This document shows, in pieces, positions 1 to 64,000 of a stretch of DNA of 64,000 nucleotides. Position 1 is the stretch's first letter. Every line of letters starts with the position of its first letter. The notes below the pieces were generated by a model, which searched no databases, had not been told where the DNA came from, and worked only from the letters and a program-made list of their open reading frames with translations. This stretch comes from Amphiscolops sp. MND2022 (taxonomy: Eukaryota): positions 70,558,001 through 70,622,000 of the forward strand of contig OZ076409.1 in the NCBI GenBank assembly GCA_964187785.1, read 5' to 3'. Position numbers and translations under genes: made by a program.

Positions 1-10
1 GCCGTCGGTT

Positions 11-3000
11 TTGTGCACACTTTTTTTCAGTGGTGACAAATATGGATGCAATGGCCGATACTTTTTTACTTTGTTCCCAAAATCTTTTACAGACTCTTGG
101 GCAAAGGTGTCTTGTCGTTTTGGATATTGTAATCTGGAAACTTTACCTTTGTTTGAAGATTATACTTTAATCAAAAAACAATTCGATCAATTAGTAATGT
201 CACACAGAGGCCATGATTTGAAACATAACTTAAATAATTTTAGTTTCCCCTTCATTAAATGTCCAGTTGGATGTAATACCCTCATTAATGAAACTGGCAA
301 AATTTCTTTCGTGCACTTATTAAATTACCTTTTCCCCAATTTCAAATCTTTTGGAGCAAACAAAAATTACCTGCGAAGCATGCGAGAAGACTGGTTGAAT
401 TCTACGTTACATTTGGATACATTCTTAAGTTCACCATGTTTATCCGTCGACGAAAATGGTTTAGCTCTGGTTACTTGTTACATGCACAACAAAAAGATTG
501 ACAAACAAATTGTTCACATGGCTCCTTCTTGTTTCGGAAATTTATTTCACGTACAGGTGGATCGTTTAGCTCCAATGGCAACAAAAGTCAGAGGTTACTT
601 ACCAGCAAAAGTTGGAGAATTTAGTCATGGATTTACAATTTCAACAAGTTTGGGCGGTCAGTTCGGCATAAGTTGTTTACAGCTGACAAATAAACGATGT
701 TTCAATGTGAAAAGTGACTACTTATTACCAACTTTAGAACCCGTTATTTATGCCAATCGACAAGATGTTCGTAATGTAGTTAATTTACTTTACAATGACC
801 ATTCGTTGAATATGGATTTTATCGAATACTTGAAAAGTAGTACCTGCACTCTTGGTAGAGAGGTGTTAGAATCATTCAATGAATCCAGTAACTCGCTTTC
901 CATGTTCGCAATGCTCTGCGTAAAGAAGTATTTGGAAGAAAATAATGATCTCAAAAAGCCAATACCATCTTCATTGCTAAATTGTCATAACATGAACAAA
1001 ACAGGTCTCCAACCTTTTCTTGCAGCTCGGAAGCACTTTAATAGAAGAGTTTCTTTATTTCTTTTGATTTCTTGGTTCATTAATTATGAATATTTTGGAT
1101 TCATTTGCTTAGTCGACAGTAGAATCTCCAGTTTGCTAATTCAACAATTGAACGGTCTTCACCGGACAAAAAGTTACTGCAATTCATCAACTCTGAACTC
1201 TTTGGAAACAAGTTTCCGTGAATCGTTCAATTTGGAAGATAGTAGTTCGATCCATTTAGATTTCATGACTCGAATACTTGACACGATAGACGGTTGTAAA
1301 GTTATTTATTGCCCTGAACGAAAAATCATCAATATGTTAGAGTTTCACAGTTTTGTTGATAATTCTGAATCAGTTAACGTTGTCTGTATCATCAACCAAG
1401 AAGATAAGTCTTTGAGAAACTTTGGAATTCCTGAAATTATTCAAATTTACAACAAGCAGTTTCAATTAGTTTATTTATTTGCGACAATTAATGATCCTAT
1501 CCTGATGAGGTACGGTAATGAATTCTTTGAATGGTGGTGTTTCGATTCAAAAAATAACCTTGTGTTAGATGCAACTACCATGTGTAACTGCAAATGTAAT
1601 TTCGAAAGGAGTTGGAAAATTTTACTTTATTTGGGTGATTACACAGACATAAAACCCTCTGTGATGTCGAGTATCTTTGGGAGTGGGCAAGATAAAATCA
1701 AATGTGGGTATCATGAAAAACTCTTATCTACTGATCTTAGTGATTCAACCTATAAATGCTCCATTACCAATTGTCAACGGAAGTCCGCGTACAGATGTCC
1801 TGAAACGAATTGTTTTACTAGTGTCTGTAACAGGCATTTGAAAAGTTTAGAAGACAACAAATTGCATTTTTTGAAATGTTCCGAAAATTTTGAAAATAAT
1901 GATAGCTACGAAACTTTGGATATGCATCGAGTTATTGAAGATGACGAAAATCAACTTGGAATTGATTATGTATTAGAAGGCATACAAGAAACCGGTTTTG
2001 ATAATCAGTACAGTGTTCAAACGGAAACAACGTCTTATTTACCTGAAGTTGAATTATGTCGAAACGCTGAAACAATTCCTATTCATCTATTTTTCAATGA
2101 TGGTCTCCAAGTTTTTCGACGGTTGAAAAAAGAGCCGAAAATAGCAAAGCTACTTCAAAGGTTTTTACAGAACTTTGCTGCATCTCAACCTGATCACACA
2201 GTTTCCCTTATTCAACCAAGTGCCCTTTTATGTCCTTCATTGTTTCTTATTCAAAATAAAGATGGCTCTTTTGGTGGTGCCATTCCATATTTTCTGTACG
2301 GGGATAATACAGCCAATGCAAAATTGGGTTTTGCAAGTTTTAATGAACATGTGTACAGCAGAATAACAAACATTGACATCGGTGCAAGTGGCAACGTCAA
2401 ATACCTGTATTTCCTTATTGATGCTTTATTGAATTTACATCTTCACAATTCCGTTACCAAAAACTACTTCCAGAGGGGCATTCAAAATATAGAAATTAAA
2501 GGAGAAAAACTAAGCAGTTATTGCACAAAATCAAACTCCTTTTCTGTCACAGATTCAGAACGCAATGTTAAGGAACTGGCTCAAGCAATGGCACAAAAAT
2601 GCCCAACAGTTTTTTTGACACTCACCCTGAATTTGAAGAAGCACCCTGGAACGGCTGCTTTGGTGAAAGCCATAGATTGCCTATTTCCCGATAAAAATTC
2701 AGAGGAACACAGAGCTGCTATGCAAACTTTTATGCCAGTAATGATGAGGATTTGGAATTTTACAGTTCAAATTTTTCTGGATTATTTGATAAACTCTTCA
2801 GAAAAAATTATTGGAGATATAGAAAATTATTGGGGAAGAGTTGAATTTCAGAACAATAGTGGCAATCCGCCCCATTACCACATACTCCTTTGGTTGAGGG
2901 ATACGTTAGAGAGCATTCAAAATAAAATAGCTTCAACTAAAAAACATCTACAGTCTGCGTTTCAGGATATTTTCCATTCTAATTTACGTTTGATAGACAG

Positions 3001-6000
3001 TGAAGACGAATTAGATGAAGTTTTCAATTTATGTGTGAGAATTCACACACACGACTGTTCGAAAGCTGCCAACAGATGCAAAATAAAAAGAGATGCTAAT
3101 GGTACTCCAATTTGTCGTTTCCCACCGTATGAACAGTCCAATGTTTTCTGGTTGAAAGACATCACTGTACCATACAAAAAAGAGACTTTATTATTGTTGG
3201 AAAAACTGAAACTAGCTACACCAATTGATGATTTCAATTACGAATTGGATGAACATTTAACAACAAACAAATTTTCTTATCCTGCTGATAAAGGAGCACA
3301 TTTGATGCCTACTTGTCCTGCTGTCTTTGCAATAACACAATCCAGCACAAATGTTCTTCTAATTACCAAAATCTTCAGTTCGCGCTACCTCAATAAATAT
3401 GCGGCAGGAAAAGAAGAACACGTGATTACAAATTTAAAACCAGGCAAGGAATCTAATACTTGGAGTGTAGAGGAAGGAACCATTGAAAATACAAAGATTA
3501 CAGCAGTTAACATGCGAAAAGAACAAATGGACAACAAAAAGAGACAAAAGGTAGAATTAAAAGCTGTAACAATTTCACAAACAGAACAAATTTGGTGGTC
3601 TCTAAAACTTCCTTGTATAATGTCGTCTTTTGATTTCATACATGTTCCTTCTGTGCCGATGGAAAAACGTCAGGGAATAATTCAAACGTATAAATATCAT
3701 GCAAACTTTGTCGACAAATGTATCCACCTCAGAGAAAATGAACAACTTGAACCTCATAGACTTTTCAAAGACAATCAAAAAACAATTATGCAGGATGCAT
3801 TCACGTCCTCTTACTCTCTGGACAAAGTAACAATTTTTTCTCTTCGCCCTCCTGAGCTGCTTTGCGTCACGACTATGAAAGCCTATTTCACATTGTTTGT
3901 GCGAGAAGAAAAGATTAAAAAATTGAGTCAAATGAAGATACTTCTGCATAAACAACCTCCTGTCTGGATAGATGGAACGAATTGTGTTGTTCGCATACGT
4001 CAATCGGCAATGAATCAAATTTCACAATACATAAAGGATATGGAGACGCTCAATAATGAAATTGCCTTCTCAAATTTGAAACACATATTAACAATTAATG
4101 ACGGCAATAATATCACAGATCACGTGTCCAAAAATAGACTTACATCTAACACACCTGTTGTCGTCTTCTCTACAGTCTATCCGAGACAGCCGATTAATTT
4201 TTTATTACACTTGTTGTACTCCATGGGAGCGTTTGAGACAGAATTAGATTTGTTTCATAGTTCTTCGTTACTGGACTGTTTTGTCAAAGCCAAAATTTTA
4301 CCAGAGGGAAAGTTGACAGAAGAAGATGCACATGTTTTGATAAGAAAGTATTTATTTGAGCAAATGATCTTCATTCCCGGAGGTAATTTATCTTTTTCTG
4401 CTAGATTGTCAGACGCGTTTCATCATATTATGGCATTGGTCAAAAATGAATTTATTCATCAACCCCCAGCTGTTCTAATGGCTCATTTGACTGAAAACAT
4501 GGAAGAAGCTGTTCAAATTACCATAAAAGAATCTCAAGAGCGATTATTCAACAGATTGACGCCTCTTAATCTTCAAAATAAACCACCCGTGCTTCCAGAT
4601 TTGGTTACAGAAACTTGGAAACCTGAAATCAACCATTTGTCTATTCAATCTGTAGAATCTTTTAACGAACAATCGAATGTAATCAATTACATAATAAATG
4701 CCCTGAATGCAAAGATTGTTGCACATGATGAAATGTGTCAAAAACACTATGTTATTCTTGGTAAACCTGGAGCTGGAAAAAGCCATGTCACGTCAGTTGT
4801 TACTTTGTATGCAATGCTCAATGGTTTAACTTGTTACGTTACTAGTCTGGCTTCAAAAAGAGCATCTAATTTCAACTGTGAACATATTCACCGCTTATTT
4901 TGTTTATTGGCAAATAAGAAAATCAAACCTCAGGACAAAGCAAATTCAGCTGTTACTCGTATCATTAAAGATTCAAAAAAACACGCTCTTTTGTTATCTT
5001 TGGACATTTTAGTTCTCGAAGAGATTGGATTAATAAATGCAGAGTTATTATATGTTATTGACCTAATTTTTCAAACTCTTCACGATAACGATAAACCTTT
5101 TGGTGGTGTAACAATTATTTGCAATGGTGATACAAACCAGCTTCCTGCAGTTACAGGTACAGACACCTTTCTAAGTCCCGCATTACTGTTCAACTTTAAT
5201 TGCTTTTTCTTGGAACACCCAGTTCGAATGATGGACTTAGAGGGTCAGTTGGTTTTGGATCTAATGTCAAGAAAACCGGTTCCAAAAGATTCGATTGACC
5301 TGATTATAAGCATCATTGGAAGAAGATGTTCTTTTGTTTCATGTTGGGATGACATCCAAGATTGTCATATAATGAAGGTTTTTGGAAAAAAGAAAGCGGA
5401 AAGAGAAGCTATAGAATACCACAAAAAGAAGATTTTGTCGTCAGGAAAATTGGCAATTTCCATTGAAGCTGAAGATGAGATGTGCGTCACTAAGAGTAGT
5501 TCTTGGATACCAGCCGCAGAAGAAGTAAAAAATTTTCTGGATAATGAGGTGAGAGAACCAAGGTCGTTGTTACTTCACGAACATTGTTTGCTGAGAATAA
5601 CTAGAAATTTGGAAAAATTATCTCAAGGCCAAGTTTGTATACTTGCAGCTGTACCGCAACAAAATGACCGTTCAATTCTAGTTTTTGTTCCTCTTGATTC
5701 AAGTTGCTTATCTGACGATAATTTGTGGAGCGAAAAGACATTTTTACATTGGCCAACTAAAAGACTTTACAAAACACTTGGATTTGTTATTTCATACAAA
5801 AACTGGACAATTCGGAGAAAACAATATCCAGTATTAAACAATGCAGCCATGACGTGTCACAAATTAATGGGTGATACATTTCTGAACATAGCCAGCAAAT
5901 TATCTGTTAGCGATGATGCTTACTCTCTATGGATGGCTTCTCAACTTTATGTCATTGTTAGCCGAGTGAAAAATTTGTCAAATGTGATTTTCGTTGGTTC

Positions 6001-6003
6001 AAA
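11..6003 (+). CDS. RepHel transposase, large exon: Cys-rich N-terminal region, HUH (Y2) Rep domain, Pif1-family SF1B helicase. The frame is open from the window edge, so the true start is probably upstream.
   Basis: Rep motif 1 PTVFLTLTLN (~2603-2632), motif 2 WGRVEFQNNSGNPPHYHILLW (2831-2893), HTHDC...C...CRFPP, motif 3 YLNKY (3386-3400). Helicase: Walker A GKPGAGKS (4760-4783), ILVLEEIG, PFGGVTIICNGDTNQLPAV, RKQYPV..AAMTCHKLMGDT, QLYVIVSRVK. Confidence 0.93.
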
Positions 6004-6070
6004 GTAAGTTCATTTTGATTCATGTATATACATACCTTTTCAAAGTTTTTGATAAAAAATTGATTCACAG
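6004..6070 (+). other. Predicted 67-nt spliceosomal intron (phase 2)
   Basis: Donor AA|GTAAGT at 6004, acceptor TTCACAG|G at 6070. Removal deletes the TAA at 6005-6007 and gives ...VGSK-EDTLSSMRQ in frame with ORF 5994..6602. Confidence 0.85.
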
Positions 6071-6602
6071 GGAAGACACACTCAGCTCAATGCGACAGAT
6101 TTTGGGGAAAACTACATCTCACGAAATTGCAGTTGAGAAAAGATTTCAATTGTTGAAAGCTGCCAATCAAAACAACACCTGCGCGATTTCACTTCCAGAA
6201 TTGCTTATGAGTCCAATAACTTGTAATATCCCCATGGTAGAAAACGGTTTTGTGTATGTCTTGTTGAGCAAAAAACAATATCCTGAAGTTGTGAAATATG
6301 TGGGACAGACTGACAGCAGTTTGTTATCAGCATTAAGAAGGCATAATACCGGTCAAGAAGATTGCATTACACAGTCAACTTACTTAAGGCCATGGTGTCT
6401 GGTTGCCTTTGTATACAATTTCGCTTCTGACAGTGAAAGATTGACTATAGAGACACATGTTGAAGACAAAACAGCCAATGCTCAAAGCTTACAAAGCATT
6501 TTGGATGAATTGGAGAAATGTTTGCAACACTTTAGTGAATCTAATTTGAGATTCTGTAAATGTGCAAGAGTGATAAATAATAATAATAATAATATGGAAT
6601 GA
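6071..6602 (+). CDS. Terminal exon of RepHel: GIY-YIG (SLX1-like) endonuclease domain
   Basis: GFVYVLLS...KYVGQT...LRRHNTG...T..RPWCLVAFVYNF...ERLTIE follows the SLX1-type GIY-YIG pattern (VYxL, YVGxT, HN, RPW, F, E). Confidence 0.8.
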
Positions 6603-6926
6603 ATTGTGTTAACATTTAATTTCGCTATAATATTGTGTTGTATGTAATCATATAATTAATAATAAACTCAATAATTTTCAGAAGCAATAGTTTTCAACAT
6701 AGAGTAAATGAAACGTTTCTACAATGCAACGAGCTTTCACGGATTTCAAGGAGTGAAAGCGAGTTGATACACTCACCTTTTTATTCTTCATATTTTTTTA
6801 TGTTTGAAGAAAATTTTGATAAAAAGATTCGATGTGAATTGAATTAAGGTTAAACCCTGACTAAACAATGTAATTGCACGCTGATGAATTACAGGTTATT
6901 TGGACATAGAAGTATTTAGTAAAATT

Positions 6927-7200
6927 CATGCAAGTGTATATATTAAAGTAGAGCATTTGATCACAGAACACTTAAAAATGGTGGAAAAGTTTTATAGAAA
7001 AAAATTTGGGAAATTAACACTTGAAATAATAGACAAACATTGTAGATACAAAGGAAAGTGCGATTATTTTCAGTCAACACTTTACCAAAAAAGAATTATT
7101 TTCTTCAAACATAACAAAAATGGATGTAAATTGAAACTGAGCGAGATTACTAGCAATGACAGATTCTATGTTTAAGGCATAGATGAAACGGATAACGTCG
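6927..7200 (+). pseudogene. Decayed, truncated copy of the N-terminus of the 8187..9497 ORF
   Basis: HASVYIKVEHLITE...CRYKGKCDYFQSTLYQKRIIFFKHNKNGCKLKLSEITSNDRFYV* aligns with PASGYIKVEKSITE...RRYKIKCVYLHSTLGQKRINFFKPNRTGAKLKQNEVTGYDRFIVL. Confidence 0.85.
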
Positions 7201-7259
7201 TTAATGTTTTCTCCGGATATGGGATTTATTATAAAAGGATTCTCCTCTAACATAAAATT

Positions 7260-7436
7260 TGGTTGTATGTACAATTGATGTACTATTTCGAATCAATAGA
7301 TGAAAGAGACAAAATGCATGCAAATCTGACTAATTTTGAACAAAAATTTTAAATACTAAATGAAATTTAAGATACCTTGAAAAAGTGTTTAGATTATTTT
7401 CATTGATCAAAAGTGCGATTTTGTGAATGTGCTCGC
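7260..7436 (+). pseudogene. Highly diverged remnant of the C-terminal half of the GIY-YIG exon
   Basis: Hand translation WLYVQLMYYFESIDER...I*DTLKKCLDYFH*SKVRFCECAR is colinear over 59 codons with WCLVAFVYNFASDSER...ILDELEKCLQHFSESNLRFCKCAR. It has 3 in-frame stops. Confidence 0.75.
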
Positions 7437-7489
7437 GAAAATGATAATAAATAACAAGGTATTAAGTTGATTAAATACTCAAAACAAAT

Positions 7490-7873
7490 GGTTGCGTAGA
7501 AAACGGATTTGTGTAATTTTTGTTGAGAAAAAAACAATATACTGAGGTTGGAAGATTTGTGTGACAGACTGTCTGCATTCTCTTGTCGGCCTCAAGAAGT
7601 CATAATACCGGTCAAGAAAGTTGCATCACAGAGTCAATTCATTTGAGACTATGGTGTCTGGTTGCTTTGGTATACAATTTCGGTCCTGAGATTGAAAGAA
7701 CGACTATCGAAACACATGTAAAAGACAAAACAGCTAATTTTCATAACATGCAAAGCGTTCAAGATGAATTTGAGAAATCTTTGCAAAATTTAAGTGTCAG
7801 TAACTACAGATTTTGTGAATGTGCACGGGTGATTAACCATAATGTTTTGGAATTATTTGAACAAAACTTTTAA
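7490..7873 (+). pseudogene. Decayed duplicate of the GIY-YIG exon
   Basis: DNA and protein similarity to ~6237-6602 (HNTGQESCITES...WCLVALVYNF...RFCECARVIN). Stops fall at the GIY (GTGTAA) and YVG (GTGTGA) positions. Confidence 0.88.
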
Positions 7874-8186
7874 ATATTTAATACAACTATTGTTGTTGGT
7901 AAACTTTCTATTGAAAATGTATACATTTTTGATATTATACTTTTGAATGAAATATTTGATTTTTTTTGAAATGCAACGATTTTTCACGGATTTCAATCAG
8001 TGAATGCGAGTTGAGACAATTCTGTTCTTTTTTGTTCATTCTCTTCATTCATAGACATTTTTGGGAACAATGAATGATTTTCATATGTCAATTAATGTTT
8101 CAACCGTAACAATTAAAGTAATTTCGCAGTTATGATTAGCTTTGTATTCCAGATTCTTTGGTATAGTAAACCTTTGAAAAAAGAAA

Positions 8187-9497
8187 ATGCCTGCTAGTGG
8201 ATACATAAAAGTGGAGAAATCAATAACGGAAGTACAAGAAGTGGTTGAGACAAAGTTCACTCGAATCACATTTGGAGACTTGATTGACGAAGAAGTAACA
8301 AAACCTCGAAGATATAAAATAAAATGCGTGTATCTTCATTCAACCCTCGGGCAGAAGCGAATTAATTTTTTTAAACCCAACAGAACAGGAGCAAAATTGA
8401 AACAGAACGAGGTAACAGGGTATGACAGGTTCATAGTGTTGGGAGTAGAAGGCACGGATAATGTAATACTTGCATTCACCAAAACAGGCGATGAGTCTAA
8501 AAGGATACTGCTATATCATAAAATTGGGTTGCAGCCAGGATCTCCAGTATGGTTGCTATGTCCAAAAGTGGAAGGGTTTCTGAAACAAACCCAAAACCCA
8601 TTAATTTCAACTGGTGACCCTTTAGTTTTGACATATCGGTCTCTCGTATACAAAAGCCCACCGCAAGAAGTTGGACTTGCAAATTTTGTCTACTTTGATT
8701 TTAAAGCAACCAATTTCAACATGAGACAAGCTGTACCGAAAAACAAGGTGTGCACAGGAACATTGTGTGATGCGCAGGTGGATGGCTCATGTCCTTGCAT
8801 AGCTGCGAAACCAAGAGAACATTGGGCAATTACATTCATTTTTTGTTGCGATGAGCTTTCTGAACGAATAACAGGTGAAGAATTTATAAGTTTCACATCG
8901 ATGGAATTAACAAAATTGTTTGTTCATGTGAATAAACGAAAAGAGCCTTTATCATCTGACGAAATTGACGTTTTCGATATGGAGGAGGCAGTTTGTGATA
9001 TGGCCTCTGTTATTGATTCAGCTCAAGGATTCAGAGTCTGTGGTTGGTTCAAACCAGCATCAGATGAGGATGGTGTAACAGCAGGAAATTTCTGTTACCA
9101 CGTCAGTGCCGTATCGCCATGTTCTGCATTAAATCCTTATCAGAAGACATTAATGTATGGAGCTCCGTCAACTGATCAATTTTCCTGCTCTGTCTCCGAT
9201 GATGGTAACTCTGTGGTCGCTCAAGATTATCGTTTGGATTCACAGAATCAACATGAATATTCCAATAACATGTATGAAATGGATTCGCAAAAGATGACTC
9301 AAGAAAACATTGACCTGTATGGTAATGATGAAGGCATAGCAAATCATGAAACAATGAACCGAAATGACCAAGATGGGGACTCAATCAATGGTATAACGCA
9401 ACCAGCAGCTCAACCTAGTCAAAGTGTTCAAGAATCTGAAAGGGAAGACGATTTGGATGATGATCTACCAAAGTTAACATATGGGCCAGATATTTAA
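8187..9497 (+). CDS. 436-aa accessory protein of unknown function (possible OB-fold/Zn-ribbon ssDNA-binding protein with an acidic disordered tail)
   Basis: Intact ATG-initiated ORF inside the element, with a decayed paralog at 6927. Cys cluster CTGTLCDAQVDGSCPC and D/E/N/Q-rich C-terminus. The fold assignment is inference only. Confidence 0.75.
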   Translation: MPASGYIKVEKSITEVQEVVETKFTRITFGDLIDEEVTKPRRYKIKCVYLHSTLGQKRINFFKPNRTGAKLKQNEVTGYDRFIVLGVEGTDNVILAFTKTGDESKRILLYHKIGLQPGSPVWLLCPKVEGFLKQTQNPLISTGDPLVLTYRSLVYKSPPQEVGLANFVYFDFKATNFNMRQAVPKNKVCTGTLCDAQVDGSCPCIAAKPREHWAITFIFCCDELSERITGEEFISFTSMELTKLFVHVNKRKEPLSSDEIDVFDMEEAVCDMASVIDSAQGFRVCGWFKPASDEDGVTAGNFCYHVSAVSPCSALNPYQKTLMYGAPSTDQFSCSVSDDGNSVVAQDYRLDSQNQHEYSNNMYEMDSQKMTQENIDLYGNDEGIANHETMNRNDQDGDSINGITQPAAQPSQSVQESEREDDLDDDLPKLTYGPDI

Positions 9498-10593
9498 AGA
9501 ATCAAATTGCAGCAAAGTATCATATGAGGAGAAAAGACAAGTTGATTTCTGATTTGCATCAAAATTACAATAGATGCTTTCTAACTTGAAATATCATATA
9601 ATTTCATCTTCCATTGTTTAATGGTGTTATTAAACAATTTAATAATGTGATTTTTTCGACATGATATGAAAGTCAGTTTGTGTGAATAGTGTGATAATCA
9701 CTTCTAATAAAACAAATTTTTGTTTGTGTTACAAAATACTCAATAACATATTATGAAGTCTCTGGATAATTGTAATGAATGTTTATTTGAATTATACATC
9801 TCAAAACATAATCCATGGTTGTCGCCAACATTTTATTGTTGATAAGCATAAATGATTGATGTTTTCAACGCTAAAATATTTAAATGACTCTGAGTGTCCT
9901 TGCACTGTAAAATATATATACATGGAAATTTCTTGTTAATGTTTTGCTTAATGTAAAAAATTAAATATTGAACTTTTCAATTTTTTTTCAAATTGATGTT
10001 AAAATGAGTAGATGAGAATGATAAAGGAGATAGTCGTAGATAAGTTGAAAATTTAAATCCCATTATTTTTAATTTTTACTTTAAAAAATTGAAGTTATTT
10101 AAAGATTTTCGTTGTTTAAATAACTATTAGGATCATTTGGAATAAAAATACTCTTTTTTCAACATAAAATATTTAATTGATCTTTGAAATAAATTACGAA
10201 GTTTAAAACATTTTTTTCTCATCAACGTTGCTCTTTAGAAAAAAAAGTGGAACATTTTCGATAATGTAAAGATATTAATTATAAAATACTAAAATATACT
10301 AATTAAAAGGTACTAACATTATGTTCTACTTTGGATTAATGTGTAAAATAATGGTTAGTTTTTGATTTTTATATCATGATATTAAGCATTTTTGTCAAGC
10401 CTTAAGACCTGTAAACTAAGATAACTAAGGTAATATATATATATATAGTTTTAAAAATTGGTGTCTAAATTGAGCTACGATCAAAAAATCATAATGAAGC
10501 ATTTAAAAAATAAGTAATTGTTTGACACAAATTAATTGTACAATGTTCTACGGTAACATGAAAACATGAAAATTTTTTGGAACTTCTGTCCGT

Positions 10594-10671
10594 AGGCATG
10601 CCGAGGTATGCCTTTCGACGATCATATAACAACCATGCCCCTGCAAGGTCACTTTTTGCGGTAGCAGCTAG
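10594..10671 (+). other. 3' terminus of the RepHel element: hairpin plus CTAG
   Basis: 9-bp stem with one G-T pair at 10594-10613, CTAG at 10668-10671. Nearly the same sequence as the family C end (24566-24642). Confidence 0.85.
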
Positions 10672-11960
10672 GTGCCCGGATTTCTATTCGATAAAGTATG
10701 TGGCGCGCCTTGGGTAGGGTCCCTTGCGCGCTCTTGGGTATGGTGTTCACCAGCTAGGAAACAGGGGTCGATTTTTCGGGATCTCCTAAACTAGCCACAC
10801 GATTTGGCTGAAATTTGGCACACGTACTCCCCTCGGCACGGTGAAGATGATTTCCTACTGACGTTTTTCCCGCAAAATTTTTTTTGTTGTCCAAAATAAC
10901 GGTTTTTGGGGTAAAATTTTGAATTTTTTTTAAATTTTATCTTATATCTCGCCACGGGTTTACGCTAGCGCTTCAAAACCCTGCTAAAGAAAGCTTGCAA
11001 ACTGTCTCAGGAATGCGGTGTAAAATTTTCAGCTCAATCGGACTCAAACTCGGGGAGATATAGCGTTTTTCCGGAGCGGGGGGGTTTCATTTTTCTAACG
11101 GTCCAGCTTATCTTAGCCATTTTTTCGAAAATGTACTCGCCTAAAGGCCTCCCCTGGCCGGTTTTATTCCCAGCAAAACCATTTGGCCCTAAATACGGAG
11201 TTTCAGCGTTCCAGCATTCCCGGGCGAAAAGTTGTGGGACTTAGAAAAGTTCAAAAATTTTCAAAAAATTTTTTTTCCGTTTTCCGCCCTCCCCCCCGAG
11301 GGGAAAAGACCCCCCAACCAGTAATTTGAGTGAATTCATGTGGAAAGGCCATGTTTAGAGGAGAAAAATCCCGTTTAAATCGTCTTTTTATCTTTATTCA
11401 ACGTTGACTTATGACGTTTTGAAGGTGATGTTTGGAGGTGTGAAGCACGTGAAAAGTAAACGTTATGAGTATTTATCTGATCTGAAAGCCATTGAGATGC
11501 AACCTGTTTTGCTCAAAACGTAATTCAATTCAGTTTGGTAGTCAATCAACACCCTTTGTTGTCATTTGACATCTTTTTTTGTTGATATAAGAAAAAATTT
11601 CGTGTATTTATTCATTTTTTTCTCATCAAATAACTTGAAACAGTTGAGTACATTCCATCCCCCCTTCACGGGGGAGATGAGAATGTACTCGCAAAAAGCC
11701 CCGAACTACGGCCCTTACCTTCCTGAGCTACGCAGTATAAAGATTGCATATTGGTTCCGACATTTTGATAGAGTTATATCTTGGTAATCTGTCTGGGTAT
11801 GCAGAAAAACCAGCACGTGCTTTTTTATACCAAGTTGCTCACAACGACATTTATTTTATATCAACGCCCCCATATTTATCAACGCCCCCCGTCCGTGGGC
11901 ATGCCGAGGCATGCCCTTCGACGACGTATACCAAGATATACATCGAGCGCGTTAGCCTAG
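10672..11960 (+). mobile_element. Family B unit (1289 bp)
   Basis: Starts GTGCCCGGATTTCTATTC, ends hairpin...GTTAGCCTAG. Near-identical copies at 29879 and 31168. Confidence 0.85.
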
Positions 11961-14900
11961 GTGCGGGGGGGAAACCCCAACAAATATATTGGAGGATTCG
12001 GGTAGGGTCCTGAATCCGATTTTAACTCTAATAGCTATCGATAGGAAATCGTGCAAAAATTTCGGGATCTCGTGATCTAACCATAGGATTTTAAAGTTGG
12101 AGCGGCCCCCACCAGATTTTCCAAAGTTATTCGCCCCCCACCGGGTTCCAGCGTGATTGAAATATTTTGACGGGGTACACGGGCGACCGTTAGGGGTCAT
12201 TTTGGGGGTAAAATTTATATCCGGTCGCATAACTTTTTTCCTGTTGGTTTAAAACTTTGGGACCCTGCTAAAAGTTTCTTGACCGTGTTGCAGTGGCTCC
12301 GGAGGTCCAAACCAAATTTTTCTATCTTGAAGCTATCTCCAAGTACCCCCCCGCCCAAACCGTTATTTTTCCGGAAACGCAGGTTTTTGACCCGGAAGGA
12401 GTCGTCTGAGCGCGGGTTCGTTAGGTGATGTATTGGGGACGGCCTTGAGACGAAGCGGGGGACATGTAGTTTGCCGACCCCAATTTACCCCCCGGACGGG
12501 AAATGACCGTTATATGAGCGGGAAAATTGCCCCCCTCCACGTTTAACCGCTATTTCCGGTGTGAAGGAGTGGGAGTAGCGCGTCGGGTGTCATATATCAA
12601 AAGTAGGTTTAGACAAGGACCTATCGGAAACATGTGGTTTGGGACCCCCTGGACCAACCCGTTAGCGGGAAATGGCGCTTCCGCCTCCTTTTTTTACTGC
12701 TAAAACCGTAAAATGGGCATTGAGGGGTAAATATCTCGTGAACGCGTGGAGCAATCGTGTCCTTCACTACTACAAGGTTTCATGCCCATCATATGGTGCC
12801 TTCAGGGGGGCAAACAGATTTCCGCTATCTATCACCGTTACCGACTTGGCCCCCCAGCCTAACCGCTATGTTACCGGAAATGTCACTTTTTGAGCCCAAA
12901 GGGTCAGTCCGAGCGCGGCATCGTTAGGTAACTTATTGTAGTACTCAATGAGACGAGTTGGGGGATATAGTTTCAGTCACCCCCCGTTACCCCTTGTGAC
13001 CGGAAATGACCGTTATGTTGGTAAAATTGCGATTTTTGTACTTTTTGAAGGGCAATTAGGTGCGGAAGGAGTGGTAATAGGTGCTTGGACACTATATGAG
13101 GTAAGGGAGGACGTGAGGCGAGCATTCGGAAATAACCGTTATGTTGACCCCAAAGTCCCCCTGGTACCGTAAACGACCGGAAATGGTCAAATTTTGTGTC
13201 TATTGAGTACAAATGTTTGGTGTTTTATGAATAAAAGTACCTATTAGGTGTTTCGACGGTCTGCAGTAGTGAACATAGTCATGAAACCTTACGGGGGGTA
13301 ACGGTATATAGCACCGGAAGTCCAAACCGCTGGAGACAGGATAGGTTTTTTGGTTTTAAAATGTCTTTCGGCGTACTTTTGTTGACTATTATGGACTATT
13401 TTTAAAAATTAAAGTTTTTCCATATAGTTTCAGAGACTCCGAAACCTCAACCAACATAACCGTTACCTTATGATAGCCTTTCAAGTTGGCCTGGTGTCAA
13501 CTTGGAGGGGCTATCCTTCAAAAATCGTTAATCAAGTGTGTTTTTGGGTATGTTTGTATCAATTTAGAATCAATTAGAGCTTCAAGAAAAGTTTGCCAAC
13601 GACAAAAACTATGTCGTGATGATTCCGTTATTAGAATGATGGTTAACAAAATGTTGATAAAGTTAATTTTTTACATTTCAAATGTGTCCTAAAAGCCAGA
13701 AAACCTCTTTACCAAAAAAATGGTATTGATTGAATTGTATATAACAGGTAATAAAAGTTCAAATTGATTATTACGTTTCATTATTCAAGCTAAAACTTCA
13801 TAACAAAGTTTTATTAACGTCAACGCCACACACTTTACATCAACGCCCACCGTCTGTGGGCATGCTGAGGCATGCCCTTCGACGACGTATACCAAATACA
13901 TACCTAACGACGCCCGTACATCCCGGGCTAGGTGCGGGGGGGTAACCCCAACAAAGATATTGGAGGATTCGGGTAGGGTCCTGAATCCGATCTTAGTACC
14001 GCCAGCTATCAGTAGAAAATTTCCCTCAAAAACCGGGATCTCGGGAACTAACCGTAGGATTTGAAAGTTGGAGCGGCCCCCACCAGATTTTCCCGAATAG
14101 ATCGCCCCCCACCGGGCTCCATACCCCGGAAAATTTTTTTTTGGCCACACGGGCGACAGTTAGGGGGTCATTTTAGGGGTAAAATTCATATTGGTCCATA
14201 TAACTTTTTTCCTGTTGGTTTAAAAGTTTGGGAACCCTGCTAAAGGTTTTTCGACCATGTTGCAAGGGCTCCGGAGGTGCAAACCAAATTTTTCTATCTT
14301 GAAGCTATCTCCAAGTACCCCCCCGCTCAAACCGTTATTTTTCCGGAAACGCAGGTTTTTGACCCGGAAGGAGTCGTCTGAGCGCGGGGTCGTTAGGTGA
14401 TGTTTTGGGGACGGCCTTGAGACAAAGTGGGGGACAAGTAGTTTGCCAACCTCAATTTACCCCCCGGACGGGAAATGACCGTTATATGAGCGTGAAAAAT
14501 GCCCCCCTCCACGTTTTACCGCTATTTCCGGTGTGAAGGTGTGGGAGTAGCGCGTCGGGTGCCATATATCAAAAGTAGGTTTAAACAAGGAACTATCGGA
14601 AACATGTGGTTTGGGACCCCCTGGACCAACCCGTTAGCGGGAAATGGGGCTTCCGCCTCGTTTTTTTACGGTTAAAAACGGAAAACGGGCATTGAGGGAT
14701 AAATATCTCGTGAACGCGTGGAGCTACGGTGTCCTTCACTACTACAAGGTTTCATACCCATGATATGGTGCCTTCAGGGGGGCAAACAGATTTCCGCTAT
14801 CTATCACCGTTACGGACTTGGCCCCCCAGCCTAACCGCTATGTGACCGGAAATGTCACTTTTTGAGCCCAAAGGGTCGGTCCCAGCCAGGGAACGTTAGA

Positions 14901-17900
14901 TAACTTTTTGTAGTACTCATTGAGACGAGTTGGGGGACATAGTTTCAGTCACCCCCCGTTACCCCTTGTGACCGGAAATGACCGTTATGTGGGTAAAATT
15001 GGGATTTTTGTACTTTTTGAAGGGCAATTAGGTGCGGAAGGAGTGGTAATAGGTGCTTGGACACTATATGATGGAATGGAGGACGTGAGGCGAACATTCA
15101 GACATAACCGTTATGTTGACCCTAAAGTCCCCCTGGTACCGTAAACGACCGGAAATGGTCAAATTTTGTGTCTATTGGGTACAAATGTTTGGTATTTTGT
15201 AAAAAAAAAGTATCTATTAGGTGTTTCGACGGTCTGCAGTAGTGAACATAGTTATGAAACCTTGTGGGGGGTAACGGTATATAGCACCGGAAGTCCAAAA
15301 CGTTAGAGACGGGATAGTTGTTTCCGTTTTAAAATGTCTTTCGGCGTACTTTTGTCAACTAATATGGAATATTTTTTAAAATTAAAGTTTTTCCATATAG
15401 TTTCAGAGACTCCCAAACCTCAAACAACATAACCGTTACCTTATGATAGCCTTTCAAGTTGGCCTGGTGTCAACTTGGAAGGGCTATCCTTCAAAAATCG
15501 TTGATCAAGTGTGTTTTTGGGTATGTTTGAATCATTTTAGAATCAATTAGAGCTTCAAGAAATGTTTGTCAACGACAAAAACTATGTCGTGATGATTCCG
15601 TTATTAGAGTAATAGTTAACAAAATATTGATTAAGTTGATTTTTTACATTTCAAAAGTGTCCTAAAAGCCAGAAAACCTCTTTACCAAACAAATGGTATT
15701 GATTGGATTGTATATAACAGGTAATAAAAGTTCAAATTGATTATTACGTTTTATTATGTAAGCTGAAACGTCATATTATAGTTTAATTAACGTCAACGCC
15801 ACATACTTTACACCAACGCCCACCGTCTGTGGGCATGCCGAGGCATGCCCTTCGACGACGTATACCAAATACATTTCATATCTACACCCTAACCGCGGTA
15901 GCAGCTAGGTGCGGGGGGGTAACCCCAACAAAGATATTGGAGGATTCGGGTAGGGTCCTGAATCCGATCTTAGTACCGTCAGCTATCAGTAGAAAATTTC
16001 CCTCAAAAACCGGGATCTCGGGAACTAACCGTAGGATTTGAAAGTTGGAGCGGCCCCCACCAGATTTTCCCGAATAGATCGCCCCCCACCGGGCTCCATA
16101 CCCCGGAAAATTTTTTTTTGGCCACACGGGCGACAGTTAGGGGGTCATTTTAGGGGTAAAATTCATATTGGTCCATATAACTTTTTTCCTGTTGGTTTAA
16201 AAGTTTGGGAACCCTTCTAAAGGTTTTTCGACCATGTTGCAAGGGCTCCGGAGGTGCAAACCAAATTTTTCTATCTTGAAGCTATCTCCAAGTACCCCCC
16301 CGCTCAAACCGTTATTTTTCCGGAAACGCAGGTTTTTGACCCGGAAGGAGTCGTCTGAGCGCGGGGTCGTTAGGTGATGTTTTGGGGACGGCCTTGAGAC
16401 AAAGTGGGGGACAAGTAGTTTGCCAACCTCAATTTACCCCCCGGACGGGAAATGACCGTTATATGAGCGTGAAAAATGCCCCCCTCCACGTTTTACCGCT
16501 ATTTCCGGTGTGAAGGTGTGGGAGTAGCGCGTCGGGTGCCATATATCAAAAGTAGTTTTAGACAAGGATCTATCAAAAACATGTGGTTTGGGACCCCCTG
16601 ACCCAACCCGTTAGCGGGAAATGGGGCTTCCGCCTCCTTTTTTTTCGGTTAAAAACGGAAAATGGGCATTGAGGGGTAAATATCTCGTGAACGCGTGGAG
16701 CTACGGTGTCCTTCACTACTACAAGGTTTCATACCCATGATATGGTGCCTTCAGGGGGGCAAACAGATTTCCGCTATCTATCACCGTTACGGACTTGGCC
16801 CCCCAGCCTAACCGCTATGTGACCGGAAATGTCACTTTTTGAGCCCAAAGGGTCGGTCCCAGCCAGGGAACGTTAGATAACTTTTTGTAGTACTCATTGA
16901 GACGAGTTGGGGGACATAGTTTCAGTCACCCCCCGTTACCCCTTGTGACCGGAAATGACCGTTATGTGGGTAAAATTGGGATTTTTGTACTTTTTGAAGG
17001 GCAATTAGGTGCGGAAGGAGTGATAATAGGTGCTTGGACACTATATGATGGAATGGAGGACGTGAGGCGAACATTCAGACATAACCGTTATGTTGACCCT
17101 AAAGTCCCCCTGGTACCGTAAACGACCGGAAATGGTCAAATTTTGTGTCTATTGGGTACAAATGTTTGGTATTTTGTAAATAAAAGTATCTATTAGGTGT
17201 TTCGACGGTCTGCAGTAGTGAACATAGTCATGAAACCTTGTGGGGGGTAACGGTATATAGCACCGGAAGTCCAAAACGTTAGAGACGGGATAGGTTTTTC
17301 CGTTTTAAAATGTCTTTCGGCGTACTTTTGTCAACTAATATGGAATATTTTTTAAAATTAAAGTTTTTCCATATAGTTTCAGAGACTCCCAAACCTCAAA
17401 CAACATAACCGTTACCTTATGATAGCCTTTCAAGTTGGCCTGGTGTCAACTTGGAAGGGCTATCCTTCAAAAATCGTTGATCAAGTGTGTTTTTGGGTAT
17501 GTTTGAATCATTTTAGAATCAATTAGAGCTTCAAGAAATGTTTGCCAACGACAAAAACTATGTCGTGATGATTCCGTTATTAGAGTAATAGTTAACAAAA
17601 TATTGATTTAGTTGATTTTTTACATTTCAAAAGTGTCCTAAAAGCCAGAAAACCTCTTTACCAAACAAATGGTATTGATTGGATTGTATATAACAGGTAA
17701 TAAAAGTTCAAATTGATTATTACGTTTTATTATGTAAGCTGAAACGTCATATTATAGTTTAATTAACGTCAACGCCACATACTTTACACCAACGCCCACC
17801 GTCTGTGGGCATGCCGAGGCATGCCCTTCGACGACGTATACCAAATACATTTCATATCTACACCCACCCGCGGTAGCAGCTAGGTGCGGGGGGGAAACCC

Positions 17901-20900
17901 CAACAAAATTTTTGGAGGATTCGGGTAGGGTCCTGAATCCGAGTTCAGTGCTGCCAGCTTTCGTTAAGAAAATTTGGATAGGATTCGGGATCTCGTGATC
18001 TAACCATAGGATTTTAAAGTTGGAGCGGCCCCCACCAGATTTTCCGAAAATTAGCGCCCCCCACCGGGTTCCATACCCCGGAAAATTTTTTTCTGGCCAC
18101 ACGGGCGACCGTTAGGGGGTCATTTTAGGGGTAAAATTCATATTGGGCCACATAACTTTTTTTCTGTTGATTTAAAAGTTTGGGAACCCTACTAAAGGTT
18201 TTTTGACCGTGTTGCAGGGGCCCCGGATGTCCAAACCAAATTTTTCTATCTTGAAGCTATCTCCAAGTACCCCCCCGCCCAAAACGTTATTTTTCCGGAA
18301 ACGCAGGTTTTTGACCCGGAAGGAGTCGTCGGAGCGCGGGGTCGTTAGGTGATGTATTGGGGACGGCCTTGAGACGAAGTGGGGGACATGCAGTTTGCCA
18401 ACCCCAGTTTACCCCCCGGACGGGAAGTGACCGTTATATGAGCGGGAAAAATGCCCCCCTCCACGTTTTACCGCTATTTCCGGTGTGAAGGAGTGGGAGT
18501 AGCGCGTCGGGTGCCATATATCAAAAGTAGGTTTAAACAAGGACCTATCGGAAACATGTGGTTTGGGACCCCCTGGACCAACCCGTTAGCGGGAAATGGG
18601 GCTTCCGCCTCCTTTTTTTACGGTTAAAAACGGAAAATGGGCATTGAGGGGTAAATATCTCGTGAACGCGTGGAGCTACGGTGTCCTTCACTACTACAAG
18701 GTTTCATACCCATGATATGGTGCCTTCAGGGGGGCAAACAGATTTCCGCTATCTATCACCGTTACGGACTTGGCCCCCCAGCCTAACCGTTAAGTGACCG
18801 GAAATGTCACTTTTTGAGCCCAAAGGGTCGGTCCCAGCCGGGGAACGTTAGGTAACTTATTGTAGTACTCATTGAGACGAGTTGGGGGATATAGTTTCAG
18901 TCACCCCCCGTTACCCCTCGAGACCGGAAATGACCGTTATGTGGGTAAAAGTGCCATTTTTGTACTTTTTGAAGGGCATTTAGATGCGGAAGGAGTGGTA
19001 ATAGGTGCTTGGACACTATATGAGGTAAGGGAGGACGTGAGGCGAGCAGTCAGACATAACCGTTATGTTGACCCTAAAGTCCCCCTGGTACCGTAAACGA
19101 CCGGAAATGGTCAAATTTTGTGTCTATTGGGTACAAATGTTTGGTATTTTGTAAATAAAAGTATCTATTAGGTGTTTCGACGGTTTGCAGTAGTGAACAT
19201 AGTCATGAAACCTTGTGGGGGGTAACGGTATATAGCACGGGAAATCCGAACCGTTGGAGACAGGATAGGTTTTTTGGTTTTAAAATGTCTTTCGGCGTAC
19301 TTTTGTCGACTATTATGGACTATTTTTAGAAATTAAAGTTTTTCCATATAGTTTCAGAGACTCCGAAACCTCAACCAACATAACCGTTACCTTATGATAG
19401 CCTTTCAAGTTGGCCTGGTGTCAACTTGGAAGGGCTATCCTTCAAAAATCGTTAATCAAGTGTGTTTTTGGGTATGTTTTTATCATTTTAGAATCAATTA
19501 GAGCTCCAAGAAAAGTTTGCCAACGACAAAAACTATGTCGTGATGATTCCGTTATTAGAATGATGGTTAACAAAATGTTGATAAAGTTGTTTTTTTTCTA
19601 TTTCAAATGTGTCCTAAAAGCCAGAAAACCTCTTTACCAAAAAATGGTATTGATTGAATTGTATATAACAGGTAATAAAAGTTCAAATTGATTATTACGT
19701 TTCATTATTCAAGCTAAAACTTCATAACATAGTTTAATTAACGTCAACGCCACACACTTTACATCAACGCCCACCGTCTGTGGGCATGCCGAGGCATGCC
19801 CTTCGACGACGTATACCAAATACATACCCAAACGACGCCCGTACATCCCGGGCTAGGTGCGGGGGGGTAACCCCAACAAAATTTTTGGAGGATTCGGGTA
19901 GGGTCCTGAATCCGAGTTCAGTGCTGCCAGCTTTCGTTAAGAAAATTTGGATAGGATTCGGGATCTCGTGATCTAACCATAGGATTTTAAAGTTGGAGCG
20001 GCCCCCACCAGATTTTCCGAAAATTAGCGCCCCCCACCGGGTTCCAGCGTGATTGAAATATTTTGACGGGGTACACGGGCGACCGTTAGGGGTCATTTTG
20101 GGGGTAAAATTTATATCCGGTCGCATAACTTTTTTCCTGTTGATTTAAAAGTTTGGGAACCCTACTAAAGGTTTTTTGACCGTGTTGCAAGGGCTCCGGA
20201 GGTCCAAACCAAATTTTTCTAGCTTGAAGCTATCTCCAAGTACCCCCCCGCCCAAAACGTTATTTTTCCGGAAACGCAGGTTTTTGACCCGGAAGGAGTC
20301 GTCTGAGCGCGGGGTCGTTAGGTGATGTTTTGGGGACGGCCTTGAGACGAAGTGGGGGACATGTAGTTTGTCAACCTCAGTTTACCCCCCAGACAGGAAA
20401 TGACCGTTATATGAGCGGGAAAATTGCCCCCCTCCACGTTTTACCGCTATTTCCGGTGTGAAGGAGTGGGAGTAGCGCGTCGGGTGCCATATATCAAAAG
20501 TAGGTTCAGACAAGGACCTATCGGAAACATGTGGTTTGCGACCCCCTGGCCCAACCCGTTAGCAGGAAATGGGGCTTCCGCCTCCTTTTTTTACGGTTAA
20601 AAACGGAAAATGGGCATTGAGGGGTAAATATCTCGTGAACGCGTGGAGCTACGGTGTCCATCACTACTACAAGGTTTCATACCCATGATATGGTGCCTTC
20701 AGGGGGGCAAACAGATTTCCGCTATCTATCGCCGTTACCGACTTGGCCCCCCAGGCTAACCGTTAAGTGACCGGAAATGTCACTTTTTGAGCCCAAAGGG
20801 TCGGTCCCAGCCGGGCAACGTTAGGTAACTTATTGTAGTACTCAATGAGACGAGTTGGGGGATATAGTTTCAGTCAACCCCCGTTACCCCTTGGGACCGG

Positions 20901-21851
20901 AAATGACCGTTATGTGAGTAGAATTGCAATTTTTATACTCTTTGAAGTGTATTTAGGTGCGGAAGGAGTGGTAATAGGTGCTTGGACACTATATGATGTA
21001 ATGGAGGTCGTGAGGAGAGCATTCGGAAATAACCGTTATGTTGACCCCAAAGTCCCCCTGGTACCGTTAACGACCGGAAATGGCCAAATTTTGTGTCTAT
21101 TGGGTACAAATGTTTGGTATTTTATGGATAAAAGTACCTGGAAGGTGTTTTAAAGGCCTCCAGAAGTGAACATAGTCATGAAACCTTGTGGGGGGTAACG
21201 GTATATAGCACCGGAAGTCCAAACCGTTGGTCACAGAATAGGTTTTTTGGTTTCAAAATGTCTTTAGGCATAGTTTTGTGGGTTGAATCGTCATAATATC
21301 AACTAATACGGACTTTTTTCGGAAATAAAATTTTTTCACATTAGTTTCAGGGACCTCCAATGCTTCAGTCAACATAACCGTTACATTTTGATAGCCTTTC
21401 AAGTTGACCTGGTGTCAACTTGGAAGGGCTATCCTTCTAAAATCGTTAATCAAGAGTGTTTTTGGGTAGGTATATGTTGCATTAGTACCATTTAGAGCTT
21501 CATCAACAGTTTGCCAACGGCAAAAACGATGTCGTGATAATTCCGTTATAAAAATATTAGTTAACAAATTGTTTTCAAAGTTGATTTTTTCCATTAAAAA
21601 TGTGTCCTAATGCCACCAAATTGAATAAAATAATAAATGGTATTGACTAAAACTAAATAACAATGAAAAAGAAGATCAACATTTTTATTAGGTCTCATTA
21701 TGGAAGCTGAAACCTCACGTTTTAGTTTAATTAACGTCAACGCCACATACTTTACATCAACGCCCACCGTCTGTGGGCATGCCGAGGCATGCCCTTCGAC
21801 GACGTATACCAAACAACCTCCATATCTACACCCACCCGCGGTAGCAGCTAG
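11961..21851 (+). mobile_element. Five tandem family A units (1971-1995 bp)
   Basis: Starts at 11961, 13932, 15909, 17884, 19857, each GTGCGGGGGG(G/T)AA... Each ends hairpin...GCTAG. Confidence 0.9.
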
Positions 21852-24642
21852 GTGGCGGGGGGCTGTCCCCAATAGAATATAGTGAGGTAGGGTAGGGTTC
21901 CCTACCGAACATTCAGTACTGAAAGACTCTTGTAGTATGAAAATTTTTCGATGTTTTGAGACCGATTTCGGATTCCACCCGTCAGAAGTTTATGATTTTT
22001 TGGCCCCCACCCAGATTTTGGGCACTGATCGCCCCCCACCAGGTTCCATACCCGTGGTTTCGTTGTGACGGGTACACGAGCGACCGTTAGGGGTCAATCA
22101 GGGGGTAAAATTTATAAAAGTGTGAATAACTTTTCCCCCCGTCGTTTTAGCAGGTCCGGTCACTAGTAAAGGTTTGTTGGGCATCATGCAGTGGGTACGG
22201 GGGGCCAAACAAAAATTTTCTATCTTGCACCGTTACGGACTTGCCCCCCCGCCCAAACCGCTATTTTACCGGAAATTGCACTTTTTGACCGGGAAGGAGT
22301 CGTCTGAGCGCGGAGTCATTTGGTAATGTTTTGTAGAGCATCTGGAGACGTGGTGGGGGACATGTAGTTTGCCGACCCCAGTTTACCCCTCGGACGGGAA
22401 ATGACCGTTATGTGAGTTTCAAAAATGCCCCCCTCCAATTTTCCCCGCAATTTCCGGTGTGAAGGAGTCGGAATAGCGTGTCGAGTGCTATATATCAAAA
22501 GTAGCTTTAAACAAGGACCTATCAGAAACATGTGGTTTGGGACCCTTTGAACGGACCCGTTAGCCGGAAATAGGGTGACCGCCTCCTTTTTTTGGTGGTA
22601 AAACCGTAAAACGGGCATTAAAGTGTAATTATCTCGTGAACGCGTGGAGCAATCGTGTCCATCACTCCTACAAGGTTTCATACCCATGACATGGTGCCTT
22701 CAGGGGGGCAAACAGATCAGCGCTATCTATCACCGTTACGGACTTTGCCCCCCAGCCTAACCGCTATATTACCGGAAATTGCCCTTTTTGACCGGGAAGG
22801 AGTCGTCTGAGAGTGGAGTCGTTAAGTAATGTTTTGTAGAGCATCTAGAGACGTGTTGGGGGACATGTAGTTTGCCGACCCCGGTTTACCCCTCGGACGG
22901 GAAATTACCGTTATGTGAGTTTTAAAATTGACCCCCTTCAACTTTCCCCGTTATTTCCGATGTGAAGGAGCGAGGGTAGCGCGTCGGGTGTCATATATCA
23001 AAAGTAGGTTAAGACAAGGACCAACCGGGAACATGTTGTTTGGGAACCTCTGGCCCAACCCGTTAGCCGTTATAAGGGTGATCGCCTCCTTTTTTTACTG
23101 CTAAAACCGGACAACGGGCATTGAGGGGTAAATATCTCGTGAACGCGTGGAGCAATCGTGTCCATCACTACTACAAGGTTTCATACCCATGATACGGTGT
23201 CTTCAGGGGGGAAAACAGATTACCGCTATATATCACCGTTACGGACTTGGCCCCCCAGCCTAACCGCTATGTGACCGGAAATGTCATTTTTTGAGCCAAA
23301 AGGGTTGGTCCCAGCGTGGGAACGTCAGGTAACTTTATGTAGAACTCAATGAGACGAGTTGGGGGATATAGTTTTAGTCACCCCCCGTTGACCCGTTGGA
23401 CCGGAAACGACCGTTATGTAGTGAAAAATGTTGTTTTTATACTTTTTGAAGGCCATTTAGGGCAGGAAGTATCGGTAATATGTCTTTGGACAGTATACAA
23501 TGAAAGTTTTGGTGTGAAACGAGCAATCTGAAATAACCGTTATTATGATTCGGAAGTCACACTAACAGCGAAAATGACCGTTATGTAGTGAAAATTTTTT
23601 TCACAATTTTTTTTATTTTCGATAGGTCCTTCAAGCCAGGAAGTAGCTGTATTAGGTCTTTGGTCACTTTATGATGATTGTGGTGTTGTGAGATGACCGT
23701 ACGAACTTGACCGTTATAATGCCCCTGAAGTTGCGGCGGCACGAGAAATTTCAGAAAGTTTGTCTTTTCTGTGTTTTGTTGGAATAAAAATGTAATTTCA
23801 TCAAACCAAAGTGCATTCAGGGTGTCAGAAAGCTTCAAGAAAAGAATTTGACAGGAAACATGAGGTGAGAAATAGGAAAATGCCACGGAAATCCAACCCG
23901 TTGGGAAGTAAAGATAATAAATTGGTTTGGAAGTGCCAATCGACGTGTAATTGCGGATCATAGCTACGATATTGTCTCTTTTGTTTCTTTTTGAAGACTT
24001 TGAACATTTTCACTTTATCAGCTTGAAGTTTCGACTCCATTAACTCAATAACCGTTACAATATGATAGCCCTCAAGTTGACCTTGTGTCAACTTGAAAGG
24101 GCTATCCTTTCACAACTGCGCAGCGACAGTGTGATTGAGTGTTTTTGTTATTATCCATAGCCAATTTGAACTTCAACAAAAGTTTAACCATAGTTAAAAA
24201 ATTTCATATGATTCTTTTAAAAGGATAAGTAAGAAACAAATGTTTGACAAAAAACTTTCAACCTTTAATTTGTGGACTGAATATCAGGAAAACCATGTCT
24301 CCTAACGTTGTTGGATGAAATTCAACATGATTCTTTTAATAGGATAACAAAGTTTGACAACATATTTTTTTATATTCTTTCGTTGGTGCTCTACATTTTA
24401 GGAAAACGAATTTTCCAACAAATATTGTTGGCTGATGCCTGTTCATAGTGGCTTGAAAATTTCACCAACTGTAATGCTTTTTATCAAAGGTGAAACCGCT
24501 CCTTACCGTCGCATAATGTAATTCAAGCCGACGCCCACATGCCAACATCAACGCCCACCGTCCGTAGGCATGCCGAGGCATGCCTTTCGACGACGTATGC
24601 CAAATCACGCCCCTGCGAGGTCACTAAAGCGGTAGCGGCTAG
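21852..24642 (+). mobile_element. Family C unit (2791 bp), diverged relative of A with an extra 503-bp internal repeat
   Basis: A-like internal sequence. ACCGTTACGGACTT recurs at 22229, 22732 and 23235. The 3' end resembles the RepHel element end. Confidence 0.82.
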
Positions 24643-26023
24643 GTGGCGGGGGTGCCTCATGCCCCTCAAAAAATCACGAGCGCGGGTAGGGTCCTGCGCG
24701 AGTTCAAGAAGTGAAACATCGATATTTCGAAGCAACACTTTTGGAAGCTATCTTTTTATTGAACCATACGATTTGAACCATTTTTTGCATGTGGCTTTGG
24801 AATCAGGTTATAAGAACTTTTTCCTGCTGACAGTTTAACCGGAAATCATTTGGTGTTGACTTTTGGCCAAAAAACCGGTTATAACGTCGAAAATCAACGT
24901 TATATCCGAATTGTCGTCGTAACTTTTTTCCAGGGCGTCCTAGCGATTTTTGTTGCTCCTACATTGCGTTGCAGCATGTGAAAATACATCTGCTGTGAAA
25001 TTTTGGTTGCAATCGGATCACCCCCCTCCGAGATTGAGGGGTACCCCCCTCCAATTTTACCCCCAAAATTTAGGAAAATGCCAATTTTGAGCATGAAGCT
25101 GTGGATTGAGCGTGTCCGCACCCTGCTGAAGGATTGTCGGGCGCATTAAGGTGAATCCGATGACATGTGTAGTTATCACCCCCAACCCCCCCTGGGACCG
25201 GAAATGACCCTTTTTTGTGTATTTTGACAGGAAGTTGTGGTTTTCAGTCGTAAGACGTTGTTTTATGTTCGCTTTACAGGGTATCAAAGTTGAAACACAG
25301 CATGAGAACAACTTAGTGACCACATTTTGGCCAGTCGGGGGTAACGTAATTACCGGAAATAGGGTCGAAACCCCCCAAAATTGATGTTTTTTGACCATTA
25401 TGACTCGTTTATTGATCACGTATAGGTCCGATAGGTCTCATTAACTATTGTCAAGATGAACAGCTGATCAATTAACGAAGTCTTAACGACGCTTTCAGAA
25501 ACCGGAAGTTACCCCCTCGACCGGAAGTGGTCCATTTTGACCGGAAATGGTGCGAAAAATAGATCAAAAACGTCTTTTTTGTTTAATTTCTGTATACTTC
25601 GTCAGATATTTTTGCATTTTTGAAGGTTGTGGTTGAAAGTAGGATTAAAAGACTGAATCGCTGCAGAATGATGATCACCTTTGTCACCCCCCGATAGCCT
25701 TCCAAGTTGACTTTGGGTCAAGCTTGAAGGCTATCTGTTATGAAAACAAAAAACAAAGCAGAACCCCCTGTCCCCGTGGTTGTTAAATTCTGCTTAGATC
25801 AGTTCAATGCAGAGAGTACTTTGGTTAAGGTAAACAAATAGCGTTACTTGTACGTTTCTTATAGTTGTTCACCCCCACCCGCCAAAATTTCATGCACCTC
25901 CCCCCTCAGTACAACGCCACATAGCGTTCCGACGCCCATAGTCTGTGGGCATGCCGAGGCATGCCCTTCGACGACGTATGCCAAATGAGCTTTTCCCGCA
26001 CTCTGGAGTGCGGTAGCAGCTAG
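24643..26023 (+). mobile_element. Family D unit (1381 bp)
   Basis: Bounded by CTAG|GTG joints, with 5' stem-loop, GATAGCC...GGCTATC hairpin (25693-25735) and 3' hairpin. Related to H. Confidence 0.8.
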
Positions 26024-27327
26024 GTGGCCACGACCATGGTTTCTTGCGTATCTTGTCGAATCTTTTGTCGTTGCCGGCCGGGGAGGGACCCGTTTGCCGG
26101 CGTGTGTAGTGTGGGGCCCCCATACCCAAAAAGTGGTATTTTTTTCAGAGATCTCAAAATCGGCCCGTCAGAATTGCCTGAAATTTGGCATGAGGCTCCC
26201 AATTGGGGAAAAAATAAGAAGTGTAGGAGGCGACTTGTTCGGGTAAATATTGTATGTTGACTTTTGGCCAAAATAGTGTTCCCCCCCAACATGGGCAAAA
26301 TCACATGAGATGTAAAAATATGATCACAACTTTTGAACCTTTGGATTTAGGGGTACGGTCGTGGACCACATTAAGCAAGAGCTTTGGTGAGCGGGTAGGA
26401 TAGATGGGTTTTGATCCCAGTACCTTCAACCACTTTTGAGAAATTAACGTTTCAAACAAACATCCGGGAGGTATATGTTGCCCCTGAAGGCAGGTTTTTC
26501 GCCATTTTCAATGTGAAGGAGTGGGTTTAGCGTAACGTGTGTGGGGTGCTTTTTTGTTGCCCGTGTGCGGAGCGTTCTATAGAGGTGCTGGTTGTTGAAA
26601 TTGGAAAAGCTGCTAAAAAGTTATACCTATACCCCCCCTACTGTCTCGGCAAATCAATTTTTTTTTCAACTTCAGGCCTCCCAAAGGTGAGAAACTTCCA
26701 CACAACTAGTATTGCAAGTGAATGCATGTGGAAATTACTCGGATAGACGAGAAAAATGAGCTATAGAACGACTCTGTAGCTTAATTTGACGTTGACTTAT
26801 GACATTTTGAGTGTGAGCTTGCTATGTGAGAAAAAAATTCAATATTGAAAATCGAAGCTAAGTCTCATCCAAAACTCATCGAAATACGTTCAATCCATCC
26901 CAAAGCGGATTAATTCCAGATATATAGTGCAGCAACACTATTCAAGACCATTTGACACAATTTTACTAGTTTTGACATTGTATTATTCATCCGAGAGCAC
27001 AAAACAGTTGGGTACATTCCATCTCCCTTTCGGGGGAGATGAGAATGTACCCGCTAAATGACACGCACCATGGCCTAATTTTTACCTTTATGCGACGTTT
27101 TCTAGGCTTTCGCGCAAGCCCACTAATATTTACACTGGTTTCTTTCTCTTTCACTCCAAACATTCCGTCCGTACTAACCACCTTACACACCACCAGCAGC
27201 TCAACGACACATCTGCAACGTCAACGCCACATACTCGCATCAACGCCCACCGTCCGTGGGCATGCCGAGGCATGCCCTTCGACGACGTATGCCCGTTGTC
27301 ACAACAGGGCGCCCCTACATTCTCTAG
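26024..27327 (+). mobile_element. Family E unit (1304 bp)
   Basis: Bounded by joints. The 3' ~330 bp are shared with family K unit 44444-45731. Confidence 0.8.
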
Positions 27328-29878
27328 GTGGCCGTGTCTTTTCGACGTGCTTTTGCATTGAGGAGTGGGTAGGGCCCCGCGACGACCTAGAAGAATTGGA
27401 TGCTCACCGAAACGTGCAGAATTCTACGAGATCTCATAGTTTGAGCCATACGATTTTTCTGAAATTTGGCATGTGGCCTGGAATTGGTGAGTAGGTAAAA
27501 CGTGTAGAAGGTAATTTTTCCCAAATTCCACTGTGAGAGGAGATATGGGCAAATAACGGACCCAAAAATGGCAAAAATGCACATTTTTCAACTTTGTCAG
27601 CCAATATCTCTTTTCCAGGTGCCCGTAGCGTTCCGCACGTGGACATCAATATTGCTCAGCGCTGTTGGAGGAGTGCGTGGACAAATTTTGGTTTAAATCG
27701 GACTAAAACTTGACGAGAAATTAACGGTTTTTTGGGCGTTTCCGGGGTAAATTTTTTAACGGTCCAGCTTATCTTTGCCATTTTTTCGAAAATGTACATG
27801 CCTAAAGGCCTCCCCCTGGCCGAATTTACTCCCAGCAAACCCATTTGGCCCTAAATACGGAGTTTCAGCGTTCCAGCATTCCGGGGCGGAAAGTTGTGGG
27901 ACTTGGAAAAATTTCAAAATTTTTTCAAAAATTTTTTTTCCCGTTTTCCGGGCCCCCAATGAAGGGGAACGACCCCCCAACCAGTATTTTGAGTGAATTC
28001 ATGTGGAAAGCCCATGTTTGGAGGAGAAAAATGCCGTTTAGCACATCTTTTTTATCTTAACTTGACATTGACTTATGACGTTTTGAATGTGATGTTAGGA
28101 TATATGAAGCATGTTAAAAGTTGAAGTTTTGAGTCTTTATCTCATCGGAAAACCATTGAGATACAAGCAGTTTTGCTAAAAACGATTTTCATTGTAGGTT
28201 AGCAGAGTATTAGTACACTTTGATGTCATTTGAGTATTTTTTTCTTCTATATAATAACTGTTTTTATGTATTTATTCCAATTTATCTCATCTTTTAACAT
28301 CAAGCAGTTGAGTACATTTCATCTCCCTTTCGGGGGAGATGAGAATGTACTCGCTAAAAACCTAATGCTATGGCGCCAATGTTTGGATGGGAAGTTTTCT
28401 ATGCTTTGAAAAAAGTTATTTTTAATTACTTGATTTTTTAAAACAATAATTAACATGAAGTACATTACTTGCTCCTACTACTACCACCATACATCTCTAA
28501 CGTCAACGCCCCCTGCTTGCATCAACGCCCCATCGTCCGTGGGCATGCCGAGGCATGCCCTTCGACGACGTATGCCAAATGCCCAGTGCCACGCAGTCTT
28601 TCCCCGCTAGGTGGCCGTGTCTTTTCGACGTGCTTTTGCATTGAGGAGTGGGTAGGGCCCCGCGACGACCTAGAAGAATTGGATGCTCACCGAAACGTGC
28701 AGAATTCTACGAGATCTCATAGTTTGAGCCATACGATTTTTCTGAAATTTGGCATGTGGCCTGGAATTGGTGAGTAGGTAAAACGTGTAGGAGGTGATTT
28801 TTCCCAAATTCCACTGTGAGACGAGATATGGGCAAATAACGGTCCCAAAAATGGCAAAAATGCACTTTTTTCAACTTTGTCAGCCCATATCTCGTTCCCA
28901 GGTGCCCGGAGCGGGACGCGTTAAGCTGATTATAAACTCTAGGGTGTTGAGGCTGTACGGGGAAGTCAGGCCCGTTCCGATCGGACTTGTAGTCTTGGAG
29001 AAATAACGGTATTTTTGGGGAACCTTTTCTAACGGTCCAGCTTATCTTTGCCATTTTTTCGAAAATGTACTCGCCTAAAGGCCTCCCCCTGGCCGAATTT
29101 ACTCCCAGCAAAACCATTTGGCCCTAAATACGGAGTTTCAGCGTTCCAGCATTCCCGGGCGAAAAGTTGTGGGACTTGGAAAATTTTCAAAAATTTTCAA
29201 AAATTTTTTTTTCGTTTTCCGGGCCCCCAATGAAGGGGAAACGACCCCCCAACCAGTATTTTGAGTGAATTCATGTGGAAAGCCCTTGTTTTGACGAGAA
29301 AAGTACCGTTTAGAACATCTTTTTATCTTGACTCAACGTTGACTTATGACGTTTTGAATGTGATGTAAGGATGTAGGAGGCATGTGATAAGTTGATGTTT
29401 TGAGTCTTTATCTCATATGAAAGCGGTTGAGATGCAAGCTGTCCTGCTCAAAACGTCTTTCGTTGTAATTTTCTAGTGCACCAATACCCTTTGGTGTCAT
29501 ATAAACATACTTTTCGTCGATATATTAACAATTTTAATGTATTTATTCCAATTTTTATTATCTTTTAACTCAAAACAGTTGAGTACATTTCATCTCCCTT
29601 TCGGGGGAGATGAGAATGTACTCGCTAAAGACCTAGCGCCATGACCAAAAGTTTGAAACCCACGTTTTTTATCTTCTTACAGACTTGTTTTTGTATTTTT
29701 TCGGAATTTTTTAAAAATTAATATACTTGAAATACATTACTTGACTTTACTACTACAATCCACCTCCAACGTCAACGCCCCCTTGCTTGCATCAACGCCC
29801 ACCGTCCGTGGGCATGCCGAGGCATGCCCTTCGACGACGTATGCCAAATGCCCAGTGCCACGCAGTCATTATCGCTAG
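27328..29878 (+). mobile_element. Two family F units (1283 and 1268 bp; joint at 28610/28611)
   Basis: Both start GTGGCCGTGTCTTTTCGACG. The second is nearly identical to 49676-50943. Confidence 0.85.
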
Positions 29879-32454
29879 GTGCCGGGATTTCTATTCGATA
29901 AAGTATGTGGCGCGCCTTGGGTAGGGTCCCTTGCGCGCTTTTGGGTATGGTGTTCACCAGCTAGGAAATAGGGGTCGATTTTTCGGGATCTCCTAAACTA
30001 GCCACACGATTTGGCTGAAATTTGGCACACGTACTCCCCTCGGCACGGTGAAGATGATTTCCTACTGACGTTTTTCCCGCAAAATTTTTTTTGTTGTCCA
30101 AAATAACGGTTTTTGGGGTAAAATTTTGAATTTTTTTTAAATTTCATCTTATATCTCGCCACCGGTTTACGCTAGCGCTTCAAAACCCTGCTAAAGAAAG
30201 CTTGCAAACTGTCTCAGGAATGCGGTGTGAAATTTTCAGCTCAATCGGACTTAAACTCGGGGAGATATAGCGTTTTTCCGGAGCGGGGGGGTTTCATTTT
30301 TCTAACGGTCCAGCTTATCTTAGCCATTTTTTCGAAAATGTACTCGCCTAAAGACCTCCCCTGGCCGGTTTTATTCCCAGCAAAACCATTTGGCCCTAAA
30401 TACGGAGTTTCAGCGTTCCAGCATTCCCGGGCGAAAAGTTGTGGGACTTAGAAAATTTCAAAAATTTTCAAAAAATTTTTTTTCCGTTTTCCGCCCTCCC
30501 CCCCGAGGGGAAAAGACCCCCCAACCAGTAATTTGAGTGAATTCATGTGGAAAGGCCATGTTTAGAGGAGAAAAATCCCGTTTAAATCGTCTTTTTATCT
30601 TTATTCAACGTTGACTTATGACGTTTTGAAGGTGATGTTTGGAAGGTGTGAAGCACGTGAAAAGTAAACGTTATGAGTATTTATCTGATCTGAAAGCCAT
30701 TGAGATGCAATCTGTTTTGCTCAAAACGTAATTCATATCCGTTTGGTAGTCAATCAACACCCTTTGTTGTCATTTGACATCTTTTTTTGTTGATATAAGA
30801 AAAAATTTTGTGTATTTATTCATTTTTTTCTCATCAAATAACTTGAAACAGTTGAGTACATTCCATCCCCCCTTCACGGGGGAGATGAGAATGTACTCGC
30901 AAAAAGCCCCAAACTACGGCCCTTACCTTCCTGAGCTACGCAGTATAAAGATTGCATATTGGTTCCGACATTTTGATAGAGTTATATCTTGGTAATCTGT
31001 CTGGGTATGCAGAAAAACCAGCACGTGCTTTTTTATACCAAGTTGCTCACAACGACATTTATTTTATATCAACGCCCCCATATTTATCAACGCCCACCGT
31101 CCGTGGGCATGCCGAGGCATGCCCTTCGACGACGTATACCAAGATATGTTCGAGCGCGTTAGCCTAGGTGCCGGGATTTCTATTCGATAAAGTATGTGGC
31201 GCGCCTTGGGTAGGGTCCCTTGCGCGCTCTTGGGTATGGTGTTCACCAGCTAGGAAATAGGGGTCGATTTTTCGGGATCTCCTAAACTAGCCACACGATT
31301 TGGCTGAAATTTGGCACACGTACTCCCCTCGGCATGGTGAAGATGATTTCCTACTAGCGTTTTGCTCGCAAAATTTTTTTTGTTGTCCAAAATAACGGTT
31401 TTTGGGGTAAAATTTTGAACTTTTTTTAAATTTCATCTTATATCTCCCCACGGGTTTACGCTAGCGCTTCAAAACCCTGCTAAAGAAAGCTTGCAAACTG
31501 TCTCAGGAATGCGGTGTGAAATTTTCAGCTCAATCGGACTTGAACTCAGGGAGATATAGCGTTTTTCCGGAGCGGGGGGGTTTCATTTTTCTAACGGTCC
31601 AGCTTATCTTTGCCATTTTTTCAAAAATGCACTCGCCTAAAGGCCTCCCCTGGCCGGTTTTATTCCCAGCAAAACCATTTGGCCCTAAATACGGAGTTTC
31701 AGCGTTCCAGCATTCCCGGGCGAAAAGTTGTGGGACTTAGAAAATTTCAAAAATTTTCAAAAAATTTTTTTTCCGTTATTTGGGCCCCCAAAGTGGGGGA
31801 AAAGACCCCCCAACCAGTAAAGCAAGTGAATGCATGTGCAAAGCCCTTGTTTAGAGGAGAAAAATGCCGTTTAGAACGTCTTTTTATCTTGGCTCAACGT
31901 TGACTTATGACGTTTTGAAGGTGATGTTTGGAGGTGTAAAGCACGTGAATAGTAAACGTTATGAGTATTTATCTGATCTGAAAGCCATTGAGATGCAATA
32001 TGGTTTGCTCAAAACGTAATTCATGGCAGTTTGGCAATCAATCAACACCCTTTGTTGTCGTTTGACATACTTTTTTGTTGTTATAATAAAAAATTTTGTG
32101 TATTTATTCATTTTTTTCTCATCAAATAACTTGAAACAGTTGAGTACATTCCATCCCCCCTTCCGGGGGAGATGAGAATGTACTCGCAAAAAGCACCGAA
32201 CTACGGCCCTTACCTTCCCGAGCTACGCAGTATAAGGATTACATATTGGTTCCGACATTTTCATAGAGTTAAATCTTGGTAATCTGTCTGGATATGCAGA
32301 AAAATCAGCACGTGCCTTTTAATACCAAATTGCTTACAACGACAATTATTTTTTATCAACGCCCCCATATTTATCAACGCCCCCCGTCCGTGGGCATGCC
32401 GAGGCATGCCCTTCGACGACGTATACCAAGATATGCGTTAACGCGTTAGCCTAG
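29879..32454 (+). mobile_element. Two family B units (1289 and 1287 bp; joint at 31167/31168)
   Basis: Align end to end with 10672-11960. Confidence 0.87.
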
Positions 32455-34518
32455 GTGGTCACGAGTATACTCTACCAGAATATTTGCGAGGTGGGGGAGG
32501 GGCCCCGAGTCCGAGCCTCCTGTCAGATATCTATCTAGAGTGAGGGGTCCAGAAAAACAGCGATTTTGGAATTGAGCCATACGATTTGAATGAAACTTTG
32601 TGTGTAGGTAGATCTCAAAATTATAAGAACTTTTTCCCCCTGGCAAAACATGGTTGGAACATTGTGTCGGAAATTATGAACAAATGATCGGTTTTTTCAC
32701 CTATTTTCGGCATATTTACACCTCGGTACAACCAGCCTGTGGATACAATTGGCTGAAACTTTGCATGCGAGGCATAAATGAAGAAAAGTGTTTGCATGTC
32801 AAAAATCATTAGGCTGCTGATACTAGGCTGGGAGATAAAAGTGGAAATATAAACGGAAAATTGTGAAAAACCCGGTCATTGCGTCATAACTTCCGAACTT
32901 TTGTATTGATTGTGTTTACTTCAGCGGTAGCAGTACTTTGGAGGTACTTTCATCATCATGTGGTCAGGATAAAAAATAAAAAATAAAAAAGTTCTTCAAA
33001 AGTTCTACAAAATTCTAAAATTCAAGAATTTTTAAAAAAAAAAGATTTTCTCATTTTTCGATGCTTTTTCACATTTTGAGCACGAAAATGACGTAGCCCT
33101 GCACTTACGATCACTACTTGAAGGATTTTCACATACCTCTTCCTCAATGTGTGGCCACTTTACAGAACTAATTGTTCTTTTGTTAGAAGTCCCGCCGTTG
33201 TTTGCGGAAAAAAGTTCGAGAAACAAATTATCCGTTGTTCCTGAGAAATGCGAAGCAGTTCGCAGGAACAACGGATAGAATTAACAAAGTACCCGGGTGG
33301 TTGGAATGAGAGATATGTAATCATCTGATAACTGATGAAAAACAGAGTTTTTCATCAGTTGAAAAGACGAAAAACGTTTCCATGGATGTTACCTAAAGTA
33401 AACAGTACTAGTAACATGTTGTAAAATATAGTTCCACGGAAGCCACCCACCCATTCTGGTAATTAGTTTCCTTGCCTCCACTGGGTGGTCACGGGTATAC
33501 CCTACCACAATATTTGCGAGGTGGGGGAGGGGCCCCGAGTCCGAGCCGTGCTGTCAGATTTCTATCTAGGCTGGAAGGGCCATAAAAACAGCGATTTTGG
33601 AATTGAGCCATACGATTTGAATGAAATTTTGTGTGTGGGTAGATTTTAAAATTATAAGAACTTTTTCTCCCTGGCAAAACATGGTTGCAACACTGTGTTG
33701 GAAGTTATGAACAAATGATCGGTTTTTTCACCTATTTTCGGCATATTTACACCTCGGTACAACCAGCCTGTGGATACAACTGGCTGAAACTTTGCATGCG
33801 AGGCATAAATGAAGTGAAGTGTTTGCATGTCAAAAATCATTAGGCTGGTGACACTAGGCTGAGAGATAGAAGTGGAAAAATAAGTGGAAAATTGTGAATT
33901 CTCCGGTCATTGCGTCATAACTTCCGAACTTTTGTATTGATGATGTTTCCTTCAGCGGTAGCAGTACTTTGGAGATGGTTTCATCATCACGTAGTGAGGA
34001 TAAAAAATAAAAAATAAAAAAGTTCTTCAAAAGTTCTACAAAAATTCTAAAATTTAAGAATTTTTCAAAAAAAAAAGATTTTCTCATTTTTCGATGCTTT
34101 TTCACATTTTGAGCACGAAAATGACGTAGCCCTGCACTTACGATCACTATTTGAAGGATTTTCACATACCTCTTCCTCAATGTGTGGCCACTGTACAGAA
34201 CTAATTGTTCTTTTGTTAGAAGTCCCGCCATTGTTTGCGGAAAAAGGTTCAAGAAACAACTTCTCCGTTGTTCCTGAGAAATGCGAAGCAGTTCGCAGGA
34301 ACAACGGATAGAAATAACGAAGTACCCGGGTGGTTGGAATGAGAGATATGTAATCAGTCGTTAAACTGATGAAAAACAGAGTTTTTCATCAGTTGAAAAG
34401 ACGAAAAACGTTTCCATGGATGTCACTCAAAGTGAACAGTACTGGAAGCGTATTTTAAAATTTAATTCGACAGAAGCCGCCCGCCCACTCTGGTAATTAG
34501 TTTCCTTGCCTCCACTGG
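32455..34518 (+). mobile_element. Two family G units (1030 and 1034 bp; CTGG ends; joint at 33484/33485)
   Basis: Both start GTGGTCACG and end CCTCCACTGG. They lack the GGGCATGCC hairpin but carry a perfect 14-bp stem (33330-33360). Confidence 0.82.
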
Positions 34519-35915
34519 GTGGTCGGGTATTTTTTTTTTACTCGTATATGACGTTTGCGAGGCTTTGGGGAGGGCCCCGTGCCGAGCCTGTACCGAAATT
34601 GGCCACATGTAGAAATCTGGCACTAAAATGCGAGATCTCAAAAAGTAGCCGTTAGAAATTTCTGAAAATTTGCATGTGGCTCTGAATCAATGAGTAATGA
34701 AAAAGTGTAGAAGTGACCACCTCTGAAAAAATGGTCCTTGTTGCACTTTTTGCGCAATTTCTGTCGCATTGTTGCGTTTTTTATGTCATTTTCGAATTTG
34801 GAGGCAAAAAACTCATAGATGCTTTATTCCTAGCGTACCAAGTGTGGAGCATGAAAAGTTGCAGCATCTTCAATAACGTATGCTGAGAAAATTTGGTTGC
34901 CCTGTGGTTACCCCCCACAGAGATAGAGGGGTGCTTCCGGTTACTTTTGACCCGCTAAATTTGGGAAACTGCTAATTTTCGTAAAGAAGCCGTAGATTTA
35001 GCGTGTCCACACCCTGCTGAAGTATTGTTAGGCATTTTAAGATAGATCCGATTACATGCGTTCAGTTCACCCCCCATCACCCCCTGGACCAGAAATGAAT
35101 ATTTTTGTGTACTTTAAGACCGGAAGTCTCCATTTTCACCGGTAAGGAGTCCTTGTACGAGCAACTAGCAAGACATCAAAATTGAAGGAAAACCTGGGGT
35201 CAACTTAGTGACCACGTGTTGTCCAGTCATGGGTTCCGCTAAGACCGGAAATAGGGTCAAAACCCCCCTTTTGGTCGTTTTTTTATCAGTTTGACCAGAG
35301 TTTTTTCCACGTTCAAGTCGCAATGCACATCAAACAGTGTGAACATAAACTACATATTTATTGAGTAGACGTACCTGACACTGCCATATACCGGAAGTAA
35401 CCCCCCTGACCGGAAGTTGTCAATTTTGACCAGAAATGGTCCAAAAAGTAGCGATAAATCAGTTTCTCACTGGTTTTTAAGGTCAAGTTTTTACTTTTTT
35501 TCTTTCTTATTGTTTTTTTTTCCTACTGAAAAATATACTTTGTAGCTTGTTTGGCTAAAGTTCTGGAAAGGGATCACCTTTATCACCCCCGATAGCCTTC
35601 CAAGTTGACCTTGGGTCAATCTTGAAGGCTATCAGTTCAGAAAACGAAAAATTGTGGAAATTGGGTTTCTCCTTTTTGTTGTAATTTTTTCCATAAAGTC
35701 AATATGTTAAATAAAGCTTTTGTTCACCTGAGTGATCTGAAACTTGTCCAGAGGTGTCACACACACGAATACCATTTCAAGTTGAAGTAAACATATGAGG
35801 GTAGTATTAGACAACATCACACACAATTACCAACGCCCACCGTCCGTGGGCATGCCGAGGCATGCCCTTCGACGACGTATGCCAAATAGCGCCACAGGGC
35901 GCCCCTATTTGCTAG
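34519..35915 (+). mobile_element. Family H unit (1397 bp), diverged relative of D
   Basis: Shares GCGTGTCC(A/G)CACCCTGCTGAAG and GATCACCTTT(A/G)TCACCCCC..GATAGCCTTCCAAGTTGAC blocks with D. Standard 3' hairpin + CTAG. Confidence 0.8.
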
Positions 35916-38900
35916 GTGGTCAGTGCTGTTGCGTTCATTTTTTTCCGGCCGTGGGGGAGGGCCCCTCTGAGGCCGGTCATTTTTCAGGTAACAGCTTTCT
36001 TATACAAAAAAGCGGGAAAAAACCTCAGTGCTCAAATCCCAACCGTCAGAATGAGCTGAAATTTGGCATGTAGCTAGTACATTGCAAATGATTAGGATGG
36101 GTTATAACGCTATGTTTGGCAAAATTGGTTTTGTTGCATTTTTTTTGTCATATAGGGCCAAAAATGGCCTTTTTTGCGTATTTTTTGCTTGACTAGCTAA
36201 TAACTCGCGTTGGGTTGGTACTAGCGATACGGGTGTGGGGTATGGAATTGAAAGATTACCAAGTACCTTGCTGATGACGTTATTTGATTTCCGCTCACAT
36301 CACCGCCCACGCCGGAAATGCCCAATTTGTCACTTCCGGTCGCAATTTTTGACTTTTTTGGATGGAGTTAAAACCCATTTCCGGTGTGAAGGAGTGGGTT
36401 GAGCGCTTCGACCCCAATATACTAAAAGTAGGTTTAGACAAAGTCCTATTAGGAAAAAAGTAATGTAAGCCCGTACCTATCACCCCCTCACCGGAAATAG
36501 GGGTCACGCCTCCTTTTTCTGTGTTGCAAAAGTGACATGTGCACATTTGTCCAACTCCGAAGCCCCGGAGCACCGTGGGACCCTTATACTTTCTAAACAC
36601 CTATCCCACACGCTACCGGAAGTGACCGGAAGTTTCACCGGAAATGACATCCTTGGACCGGAAATGGTCAAAAAATGACTTTTCAATGCAAAATAGACAC
36701 ATTTGGTGCGATTTTTAGGCAAAAAGCATAGTTCGTGAAACGCTTGTTGCAGTTGGAAGGGCCATTGTTCAGCAAGAATGCGTACAGCATTACGTAGCAC
36801 ATCAAGTAGTTGATACTTTTTCGTCCATAATATCCTTAGGACCGGAAATGGCCATTTTTGAATCGGAAACTTCTTCAGCTTGATTTTTAACAGGTTTTTC
36901 CGCAATATTAGCGTAGGAATTGCTCGTCGGATGCTGTAGGTCTATTTTAAAACTAGCTAACTGCTTCTTAGAAATGTATTTCAGATTTCAGAAGTCCCAA
37001 CCAATTCCAGAATACCGGAAATAAGAGTAATTGCCTCCTTTATGACCTTTGAATAATAAATTGTTAAAATCCGCATATTATTTTTTTCCACACTTGTTGC
37101 TGAGATTATATCTAAGCAATAACATGTGCTTGTCATGAAGTGCTGTAATGTGGGAGTTACGAATATTGCTATTTAAGAGTATTACATACGTGAATATCCG
37201 CCGTAATAAAGATTTTTTAAAACAACCACTTTTGAAGTCCTATAGATTGTCCGCACACCCGAAACAATTCAAGTTTCTAGTTTCGATTTTAAGGCTTCCG
37301 CGACTATTTAGTTGAGATGATAGTTTTCACGTTCTCTGCAAAACGTGCATTTCATTGTGTTTTTGACATTTATTGGGCTGTTTCACATTGTAATTCAAAA
37401 CTAATTGATCATACAATTTGGAACAATTGAAAATTTTCAATTGAACATTAAATGTTTTAATAGTTTCTCTTTCGTTGAAGATACTATTTTGTGGCCATTA
37501 GAACAGGTTGAATTAGTTGAATAAGTAGCCAGTGCGATACATCGTTTAATACATAGCGTTTGACATCGGTTTTTTTGCGAACAAAGACAAGCATGATTTG
37601 TTGAAAGTTTTTACCATATCGCTTCAAATGGGGTGTGACAAACAAGGAATTTCTCGTTTTATGTGCTACTCCGAAAGCAACCTGAAAACGCAAATCGATC
37701 TATTGAATTATCGAGATGAAACTAAGCATTTCAAGTCTGGATTTCAATTTAATTCTATCACTCCGGTCTATTTTTATGTCGCAAGAGTGATAAAGCGTGT
37801 TAGCAAGGTTAAACACATCGAACAATTTTAATAATAAAGCCTCCGGAAAGGGAAGAAAAAATGAGTTTTCCTGTCAAAACTATGATAACCACGTACGAAA
37901 CATCAAGTTTTTGTATTGTTCAATAGTCCAAAACGTGAATGAAGTTTTTAAATATCCAAGCGTTTCTAATCAAGCATGCGTTTCAAATGTCTGACAGGGC
38001 AGCATCGTTCTCAAAAAACATTGCTTTCAATGTGGTTTGATACCAGCAAAACGAACGTAGGCACAACCAGATTCTCAAATTTCTTGCAAAACAGCCGATT
38101 TCTTTGAAAATCCTAATTGATTTCACAGGGTATATGGTGAAACCCTGTTGGATTCCAAAAATGAAAAGCTGATTTCTTGGGTTTGCGAGATAAAAGACAA
38201 CGGGAATCTGAAAGCAAGTCATCTCAATAAAATACCTGTTGCTCTTTAAACAAATGGACTTTAGTAGTCGAAATTTTTTCTCAGACACTTTCGATCAGAG
38301 AATGTTTGAGTCCTAACGTTCGAATCAGGTTGGTTTCAGGTGGCTCGAAGTGCCAGCTGAACCAACCTTTCAAATAAAGAAAAACCCCACATCTCCCTTC
38401 ATGCCACGCTACCCCGTATAGCGTTTCAACTTGACAGAAGTTGGAACGTTTGATTTTGGCGTCGCTTGGGATTGACACACCAGTGTTGATACTAAATTTG
38501 GCAAAGAGAAATCGCAGAAATGATTGTTTCTTTTTTTCCCTTTGATTTAGTCTGTCGAGCGTACAAAGCAGTTTGGGAAACTAACTTGCATTTCCACTGA
38601 ACGAAAAAAAGTAGTAGCCTTGCAAACTCCTGGAAGAAATTGAATCAGGTTTTCCTATTTGTGAGATCAGCTGTCACTCAATTATCAATTACTTTTTTAA
38701 AAATTTTTAGGAACAACTAACCTAACTCTGCTCGACTCTCTTGAATAATGCAACAATCGTTTACTGATCTGTACTCGTGAGAAAAAAATCAACTGCAGGT
38801 CCAAAAACAATCTATATATCTTTGGTTTATTCCGTGCAAAGCTTTTTTTCACACCATGTGACTCAACTATAACATGTATGTAATGAAACCAATAACACCT

Positions 38901-41900
38901 TCAACTATCAACGCCCACCGTCCGTAGGCATGCCGAGGCATGCCTTTCGACGACGCGCGCCGGAAACAATCTAACGGCGCCACCCGCTTCTGGGTGGTCA
39001 GTGCTGTTGCGTTCATTTTTTTCCGGCCGTGGGGGAGGGCCCCTCTGAGGCCGGTCATTTTTCAGGTAACAGCTTTCTTATACAAAAAAGCGGGAAAAAA
39101 CCTCAGTGCTCAAATCCCAACCGTCAGAATGAGCTGAAATTTGGCATGTAGCTAGTGCATTGCAAATGATTAGGATGGGTTATAACGCTATGTTTGGCAA
39201 AATTGGTTTTGTTGCATTTTTTTTGTCATATAGGGCCAAAAATGGCCTTTTTTGCGTATTTTTTGCTTGACTAGCTAATAACTCGCGTTGGGTTGGTACT
39301 AGCGATACGGGTGTGGGGTATGGAATTGAAAGATTACCAAGTACCTTGCTGATGACGTTATTTGATTTCCGCTCACATCACCCCCCACGCCGGAAATGCC
39401 CAATTTGTCACTTCCGGTCGCAATTTTTGACTTTTTTGGATGGAGTTAAAACCCATTTCCGGTGTGAAGGAGTGGGTTGAGCGCTTCGACCCCAATATAC
39501 TAAAAGTAGGTTTAGACAAAGTCCTATTAGGAAAAAAGTAATGTAAGCCCGTACCTATCACCCCCTCACCGGAAATAGGGGTCACGCCTCCTTTTTCTGT
39601 GTTGCAAAAGTGACATGTGCACATTTGTCCAACTCCGAAGCCCCGGAGCACCGTGGGACCCTTATACTTTCTAAACACCTATCCCACACGCTACCGGAAG
39701 TGACCGGAAGTTTCACCGGAAATGACATCCTTGGACCGGAAATGGTCAAAAAATGACTTTTCAATGCAAAATAGACACATTTGGTGCGATTTTTAGGCAA
39801 AAAGCATAGTTCGTGAAACGCTTGTTGCAGTTGGAAGGGCCATTGTTCAGCATGAATGCGTACAGCATTACGTAGCACATCAAGTAGTTGATACTTTTTC
39901 GTCCATAATATCCTTAGGACCGGAAATGGCCATTTTTGAATCGGAAACTTCTTCAGCTTGATTTTTAACAGGTTTTTCCGCAATGTTAGCGTAGGAATTG
40001 CTCGTCGGATGCTGTAGGTCTATTTTAAAACTAGCTAACTGCTTCTTAGAAATGTATTTCAGAAGTCCCAACCAATTCCAGAATACCGGAAATAAGAGTA
40101 ATTGCCTCCTTTATGACCTTTGAATAATAAGTTGTTAAAATCCGCATATTATTTTTTTCCACACTTGTTGCTGAGATTATATCTAAGCAATAACATGTGC
40201 TTGTCATGAAGTCCTGTAATGTGGGAGTTACGAATATTGCTATTTAAGAGTATTACATACGTGAATATCCGCCGTAATAAAGATTTTTTAAAACAACCAC
40301 TTTTGAAGTCCTATAGATTGTCCGCACACCCGAAACAATTCAAGTTTCTAGTTTCGATTTTAAGGCTTCCGCGACTATTTAGTTGAGATGATAGTTTTCA
40401 CGTTCTCTGCAAAACGTGCATTTCATTGTGTTTTTGACATTTATTGGGCTGTTTCACATTGTAATTCAAAACTAATTGATCATACAATTTGGAACAATTG
40501 AAAATTTTCAATTGAACATTAAATGTTTTAATAGTTTCTCTTTCGTTGAAGATACTATTTTGTGGCCATTAGAACAGGTTGAATTAGTTGAATAAGTAGC
40601 CAGTGCGATACATCGTTTAATACATAGCGTTTGACATCGGTTTTTTTGCGAACAAAGACAAGCATGATTTGTTGAAAGTTTTTACCATATCGCTTCAAAT
40701 CGGGTGTGACAAACAAGGAATTTCTCGTTTTATGTGCTACTCCGAAAGCAACCTGAAAACGCAAATCGATCTATTGAATTATCGAGATGAAACTAAGCAT
40801 TTCAAGTCTGGATTTCAATTTAATTCTATCACTCCGGTCTATTTTTATGTCGCAAGAGTGATAAAGCGTGTTAGCAAGGTTAAACACATCGAACAATTTT
40901 AATAATAAAGCCTCCGGAAAGGGAAGAAAAAATGAGTTTTCCTGTCAAAACTATGATAACCACGTACGAAACATCAAGTTTTTGTATTGTTCAATAGTCC
41001 AAAACGTGAATGAAGTTTTTAAATATCCAAGCGTTTCTAATCAAGCATGCGTTTCAAATGTCTGACAGGGCAGCATCGTTCTCAAAAAACATTGCTTTCA
41101 ATGTGGTTTGATACCAGCAAAACGAACGTAGGCACAGCCAGATTCTCAAATTTCTTGCAAAACAGCCGATTTCTTTGAAAATCCTAATTGATTTCACAGG
41201 GTATATGGTGAAACCCTGTTGGATTCCAAAAATGAAAAGCTGATTTCTTGGGTTTGCGAGATAAAAGACAACGGGAATCTGAAAGCAAGTCATCTCAATA
41301 AAATACCTGTTGCTCTTTAAACAAATGGACTTTAGTAGTCGAAATTTTTTCTCAGACACTTTCGATCAGAGAATGTTTGAGTCCTAACGTTCGAATCAGG
41401 TTGGTTTCAGGTGGCTCGAAGTGCCAGCTGAACCAACCTTTCAAATAAAGAAAAACCCCACATCTCCCTTCATGCCACGCTACCCCGTATAGCGTTTCAA
41501 CTTGACAGAAGTTGGAACGTTTGATTTTGGCGTCGCTTGGGATTGACACACCAGTGTTGATACTAAATTTGGCAAAGAGAAATCGCAGAAATGATTGTTT
41601 CTTTTTTTTCCCTTTGATTTAGTCTGTCGAGCGTACAAAGCAGTTTGGGAAACTAACTTGCATTTCCACTGAACGAAAAAAAGTAGTAGCCTTGCAAACT
41701 CCTGGAAGAAATTGAATCAGGTTTTCCTATTTGTGAGATCAGCTGTCACTCAATTATCAATTACTTTTTTAAAAATTTTTAGGAACAACTAACCTAACTC
41801 TGCTCGACTCTCTTGAATAATGCAACAATCGTTTACTGATCTGTACTCGTGAGAAAAAAATCAACTGCAGGTCCAAAAACAATCTATATATCTTTGGTTT

Positions 41901-42065
41901 ATTCCGTGCAAAGCTTTTTTTCACACCATGTGACTCAACTATAACATGTATGTAATGAAACCAATAACACCTTCAACTATCAACGCCCACCGTCCGTAGG
42001 CATGCCGAGGCATGCCTTTCGACGACGCGCGCCGGAAACAATCTAACGGCGCCACCCGCTTCTGG
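35916..42065 (+). mobile_element. Two near-identical family I units (3078 and 3072 bp; CTGG ends; joint at 38993/38994)
   Basis: Direct repeat with very few differences (e.g. a 7-nt ATTTCAG duplication near 36978-36991 in copy 1 only). A-T variant of the 3' hairpin. Confidence 0.88.
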
Positions 42066-44443
42066 GTGGTCGGGGCGCTCTCCCAACCTCTTCCGCCGCC
42101 TCGGGGAGGGTCCTGATTGGCGGCACCCCTTATGGAAAACTTACTGTTAGAAACGCACCAGTGTAATGCTGATTTCGAAAACCACCCGTATGATTTTGCT
42201 CAAATTTTGCATGTAGCTCCCAAATTCCAATACAAGAACTAATTCCTACTGCCATTTTTCCGGGAAAACTCAAAAAATTGGTCAAAAATGACATTTTCTG
42301 AGTGAAAAATGGCCATTTTTTGACTTTTTTATTTTTGATCGGCTATAACTTTTTCCAGGGTGCTCGGATCGAAAAAAGTTTGTATAGGTAAAGTTGTTTG
42401 GCACTTCGAGTAGAACTCGTAGACAACTTTTGGTTGAGATCGGATGAAAATTGACTGAGAAATAACCGAAAAACCATCGATTTTTTGAAAAAAAATTTGA
42501 CACACTAGTATGACTCTGCCGTTTTTTGGCCAAAGTTCTTTCTAGAACCTCGTCTAAAGTCCTCCCCTGGCTGAATTACCTCCCAGCAAAACCATTTGGC
42601 CCATTTGCCGAAGTTTCAGCGTTCCAGCATTCCCCGGGTAAAAGATAAATGACTTAGAATTTTTACAAAAAATTTTCAAAAAAAAATTTTTTCTTCAAGC
42701 TTCCCAAAGTCAAGGAACTTCCACACAACTAGTATTGCAAGTGAATGCATGTGGAAAGTGCTTGAATAGACGAGAAAAATGAGCTATAGAACGACTCTGT
42801 AGCTTAACCTGACGTTGACTTATGACAATTTGAGTGCGTGCTTGCTATGTGGTGAAATTGAGAAACAACCTAAAATGAAAGCTAAGTCTGATCTAAAACT
42901 TACCGAATTGCTTTTATTCAGCCCCAAAGCTGTTCAATTGCCCTATGTAGTGCAGCAACACTATCCAAGGCTTTTTAGGACGTTTTTAAGATGTCATTAT
43001 GTTCTTTTTGGACAGTTTTTTTTTGTACAAATAGGACTTTATTTTTCGGGACCTAACACTTTTTGCCAAAAAAGTCAAACTTCGTCCACACAACTTAGAT
43101 TGCAAGTGAATGCATGCGGAGAGTGCATGAAGTGATGAGGAAAATGAGCTATAGAACGCCCGTTTCCGCCAACTTGACATGGACTTATAAGAGTTTGAAA
43201 AATCACAAAAAAAATGAACAACAATTCACTAACAGTGAGTTTGTAGTAAATGGCCCATATTTCCATACACAAGATTCTCAGCACAATTCTATACCTTTTC
43301 GTTTTTGTTGTCCGTGATTGTGCAACAAATAAGTATTGGTAAAAGTTTCTGTAAAACATCGCCGGAAAGAGAAAAATGCGGAGTTTATGAGTAATTTTGT
43401 TTGAAAAATGACAAAATAGTCTATCTCTGCCGTTTCAGCACAAATTTTTTAAAAAAAGACGCCCAGTAGGTAACCCATGGGCTAATTTCGTCTCAACAAA
43501 ACGGTTGGGGTCATTTGTCGCAGTTTTAGCTTTATAGCATTCTCCGGGTAAAAGTTGTTGAACTTAGAAAATTTTTGAAATTTTTTCAAATTTTTTTTTT
43601 AACTTCAGGCGGCCCAAAGTCAAGAAACTTCCACACAACTAGGATTGCAAGTAGATGCATGTGGAAAGCCCAGTAATTGGGGAGAAAAATGCCGTTTAGA
43701 ACGTCTCTTTATCGTAACTTGATGTTGACTTATGATTCTTTAAATGGGAGCTTGATTTGAGGTTAAGAAGTCAAAGTGTGTAAATGGAACGTAAGTCTGG
43801 TCAAAAACTCATTGAAATACATGCAATGAACCTCAACTTATCCTCAATTACAGTTGTCTAGTGCAAAGGTCTTTCAAAGTTGTTTCACTTCTTTTGATAA
43901 GTGTTGATGGTATAAACCATCAGTTATAGAGAAACACGTAAGTACATTCTCATCTCTCCCCATCGGGGGAGATGAGAATGTACTCACCAAAGGTCAAAAC
44001 TACTAAATGCCTTTTTTCTGTACAATTTTATGTCACTGTCGAAACAAACATAAACAAATTAGTTTCCGACTCCTCCTTGGGGTTTTGGTTTGACTTCTGT
44101 AAAAAAAAGGGGTACGAGGACTTGGAGATCTTTTAAGTGTTCCAAAAGAGACCTCCTATTTCACACCGTGGAAAACTTGAAGACATTTGTCATGAAATCA
44201 CCTACTAGGCTTCTCTCTGAGTACGCAAGTTCAATAAGTAACACATTTTATCTTCCATATTTGCTCCGATGACCAGGATTGGAAACTAAATTAACCCAAG
44301 GTACTTAGCCAAAACGAGCAATACCAACTTTTGATTGAAAACCTCATCACAGTTTTTCTTTGAAAATTACCTTCATTGACTTCTCAATTTATCAACTCAA
44401 CCTCCTTAAGCGGCCCTATTTTGACACAAGCCTGCAGCGCTAG
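42066..44443 (+). mobile_element. Family J unit (2378 bp) with internal duplications and an atypical 3' end
   Basis: Bounded by CTGG|GTG and CTAG|GTG. The CCACACAACT...TTGCAAGT block occurs at 42721, ~43087 and 43631. No GGGCATGCC hairpin. Confidence 0.75.
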
Positions 44444-45731
44444 GTGGCCGGAAATTTTTTTTTTCATCAAAATCTTTGCCATTGGGGGAGGGGCCCCGGA
44501 TGGCCAGTAGTACGGGATAGCTTCCTACCAAATCCAGATGGAAAAAACGTGATTTCGGAAACTAGCCGTCAGAATTTGCTCAAATTTTGCATACGGCTTC
44601 CTATGACAATCCTAAGAACTAATCCCTACTGGCATTTTGCCCAAAAAACGCAAAAAGTTGGTCAAAATCTTAGTTTTTTGGTCAAAAAATGGCAATTTTT
44701 CGAAAAAATTTTTTTTCAGAGACAATTACTCGTAACTGGTTCACCCAGCGCAAAAACGCCTAGCTGATTTATTTTTGGGCACTTCATGAGGAGTGCGTAT
44801 ACAAATTTTCGTCCAGATCGGAAAAAAATTCACTAAGTATTAGCCGGAATTCGGACGCATTTTTTCGCAAATTTTTGAAAACCTAGTCTATCTCTGCCGT
44901 TTTTTGCCCAGATTTTTTTCCAGGTCCTCTCCTAAAGGCCTCCCCTGGCCGGTTTACTTCCCAGAAAAACCATTTGGCCCTAAATACGGAGTTTCAGCGT
45001 TCTAGCATTCCCGGGCGAAAAGATGTGGGACTTAGAAAAAATTCAAAATTTTTCAAAAATTTTTTTTTTCGTTTTCCGGCCCCCCAATGAAGGGGAACGA
45101 CCCCCCAACGAGGATTTTTGGTGAATTCACGTGGAAAGGCCTTGTTTTGTGGATCAAATTGCCGTTTAGAGCGACTTTTTATCTTAACTTGACGTTGACC
45201 TCTGTCGTTTTGAATTTGATATTAGTATGTGTTGAGCATGTGAAAAGTTGATGATTTCAGTTGTTCTCTCGTGTTCAAGCCATTAAGATACAAGCGGTAG
45301 TGATCAAAATGTGATTTATCGCAATTTGGTGGTGCTTTTGGTGTATTTTGATTCTTTTAAATAAAAAGTTGTTCTTTATATATTTGGTGTATTGATTCAA
45401 ATGAACAAGAAACAGTTGAGTACATTTCATCTCCCCCCTTGTGGGGGAGATGAGGATGTACCCGCTAAATGACACGCACAATGGGCCAATTTTACTTTTA
45501 TGCGACGTTTCCTAGGCTTTTGCGCAAGCCCACTACTATTTAGACTGGTTTCCTTTTCTTTTACTCCAAAATTTTCCGTACTAACCACCTTACGCACCAC
45601 CAGCTCATCGTAACATCTGTAACGTCAACGCCACATACTCGCATCAACTCCCACCGTCCGTGGGCATGCCGAGGCATGCCCTTCGACGACGTATGCCAAA
45701 TAGCGCCACAGGGCGCCCACTCTTTCGCTAG
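44444..45731 (+). mobile_element. Family K unit (1288 bp)
   Basis: Starts GTGGCCGGAAATTTTTT like 62811. Middle is B/F-like, 3' part is E-like. Confidence 0.82.
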
Positions 45732-48700
45732 GTGCGGGGGGGTAACCCCAACAAAAATTTTGGAGGATTCGGGTAGGGTCCTGAATCCGATTTTAACTCT
45801 AATAGCTATCGATAGGAAATCTTGCAAAAATTTCGGGATCTCGTGATCTAACCATAGGATTTTAAAGTTGGAGCGGCCCCCACCAGATTTTCCGAAAATT
45901 AGCGCCCCCCACCGGGTTCCATACCCCGGAAAATTTTTTTCTGGCCACACGGGCGACCGTTAGGGGGTCATTTTAGGGGTAAAATTCATATTGGGCCACA
46001 TAACTTTTTTTCTGTTGATTTAAAACTTTGGAACCCTGCTAAAAGTTTCTTGACCGTGTTGCAGGGGCCCCGAAGGTCCAAACCAAATTTTTCTATCTTG
46101 AAGCTATCTCCAAGTACCCCCCCGCTCAAACCGTTATTTTTCCGGAAACGCAGGTTTTTGACCCGGAAGGAGTCGTCTGAGCGCGGGGTCGTTAGGTGAT
46201 GTATTGGGGACGGCCTTGAGACGAAGTGGGGGACAAGTAGTTTGCCAACCTCAATTTACCCCCCGGACGGGAAATGACCGTTATATGAGCGGCAAAAATG
46301 TCCCCCTCCACGTTTTACCGCTATTTCCGGTGTGAAGGAATGGGAGTAGCGCGTCGGGTGCCATATATCAAAAGTAGGTTTAGACAAGGATCTATCGGAA
46401 ACATGTGGTTTGGGACCCCCTGGACCAACCCGTTAGCAGGAAATGGGGCTTCCGGCCCGTTTTTTTACGGTTAAAAACGGAAAATGGGCATTGAGGGGTA
46501 AATATCTCGTGAACGCGTGGAGCTACGGTGTCCTTCACTACTTCAAGGTTTCATACCCATGATATGGTGCCTTCAGGGGGGCAAACAGATTTCCGCTATC
46601 TATCACCGTTACGGACTTGGCCCCCCAGCCTAACCGTTAAGTGACCGGAAATGTCATATTTTGAGCCCAAAGGGTCGGTCCCAGCCAGGGAACGTTAGGT
46701 AACTTATTGTAGTACTCATTGAGACGAGTTGGGGGACATAGTTTCAGTCACCCCCCGTTACCCCCTTGGGACCGGAAATGACCGTTATGTGAGTAAATTT
46801 GCCATTTTTGTCCTATTTGAAGGGCATTTAGATGCGGAAGGAGTGGTAATAGGTGCTTGGACACTATATGAGGTAAGGGAGGACGTGAGGCGAGCATTCG
46901 GACATAACCGTTATGTTGACCCTAAAGTCCCCCTGGTACCGTAAACGACCGGAAATGGTCAAATTTTGTGTCTATTGGGTACAAATGTTTGGTATTTCGT
47001 AAATAAAAGTATCTATTAGGTGTTTCGACGGTTTGCAGTAGTGAACATAGTCATGAAACCTTGTGGGGGGTAACGGTATATAGCACCGGAAATCCAAACC
47101 GTTGGAGACAGGATAGGTTTTTTGGTTTTAAAATGTCTTTCGGCGTACTTTTGTCGACTATTATGGACTATTTTTAAAAAATAAAGTTTTTCCATATAGT
47201 TTCAGAGACTCCGAAACCTCAACCAACATAACCGTTACCTTATGATAGCCTTTCAAGTTGGCCTGGTGTCAACTTGGAAGGGCTATCCTTCAAAAATCGT
47301 TAATCAAGTGTGTTTTTGGGTATGTTTGTATCATTTTAGAATCAATTAGAGCTTCAAGAAAAGTTTGCCAACGACAAAAACTATGTCGTGATGATTCCGT
47401 TATTAGAATGATGGTTAACAAAATGTTGATACAGTTGATTTTTTACATTTCAAATGTGTCCTAAAAGCCAAAAAACCTCTTTACCAAAAAAATGGTATTG
47501 ATTGAATTGTATATAACAGGTAATAAAAGTTCAAATTGATTATTACGTTTCATTATTCAAGCTAAAACTTCATAACATAGTTTAACTAACGTCAACGCCA
47601 CACACTTTACATCAACGCCCACCGTCTGTGGGCATGCCGAGGCATGCCCTTCGACGACGTATGACAAATCCATATCAAACGACGCCCGTACATCCCGGGC
47701 TAGGTGCGGGGGGGAAACCCCAACAAAATTTTTGGAGGATTCGGGTAGGGTCCTGAATCCGAGTTCAGTGCTGCCAGCTTTCGTTAAGAAAATTTGGATA
47801 GGATTCGGGATCTCGTGATCTAACCATAGGATTTTAAAGTTGGAGCGGCCCCCACCAGATTTTCCGAAAATTAGCGCCCCCCACCGGGTTCCATACCCCG
47901 GAAAATTTTTTTCTGGCCACACGGGCGACCGTTAGGGGGTCATTTTAGGGGTAAAATTCATATTGGGCCACATAACTTTTTTTCTGTTGATTTAAAACTT
48001 TGGGACCCTGCTAAAAGTTTCTTGACCGTGTTGCAGGGGCCCCGGAGGTCCAAACCAAATTTTTCTATCTTGAAGCTATCTCCAAGTACCCCCCCGCCCA
48101 AAACGTTATTTTTCCGGAAACGCATGTTTTTGACCCGGAAGGAGTCGTCGGAGCGCGGGGTCGTTAGGTGATGTATTGGGGACGGCCTTGAGACGAAGCG
48201 GGGGACATGCAGTTTGCCGACCTCGGTTTACCCCTCGGACAGGAAATGACCGTTATATGAGCGGGAAAAATGCCCCCCTCCACGTTTTACCGCTATTTCC
48301 GGTGTGAAGGAGTGGGAGTAGCGCGTCGGGTGCCATATATCAAAAGTAGGTTTAAACAAGGACCTATCGGAAACATGTGGTTTGGGACCCCCTGGACCAA
48401 CCCGTTAGCGGGAAATGGGGCTTCCGCCTCCTTTTTTTACGGTTAAAAACGGAAAATGGGCATTGAGGGGTAAATATCTCGTGAACGCGTGGAGCAATCG
48501 TGTCCATCACTACTACAAGGTTTCATACCCATGATATGGTGCCTTCAGGGGGGCAAACAGATTTCCGCTATCTATCACCGTTACGGACTTGGCCCCCCAG
48601 CCTAACCGCTATGTGACCGGAAATGTCACTTTTTGAGCCCAAAGGGTCGGTCCCAGCCGGGGAACCTTAGGTAACTTATTGTAGCACTCAATGAGGCGAG

Positions 48701-49675
48701 TTGGGGGACATAGTTTCAGTCACCCCCCGTTACCCCTTGGGACCGGAAATGACCGTTATGTGGGTAAATTCGCCTTTTTTATACTCTTTGAAGTGCATTT
48801 ATGTGCGGAAGGAGTGGTAATAGGTGCTTGGACACTATATGAGGTAAGGGAGGACGTGAGGCGAGCATTCGGAAATAACCGTTATGTTGACCCTAAAGTC
48901 CCCCTGGTACCGGAAGTGACCCGTAATGGTCAAATTTTGTGTCTATTGGGTACAAATGTTTGGTATTTTGTAAATAAAAGTATCTATTAGGTGTTTCGAC
49001 GGTTTGCAGTAGTGAACATAGTCATGAAACCTTGTGGGGGGTAACGGTATATAGCACCGGAAATCCAAACCGTTGGAGACAGGATAGGTTTTTTGATTTT
49101 AAAATGTCTTTCGGCGTACTTTTGTCGACTATTATGGACTATTTTTAAAAATTAAAGTTTTTCCATATAGTTTCAGAGACTCCGAAACCTCAACCAACAT
49201 AACCGTTACCTTATGATAGCCTTTCAAGTTGGCCTGGTGTCAACTTGGAAGGGCTATCCTTCAAAAATCGTTAATCAAGTGTGTTTTTGGGTATGTTTTT
49301 ATCATTTTAGAATCAATTAGAGCTCCAAGAAAAGTTTGCCAACGACAAAAACTATGTCGTGATGATTCCGTTATTGGAATGATGGTTAACAAAATGTTGA
49401 TAAAAATGATTTTTTACATTTCAAATGTGTCCTAAAAGCCAGAAAACTTCTTTACCAAACAAATGGTATTGATTGAATTGTATATAACAGGTAATAAAAG
49501 TTCAAATTGATTATTACGTTTCATTATTCAAGCTAAAAATTCATAACATAGTTTTATTAACGTCAACGCCACACACTTTACATCAACGCCCACCGTCTGT
49601 GGGCATGCCGAGGCATGCCCTTCGACGACGTATACCAAATACATACCCAAACGACGCCCGTACATCCCGGGCTAG
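45732..49675 (+). mobile_element. Two family A units (1972 bp each; joint at 47703/47704)
   Basis: Align with the units in 11961-21851. Confidence 0.9.
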
Positions 49676-50943
49676 GTGGCCGTGTCTTTTCGACGTGCTT
49701 TTGCATTGAGGAGTGGGTAGGGCCCCGCGACGACCTAGAAGAATTGGATGCTCACCGAAACGTGCAGAATTCTACGAGATCTCATAGTTTGAGCCATACG
49801 ATTTTTCTGAAATTTGGCATGTGGCCTGGAATTGGTGAGTAGGTAAAACGTGTAGGAGGTGATTTTTCCCAAATTCCACTGTGAGACGAGATATGGGCAA
49901 ATAACGGTCCCAAAAATGGCAAAAATGCACTTTTTTCAACTTTGTCAGCCCATATCTCGTTCCCAGGTGCCCGGAGCGGGACGCGTTAAGCTGATTATAA
50001 ACTCTAGGGTGTTGAGGCTGTACGGTGAACTTGGGCCCGTTCCGATCCGACTTGTAGTCTTGGAGAAATAACGGTATTTTTGGGGAACCTTTTCTAACGG
50101 TCCAGCTTATCTTTGCCATTTTTTCGAAAATGTACTCGCCTAAAGGCCTCCCCCTGGCCGAATTTACTCCCAGCAAAACCATTTGGCCCTAAATACGGAG
50201 TTTCAGCGTTCCAGCATTCCCGGGCGAAAAGTTGTGGGACTTGGAAAATTTTCAAAAATTTTCAAAAATTTTTTTTTTCGTTTTCCGGGCCCCCAATGAA
50301 GGGGAAACGACCCCCCAACCAGTATTTTGAGTGAATTCATGTGGAAAGCCCTTGTTTTGACGAGAAAAATACCGTTTAGAACATCTTTTTATCTTGACTC
50401 AACGTTGACTTATGACGTTTTGAATGTGATGTAAGGATGTAGGAGGCATGTGATAAGTTGATGTTTTGAGCCTTATCTCATATGAAAGCGGTTGAGATGC
50501 AAGCTGTCCTGCTCAAAACGTCTTTCGTTGTAACTTTCCAGTGCACCAATACCCTTTGGTGTCATATAAACATACTTTTTGTCGATATATTAACAATTTT
50601 AATGTATTTATTCCAATTTTTATTATCTTATAACTCAAAACAGTTGAGTACATTTCATCTCCCTTTCGGGGGAGATGAGAATGTACTCGCTAAAGACCTA
50701 GCGCCATGACCAAAAATTTGAAACCCACGTTTTTTATCTTCTTACAGACTTGTTTTTGTATTTTTTCGGAATTTTTTAAAAATTAATATACTTGAAATAC
50801 ATTACTTGACTTTACTACTACAACCCACCTCCAACGACAACGCCCCCCTGCTTGCATCAACGCCCACCGTCCGTGGGCATGCCGAGGCATGCCCTTCGAC
50901 GACGTATGCCAAATGCCCAGTGCCACGCAGTCATTATCGCTAG
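49676..50943 (+). mobile_element. Family F unit (1268 bp)
   Basis: Near-identical to 28611-29878 but with different neighbours. Confidence 0.87.
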
Positions 50944-53900
50944 GTGCGGGGGGGTAACCCCTACAAAGATATTGGAGGATTCGGGTAGGGTCCTGAATCC
51001 GAGTTCAGTGCTGCCAGCTATCGTTAGGGATTTGAGAAAATTTTGCCGATCTCGTGATCTAACCGTAGGATTTTAAAGTTGGAGCGGCCCCCACCAGATT
51101 TTCCAAAGTTATTCGCCCCCCACCGGGTTCCAGCGTGATTGAAATATTTTGACGGGGTACACGGACGACCGTTAGGGGTCATTTTGGGGGTAAAATTTAT
51201 ATCCGGTCGCATAACTTTTTTCCTGTTGGTTTAAAACTTTGGGACCCTGCTAAAAGTTTCTTGACCGTGTTGCAGTGGCTCCGGAGGTCCAAACCAAATT
51301 TTTCTATCTTGAAGCTATCTCCAAGTACCCCCCCGCCCAAACCGTTATTTTTCCGGAAACGCAGGTTTTTGACCCGGAAGGAGTCGTCTGAGCGCGGGGT
51401 CGTTAGGTGATGTATTGGGGACGGCCTTGAGACGAAGCGGGGGACATGTAGTTTGCCGACCCCAGTTTACCCCCCGGACGGGAAATGACCGTTATTTGAG
51501 CGGGAAAAATGCCCCCCTCCACGTTTTACCGCTATTTCCGGTGTGAAGGAGTGGGAGTAGCGCGTCGGGTGTTATATAACAAAAGTAGGTTTAGACAAGG
51601 ACCTATCGGAAACATGTAGTTTGGGACCCCCTGGACCAACCCGTTAGCGGGAAATGGGGCTTCCGCCTCCTTTTTTTACTGCTAAAACCGTAAAATGGGC
51701 ATTGAGGGGTAAATATCTCGTGAACGCGTGGAGCAATCGTGTCCATCACTACTACAAGGTTTCATACCCATGATATGGTGCCTTCAGGGGGGCAAACAGA
51801 TTTCCGCTATCTATCACCGTTACCGACTTGGCCCCCCAGCCTAACCGCTATGTGACCGGAAATGTCACTTTTTGAGCCCAAAGGGTCGGTCCCAGCCGGG
51901 GAACGTTAGGTAACTTATTGTTGTACTCAATGAGACGAGTTGGGGGATATAGTTTCAGTCACCCCCCGTTGACCGGAAATGACCGTTATGTGGGTAAAAT
52001 TGCAATTTTTATACTTTTTCAAGTGTATTTAGGTGCGGAAGGAGTGGTAATAGGTGCTTGGACACTATATGATGTAATGGAGGTCGTGAGGAGAGCATTC
52101 GGAAATAACCGTTATGTTGACCCCAAAGTCCCCCTGGTACCGTTAACGACCGGAAATGGCCAAATTTTGTGTCTATTGGGTACAAATGTTTGGTATTTTA
52201 TGGATAAAAGTACCTGGAAGGTGTTTTAAAGGCCTCCAGAAGTGAACATAGTCATGAAACCTTGTGGGGGGTAACGGTATATAGCACCGGAAGTCCAAAC
52301 CGTTGGTCACAGAATAGGTTTTTTGGTTTCAAAATGTCTTTAGGCATAGTTTTGTGGGTTGAATCGTCATAATATCAACTAATACGGACTTTTTTCGGAA
52401 ATAAAATTTTTTCACATTAGTTTCAGGGACCTCCAATGCTTCAGTCAACATAACCGTTACATTTTGATAGCCTTTCAAGTTGACCTGGTGTCAACTTGGA
52501 AGGGCTATCCTTCTAAAATCGTTAATCAAGAGTGTTTTTGGGTAGGTATATGTTGCATTAGTACCAATTAGAGCTTCATCAACAGTTTGCCAACGGCAAA
52601 AACGATGTCGTGATAATTCCGTTATAAAAATATTAGTTAACAAATTGTTTTCAAAGTTGATTTTTTCCATTAAAAATGTGTCCTGATGCCACCAAATTGA
52701 ATAAAATAATAAATGGTTTTGACTAAAACTAAATAACAATGAAAAAGAAGATCAACATTTTTATTAGGTCTCATTATGGAAGCTGAAACCTCACGTTTTA
52801 GTTTAATTAACGTCAACGCCACATACTTTACATCAACGCCCACCGTCTGTGGGCATGCCGAGGCATGCCCTTCGACGACGTATACCAAACACCCTCCATA
52901 TCTACACCCTAACCGCGGTAGCAGCTAGGTGCGGGGGGGTAACCCCATCCCTTATCTTGGAGGATTCGGGTAGGGTCCTGAATCCGAGTTCAGTGCCGCC
53001 AGCTCTCAGTAGAAATCTGGGCATTTTTTTGCGATCTCGTGATCTAACCATAGGATTTTAAAGTTGGAGCGGCCCCCACCAGATTTTCCAAAGTTATTCG
53101 CCCCCCACCGGGTTCCAGCGTGATTGAAATATTTTGTCGGGGTACACGGGCGACCGTTAGGGGTCATTTTAGGGGTAAAATTTATATAATGTCGCATAAC
53201 TTTTTTCCTGTTGGATTAAAACTTTGGGACCCTGCTAAAAGTTTCTTGACCGTGTTGCGGTGGCTCCGGATGTCCAAACCAAATTTTTCTATCTTGAAGC
53301 TATCTCCAAGTACCCCCCCGCCCAAACCGTTATTTTTCCGGAAACGCCGGTTTTTGACCCGGAAGGAGTCGCCTGAGCGCGGGGTCGTTAGGTGATGTTT
53401 TGGGGACGGCCTCGAGACGAAGCGGGGGATATATAGTTTGCCGACCCCAGTTTACCCCCCGCACGGGAAATGACCGTTATATGAGCGGGAAAAATGCCCC
53501 CCTCCACGTTTTACCGCTATTTCCGGTGTGAAGGAGTGGGAGTAGCGCGTCGGGTGTTATATATCAAAAGTAGGTTTAGACAAGGATCTATCGGGAACAT
53601 GTGGTTTGGGACCCCCTGGACCAACCCGTTAGCAGGAAATGGGGCTTCCGCCTCCTTTTTTTACTGCTAAAACCGTAAAATGGGCATTGAGGGGTAAATA
53701 TCTCGTGAACGCGTGGAGCAATCGTGTCCATCACTACTACAAGGTTTCATACCCATGATATGGTGCCTTCAGGGGGGCAAACAGATTTCCGCTATCTATC
53801 ACCGTTACCGACTTGGCCCCCCAGCCTAACCGCTATGTGACCGGAAATGTCACTTTTTGAGCCCAAAGGGTCGGTCCCAGCCGGGGAACGTTAGGTAACT

Positions 53901-56900
53901 TATTGTAGTACTCAATGAGGCGAGTTGGGGGATATAGTTTCAGTCACCCCCCGTTACCCCTTAAGACCGGAAATGACCGTTATGTGAGTAAATTTGCCGT
54001 TTTTGTCCTATTTGAAGGGCATTTAGATGCGGAAGGAGTGGTAATAGGTGCTTGGACACTATATGAGGTAAGGGAGGATATGAGGCGAGCATTCGGAAAT
54101 AACCGTTATGTTGACCCCAAAGTCCCCCTGGTACCGTAAACGACCGGAAATGGTCAAATTTTCTGTTTATAGGGTACAAATGTTTGGTATTTTGTAGATA
54201 AAAGTATCTCTTAGGTGTTTCAAAGGCCTCCAGAAGTGAACATCGTCATGAAACCTTGTGGGGGGTAACGGTATATAACACCGGAAGTCCAAACCGTTGG
54301 TCACAGAATAGGTTTTTTGGTTTCAAAATGTCTTTAGGCGTAGTTTTATGGGTTGAATCGTCATAATATCAACTCTTACGGACATTTTTCGGAAAAAAAA
54401 TTTTTTCACATTAGTTTCAGAGACCTCCAATGCTTCAGTCAACATAACCGTTACATTTTGATAGCCTTTCAAGTTGGCCTGGCGTCAACTTGGAAGGGCT
54501 ATCCTTCTAAAATCGTTAATCAAGAGTGTTTTTGGGTAGGTATATGTTGCATTAGTACCAATTAGAGCTTCATCAACAGTTTGCCAACGGCAAAAACGAT
54601 GTCGTGATAATTCCGTTATAAGAATATTAATTAAAAAATTGTTTACAAAGTTGATTTTTTTCATTTAAAATGTGTCCTAATGCCACCAAATTGAATAAAA
54701 TAATAAATGGTATTGACTAAAACTAAATAACATTGAAAAAGAAGATCAACATTTTTATTAGGTCTCATTATGGAAGCTGAAACCTCACGTTTTAACTTGA
54801 TTAACGTCAACGCCACATACTTTACATCAACGCCCACCGTCTGTGGGCATGCCGAGGCATGCCCTTCGACGACGTATACCAAACAACCTCCATATCTACA
54901 CCCGATTGCGGTAGCAGCTAGGTGCGGGGGGGTAACCCCAACAAAGATATTGGAGGATTCGGGTAGGGTCCTGAATCCGATTTTAACTCTAATAGCTATC
55001 GATAGGAAATCTTGCAAAAATTTCGGGATCTCGTGATCTAACCATAGGATTTTAAAGTTGGAGCGGCCCCCACCAGATTTTCCGAAAATTAGCGCCCCCC
55101 ACCGGGTTCCATACCCCGGAAAATTTTTTTCTGGCCACACGGGCGACCGTTAGGGGGTCATTTTAGGGGTAAAATTCATATTGGGCCACATAACTTTTTT
55201 TCTGTTGATTTAAAACTTTGGAACCCTGCTAAAAGTTTCTTGACCGTGTTGCAGGGGCCCCGAAGGTCCAAACCAAATTTTTCTATCTTGAAGCTATCTC
55301 CAAGTACCCCCCCGCTCAAACCGTTATTTTTCCGGAAACGCAGGTTTTTGACCCGGAAGGAGTCGTCTGAGCGCGGGGTCGTTAGGTGATGTATCGGGGA
55401 CGGCCTTGCGACGAAATGGGGGACAAGTAGTTTGCCAACCTCAATTTACCCCCCGGACGGGAAATGACCGTTATATGAGCGTGAAAATTGCCCCCCTCCA
55501 CGTTTTACCGCTATTTCCGGTGTGAAGGAGTGGGAGTAGCGCGTCGGGTGTTATATAACAAAAGTAGGTTTAGACAAGGACCTATCGGAAACATGTAGTT
55601 TGGGACCCCCTGGACCAACCCGTTAGCGGGAAATGGGGCTTCCGCCTCCTTTTTTTAGTGCTAAAACCGTAAAATGGGCATTGAGGGGTAAATATCTCGT
55701 GAACGCGTGGAGCAATCGTGTACATCACTACTACAAGGTTTCATACCCATGATATGGTGCCTTCAGGGGGGCAAACAGATTTCCGCTATCTATCACCGTT
55801 ACCGACTTGGCCCCCCAGCCTAACCGCTATGTGACCGGAAATGTCACTTTTTGAGCCCAAAGGGTCGGTCCCAGCCGGGGAACGTTAGGTAACTTATTGT
55901 AGTACTCAATGAGACGAGTTGGGGGATATAGTTTCAGTCACCCCCCGTTATCCCTTGGGACCGGAAATGACCGTTATGTGGGTAAAATTGCAATTTTTAT
56001 ACTTTTTCAAGTGTATTTAGGTGCGGAAGGAGTGGTAATAGGTGCTTGGACACTATATGAGGTAAGGGAGGACGTGAGGCGAGCATTCGGAAATAACCGT
56101 TATGTTGACCCTAAAGTCCCCCTGGTACCGTAAACGACCGGAAATGGTCAAATTTTGTGTCTATTGGGTACAAATGTTTTGTATTTTGTAGATAAAAGTA
56201 TCTATTAGGTGTTTCGACGGTCTACAGTAGTGAACATAGTCATGAAACCTTGTGGGGGGTAACGGTATATAGCACCGGAAGTCAAACCGTTGGAGACAGG
56301 ATAGGTTTTTTGGTTTTAAAATGTCTTTCGGCGTAATTTTTTCGACTCTTGATGACTATTTTTAAAAATTAAAGTTTTTCCATATAGTTTCAGAGACTCC
56401 GAAACCTCAACCAACATAACCGTTACCTTATGATAGCCTTTCAAGTTGGCCTGGTGTCAACTTGGAAGCGCTATCCTTCTGAGATCGTTAATCAAGAGTG
56501 TTTTTGGGTAGGTATATATTGCATTAGTACCAATTAGAGCTTCATCAACAGTGTATCAACGACAAAAACTATGCCGTCATGATTCCGTTATTAGAATCAT
56601 AGTGAGCAAATTGTTGAAAAAAATGGTTTTTTTCCATACAAAATGTGTCCTAAATGCCAGGAAACCTATTTACCTAACAAATGGTATTAATTGGAATGTT
56701 TGTAACAGATTTCTAAAAGTTCAAATTGAATATTACATTTCATTATGGAAGCTGAAACGTCATATTTTAGTTTAATTAACGTCAACGCCACACACTTTAC
56801 ATCAACGCACACCGTCTGTGGGCATGCCGAGGCATGCCCTTCGACGACGTATGACAAATCCTTATCAAACGACGCCCGTACATCCCGGGCTAGGTGCGGG

Positions 56901-59900
56901 GGGGAAACCCCAACAAAAATTTTGGAGGATTCGGGTAGGGTCCTGAATCCGATTTTAACTCTAATAGCTATCGATAGGAAATCTTGCAAAAATTTCGGGA
57001 TCTCGTGATCTAACCATAGGATTTTAAAGTTGGAGCGGCCCCCACCAGATTTTCCGAAAATTAGCGCCCCCCACCGGGTTCCATACCCCGGAAAATTTTT
57101 TTCTGGCCACACGGGCGACCGTTAGGGGGTCATTTTAGGGGTAAAATTCATATTGGGCCACATAACTTTTTTTCTGTTGATTTAAAACTTTGGAACCCTG
57201 CTAAAAGTTTCTTGACCGTGTTGCAGGGGCCCCGAAGGTCCAAACCAAATTTTTCTATCTTGAAGCTATCTCCAAGTACCCCCCCGCTCAAACCGTTATT
57301 TTTCCGGAAACGCAGGTTTTTGACCCGGAAGGAGTCGTCTGAGCGCGGGGTCGTTAGGTGATGTATTGGGGACGGCCTTGAGACGAAGTGGGGGACAAGT
57401 AGTTTGCCAACCTCAATTCACCCCCCGGACGGGAAATGACCGTTATATGAGCGTGAAAAATGCCCCCCTCCACGTTTTACCGCTATTTCCGGTGTGAAGG
57501 AGTGGGAGTAGCGCGTCGGGTGTTATATAACAAAAGTAGGTTTAGACAAGGACCTATCGGAAACATGTAGTTTGGGACCCCCTGGACCAACCCGTTAGCG
57601 GGAAATGGGGCTTCCGCCTCCTTTTTTTAGTGCTAAAACCGTAAAATGGGCATTGAGGGGTAAATATCTCGTGAACGCGTGGAGCAATCGTGTCCATCAC
57701 TACCACAAGGTTTCATACCCATGATATGGTGCCTTCAGGGGGGCAAACAGATTTCCGCTATCTATCACCGTTACCGACTTGGCCCCCCAGCCTAACCGCT
57801 ATGTGACCGGAAATGTCACTTTTTGAGCCCAAAGGGTCGGTCCCAGCCGGGGAACGTTAGGTAACTTATTGTAGTACTCAATGAGACGAGTTGGGGGATA
57901 TAGTTTCAGTCACCCCCCGTTACCCCTTGGGACCGGAAATGACCGTTATGTGGGTAAAATTGCAATTTTTATACTTTTTCAAGTGTATTTAGGTGCGGAA
58001 GGAGTGGTAATAGGTGCTTGGACACTATATGAGGTAAGGGAGGACGTGAGGCGAGCATTCGGAAATAACCGTTATGTTGACCCTAAAGTCCCCCTGGTAC
58101 CGTAAACGACCGGAAATGGTCAAATTTTATGTCTATTGGGTACAAATGTTTTGTATTTTGTAGATAAAAGTATCTATTAGGTGTTTCGACGGTCTACAGT
58201 AGTGAACATAGTCATGAAACCTTGTGGGGGGTAACGGTATATAGCACCGGAAGTCAAACCGTTGGAGACAGGATAGGTTTTTTGGTTTTAAAATGTCTTT
58301 CGGCGTAATTTTTTCGACTCTTGTGGACTATTTTTAAAAATTAAAGTTTTTCCATATAGTTTCAGAGACTCCGAAACCTCAACCAACATAACCGTTACCT
58401 TATGATAGCCTTTCAAGTTGGCCTGGTGTCAACTTGGAAGCGCTATCCTTCTGAAATCGTTAATCAAGAGTGTTTTTGAGTAGGTATATATTGCATTAGT
58501 ACCAATTAGAGCTTCATCAACAGTGTATCAACGACAAAAACTATGCCGTCATGATTCCGTTATTAGAATCATAGTGAGCAAATTGTTGAAAAAAATGGTT
58601 TTTTCCATACAAAATGTGTCCTAAATGCCAGTAAACCTATTTACCTAACAAATGGTATTATTTGGAATGTTTGTAACGGATTTATAAAAGTTCAAATTGA
58701 ATATTACATTTCATTATGGAAGCTGAAACGTCATATTTTAGTTTAATTAACGTCAACGCCACACACTTTACATCAACGCACACCGTCTGTGGGCATGCCG
58801 AGGCATGCCCTTCGACGACGTATGACAAATCCTTATCAAACGACGCCCGTACATCCCGGGCTAGGTGCGGGGGGTAACCCCAACAAAGATATTGGAGGAT
58901 TCGGGTAGGGTCCTGAATCCGATCTTAGTACCGTCAGCTATCAGTAGAAAATTTCCCTCAAAAACCGGGATCTCGGGAACTAACCGTAGGATTTGAAAGT
59001 TGGAGCGGCCCCCACCAGATTTTCCCGAATAGATCGCCCCCCACCGGGCTCCATACCCCGGAAAATTTTTTTTTGGCCACACGGGCGACAGTTAGGGGGT
59101 CATTTTAGGGGTAAAATTCATATTGGTCCATATAACTTTTTTCCTGTTGGTTTAAAAGTTTGGGAACCCTTCTAAAGGTTTTTCGACCATGTTGCAAGGG
59201 CTCCGGAGGTGCAAACCAAATTTTTCTATCTTGAAGCTATCTCCAAGTACCCCCCCGCTCAAACCGTTATTTTTCCGGAAACGCAGGTTTTTGACCCGGA
59301 AGGAGTCGTCTGAGCGCGGGGTCGTTAGGTGATGTTTTGGGGACGGCCTTGAGACAAAGTGGGGGACAAGTAGTTTGCCAACCTCAATTTACCCCCCGGA
59401 CGGGAAATGACCGTTATATGAGCGTGAAAAATGCCCCCCTCCACGTTTTACCGCTATTTCCGGTGTGAAGGTGTGGGAGTAGCGCGTCGGGTGCCATATA
59501 TCAAAAGTAGGTTTAGACAAGGATCTATCAAAAACATGTGGTTTGGGACCCCCTGACCCAACCCGTTAGCGGGAAATGGGGCTTCCGCCTCCTTTTTTTT
59601 CGGTTAAAAACGGAAAATGGGCATTGAGGGGTAAATATCTCGTGAACGCGTGGAGCTACGGTGTCCTTCACTACTACAAGGTTTCATACCCATGATATGG
59701 TGCCTTCAGGGGGGCAAACAGATTTCCGCTATCTATCACCGTTACGGACTTGGCCCCCCAGCCTAACCGCTATGTGACCGGAAATGTCACTTTTTGAGCC
59801 CAAAGGGTCCGTCCCAGCCAGGGAACGTTAGATAACTTTTTGTAGTACTCATTGAGACGAGTTGGGGGACATAGTTTCAGTCACCCCCCGTTACCCCTTG

Positions 59901-62810
59901 TGACCGGAAATGACCGTTATGTGGGTAAAATTGGGATTTTTGTACTTTTTGAAGGGCAATTAGGTGCGGAAGGAGTGGTAATAGGTGCTTGGACACTATA
60001 TGATGGAATGGAGGACGTGAGGCGAACATTCAGACATAACCGTTATGTTGACCCTAAAGTCCCCCTGGTACCGTAAACGACCGGAAATGGTCAAATTTTG
60101 TGTCTATTGGGTACAAATGTTTGGTATTTTGTAAATAAAAGTATCTATTAGGTGTTTCGACGGTCTGCAGTAGTGAACATAGTCATGAAACCTTGTGGGG
60201 GGTAACGGTATATAGCACCGGAAGTCCAAAACGTTAGAGACGGGATAGGTTTTTCCGTTTTAAAATGTCTTTCGGCGTACTTTTGTCAACTAATATGGAA
60301 TATTTTTTAAAATTAAAGTTTTTCCATATAGTTTCAGAGACTCCCAAACCTCAAACAACATAACCGTTACCTTATGATAGCCTTTCAAGTTGGCCTGGTG
60401 TCAACTTGGAAGGGCTATCCTTCAAAAATCGTTGATCAAGTGTGTTTTTGGGTATGTTTGAATCATTTTAGAATCAATTAGAGCTTCAAGAAATGTTTGC
60501 CAACGACAAAAACTATGTCGTGATGATTCCGTTATTAGAGTAATAGTTAACAAAATATTGATTAAGTTGATTTTTTACATTTCAAAAGTGTCCTAAAAGC
60601 CAGAAAACCTCTTTACCAAACAAATGGTATTGATTGGATTGTATATAACAGGTAATAAAAGTTCAAATTGATTATTACGTTTTATTATGTAAGCTGAAAC
60701 GTCATATTATAGTTTAATTAACGTCAACGCCACATACTTTACACCAACGCCCACCGTCTGTGGGCATGCCGAGGCATGCCCTTCGACGACGTATACCAAA
60801 TACATTTCATATCTACACCCAACCGCGGTAGCAGCTAGGTGCGGGGGGGTAACCCCAACAAATATATTGGAGGATTCGGGTAGGGTCCTGAATCCGATTT
60901 TAACTCTAATAGCTATCGATAGGAAATCTTGCAAAAATTTCGGGATCTCGTGATCTAACCATAGGATTTTAAAGTTGGAGCGGCCCCCACCAGATTTTCC
61001 GAAAATTAGCGCCCCCCACCGGGTTCCATACCCCGGAAAATTTTTTTCTGGCCACACGGGCGACCGTTAGGGGGTCATTTCAGGGGTAAAATTCGTATTG
61101 GTCCATATAACTTTTTTCCTGTTGATTTAAAAGTTTGGGAACCCTACTAAAGGTTTTTTGACCATGTTGCAAGGGCTCCGGAGGTGCAAACCAAATTTTT
61201 CTATCTTGAAGCTATCTCCAAGTACCCCCCCGCTCAAACCGTTATTTTTCCGGAAACGCCGGTTTTTGACCCGGAAGGAGTCGTCTGAGCGCGGGGTCGT
61301 TAGGTGATGTTTTGGGGACGGCCTTGAGACGAAGTGGGGGACATGTAGTTTGTCAACCTCAGTTTACCCCCCGGACGGGAAATGACCGTTATATGAGCGG
61401 CAAAAATGTCCCCCTCCACGTTTTACCGCTATTTCCGGTGTGAAGGAGTGGGAGTAGCGCGTCGGGTGCCATATATCAAAAGTAGGTTTAGACAAGGATC
61501 TATCGGAAACATGTGGTTTGGGACCCCCTGGACCAACCCGTTAGCAGGAAATGGGGCTTCCGGCCCGTTTTTTTACGGTTAAAAACGGAAAATGGGCATT
61601 GAGGGGTAAATATCTCGTGAACGCGTGGAGCTACGGTGTCCTTCACTACTACAAGGTTTCATACCCATGATATGGTGCCTTCAGGGGGGCAAACAGATTT
61701 CCGCTATCTATCACCGTTACGGACTTGGCCCCCAGCCTAACCGCTAAGTGACCGAAAATGTCACTTTTTGAGCCCAAAGGGTCGGTCCCAGCCAGGGAAC
61801 GTTAGGTAACTTATTGTAGTACTCATTGAGATGAGTTGGGGGACATAGTTTCAGTCACCCCCCGTTACCCCTTAAGACCGGAAATGACCGTTATGTGAGT
61901 AAAATTGCCATTTTTGTCCTATTTGAAGGGCATTTAGATGCGGAAGGAGTGGTAATAGGTGCTTGGACACTATATGAGGTAAGGGAGGATATGAGGCGAG
62001 CATTCGGAAATAACCGTTATGTTGACCCCAAAGTCCCCCTGGTACCGTAAATGACCGGAAATGGTCAAATTTTCTGTTTATAGGGTACAAATGTTTGGTA
62101 TTTTGTAGATAAAAGTATCTATTAGGTGTTTCGACGGTCTGCAGTAGTGAACATAGTCATGAAACCTTGTGGGGGGTAACGGTATATAGCACCGGAAGTC
62201 CAAACCGTTGGAGACAGGATAGGTTTTTTGGTTTTGAAATGTCTTTCGGCGTACTTTTGTCGACTATTAAGGACTACTTTTAAAAATTAAAGTTTTTCCA
62301 TATAGTTTTAGAGACTCCGAAACCTCAACCAACATAACCGTTACCTCATGATAGCCTTTCAAGTTGGCCCGGTGTCAACTTGGAAGGGCTATCCTTCAAA
62401 AATCGTCAATCAAGTGTGTTTTTGGGTATGTTTGTATCATTTTAGAATCAAATAGAGCTTCAAGAAAAGTTTGCCAACGACAAAAACTATGTCGTGATGA
62501 TTCTGTTATTAGAATCATAGTGAGCAAATTGTTGAAAAAAATGGTTTTTTTCCATACAAAATGTGTCCTAATTGCCAGGAAACCTATTTAACTAACAAAT
62601 GGTATTGATTGGAATGTATGTAACAGAGTTATAAAAGTTCAAATTGATTATTACGTTTCATTATGGAAGCTGAAACGTAATATTTTAGTTTAATTAACGT
62701 CAACGCCACACACTTTACATCAACGCCCACCGTCTGTGGGCATGCCGAGGCATGCCCTTCGACGACGTATGGCAAATCCCTTCTAACGACGCCCGTACAT
62801 CCCGGGCTAG
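50944..62810 (+). mobile_element. Six tandem family A units (1971-1993 bp)
   Basis: Starts at 50944, 52929, 54922, 56894, 58865, 60839. Confidence 0.9.
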
Positions 62811-64000
62811 GTGGCCGGAAATTTTTTTTTCAGCAAAATCTTTGCCATTGGGGGAGGGGCCCCGGATGGCCAGTAGTACGGGATAGCTTCCTACCAAATC
62901 CAGATGGAAAAAACGTGATTTTGGAAACTAGCCGTCAGAATTTGCTCAAATTTTGCATACGGCTTCCTATAACAATCCTAAGAACTAATCCCTACTGGCA
63001 TTTTGCCCAAAAAACGCAAAAAGTTGGTCAAAATCTTAGTTTTTTGGTCAAAAAATGGCGTTTTTTCGAAAAAAAATTTTTTCAGAGACAATTACTCGGA
63101 ACTGGTTCACCTAGCGCAAAAACGCCTAGCTGATTTATTGTTGGGCACTTCATGAGGAGTGTGTATACAAATTTTCGTCCAAATCGGATAAAAGTTGATT
63201 GAGAAATAACTGAAAATTTGAGGCATTTTTTTGGAAATTTTTGAAATCCCAGTCTATCTCTGCCGTTTTTTGCCCAGATTTTTTTCCAGACACTTTCCTA
63301 AAGACCTCCCCTGGCCGGTTTACCTCCCAGCAAAACCATTTGGCCCTAAATACGGAGTTTCAGCATTCCAGCAAACCCCGGGTAAAAGATAAATGACTTA
63401 GAATTTTTTCGAAAATTTTTCAAAAAATTTTTTTTTCAAATTCAGGCCTCCTAAAGTCAAGAAAGTTCCACACAACTAGGATTGCAAGTGATAGCATGTG
63501 GAAAGTGCTTGAATAGACGAGAAAAATGAGCTTATATACGACTCTGTAGCTTAACTTGACGTTGACTTATGATAATTTTAGTGTGAGCTTCGTATGTGCT
63601 GAAAAAATCAAAGAAACCTAAAAGTCTTTTAAAAGTAATCAGAATACGTCCAATGAACCACAGAGCTGTTAAATTGCCGTTGTGCAGTAGAGCAACACCA
63701 TTTAGAGTATTTTGACCCATTTTGATAAGTTTTGATACCGTCTTGTTCTTCTGATAGCACAAAACAGTTGAGTACATTCCATCTCCCCCCTTGTGGGGGA
63801 GATGAGAATGTACTCGCTAAAAGTCAGGTACTATAGCACCCATTTTGTTTTATTCGACGCTAGCGATGCTATTGCACACGAATACAATAGTTTTGTCAAA
63901 TAATGTTTAACATGATGAATCTTACTATACCTTTAGTGTACGTTAACCTACTACTACAACATCGCATCCGTAACGTCAACGCCACATACTCGCTTCAGCG
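62811..64000 (+). mobile_element. Family K-type unit (K 5' half, J/E-like 3' half), truncated by the window end
   Basis: 5' ~370 bp match 44444 onward. The window ends in AACGTCAACGCCACATACTCGC, the sequence that precedes the 3' hairpin in other units. Confidence 0.8.

Follow-up and report, generated by a model that had tools for sequence, protein, structure and literature searches.

It is an open question how Helitron-like elements complete their integration and for what reason Helentrons possess a second nuclease. Helentrons (HLE2) are described as having this nuclease, an AP endonuclease, fused at the C-terminus behind the helicase of the Rep-Pif1 transposase, together with a separate gene for a single-stranded DNA (ssDNA)-binding protein (PMC4067079, PMC11417382). 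In one HLE2 family, HelenSM92 of Sphagnum, a GIY-YIG domain accompanies the RepHel protein (PMC11417382). The element considered here occupies the beginning of the window, i.e. the whole stretch of 64 000 nucleotides of Amphiscolops sp. MND2022 that was analysed (all features below are on the plus strand). It is best explained as an autonomous member of a clade of rolling-circle transposons that combines a Rep, a Pif1 helicase and a C-terminal SLX1-type GIY-YIG domain in the transposase with an OB-fold protein encoded by a gene of its own and with GTG...hairpin-CTRG ends. We consider it probable that this clade is a distinct Helitron-like one, in which an SLX1-type domain sits in the slot of the Helentron AP endonuclease and is, in this copy, probably non-catalytic.

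The transposase gene begins upstream of the window: ORF1 (2..6007, 2001 aa) is open at its 5′ end, and a near-identical database copy of the protein (P0001) has an N-terminus longer by 188 residues. Exon 1 (2..6003) encodes an HUH Rep region (2576..3400; Pfam Helitron_like_N at residues 859-963, E 1.6e-8), whose tyrosine pair Y1129/Y1133 is invariant across alignment A1, and a Pif1-like helicase (4664..6003) with the Walker A motif GKPGAGKS and a terminal FVGSK, with matches to Pfam PIF1 (E 4.2e-9) and to Pif1 structures in the PDB. Both Pfam matches are above cut-off, and with an HUH Rep preceding the Pif1-like helicase in a single ORF the gene is Helitron-like in the broad sense.

Several traits recall Helentrons, namely the second nuclease domain behind the helicase, the separate gene for a ssDNA-binding protein, and an OTU domain found in two relatives of the window element, P0014 and P0015 (PMC4067079, PMC11417382). 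A (F/Y)W-x-R stretch ahead of Rep motif 2 (YWGR in the window, FWYR in the control Helentron L009) may also be shared, the Helentron signature in this region being (F/Y)(W/L/Y/K)R. However, motif 2 itself, RVEFQ-NNSG-NPPHYH in the window, follows the pattern EFQ-xxx-GN-x-PHYH instead of the ExQxRG(S/L)PHxH of Helentrons; L009 has a Ser between the Gly and the Pro, which the window lacks, and GN-x-PH was present in all 17 relatives in which the motif 2 pattern was found (22 examined). L009 and the window protein align in short patches only (at best 26% over 150 aa), and L009, the single Helentron reference, stands on a long branch in the tree. The AP endonuclease domain (Exo_endo_phos) was detected in L009, whereas the window has an SLX1-type GIY-YIG in that place. 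The Helentron marker DUF6570, present in L009, is not listed for P0001, P0013-P0016 or P0020. Helentrons have subterminal inverted repeats and insert between T and T; the GTG...CTRG ends of the window lie in head-to-tail arrays, where the flanks at the junctions are other elements and not T/T. Filing the element as a Helentron was rejected.

Canonical Helitrons (HLE1, Helraiser) share with the window element a 3′ hairpin followed by a CTRR-type end and an RPA-like accessory gene. Nevertheless, their 5′ end is TC with an A/T insertion site, against GTG here, they are devoid of a second nuclease, and their motif 2 (ExQxRG-L-PHxH) is not matched by the window; the spacing of approximately 55 nt between hairpin and terminal CTAG also exceeds that of HLE1. 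The family profile matched Helraiser in the helicase only (E 9e-12), more weakly than it matched bacterial Pif1 (E 1e-20). Head-to-tail neighbours and tandem arrays are on record for Helitrons too (PMC2267711, PMC12001565), but the array of the window combines many families over 53 kb. Its Rep motif and ends set the element apart from Helentrons and canonical Helitrons alike. As far as published descriptions allow a comparison, HelenSM92 differs in that its GIY-YIG is described as a domain captured by a typical HLE2, one that has terminal inverted repeats and inserts at TT sites (PMC11417382). Compared likewise by description, the third clade reported from Paramecium resembles the window element in its divergence from HLE1 and HLE2, its long ORF and its strand-biased targeted insertion, but inserts at telomeric repeats, and the main text of that report contains no GIY or SLX1 (PMC13085455).

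A second open frame (5988..6602) overlaps the end of ORF1. The first-pass annotation had proposed that splicing of 6004-6070 joins the two frames, and this is borne out by homology. The predicted intron (6004..6070, 67 nt, GT-AG, phase 2) starts with GTAAGT, closes with TTCACAG and interrupts a Lys codon (AA/G), and its removal adds 176 codons before a stop. An in-frame GT..AG pair is by itself weak evidence, because eight AG sites lie within 140 nt of the donor. In BLAST alignments, though, ORF1 ends and exon 2 begins on neighbouring residues of intronless proteins (P0014 2309/2310, P0015 2518/2519, P0033 515/516), and in three other loci the identical codon position is interrupted by a GT..AG intron (80 nt in L001, 87 nt in L003, 85 nt in L004), each with a downstream exon 37-38% identical to that of the window. 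These gapless matches, the three-locus intron and the Pfam and fold identity of the exon together place the splice above chance, and on these comparisons we hold it to be practically certain. Alternatively, the GIY-YIG frame could be an independent gene, translated from a Met at exon residue 7 or 8, with the GT..AG pair fortuitous; gene callers do give such a separate 169-aa protein (P0043). This is extremely improbable, as homology to the intronless proteins begins without a gap at exon residue 1, upstream of either Met, and the intron position recurs in the three other elements.

Exon 2 (6071..6602) encodes two linker helices (residues 2-33) and, at about residues 55-169, a GIY-YIG domain of SLX1 type. 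The Pfam GIY-YIG match (E 1.8e-4, 22.1 bits) is slightly below the cut-off of 22.6, and searching the PDB with the exon sequence returned no match. The structure model (pLDDT 88) matched Slx1 in Foldseek (E 8e-6), the top 11 rows all being Slx1 or HIGLE, and its superpositions gave Z scores of 12.3, 12.2 and 11.3 for SLX1-lineage rows, the next row scoring 6.6 (At-HIGLE: Z 12.3, rmsd 2.5, 107 aligned; Slx1: Z 12.2, rmsd 2.4, 106 aligned). As modelled, exon 2 has the extended GIY-YIG fold of Slx1 and At-HIGLE, in agreement with the SLX1-type identity assigned in the first-pass annotation. Fold and active-site layout are shared with this lineage (PMC6902002, PMC9071465, PMC5344696), but the window domain is fused to a transposase, has Ala for the catalytic Arg, and lacks the C-terminal RING domain of SLX1 proper, the protein stopping no more than approximately seven residues past the matched fold. 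One candidate relative of the exon, P0058, was discarded as a chance match that does not fit the domain profile.

A search for RepHel-GIY-YIG architectures, suggested in the first-pass annotation, did retrieve fused homologues. Among 104 representatives of the relatives of the exon, the GIY-YIG domain shares its ORF with a helicase tail in 62, eight of these with the Rep as well. The 14 rows in which the ORF ends at or just after the intron site make up a single clade (SH-aLRT 98), which lies among 20 rows that read through the site and has an intronless sister clade; the intron was gained once, into an already fused gene. On this tree, the Rep-helicase-GIY-YIG fusion is family-wide and ancestral, and one branch acquired an intron exactly at the boundary between helicase and linker. 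The intron therefore did not make the fusion, as had been supposed, nor is the fusion an oddity of the window copy, being the normal layout of the family, which is large and has scarcely been described. Capture of a host SLX1 exon through the intron was ruled out, as the fusion is older than the intron. The intron also makes gene callers truncate the protein at the end of the helicase, where 7 of 15 non-self matches end exactly, and the fused layout is under-counted in consequence. A word-indexed search of 513 candidates yielded no longer protein with the exon, a failure of sensitivity, given that other searches gave many. No relative was found in viral contigs or in prokaryote genomes with the patterns used.

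Splicing switches have a precedent in the P-element transposase, and the intron could act as one, retention giving a nuclease-less RepHel and splicing (e.g. in the germline) the full enzyme. It lies exactly at the domain boundary, persists in the 14-row clade, and its retention leaves a complete helicase followed by an immediate stop. Yet this stop is a by-product of the phase-2 GTAA/GTGA donor consensus, also seen in L001 and L004, which leaves the nuclease-less isoform envisaged at first without support. In addition, the unspliced frames of L003, P0005, P0006, P0010 and P0040 continue for several variable residues, the sister clade does without the intron, and the domain that would be switched is probably non-catalytic already, so that such a role is very unlikely.

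The doubt expressed earlier about catalysis was well placed. Six of the seven scored active-site positions are kept in the window domain (Tyr62, Tyr76, Gly78, His91, Asn92 and Glu127), but the motif reads SALRRHN: where the catalytic Arg would stand, four positions ahead of the conserved His, there is an Ala codon (6330..6332, exon residue 87). The primer for the SLX1 R41A mutant likewise changes the Arg four residues ahead of the His, and the form of SLX1 commonly used as nuclease-dead includes this Arg-to-Ala change (PMC5344696); in the SLX1-lineage papers, Arg55 of At-HIGLE is given as catalytically essential (PMC6902002, PMC9071465, PMC5344696). In a FastTree phylogeny computed with the catalytic columns taken out, 23 of the 26 rows of the window's clade are without the Arg; three rows retain it inside that clade (P0051, P0056 and P0075), which leaves the number of Arg losses unsure. 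A separate clade of six rows has neither Arg nor Glu. Overall, the Arg is absent from 34 of the 113 rows in the tree set and present in 74 of the 114 rows of the alignment. From these residues, the window domain is likely to be nuclease-dead or nearly so.

With the six retained positions, Glu127 and His91 included, the domain may keep residual activity or an altered one. The spliced domain might still cut, if perhaps weakly, as a structure-selective nuclease that resolves branched integration intermediates, with another basic residue replacing the Arg: the helix also holds Arg89 and Arg90, the exon has remained open while its duplicate decayed, and the window domain retains more active-site residues than its close relatives. 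Such activity nevertheless seems unlikely, as Arg, Glu and Tyr are all missing from the nearest relatives, and intact members also have basic residues one and two positions before the His, which are thus not a new compensation.

The duplicate is part of an internal duplication of approximately 1.26 kb (self-BLAST: 6237-7265 versus 7496-8531, 68%). In its first copy, the 5′ part of the OB-fold gene survives as a decayed fragment (6921..7265; 55% identity to ORF3 residues 3-118), and decayed copies of the GIY-YIG exon lie at 7260..7873 (7260-7448, 37%; 7496-7843, 66%). The 7496-7843 copy has two stops and the same Ala at the Arg position, indicating that the Ala predates the duplication. That the linked exon copy stayed open has a chance of 0.006-0.08 under neutral substitution.

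The exon could instead be a decaying relic without function, kept only for folding of the transposase or for escape of the mRNA from decay. Catalytic residues have been lost repeatedly, as the Arg-less rows show, and the divergence of the exon outpaces that of the helicase (dN 0.70 versus 0.48 for the window against L001, L003 and L004). Against this, dN/dS for L003 versus L004, both without Arg, Glu and second Tyr, is 0.16 in the exon and 0.09 in the helicase, in the one unsaturated pair (dS is saturated in five of the six exon pairs); exon length is near constant (171-179 aa across seven DNA loci, window included); and dead members still conserve the Asn, a Pro-Trp and a C-terminal Cys-Gly-like strand. 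These substitution patterns indicate that the exon 2 domain is still under constraint, which makes a relic rather improbable, and we find it fairly probable that the domain is retained for a non-catalytic job.

Downstream, ORF3 (8187..9497, 436 aa) encodes a predicted OB-fold protein with an acidic tail, resembling RPA/MCM10/CST-like ssDNA-binding proteins. Pfam gave no useful family and the Foldseek matches are weak (best E 9e-4), the best structural match being MCM10 (Z 9.3, rmsd 3.2, 115 aligned); the OB assignment rests on three agreeing comparisons and covers mainly residues 4-169. A homologue at the equivalent place in L007 (E 7e-28) makes ORF3 a family accessory gene. The element ends at 10594..10671 with a palindromic hairpin (10594-10613) and the terminal CTAG (10668-10671). 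From there, a head-to-tail array of gene-less units (10672..64000) mixes several families over 53 kb, with units of 1.0-3.1 kb built as GTG[C/G]..hairpin...CTRG; beyond 9600 no coding remnant was found. The array has 29 complete units and 30 plus-strand junctions, every one of them CTRG/GTG, the scoring covering the array, while the 5′ end of the autonomous copy itself lies beyond the window. The termini fold with modest z-scores (−2.5 to +1.4), no stable hairpin was obtained for the L007-type 3′ end, and covariation of the 5′ hairpin barely exceeds the cross-family control (3.75 versus 2.8 pairs). The junctions suggest a sequence-specific insertion target for these elements.

In the mechanism that we propose, the Rep would nick a CTRG/GTG junction, the helicase would strip off the strand and the OB protein would cover it, and strand transfer into existing junctions would build mixed head-to-tail arrays. 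By analogy with SLX1 and Helentrons, the GIY-YIG of most family members, filling the slot of the AP endonuclease, may cleave the branched or flap DNA left after strand transfer. Resolution of branched intermediates, as put forward in the first-pass annotation, would accordingly suit the intact relatives but is probably not catalysed by the window copy. In the window's branch, the domain may have turned non-cutting, binding branched DNA or stabilizing the end of the helicase, with the cutting done by host nucleases or by intact sister families. Site I mutations of Slx1 abolish cutting and reduce binding only mildly, whereas DNA-binding mutants of At-HIGLE also lose most of their affinity (PMC6902002, PMC9071465, PMC5344696). 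The latter, together with the Ser immediately before the Arg position in the window, weakens the idea of DNA binding. A bolder reading, which we regard as doubtful, is that of an undescribed major clade beyond HLE1 and HLE2, with a fused SLX1-type resolvase and insertion into its own end-to-end CTRG/GTG junctions; many families would share these self-made arrays as landing sites, and branches without nuclease activity would survive on activity supplied in trans by intact families of the same arrays, the dead domain serving as a junction- or partner-binding module. That two unrelated nucleases occupy one and the same C-terminal slot suggests a genuine step at which branched DNA has to be processed, and the family supplies natural intact and disarmed versions with which that step could be tested.

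With the GTG...CTRG ends and the junction arrays, large satellite-like blocks could also be annotated as derived from such elements. The link of homologues to such junctions, a check put forward in the first-pass annotation, holds: L007, a related element whose nuclease motif is intact, terminates in the same junction as the array unit at 42066..44443, both ends of which match it (E 4e-6 and 2e-4), and the start of L004 resembles the starts of array units.

The transposase gene ORF1 (2..6007, 2001 codons, at the start of the window) matches the Pfam families Helitron_like_N and PIF1. It runs into a 67-nt GT..AG segment (6004–6070), which splits its last Lys codon and leads into 176 codons in a different frame (the exon, 6071..6602). 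The first-pass annotation had read this segment as an intron fusing an SLX1-like GIY-YIG nuclease to the transposase, and we assessed the splice by homology. With ORF1 residues 850–2001 as query, 16 proteins were retrieved, one being a copy of the window element (4 differences over 2001 aa). Among the 15 others, seven end exactly at the FVG-x-K motif where ORF1 ends, three extend 7–19 residues past it, one ends earlier and four continue. The window's two exons align to adjoining residues of P0014 (2309|2310, 33% identity) and P0015 (2518|2519, 27%), and meet at 2306|2308 of P0013, with alignment from exon residue 2 (26%); the fourth continuing protein, P0016, weakly matches the GIY-YIG profile (E 4.5e-4). 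Of nine related metagenome loci, L001, L003 and L004 carry GT..AG introns (80, 87 and 85 nt, respectively) that occupy the identical codon position and have a homologous exon downstream, and L005–L008 have no intron there and read through in frame; L002 stops before the site and L009 is a true Helentron. The junction spacing is identical in several intronless relatives (e.g. FVGSK|NDTL, FVGSK|SDTL). Both the adjoining alignments and the same-site introns argue for the predicted splice.

The fusion itself, however, is older and wider than the intron. The exon as query returned 104 representatives at 50% clustering, 62 of which encode the domain and the helicase tail in one ORF, eight with the Rep domain as well; many of the remainder are short proteins starting past the junction. 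In a helicase tree of 35 rows (quick IQ-TREE, SH-aLRT only; no usable row came from L008; root placed by the midpoint and a single Helentron on a long branch), all 14 rows ending at or just after the intron site form one clade (SH-aLRT 98), the intron being seen in DNA for four and inferred from protein ends for ten. Five intronless rows form their sister group (joint support 100); P0015 and L007 are the next to branch. With this nesting among intronless fused relatives, the intron was gained once, within an already fused gene. The splice joins both parts in the window, as proposed, but the Rep-helicase/GIY-YIG fusion is the layout of the family rather than a product of the intron. Protease domains occur in some family members: an Ulp1-type domain past the GIY-YIG in P0125 (residues 2483–2661), and an OTU domain at the N-terminus of P0014 and P0015.

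The N-terminal part of the transposase (window 2–2500) displays conserved Cys/His clusters (e.g. residues about 573–625) and gave no family match above cut-off. The helicase Walker B (window about 5010–5030) reads EEIG throughout alignment A1, the aligned transposase relatives, unlike the DE of Pif1 helicases. The Helentron L009, whose intact RepHel with DUF6570 and AP endonuclease (1–5730) served as a control, aligns with the window transposase in patches only, and the window's Rep motif 2 matches neither of the two versions, Helitron and Helentron, set out in the consulted sections of PMC4067079. Outside Repbase and most subscription journals, the one relevant published link of RepHel with GIY-YIG or SLX1 was the statement, in the accessible text of PMC11417382, that HelenSM92, an HLE2 family from Sphagnum, has a ‘captured’ GIY-YIG; neither GIY nor SLX1 appears in the main text of the paper on the Paramecium third clade.

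The SLX1-like identity of the exon holds. Its Pfam GIY-YIG match falls just below cut-off (E 1.8e-4; 22.1 bits against 22.6), and with an AlphaFold model (69 sequences, pLDDT 88) the first 11 Foldseek rows are Slx1 or At-HIGLE (best E 8e-6), structural alignments to these giving Z 12.3, 12.2 and 11.3 and the next match 6.6. No RING domain is present in the window domain. Residues Y62, Y76, G78, H91, N92 and E127 are retained; Ala87 stands four residues ahead of the conserved His. In PMC5344696, the R41A primer, translated by hand, places the mutated SLX1 Arg four residues before His, and nuclease-defective SLX1 is described there as R41A with E82A; PMC9071465 names Arg55 as one of the residues that At-HIGLE needs for catalysis. 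The initial doubt about catalysis was well placed. Across 113 non-independent rows, of which 10 are seeds and the other 103 hit domains, Arg, His and Glu are kept in 69, Arg is absent in 34, eight are incomplete and two lack another residue. In a domain tree built without catalytic columns and covering 104 of 114 rows, after removal of short rows and of the window's own copies, the window falls in a 26-row clade (99) with Arg absent in 23, a separate six-row clade (100) lacks both Arg and Glu, and four further losses are scattered. Such a distribution indicates that catalysis was lost more than once. The exons of L001 (6340–6855), L003 (3978–4493) and L004 (7978–8493) show a charge swap, with Glu at the catalytic Arg position and Arg/Lys at the metal-binding Glu position, which P0045 resembles.

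The disarmed domain evidently remains under constraint at the sequence level. Between L003 and L004, whose domains both lack Arg, Glu and the second Tyr, the exons give dN 0.065 and dS 0.41 (ratio 0.16; helicase 0.09), a value resting on this pair as the other five exon pairs are saturated. A neutral 176-codon exon would stay stop-free with a chance of 0.08, 0.013 or 0.006 at 0.1, 0.2 or 0.27 substitutions per site. Self-comparison of the window revealed an internal duplication (6237–7265 versus 7496–8531, about 1.26 kb, 68% identity) with reciprocal decay: the first copy keeps the exon and has lost the following OB gene; in the second, the exon is lost, with two stops, and the OB gene survives. 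At 7260–7448 there is a third exon fragment, decayed further still. The decayed exon copy shares the Ala, so the Arg-to-Ala change predates the duplication. That such a domain serves purely in binding is compatible with Slx1 site I mutants, reported in PMC6902002 to lose cutting with almost normal binding, but the window has Ser just before the catalytic Arg position, and PMC9071465 describes the At-HIGLE residue before that Arg as required for both activity and affinity.

The accessory gene ORF3 (8187–9497), with ten non-self homologues including one at the corresponding place in L007, looks like an OB-fold ssDNA-binding protein, each match being moderate. A hairpin and a CTAG at 10671 close the element. 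The array (10672–64000) follows, in which all units run head-to-tail along a single strand and abut at CTRG|GTG; PMC2267711 and PMC12001565 already describe Helitrons in head-to-tail pairs and in tandem arrays. The window contains 34 occurrences of CTRGGTG where 9.4 would be expected, and the 30 plus-strand junctions delimit 29 complete gene-less units (1.0–3.1 kb, several families in mixed order), with a GGG(T/G)AGGG motif 40–59 nt past GTG in 30/30. Units of 2 kb predominate at 11961–21851 and 45732–62810. As the first-pass annotation had suggested checking, homologues also adjoin such junctions: L007, whose protein is about 32% identical to the window's, terminates in the same CTRG|GTG, and both sides match the two ends of unit 42066–44443 (scores 53 and 49; shuffle maxima 34 in 500 and 36 in 300), which places the elements' 5′ end at GTG. 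The 5′ region of the intron-bearing autonomous relative L004 matches those of array units (best E 1e-7). From these shared ends, the array units are most likely non-autonomous derivatives of the window element's family.

By reference to known HUH-Rep rolling-circle transposition (in part from PMC6431247), Rep would nick at the joined ends, the helicase would peel the strand, the OB protein would coat it, and the strand would be transferred into pre-existing CTRG|GTG junctions. By analogy with Helentrons and SLX1, an intact GIY-YIG could then trim or nick the branched product. For the window copy we favour a non-cutting domain retained for binding or folding, cutting presumably coming from the host or from intact families; no intact autonomous element is visible in the window, though an L007-type unit sits in the array. 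Near-identical copies of the element (P0001, P0017, P0020, P0043 and P0147 clusters; differing at 2–4 of 2001 aa) are present on several long contigs, pointing either to recent spread or to more than one assembly of the same species.

Follow-up and report, generated by a model that had tools for sequence, protein, structure and literature searches.

The window, a 64 000 nt stretch from Amphiscolops sp. MND2022 (assembly GCA_964187785.1, contig OZ076409.1, positions 70,558,001-70,622,000, forward strand), holds most of the coding part of an autonomous element followed by an array of non-autonomous units, as listed below.

2..6007, + strand: 3' part of the RepHel open reading frame, with the HUH motif HYH, the YxxKY motif and a Pif1-like helicase
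6004..6070, + strand: predicted 67-nt GT-AG intron (splice sites and phase deduced from the sequence)
6071..6602, + strand: GIY-YIG nuclease-like segment (slightly short of the Pfam cut-off for PF01541, E 2.4e-4)
8187..9497, + strand: 436-aa open reading frame, predicted tandem OB-fold ssDNA-binding protein (RPA/CST/POT1-like; Atlas, Foldseek)
10595..10671, + strand: 3' end of the 20.2-kb autonomous unit, with a subterminal hairpin and terminal CTAG
10672..64000, + strand: mixed head-to-tail array of non-autonomous units with 30 joints CTRG|GTG, running on past both sides of the window
10703..10731, + strand: family B 5' hairpin (joint 10672; further copies at 29919 and 31208)
11994..12017, + strand: family A 5' hairpin (joint 11961; 9-bp stem including one G·T; present 14 times in the window)
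21886..21906, + strand: family C 5' hairpin (joint 21852; 7-nt loop; 5' end that of the autonomous element)
24680..24699, + strand: family D 5' hairpin (joint 24643)
26073..26101, + strand: family E 5' hairpin (joint 26024; core 56 nt from the end)
27365..27380, + strand: family F 5' hairpin (joint 27328; weak, -1.7 kcal/mol; extended via tandem G·A)
32488..32519, + strand: family G 5' hairpin (joint 32455; weak; tandem G·A gives a better register)
34560..34589, + strand: family H 5' hairpin (joint 34519)
35945..35976, + strand: family I 5' hairpin (joint 35916)
42093..42123, + strand: family J 5' hairpin (joint 42066)
44478..44504, + strand: family K 5' hairpin (joint 44444)

The RepHel open frame comprises 2207 codons and begins at window position -616. 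Its Rep model matches the Helraiser structure 7LCC (E 8.9e-8, 14% identity), whereas a phmmer sequence search of RepHel against 7LCC gave no match at E<=1; the match to PF14214 is weak and partial. With the predicted intron removed, RepHel would read in frame into the GIY-YIG segment; the two are fused in one protein in relatives, and among 17 distant relatives 11 have a GIY-YIG match above the cut-off. The distant relatives comprise 553 representatives. For the 436-aa product, the Atlas leads (0.87-0.91) are weak by Atlas's own measure and the structure model has a pLDDT of 66; the Foldseek matches to RPA and CST (E 4e-5 to 8e-4, TM-scores 0.16-0.26) are generic OB matches. An OB match was found in 11 of the 13 elements having downstream sequence.

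A sequence-only reading of this DNA had described a 5' stem-loop some 35-60 nt after every joint, with a (T/G)AGGG loop in all of 11 families on unrelated stems. All 11 sites were found at these positions on the + strand and all fold as hairpins, and joints and hairpins correspond one to one at all 30 joints in the window, each hairpin lying 35-56 nt in from the 5' end. The pattern GGGKAGGGNCCY has 29 matches in the window, all on the + strand, against 0.03 expected (0 of 100 shuffles); family C, with its 7-nt loop, brings the total to 30. Genome-wide, 4,691 matches of joint plus motif were found and none with the reversed control, and the third position of CCY is C or T in 4,691 cases and A or G in 17. 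(T/G)AGGG proved to be the majority loop, TA/GA being replaced by TC, TT, AA or AGAC in variants, whereas the constant part is GGG-N; of all features the two G-runs vary least, and the closing GGG is nearly invariant in sequence. The families themselves are not unrelated: internal blocks are 69-82% identical among B, E, F, J and K, and A-C and D-H are likewise linked.

The hairpin is also carried by elements encoding the enzyme. For the RepHel element of the window, the 5' end, which the sequence-only reading had listed as missing, was located 9.5 kb upstream and bears the hairpin; family C is 95.7% identical to this end over 1566 bp. Hairpins were present at the 5' ends of all 20 further RepHel elements sampled, 19 of them at a CTRG|GTG joint and one in host DNA, and in the 19 located at joints no 3'-end-like sequence lies between the 5' hairpin and the ORF. 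Rep domain identity in this sample is 31-89% (median 37%), and the arms differ along the tree. Outside the genome, one of nine contigs reached a 5' end: the metagenome contig L161 starts with an 11-bp stem with new arms and the same loop. Its Rep shares no more than 57% identity with any of the 21 sampled, and a model built without L161 scores it at E 6.7e-6. A metagenome scan with a single protein as query was blank, as were scans of viruses and prokaryotes that used the alignment; a scan of prokaryote genomes with one pattern gave no relative either. Two viral pattern matches were dismissed as chance, having no pairing arms.

That the arms are matched to one another was supported by several comparisons with controls. 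In 22 types, own arms fold at -7.6 kcal/mol and swapped arms at -4.9 kcal/mol (0/200,000 permutations); the result was 0/100,000 with strand-neutral scoring and 0/100,000 on 32 types, although these counts overstate independence because the types are related. The pair below the GGG/CCY helix is CG in 21, GC in 10, TG in five, GT in four and AT in one row of a 47-row alignment, and unpaired in six. Its covariation score is 0.253 against 0.170 when shuffled (0/500), with slid partners at no more than 0.191; the shuffle ignores relatedness, and two of five measures failed to beat it. The arms covary against controls as proposed. Not all types are strong: three of the 22, among them F and G, show no advantage in folding over arm shuffles, and an arm pairs best with its own partner in just eight of 32 types. 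Since F and G extend only via tandem G·A mismatches, the pairing originally written for G is probably not the true one.

The strand is indicated by the wobble pairs. At pairs 3-4, the two variable pairs nearest the loop, 16 G·T or T·G and no A·C or C·A were counted in 32 types, in line with the suggestion that G-T pairs work on the + strand only. The + strand folds better in 28 of 32 native types and in 203 of 300 swapped-arm controls; because the controls are + biased too, part of this signal goes back to a single inherited G·T pair. Some types fold equally well on either strand. Tandem G·A occurs in 13 of 32 types and in 10% of swapped controls. A second, more terminal hairpin reached z<-1.5 in just six of 32 types and was discarded as a general feature.

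The motif is missing from one family that has nevertheless transposed and is present as four complete units in arrays, an observation that speaks against an origin role for the hairpin. On a post-hoc reading of its sequence, this family may have kept GGG-N next to another stem, whose loop spans 38 nt, the first G-run being lost. The old dispersed copies L119, L148 and L150 carry changes that break the stem or loop.

The elements begin with GTG, in arrays and solo copies alike, and end with CTRG (CTAG or CTGG). The host tetranucleotide before first insertions was CTAG in seven cases, CTTG in seven, CTGG in three, CTCG in two and another in seven, so CTNG precedes 19 of 26 traced insertions against a background of 1.1%; the bases after the site are AT, TT or GT. 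The CTNG target is IS91-like and matches the elements' own 3' end. In one 3'-end type, about 98% of copies directly abut a G, as joints do; among terminal copies, 33 are non-G and 25 are GT plus a non-G base. A cut one base later (TG...CTAGN) was rejected, since the final base of terminal copies is A, T or G depending on the host DNA, whereas array copies precede G. Dispersed 3' ends had no 5' end within 10 kb in 12 of 20 cases, and in six further cases, which counts against the origin reading given below. No target-site duplication was evident in solo flanks. The joint sequence equals the expected circle junction. Asymmetric terminal inverted repeats were looked for in 164 units without result, the longest match between own 5' and 3' ends averaging 5.8 nt against 6.1 nt for unrelated ends, and pairing of the loop with the 3' motif likewise found no support. 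In an IS200/IS605-type guide, bases linked to the hairpin would pair and covary with the target or the other end; CTGG precedes T-loops at 68 of about 2,826 joints and G-loops at 459 of 1,865, a difference for which family clustering accounts equally well, and variant loops keep the 3' motif.

About 20 families, autonomous elements among them, alternate in the array with exact joints and without collinear blocks. Among 96 units, collinear neighbours were found for one of 26 unit pairs at >=99% identity and for none of 10 at >=99.5%, and near-identical units without collinear neighbours leave block duplication or concatemers unsupported as the main mode of array growth. Some local copying is seen, with six adjacent pairs at >=98% against 1.5 expected, and neighbours belong to the same family in 53 cases against 33 expected. 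No clear age polarity between first and last units emerged in the six small arrays in which both were scored.

A Rep with HUH and YxxKY fused to a Pif1-like helicase places these elements in the Helitron superfamily. With HLE1/Helraiser they share this RepHel architecture, the Rep fold of 7LCC, a CTRR-type 3' end with a subterminal hairpin (here in the main 3' type), the absence of a visible target duplication and an OB/RPA-like gene downstream of RepHel (PMC11417382). However, the 5' end is GTG rather than TC, the target is CTNG^(A/G/T)T rather than A^T, and a conserved 5' hairpin and a C-terminal GIY-YIG domain are present. In Helitron2, compensatory changes are known from 5' hairpins that are terminal and linked to an inverted repeat (PMC3627910). 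The present elements resemble HLE2 in a 5' hairpin maintained by compensatory changes and, in some relatives, an OTU domain, but their hairpin is subterminal, the inverted repeat is absent, and the end is CTRG, with no 5' T and no TT/TC target. In further contrast to HLE2, DUF6570 was found in 0/7 and 0/17 proteins and AP endonuclease in none of 24 scanned. By the definition of their termini, the elements fit neither HLE1 nor HLE2; 5' hairpins as such were already known in Helitron2. Paramecium Helitrons form a third clade outside HLE1 and HLE2 with sequence-specific, oriented, telomere-targeted insertion (bioRxiv 10.1101/2025.11.06.686955), and may parallel the present elements in both respects; compared by description, they have a CCAA end and insert into telomere repeats, and the available part of that source mentions neither a 5' hairpin nor GIY-YIG.

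An analogy to IS200/IS605 had been proposed; the closer match is oriIS of IS91. IS91, IS801 and IS1294 use the tetranucleotide targets CTTG, CTCG, GTTC and GTCC, and IS91 needs CTTG beside oriIS, which has subterminal palindromes (PMC13181058). Here, CTTG, CTCG and one GTCC were found, with the tetranucleotide target beside the origin end, a similar tetranucleotide at the termination end and a subterminal palindrome at the origin end. IS91 is, however, a prokaryotic, helicase-free Y2 system, whereas a eukaryotic, helicase-fused enzyme of 2,200-2,800 aa is encoded here, with the origin end upstream of the ORF and arrays of hundreds of units. By analogy, the element is IS91-like in its working, and not an IS91 member. 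Tandem Helitron arrays are described from plant centromeres, bat, Xenopus and Hydractinia subtelomeres (PMC5876387; PMC12001565; PMC11934779). They share the head-to-tail joints and large clusters, but in the parts of these accounts available they are attributed to a single family that forms rolling-circle concatemers or satellites, whereas some 20 families alternate here.

We infer that the hairpin is probably an origin signal bound by the element's own RepHel on the single, peeled + strand. Covariation, the autonomous 5' ends and the strand bias support the earlier proposal of a recognition hairpin on ssDNA or RNA; binding by Rep is the inferred part. RepHel would read the loop GGG-N atop a stem of any sequence, nick CTNG^GTG about 39 nt upstream of the hairpin and peel off the + strand. 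Peeling would stop at the 3' CTRG, and the circle would be closed with the junction CTRG|GTG plus hairpin and would insert after CTNG and before (A/G/T)T. Every insertion would leave new CTRG|GT joints; because these resemble the circle junction, later elements of any family would land at them and arrays would build. The variable spacing of 35-56 nt suits a flexible single strand. Helraiser transposase cuts ssDNA ends only, requires the left end and forms circles (PMC4778049). The determinants of Helraiser cleavage are found within 40 nt of the terminus, a limit at about which the present hairpin starts, which weighs against an origin signal (PMC4778049).

Other explanations were weighed against the same data. 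The hairpin might instead be read by the OB-fold protein or by host RPA/CST/POT1-type proteins, coating the strand or priming the second strand as in plasmid single-strand origins. This is unlikely, although by fold the predicted tandem OB protein of the autonomous unit comes closest to subunits of CST and RPA, OB matches recur among elements with downstream sequence, the + strand bias is equally compatible with this reading, and the common loop TAGGG is like a telomere repeat. Also in its favour, Helraiser circles turn double-stranded (PMC5876387). Against it, a priming signal needs no fixed distance from the nick, the loops TC, TT, AA and AGAC break the telomere likeness, and the OB matches, at such low TM-scores, are generic. 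A double-stranded protein-binding site, with the inverted repeat incidental or forming a cruciform on both strands, is rather improbable: nearly invariant closing GGG bases and equal folding on both strands in some types would suit it, but pairing is kept while the arms change, G·T is allowed and A·C is not, and bulges and variable spacing would upset helical phasing.

There is little likelihood that the hairpin acts as RNA, transcribed from the 5' end of the element. Both G·U and tandem G·A are frequent in RNA, and the latter is enriched here over swapped controls; however, HUH transposases work on ssDNA, Rfam gave no family match in 10500-45000, and the hairpin keeps its distance from the DNA end in non-coding units. 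Pif1 helicases act on G-quadruplexes, and the G-runs stand out by their invariance, so a G-quadruplex or triplex formed by GGG-NN-GGG, alone or between two elements, and recognized by the Pif1-like helicase was considered; it is very unlikely, as only two G-runs are constant, the first pairs with CCY between covarying arms, and that run is lost in the long-loop family. A functionless GC-rich end inherited from a single ancestor would agree with single-clade descent of all families and their common internal blocks, and is the least credible: the arms were rewritten in matched pairs across Reps down to 31% identity and again in L161, stem- or loop-breaking changes occur in old dispersed copies, and the swapped-arm tests largely refute it.

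We tentatively suggest, as a possibility short of even odds, an undescribed Helitron branch, characterized by a GIY-YIG fusion and a CTNG target like that of IS91, where a resident element's 5' hairpin would act as landing signal. Incoming circles would join CTRG|GTG-hairpin joints far more often than about 5 million plain host sites, and integron-like mixed arrays up to megabase scale would result. Integron attC sites are likewise strand-specific ssDNA hairpins with variable stems, in mixed arrays growing one unit at a time. The likeness is one of analogy only, as integrons use a tyrosine recombinase, a crossover inside the hairpin and gene cassettes, whereas HUH enzymes and transposon units are involved here.

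Left-end recognition by Helitron transposases is poorly defined, and known Helitrons choose just a dinucleotide target. End recognition is directly testable in these elements, because a structure-defined signal exists in dozens of compensatory variants together with intact-looking cognate transposases. Annotation by TC/CTRR or inverted-repeat rules would miss such elements. If true, a self-stacking eukaryotic rolling-circle element with a tetranucleotide target would be a transposon that makes its own safe harbour, and would offer an alternative to concatemer copying for building large heterochromatic arrays.

A 5' stem-loop had been described by the sequence-only reading in 11 families of array units (A-K) and after every joint, the CTRG|GTG boundary between units; all 11 were found where they had been placed, and each of the 30 joints in the window is followed by one, counting the 7-nt loop of family C. 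The motif occurs 29 times on the + strand of the window and never on the − strand (0.03 expected), and the joint-plus-motif pattern gives 4,691 matches in the whole genome and none in a reversed control. The arms were compared as 22 types, that is, distinct arm sequences, derived from 163 sites and later enlarged to 32 with more loci. Mean folding of the 22 types was −7.6 kcal/mol with their own arms versus −4.9 kcal/mol with arms swapped between types; the native value was attained in 0 of 200,000 permutations, and in 0 of 100,000 when scoring was strand-neutral, counts that are not independent because the types are relatives. The outcome was the same when the test was repeated on 32 types. 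Three of the 22 types showed no folding advantage over shuffles, and in just 8 of the 32 did the own arm outperform every other partner. Tandem G·A lies beneath the stem in 13 of the 32 types versus 10% of swapped pairs.

Covariation was analyzed in 47 of 59 distinct 5' ends, near-duplicates being excluded. The consensus fold recovers a 4-bp core, the fourth pair of which covaries (CG 21, GC 10, TG 5, GT 4, AT 1, unpaired 6); with the advantage of own over swapped arms, this bears out the proposal of family-specific, complementary arms. The outer arms are only 46% paired in the sequence alignment, which captures them poorly because the register shifts through bulges, and one double change is visible within a family (family A, window +127,501).

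The proposal that G-T pairs are valid on the + strand only also holds: at pairs 3 and 4, taken over all 32 types, G·T or T·G was counted 16 times and neither A·C nor C·A occurred. Folding favours the + strand in 28 of the 32 types, a moderate excess since swapped controls also lean towards + (203 of 300). In the whole genome the third closing base is C or T in 4,691 cases and A or G in 17, of which 13 belong to a single family whose pairing register is shifted; 14 genome matches have a non-G first base and are mostly an unrelated repeat. The (T/G)AGGG loop proposed for all families stands as the dominant form but not as a constant: the invariant loop is NN-GGG-N, where NN is mostly TA or GA and also TC, TT, AA or AGAC. 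One array family (window +93585 and +95771, in L019 and L020; also L050 and L086) lacks the motif and has a 7-bp stem from +37 with a 38-nt loop ending GGG-C, which, read post hoc, may be this signal in a version with a larger loop. At L056 and L076 the 5' ends start with ATG in place of GTG after CTAG, probably through point changes.

Within the window (G000:C1:70558001-70622000, in a 1.07-Gb eukaryote assembly) lies the 3' portion of a RepHel element, with a PIF1 match and a weak Helitron_like_N match, followed downstream by a head-to-tail array whose non-coding units measure 1.0-3.1 kb and are joined at CTRG|GTG. The missing 5' end of this autonomous element, where the hairpin had been predicted, lies at window −9535; the 20,207-bp unit begins with family C's 5' end, including the hairpin. 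The hairpin was also found on 20 of 20 other RepHel elements, sampled across the identity range of 132 genome Rep matches. In 19 the nearest upstream joint carries it, with no 3'-end-like sequence between joint and ORF, and in the twentieth it is located in host DNA. The Rep domains of the sampled elements are 31-89% identical and the arms largely track the Rep tree; therefore, most non-autonomous families have their own partner. Outside this genome, an alignment-based scan yielded nine contigs, one of which, the metagenome contig L161, extends to the 5' region. It opens, 1.3 kb ahead of a 2,192-codon ORF, with an 11-bp stem that has the same G·T pair and the loop TAGGGT; its arms are absent from every other locus collected. 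A model trained without L161 scores it at E 6.7e-6 and gave no match in the other eight contigs.

HUH and YxxKY motifs were found in the RepHel protein. A model of the Rep (pLDDT 70) matched Helraiser (7LCC) alone, at E 8.9e-8 and 14% identity; a phmmer search gave no Helraiser match at E ≤ 1 and ranked bacterial Pif1 proteins at the top. The group is a wide one, with 553 representatives at E ≤ 0.001. Among 17 long relatives scanned, 11 have a C-terminal GIY-YIG and none has DUF6570. A predicted 67-nt intron in the window would fuse GIY-YIG in frame with RepHel, and a 436-aa ORF encodes a predicted tandem OB protein. Behind the GIY-YIG segment (window 6237-7265) lies a second, decayed copy of it (7496-8531), 68% identical, and the distant relative P0023 keeps only the first tyrosine of YxxKY, the second being H.

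Array continuity was verified over 202.6 kb around the window (stitched, with one 200-base gap), in which 96 units form 20 clusters at 80% identity. Joint and Rep matches on contig C1 span ~70.45 to 76.46 Mb, with further clusters on C3 and on C2, up to the contig end. There (L097-L099) the array extends to the last base with 3' ends outward, the telomere repeat not being reached. A + array meets a − array at G000:C1:23,977,000-23,980,000 (L032), and at L140 a 3' end is joined to an inverted 5' end. Copies of family A in the window combine a few 5' and 3' variants differently, which suggests recombination or template switching between copies; its first 70-85 nt, including the hairpin, are tandemly duplicated at L045 and L046. 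The main 3' hairpin (window 10595-10612; ~60-80 nt ahead of most joints) has a compensatory pair too: in the 202.6-kb region 81 copies have G-C at this position and 13 have A-T.

The commonest 3'-end type is followed by G in 3,203 copies (in 25 of them GT plus non-G) and by non-G in 33; 30 non-G loci, three inside arrays, continue AT in 19 cases and TT in nine. The element therefore ends in CTAG and the target continues (A/G/T)T. CTNG, the element's own 3' end, precedes 19 of the 26 insertions in which a terminal copy was followed to a 5' end in host DNA (CTAG 7, CTTG 7, CTGG 3, CTCG 2; GTCC, TTTC, ACAA, TTTA, ATAT, TTCT and CCAG once each) against a background of 1.1%. Two array starts initially found via a CTRG-requiring pattern were excluded, as was L134, whose flanking sequence is possibly left over from an element. 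No 5' end was found upstream of terminal copies in eighteen 10-kb traces. Dispersed copies at L118, L120 and L126-L129 retain only their last 60-270 nt, that at L128 beginning directly after host CTAG.

Some 5.5 million target sites are expected genome-wide; nonetheless, nearly all copies lie at joints. Near-identical units of the 96-unit region are scattered without collinear neighbours, which points to arrays built by unit-wise insertion. Small arrays might instead arise by read-through copying; three dimers all begin with family I, whose end is CTGG. At one repeat site, L149 carries E by itself and L169 carries I+E, which is consistent with insertion ahead of a resident 5' end and fits two independent insertions too.

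Comparison was made with parts of PMC11417382, PMC3627910, PMC4778049, PMC5876387, PMC13181058, PMC10288648, PMC5148889, PMC12001565, PMC13286980, PMC13404089, PMC6431247, PMC11934779 and bioRxiv 10.1101/2025.11.06.686955. A 5' hairpin as such is already known in HLE2 (Helitron2/Helentron) and IS91, according to passages of PMC3627910 and PMC13181058. HELIANO reports one HLE2 family with GIY-YIG and, in 19 genomes, elements that it leaves unclassified, so the present group may already be among its entries. A literature search confined to article texts found no description of GTG...CTRG Helitrons, the CTNG target or mixed self-stacked arrays, nor any of a hairpin that has a conserved loop and occurs together with self-stacking and an IS91-like target. 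Likenesses to integrons, telomere repeats and G-quadruplexes were also considered.

The hairpin is a real, well-supported structural signal of an unusual Helitron group; at the level of sequence, a conserved + strand structure lies at a roughly, but not strictly, constant spacing from the putative nick site. Judging from HUH biology, it is probably bound by RepHel, upon which transposition would start. A bolder and more doubtful step is that the hairpin additionally marks resident joints as insertion targets, a role that the upstream 3' motif could fill in its place.

Follow-up and report, generated by a model that had tools for sequence, protein, structure and literature searches.

Resident tail-head junctions as probable insertion sites in a mixed-family array behind a Helitron-type RepHel gene of Amphiscolops sp.

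Among the described systems closest to the locus reported here is that of Helraiser and the HLE1 Helitrons, with a RepHel transposase combining an HUH domain, two tyrosines, and a Pif1 helicase, a CTRR-like 3′ end placed after a hairpin, insertion without target duplication, and exact head-to-tail joints. As given in the available parts of the two reports, the left end of Helraiser is essential whereas its right end is not (PMC4778049), and in its circles the tail-head joints are exact and serve as the site of + strand cutting (PMC5876387). Exact joints, running from CTAG to the next element, also occur between adjacent unlike Helitrons in maize, where the accessible text interprets one pair as an insertion beside a resident copy (Du et al. 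2008, PMC2267711). In Paramecium, telomere-capping Helitrons of a divergent RepHel clade end in CCAA and insert in strict orientation into the CCCCAA telomeric repeats of the host, their end resembling the target (PMC13085455, available part; compared here by features). The Helentrons, or Helitron2 (HLE2), share with our locus a nuclease fused behind the helicase, an aromatic-x-R preceding motif 2, an accessory gene for a (here predicted) OB-fold protein, and small hairpins near many 5′ ends. In the case of IS91, the likeness consists of HUH chemistry with two tyrosines, the absence of duplication, and, as presumed for our locus, circles whose ends are joined and an end word similar to the target word (end CTCG, targets CTTG/GTTC; PMC13181058, in the part available). 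HELIANO, besides, lists elements left unclassified in 19 genomes, including those of sponges and polychaetes.

We analyzed a window of 64,000 nucleotides of Amphiscolops sp. MND2022 (contig OZ076409.1), in which a RepHel-coding element is followed by a 53-kb, one-way, head-to-tail array of 30 gene-less units belonging to 11 families, with the same 3′ end as the coding element (Table 1). The units follow one another in the order B A A A A A C D E F2 F B B G G H I I J K A A F A A A A A A K. In the maize, bat, and plant cases there is one pair, or there are same-family concatemers with TC starts, whereas here 30/30 units of 11 families are stacked at one joint, and this also differs from HLE1, which inserts at A^T. 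No nested or inverted units were found in the array, Tandem Repeats Finder (period limit 500) gave nothing relevant in the window, and Rfam gave zero matches at gathering score. Hidden joints within the long units C, I, and J were rejected, with no additional head motif or hairpin found inside them, and an assembly artefact was rejected because the exact joints are of 21 types and because an independent contig, L001, has the same design.

Table 1. Positions of the coding element, array units, joints, and terminal motifs in the window.
Feature	Position	Strand	Remarks
RepHel transposase ORF (HUH + two-tyrosine Rep, Pif1 helicase)	2..6007	+	2,001 aa open frame; 5′ end before window
Predicted 67-nt GT-AG intron, helicase to GIY-YIG domain	6004..6070	+	removal gives open frame
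GIY-YIG (SLX1-like) endonuclease exon	6071..6602	+	Pfam GIY-YIG + family profile
Old duplication, 6237-7265 resembles 7496-8531	6237..8531	+	blastn 68% over 1,061 columns
436-aa ORF, predicted OB-fold single-stranded-DNA-binding protein	8187..9497	+	Atlas + structure model
Coding element 3′ end, same hairpin block as units, ending CTAG	10588..10671	+	
Array, 30 non-coding units	10672..64000	+	last unit cut by window end
Joint B>G, CTAG/GTGG	32451..32458	+	
Unit G copy 1	32455..33484	+	without 3′ hairpin block; ends CTGG
5′ motif example, GG(T/G)(A)GGG..CC	32494..32505	+	in all 30 heads; within shared ~200 bp head module
Unit G copy 2	33485..34518	+	75 substitutions vs copy 1; ends CTGG
Unit H	34519..35915	+	body 69% like D; ends CTAG
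3′ hairpin core example	35849..35866	+	also 32393, 38927, 41999
Unit I copy 1	35916..38993	+	ends CTGG
Unit I copy 2	38994..42065	+	99.5% identical to I copy 1; ends CTGG
Joint I>J, CTGG/GTGG	42062..42069	+	

The enzyme is a divergent Helitron RepHel of a little-described lineage carrying a C-terminal GIY-YIG nuclease. In Pfam, it is matched by Helitron_like_N (35.5 bits, cut-off 28.9) and PIF1 (36.8, cut-off 25.9), and by GIY-YIG at E 2.3e-4 and 21.8 bits, slightly below the cut-off of 22.6; the family profile matched SLX1 structures at E 5e-10, and GIY-YIG is present in 15/19 sampled long relatives. The nearest solved fold to the Rep model is Helraiser 7lcc (Foldseek E 6.8e-6; Z 15.1, rmsd 5.4, 308 aligned), at only 13–14% identity; phmmer with the whole protein did not return Helraiser at E 0.01, and a profile search matched it at E 1.3e-12, the best stretch being the helicase. 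Both histidines and the first tyrosine are invariant in 41/41 family members and the second tyrosine is present in 90% or more, whereas the motif 2 consensus of HLE1 and HLE2, (V/I)ExQxRG(S/L)(P/L)HxH (PMC4067079, accessible part), and its signature RG(S/L)(P/L) occur in 0/41 members, 35 of which have a GN-type variant. As regards the predicted intron, intron-less relatives align gap-free across the splice joint; P0006, P0007, and P0009–P0012, which are sister proteins, all stop at the same residue. The nuclease is not the AP endonuclease of HLE2; neither that domain nor DUF6570 was matched in the ORF of the window or in any of 19 relatives (20/20 proteins without DUF6570). The available part of PMC11417382 describes one HLE2 family, from moss, that has captured a GIY-YIG. 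GIY-YIG goes unmentioned in the accessible text of the Paramecium report and in seven of its supplements (PMC13085455). Our guess is that this domain may resolve branched intermediates.

In the old duplication, the GIY-YIG exon and the beginning of the OB-fold gene recur as additional, degenerate copies. The OB-fold ORF, with 14 homologues, has POT1/CTC1/RPA-type matches at 0.90–0.92 in the Atlas, and its model (pLDDT 69) is closest to MCM10 (best Z 9.3, rmsd 2.8, 111 aligned), then to Teb1, CST, and RPA. Sister RepHel proteins, five at 99.5–99.9% plus a short fragment, lie on several contigs and point to recent activity. The lineage extends over 473 clusters at 50% identity, and the unclassified HELIANO elements may include it. 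It is from the shared 3′ end and the adjacency that we infer this RepHel to be what moves the array units.

All 30 joints read CT-R-GGTG-S, every one on the + strand (columns, n = 30: C 30, T 30, A 26/G 4, G 30, G 30, T 30, G 30, C 16/G 14), and CTRGGTGS has 31 matches on both strands of the window, 30 of them on +, where 4.36 are expected. The initial annotation had correctly located CTAG at 32451 and 35912 and CTGG at 33481, 34515, 38990, and 42062, with GTG after each, and it was also right that R travels with the upstream unit (4/4 CTGG follow G or I tails, 26/26 CTAG follow other tails) and the base after GTG with the downstream unit (C for A and B, G for the remaining families). The left bound, R, depends on two contrasts only, B>G vs. 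G>G and H>I vs. I>I; were R the downstream base, both contrast pairs would have to differ there, about 2 in 10,000 jointly, the I copies having 8 differences in 3,079 columns and the G copies 75 in 1,034. The right bound, S, is set by 8/17 different-family joints. The exchange point is one of the five bonds from R to S, so the R-to-S interval proposed earlier is upheld, whereas a position inside GGTG is not strictly so, two of the five bonds being at its edges.

None of the five cut placements, on either strand, gives a 5′ TC, which bears out the non-canonical 5′ end claimed before and separates the units from HLE1. The absence of target duplication likewise stands, within the array, at 30/30 joints, with GGTG once per joint and zero bases gained or lost in A>F>A compared with A>A. 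The AT dinucleotide is absent from the joint interval, and so is a T^T insertion site; HLE2 has the latter as target, together with terminal inverted repeats that are short and asymmetric, and the array units have no such repeats (longest head-tail inverted match, mean 5.7 within units vs. 5.4 in unrelated pairs; best matches 9 in G and 8 in I, control maximum 8). If the cut follows CTRG, a CTRR-type 3′ end is present at 30/30 window joints, with CGAG in L001.

GGTG is the invariant core of 31/31 joints (30 in the window and that of L001, CGAG/GTG), and it had been taken to define the cleavage, in a way reminiscent of IS91 or IS200/IS605; as a model, it would set the target as well. The L001 joint helps this reading, for GGTG is kept there with the T of CTRG replaced; its CGAG weakens CTRG as the recognized word. 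The IS91 end that resembles its targets also speaks for such a reading, and for the cut chemistry alone, a nick after GGTG, it is possible. Nevertheless, the array has 220 GGTG copies on the + strand and 185 on the − strand, of which 375/405 are unused; because only 30 serve as joints, the target signal must be much larger than GGTG, and, being common to both partners, GGTG only marks the span within which the crossover position cannot be told, a span that includes the canonical cut CTRG^GTG. IS91 uses a four-base target at many sites, whereas four bases are insufficient here. Of the comparison with HUH elements, the chemistry fits, but the enzyme is a Helitron-type RepHel with a fused helicase that IS91 lacks, and with two tyrosines in about 2,200 aa instead of the Y1 transposase of IS200/IS605; no IS91-type or Y1 transposase family was matched in the window with Pfam at E 0.1. 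In IS200/IS605, guide bases pair with the cleavage site. Here, the tails had no complementarity to the next heads in excess of the control, a four-base guide being below the detection of this comparison, and pairing across the joint is feasible for the tails of G and I and not for most others. We regard a tetranucleotide-defined site as very improbable, and the surviving IS91 likeness is one of logic, an element end looking like its target.

Besides the joint word itself, independent features mark the joints. At the 5′ side, the motif GG(T/G)(A)GGG..CC lies 41–60 nt downstream of the joint in 30/30 units. At the 3′ side, a conserved hairpin lies 44–59 nt upstream of the joint in 27/30, unlike the HLE1 hairpin at 10–15 bp, and nearer to the joint there are only variable small stems. 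Its outer pair is G-C or A-T depending on the family. In K, H, and I its fold z runs from −2.8 to −3.9, but the coding element and L001 reach just −1.3. A composite joint pattern gave 29 matches against 0.03 expected, missing only unit C by a one-base variant. Given that every unit has the head, and that G and J have no 3′ hairpin and yet are followed by further units, the head is the likely recognition site, and these proportions (30/30 and 27/30) fit the essential left and dispensable right ends of Helraiser in the published part cited above. Among the terminal blocks, conservation is highest in the 3′ hairpin, a point against the reading preferred below: an IS91-like layout would place the origin there, and the minus strand may then be the one that is transferred.

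The copies and their neighbors tell how the array may have grown. There are 21 distinct family-to-family joint types among the 30 joints, all base-exact, and 8/86 same-family pairs are at least 96.5% identical; five of these eight twin pairs are non-adjacent (four independent), none has twin neighbors on either side, and their identity ends exactly at the joint. Family F is found in F2>F>B and again in A>F>A. Near-identical lone units between unlike neighbors, with borders at the joint, are best read as circle integration at resident junctions, so that the array probably grows through the transposase, which would insert every new copy at a tail-head junction already present. Other processes clearly shape it too, since same-family neighbors are in excess (13 observed vs. 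5.7 expected) and the A copies are mosaics. Neighbors sharing similar tails gave no signal (P 0.58), and those sharing similar heads a weak one (P 0.05).

Unequal crossing-over and gene conversion alone, as in a satellite, would account for the mosaic A copies, and the hairpin block would supply 50–85 bp of common homology. Homologous recombination, however, cannot join unrelated tails and heads exactly with only about 7 shared bases, and neighbors' tails never switch at the hairpin block; the 21 joint types largely refute this explanation, which we consider scarcely credible. A crossover inside the shared hairpin block was also rejected, the tails following the bodies of the upstream units. 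Alternatively, replication from one head might read through at least one tail, so that a multi-unit circle inserts as a concatemer and the joints are made at closure; the available parts of PMC4778049 and PMC5876387 document both end bypass and Helitrons in tandem arrays, and adjacent twins exist (I-I 99.5%, two A-A pairs 98.8–98.9%). Against this unlikely course of events, there are zero two-unit twin blocks among the eight twin pairs, A>F>A would take two successive events, and the origin of the first mixed neighbors would still be needed. Just as unlikely, in our estimate, is specificity for a host sequence, a repeat, satellite, or telomere-like tract copied at the element ends and rebuilt by insertion, for which the Paramecium Helitrons are the precedent and the POT1/RPA-like predicted fold of the cargo ORF a further argument. 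In contrast to Paramecium, the array joints have no repeat tract or spacer between units, and the invariant core is merely C.RGGTG, present in the array 39 times on + and 7 times on −, with nine + strand copies inside units unused.

Insertion at resident junctions, the preferred reading, would proceed by analogy with Helraiser as follows. RepHel would nick the + strand at the unit start and peel the unit off, a second cut after CTRG would allow a circle to close with the joint CTRG/GTG, and the nicking of the circle joint and of a resident joint at the same bond would let the strands swap. Each insertion would leave two usable joints, and nothing would be duplicated or lost because GGTG is common to donor and target. 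In addition, tandem duplication acts locally and A copies recombine with one another. We lean slightly towards a nick at CTRG^GTG; CTRGG^TG is a less probable candidate, a nick elsewhere or on the minus strand is improbable, and one at GGTG^ a shade more so. An IS91-type terminal tetranucleotide beside the nick, resembling the target, would fit CTRG^ or GGTG^.

Outside the window, L001 has the same architecture and ends and is the sole outside joint found. The hairpin pattern matched one contig in metagenome_contigs and none in viral or prokaryote contigs, and the head pattern none in viral contigs; with the RepHel alignment, related loci were absent from both the viral and the prokaryote contigs searched. 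The literature searched, with most subscription papers outside it, contained neither the ends of the RepHel-GIY-YIG clade nor mixed-family self-targeted Helitron arrays.

Target choice and joining by the Helitron transposase constitute the least understood step of rolling-circle transposition, and in this array one defined sequence of about 100–200 bp appears to be both donor and target, which makes this step directly testable. Within the literature searched, this is the first view of the ends and insertion habit of a widespread RepHel lineage, one that would escape TC/CTRR and inverted-repeat scanners. Tentatively, and with rather less than even confidence, we suggest that the RepHel-GIY-YIG lineage could be a third Helitron kind, whose own tail-head junction is its sole target and works as a eukaryotic integron-like landing pad, where single-strand exchange takes up cassettes of kilobase size from many families, exact to the base and in a single orientation, with the site rebuilt each time. 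If self-targeting is true, it accounts for mixed-family satellite-like blocks without gene damage and offers a candidate site-specific integrase working without double-strand breaks; with new copies going in exactly at the ends of resident ones, as is likely, this would be a site-specific DNA-inserting system in a eukaryote.

The units of this array meet at one exact border: all 30 joints of the window, from 10668 to 62814, lie on the + strand and read CT-R-GGTG-S (R = A/G, S = C/G), and the pattern CTRGGTGS has 31 matches on both strands of the window vs. 4.36 expected. These joints were independently confirmed by two other markers, a G-rich motif 41–60 nt downstream in 30/30 and a hairpin 44–59 nt upstream in 27/30 (absent in two G units and in J). 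Cut at every joint, the array falls into 30 units of 1.0–3.1 kb in 11 families, labelled by ourselves and taking F and F2 (85% alike) as one, with 21 different ordered family pairs at the 30 joints and a loosely conserved head (5' end) of ~200 bp common to all families. The exact joints described in the initial annotation were confirmed overall, its six joint coordinates being correct in the window sequence, and its interpretation was supported in part.

As had been proposed, the R of CTRG belongs with the upstream unit, given that CTGG stands at 4/4 joints after G or I tails (3' ends) and CTAG at 26/26 joints after other tails, with G heads and I heads each found after both. Only these two contrasts set the left bound, and a coincidence, needing a difference at R in both pairs, has a chance of ~2 in 10,000 when estimated from 8/3,079 and 75/1,034 differences between paired copies. 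The base after GTG belongs with the downstream unit, as fixed by 8/17 joints between different families. Because R tracks the upstream unit and S the downstream one, the exchange falls at one of the five bonds between them, none of which would give a TC start, and the predicted 5' end is indeed non-canonical. The sole match of the hairpin pattern among metagenome contigs (L001, 1,172 bases) has a joint reading CGAG|GTGC, with the hairpin of the window units 53 nt before it and their head motif 43 nt after it, and a body 66–82% like theirs; over these 31 joints (30 of the window plus this one) the invariant bases are C.RGGTG.

The further claim that the tetranucleotide itself defines the site was not supported: the array contains GGTG 220 times on the + strand and 185 times on the − strand, and C.RGGTG 39 and 7 times, respectively, and in both cases just the 30 joints are used, with no interrupted or inverted units among the 30. 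GGTG is not sufficient as a site. It is the sequence common to donor and target, and because both share it, the crossover cannot be placed inside it; we regard the four-base model as quite unlikely.

Identity reaches 96.5% or more in 8 of the 86 pairs drawn from one family, and 5 of those 8 are non-adjacent (table); none of these five has twin neighbours beside it, and identity between twin copies begins and ends at joints. Sequence comparison thus indicates that units move singly, and since tails stay with the upstream body, the crossover lies outside the shared hairpin block. Same-family neighbours are over-represented (13 observed vs. 5.7 expected) and A copies are mosaics, which weakens a pure insertion account and argues that tandem duplication and recombination are also at work; that recombination alone built the array is hardly credible. 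The A copy u06 looks as if an F unit between such A copies might have been looped out by recombination.

Helraiser requires its left end and can dispense with its right end (PMC4778049, available text), and its circles have exact joints and are cut on the + strand (PMC5876387, available text). By analogy, we infer every enzymatic step here: RepHel would likely release a unit as a circle carrying the CTRG|GTG joint, and would then trade strands, at the corresponding bond, with a joint already present in the array. Two other accounts of the joints, a host site rebuilt at each insertion and read-through circles, are improbable to the same degree. Recognition more likely takes place at the head, given that G and J have followers even though they lack the hairpin block. 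For the nick we lean slightly towards CTRG^GTG, because the CTRR end is retained and because of the parallel to Paramecium elements, whose terminal word, CCAA, agrees with the repeat that they target (PMC13085455, in part). Other nick positions are plausible given the CGAG of L001 and the T with which Helitrons usually begin, as is a minus-strand layout, reversed ORFs being known in Helitron2 (PMC3627910, in part).

Unrelated neighbouring families share first bases (permutation P ~0.05 overall; P 0.006 for the GTGGTC run alone, picked after inspection); possible reasons are a choice of target assisted by homology or a common ancestry of the block. The G and J tails fold no better than shuffled sequences, and both units may derive from end bypass, which would have given them new 3' ends. 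Unit G also carries palindromes of its own, internal to it and close to unit positions 775–823 and 876–906. The changes in the small G-head palindrome suggest a putative 5' hairpin under selection. Short tail modules recur among E, H and K, and the coding element, A, C and D, despite unrelated bodies, so tails were swapped between families at some time. Frequent words in H and I appear to resemble an ETS-factor site.

Features of the array and of the coding element (window positions)
Feature	Position	Observation
Non-adjacent twins, B	10672 and 29879	
Non-adjacent twins, F	28611 and 49676	
Non-adjacent twins, A	17884 and 47704	
Non-adjacent twins, A	13932 and 58865; 15909 and 58865	
Old duplication	6237–8531	degenerate extra copies of GIY-YIG exon and OB-fold gene start
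Coding element 3' end	10671	hairpin + CTAG, as in array units
A copy u06	19857–21851	5' end like u22, 3' half like u24 (both within 47704–52928)
Shared first bases	21852–44443	GTGGCG: C, D (10 bases alike); GTGGCC: E, F2, F; GTGGTC: G, G, H, I, I, J
G, no 3' hairpin block	32455–34518	
J, no 3' hairpin block	42066–44443	
G-head palindrome	32464–32473 vs. 33494–33503	two-sided changes between copies, GAGTATACTC vs. GGGTATACCC
Tail modules, E, H, K	27327, 35915, 45731	
Internal duplication, unit C	22220–23419	length from internal duplication, 83% over 700 bp
Internal duplication, unit J	42569–43809	length from internal duplication, 73% over 332 bp
Frequent words, H and I	36300–37030 and other units	ACCGGAAGT/ACCGGAAAT

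The first bases of the window lie within an open frame of 2,001 aa, in which Helitron_like_N and PIF1 both score above the Pfam cut-offs. The Rep structure model (pLDDT 82) best matches Helraiser (E 6.8e-6), and the predicted fold aligns with it at Z 15.1 (rmsd 5.4, 308 aligned; next-best structure Z 7.5) and 13–14% sequence identity. All 41 aligned relatives (41/41) keep both histidines and the first tyrosine unchanged, but 0/41 match the motif-2 signature of Helitrons and Helentrons as given in the available part of PMC4067079. A predicted 67-nt intron, which points to a eukaryotic host, would link the helicase to a GIY-YIG domain, present in 15 of 19 long relatives scanned, hand-picked among the 150 matches listed; DUF6570 and AP endonuclease were found in none of these 19. 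The third ORF is modelled as an OB fold. Sister RepHel copies are 99.5–99.9% identical; the longest contigs of the divergent RepHel families P0001/P0012/P0200 and P0022/P0024 are of equal size (387,958; 1,394,692), and this equality alone hints that several coding families may sit together on one contig.

The system is Helitron-like in its working and belongs by its enzyme to the broad Helitron group. It shows neither the TC 5' end, near hairpin and A^T insertion of HLE1, nor the inverted repeats, T^T, AP endonuclease and DUF6570 of HLE2 (both sets from the available text of PMC11417382). The suggested likeness to IS91 and IS200/IS605 stands as a fair analogy to the end-resembles-target logic of IS91 (PMC13181058, in part), but the system is neither. 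Partial precedents are one head-to-tail pair of unlike Helitrons in maize (PMC2267711, in part), occasional self-insertion in Fusarium (PMC5148889, in part), tandem arrays of a single family and the Paramecium elements that target telomeres; the available portions of PMC10288648, PMC13286980, PMC6431247, PMC11934779 and PMC8788227 describe no closer system. This Helitron lineage is still poorly described; its starts are of the GTG type, and in it many families are stacked at one exact joint.
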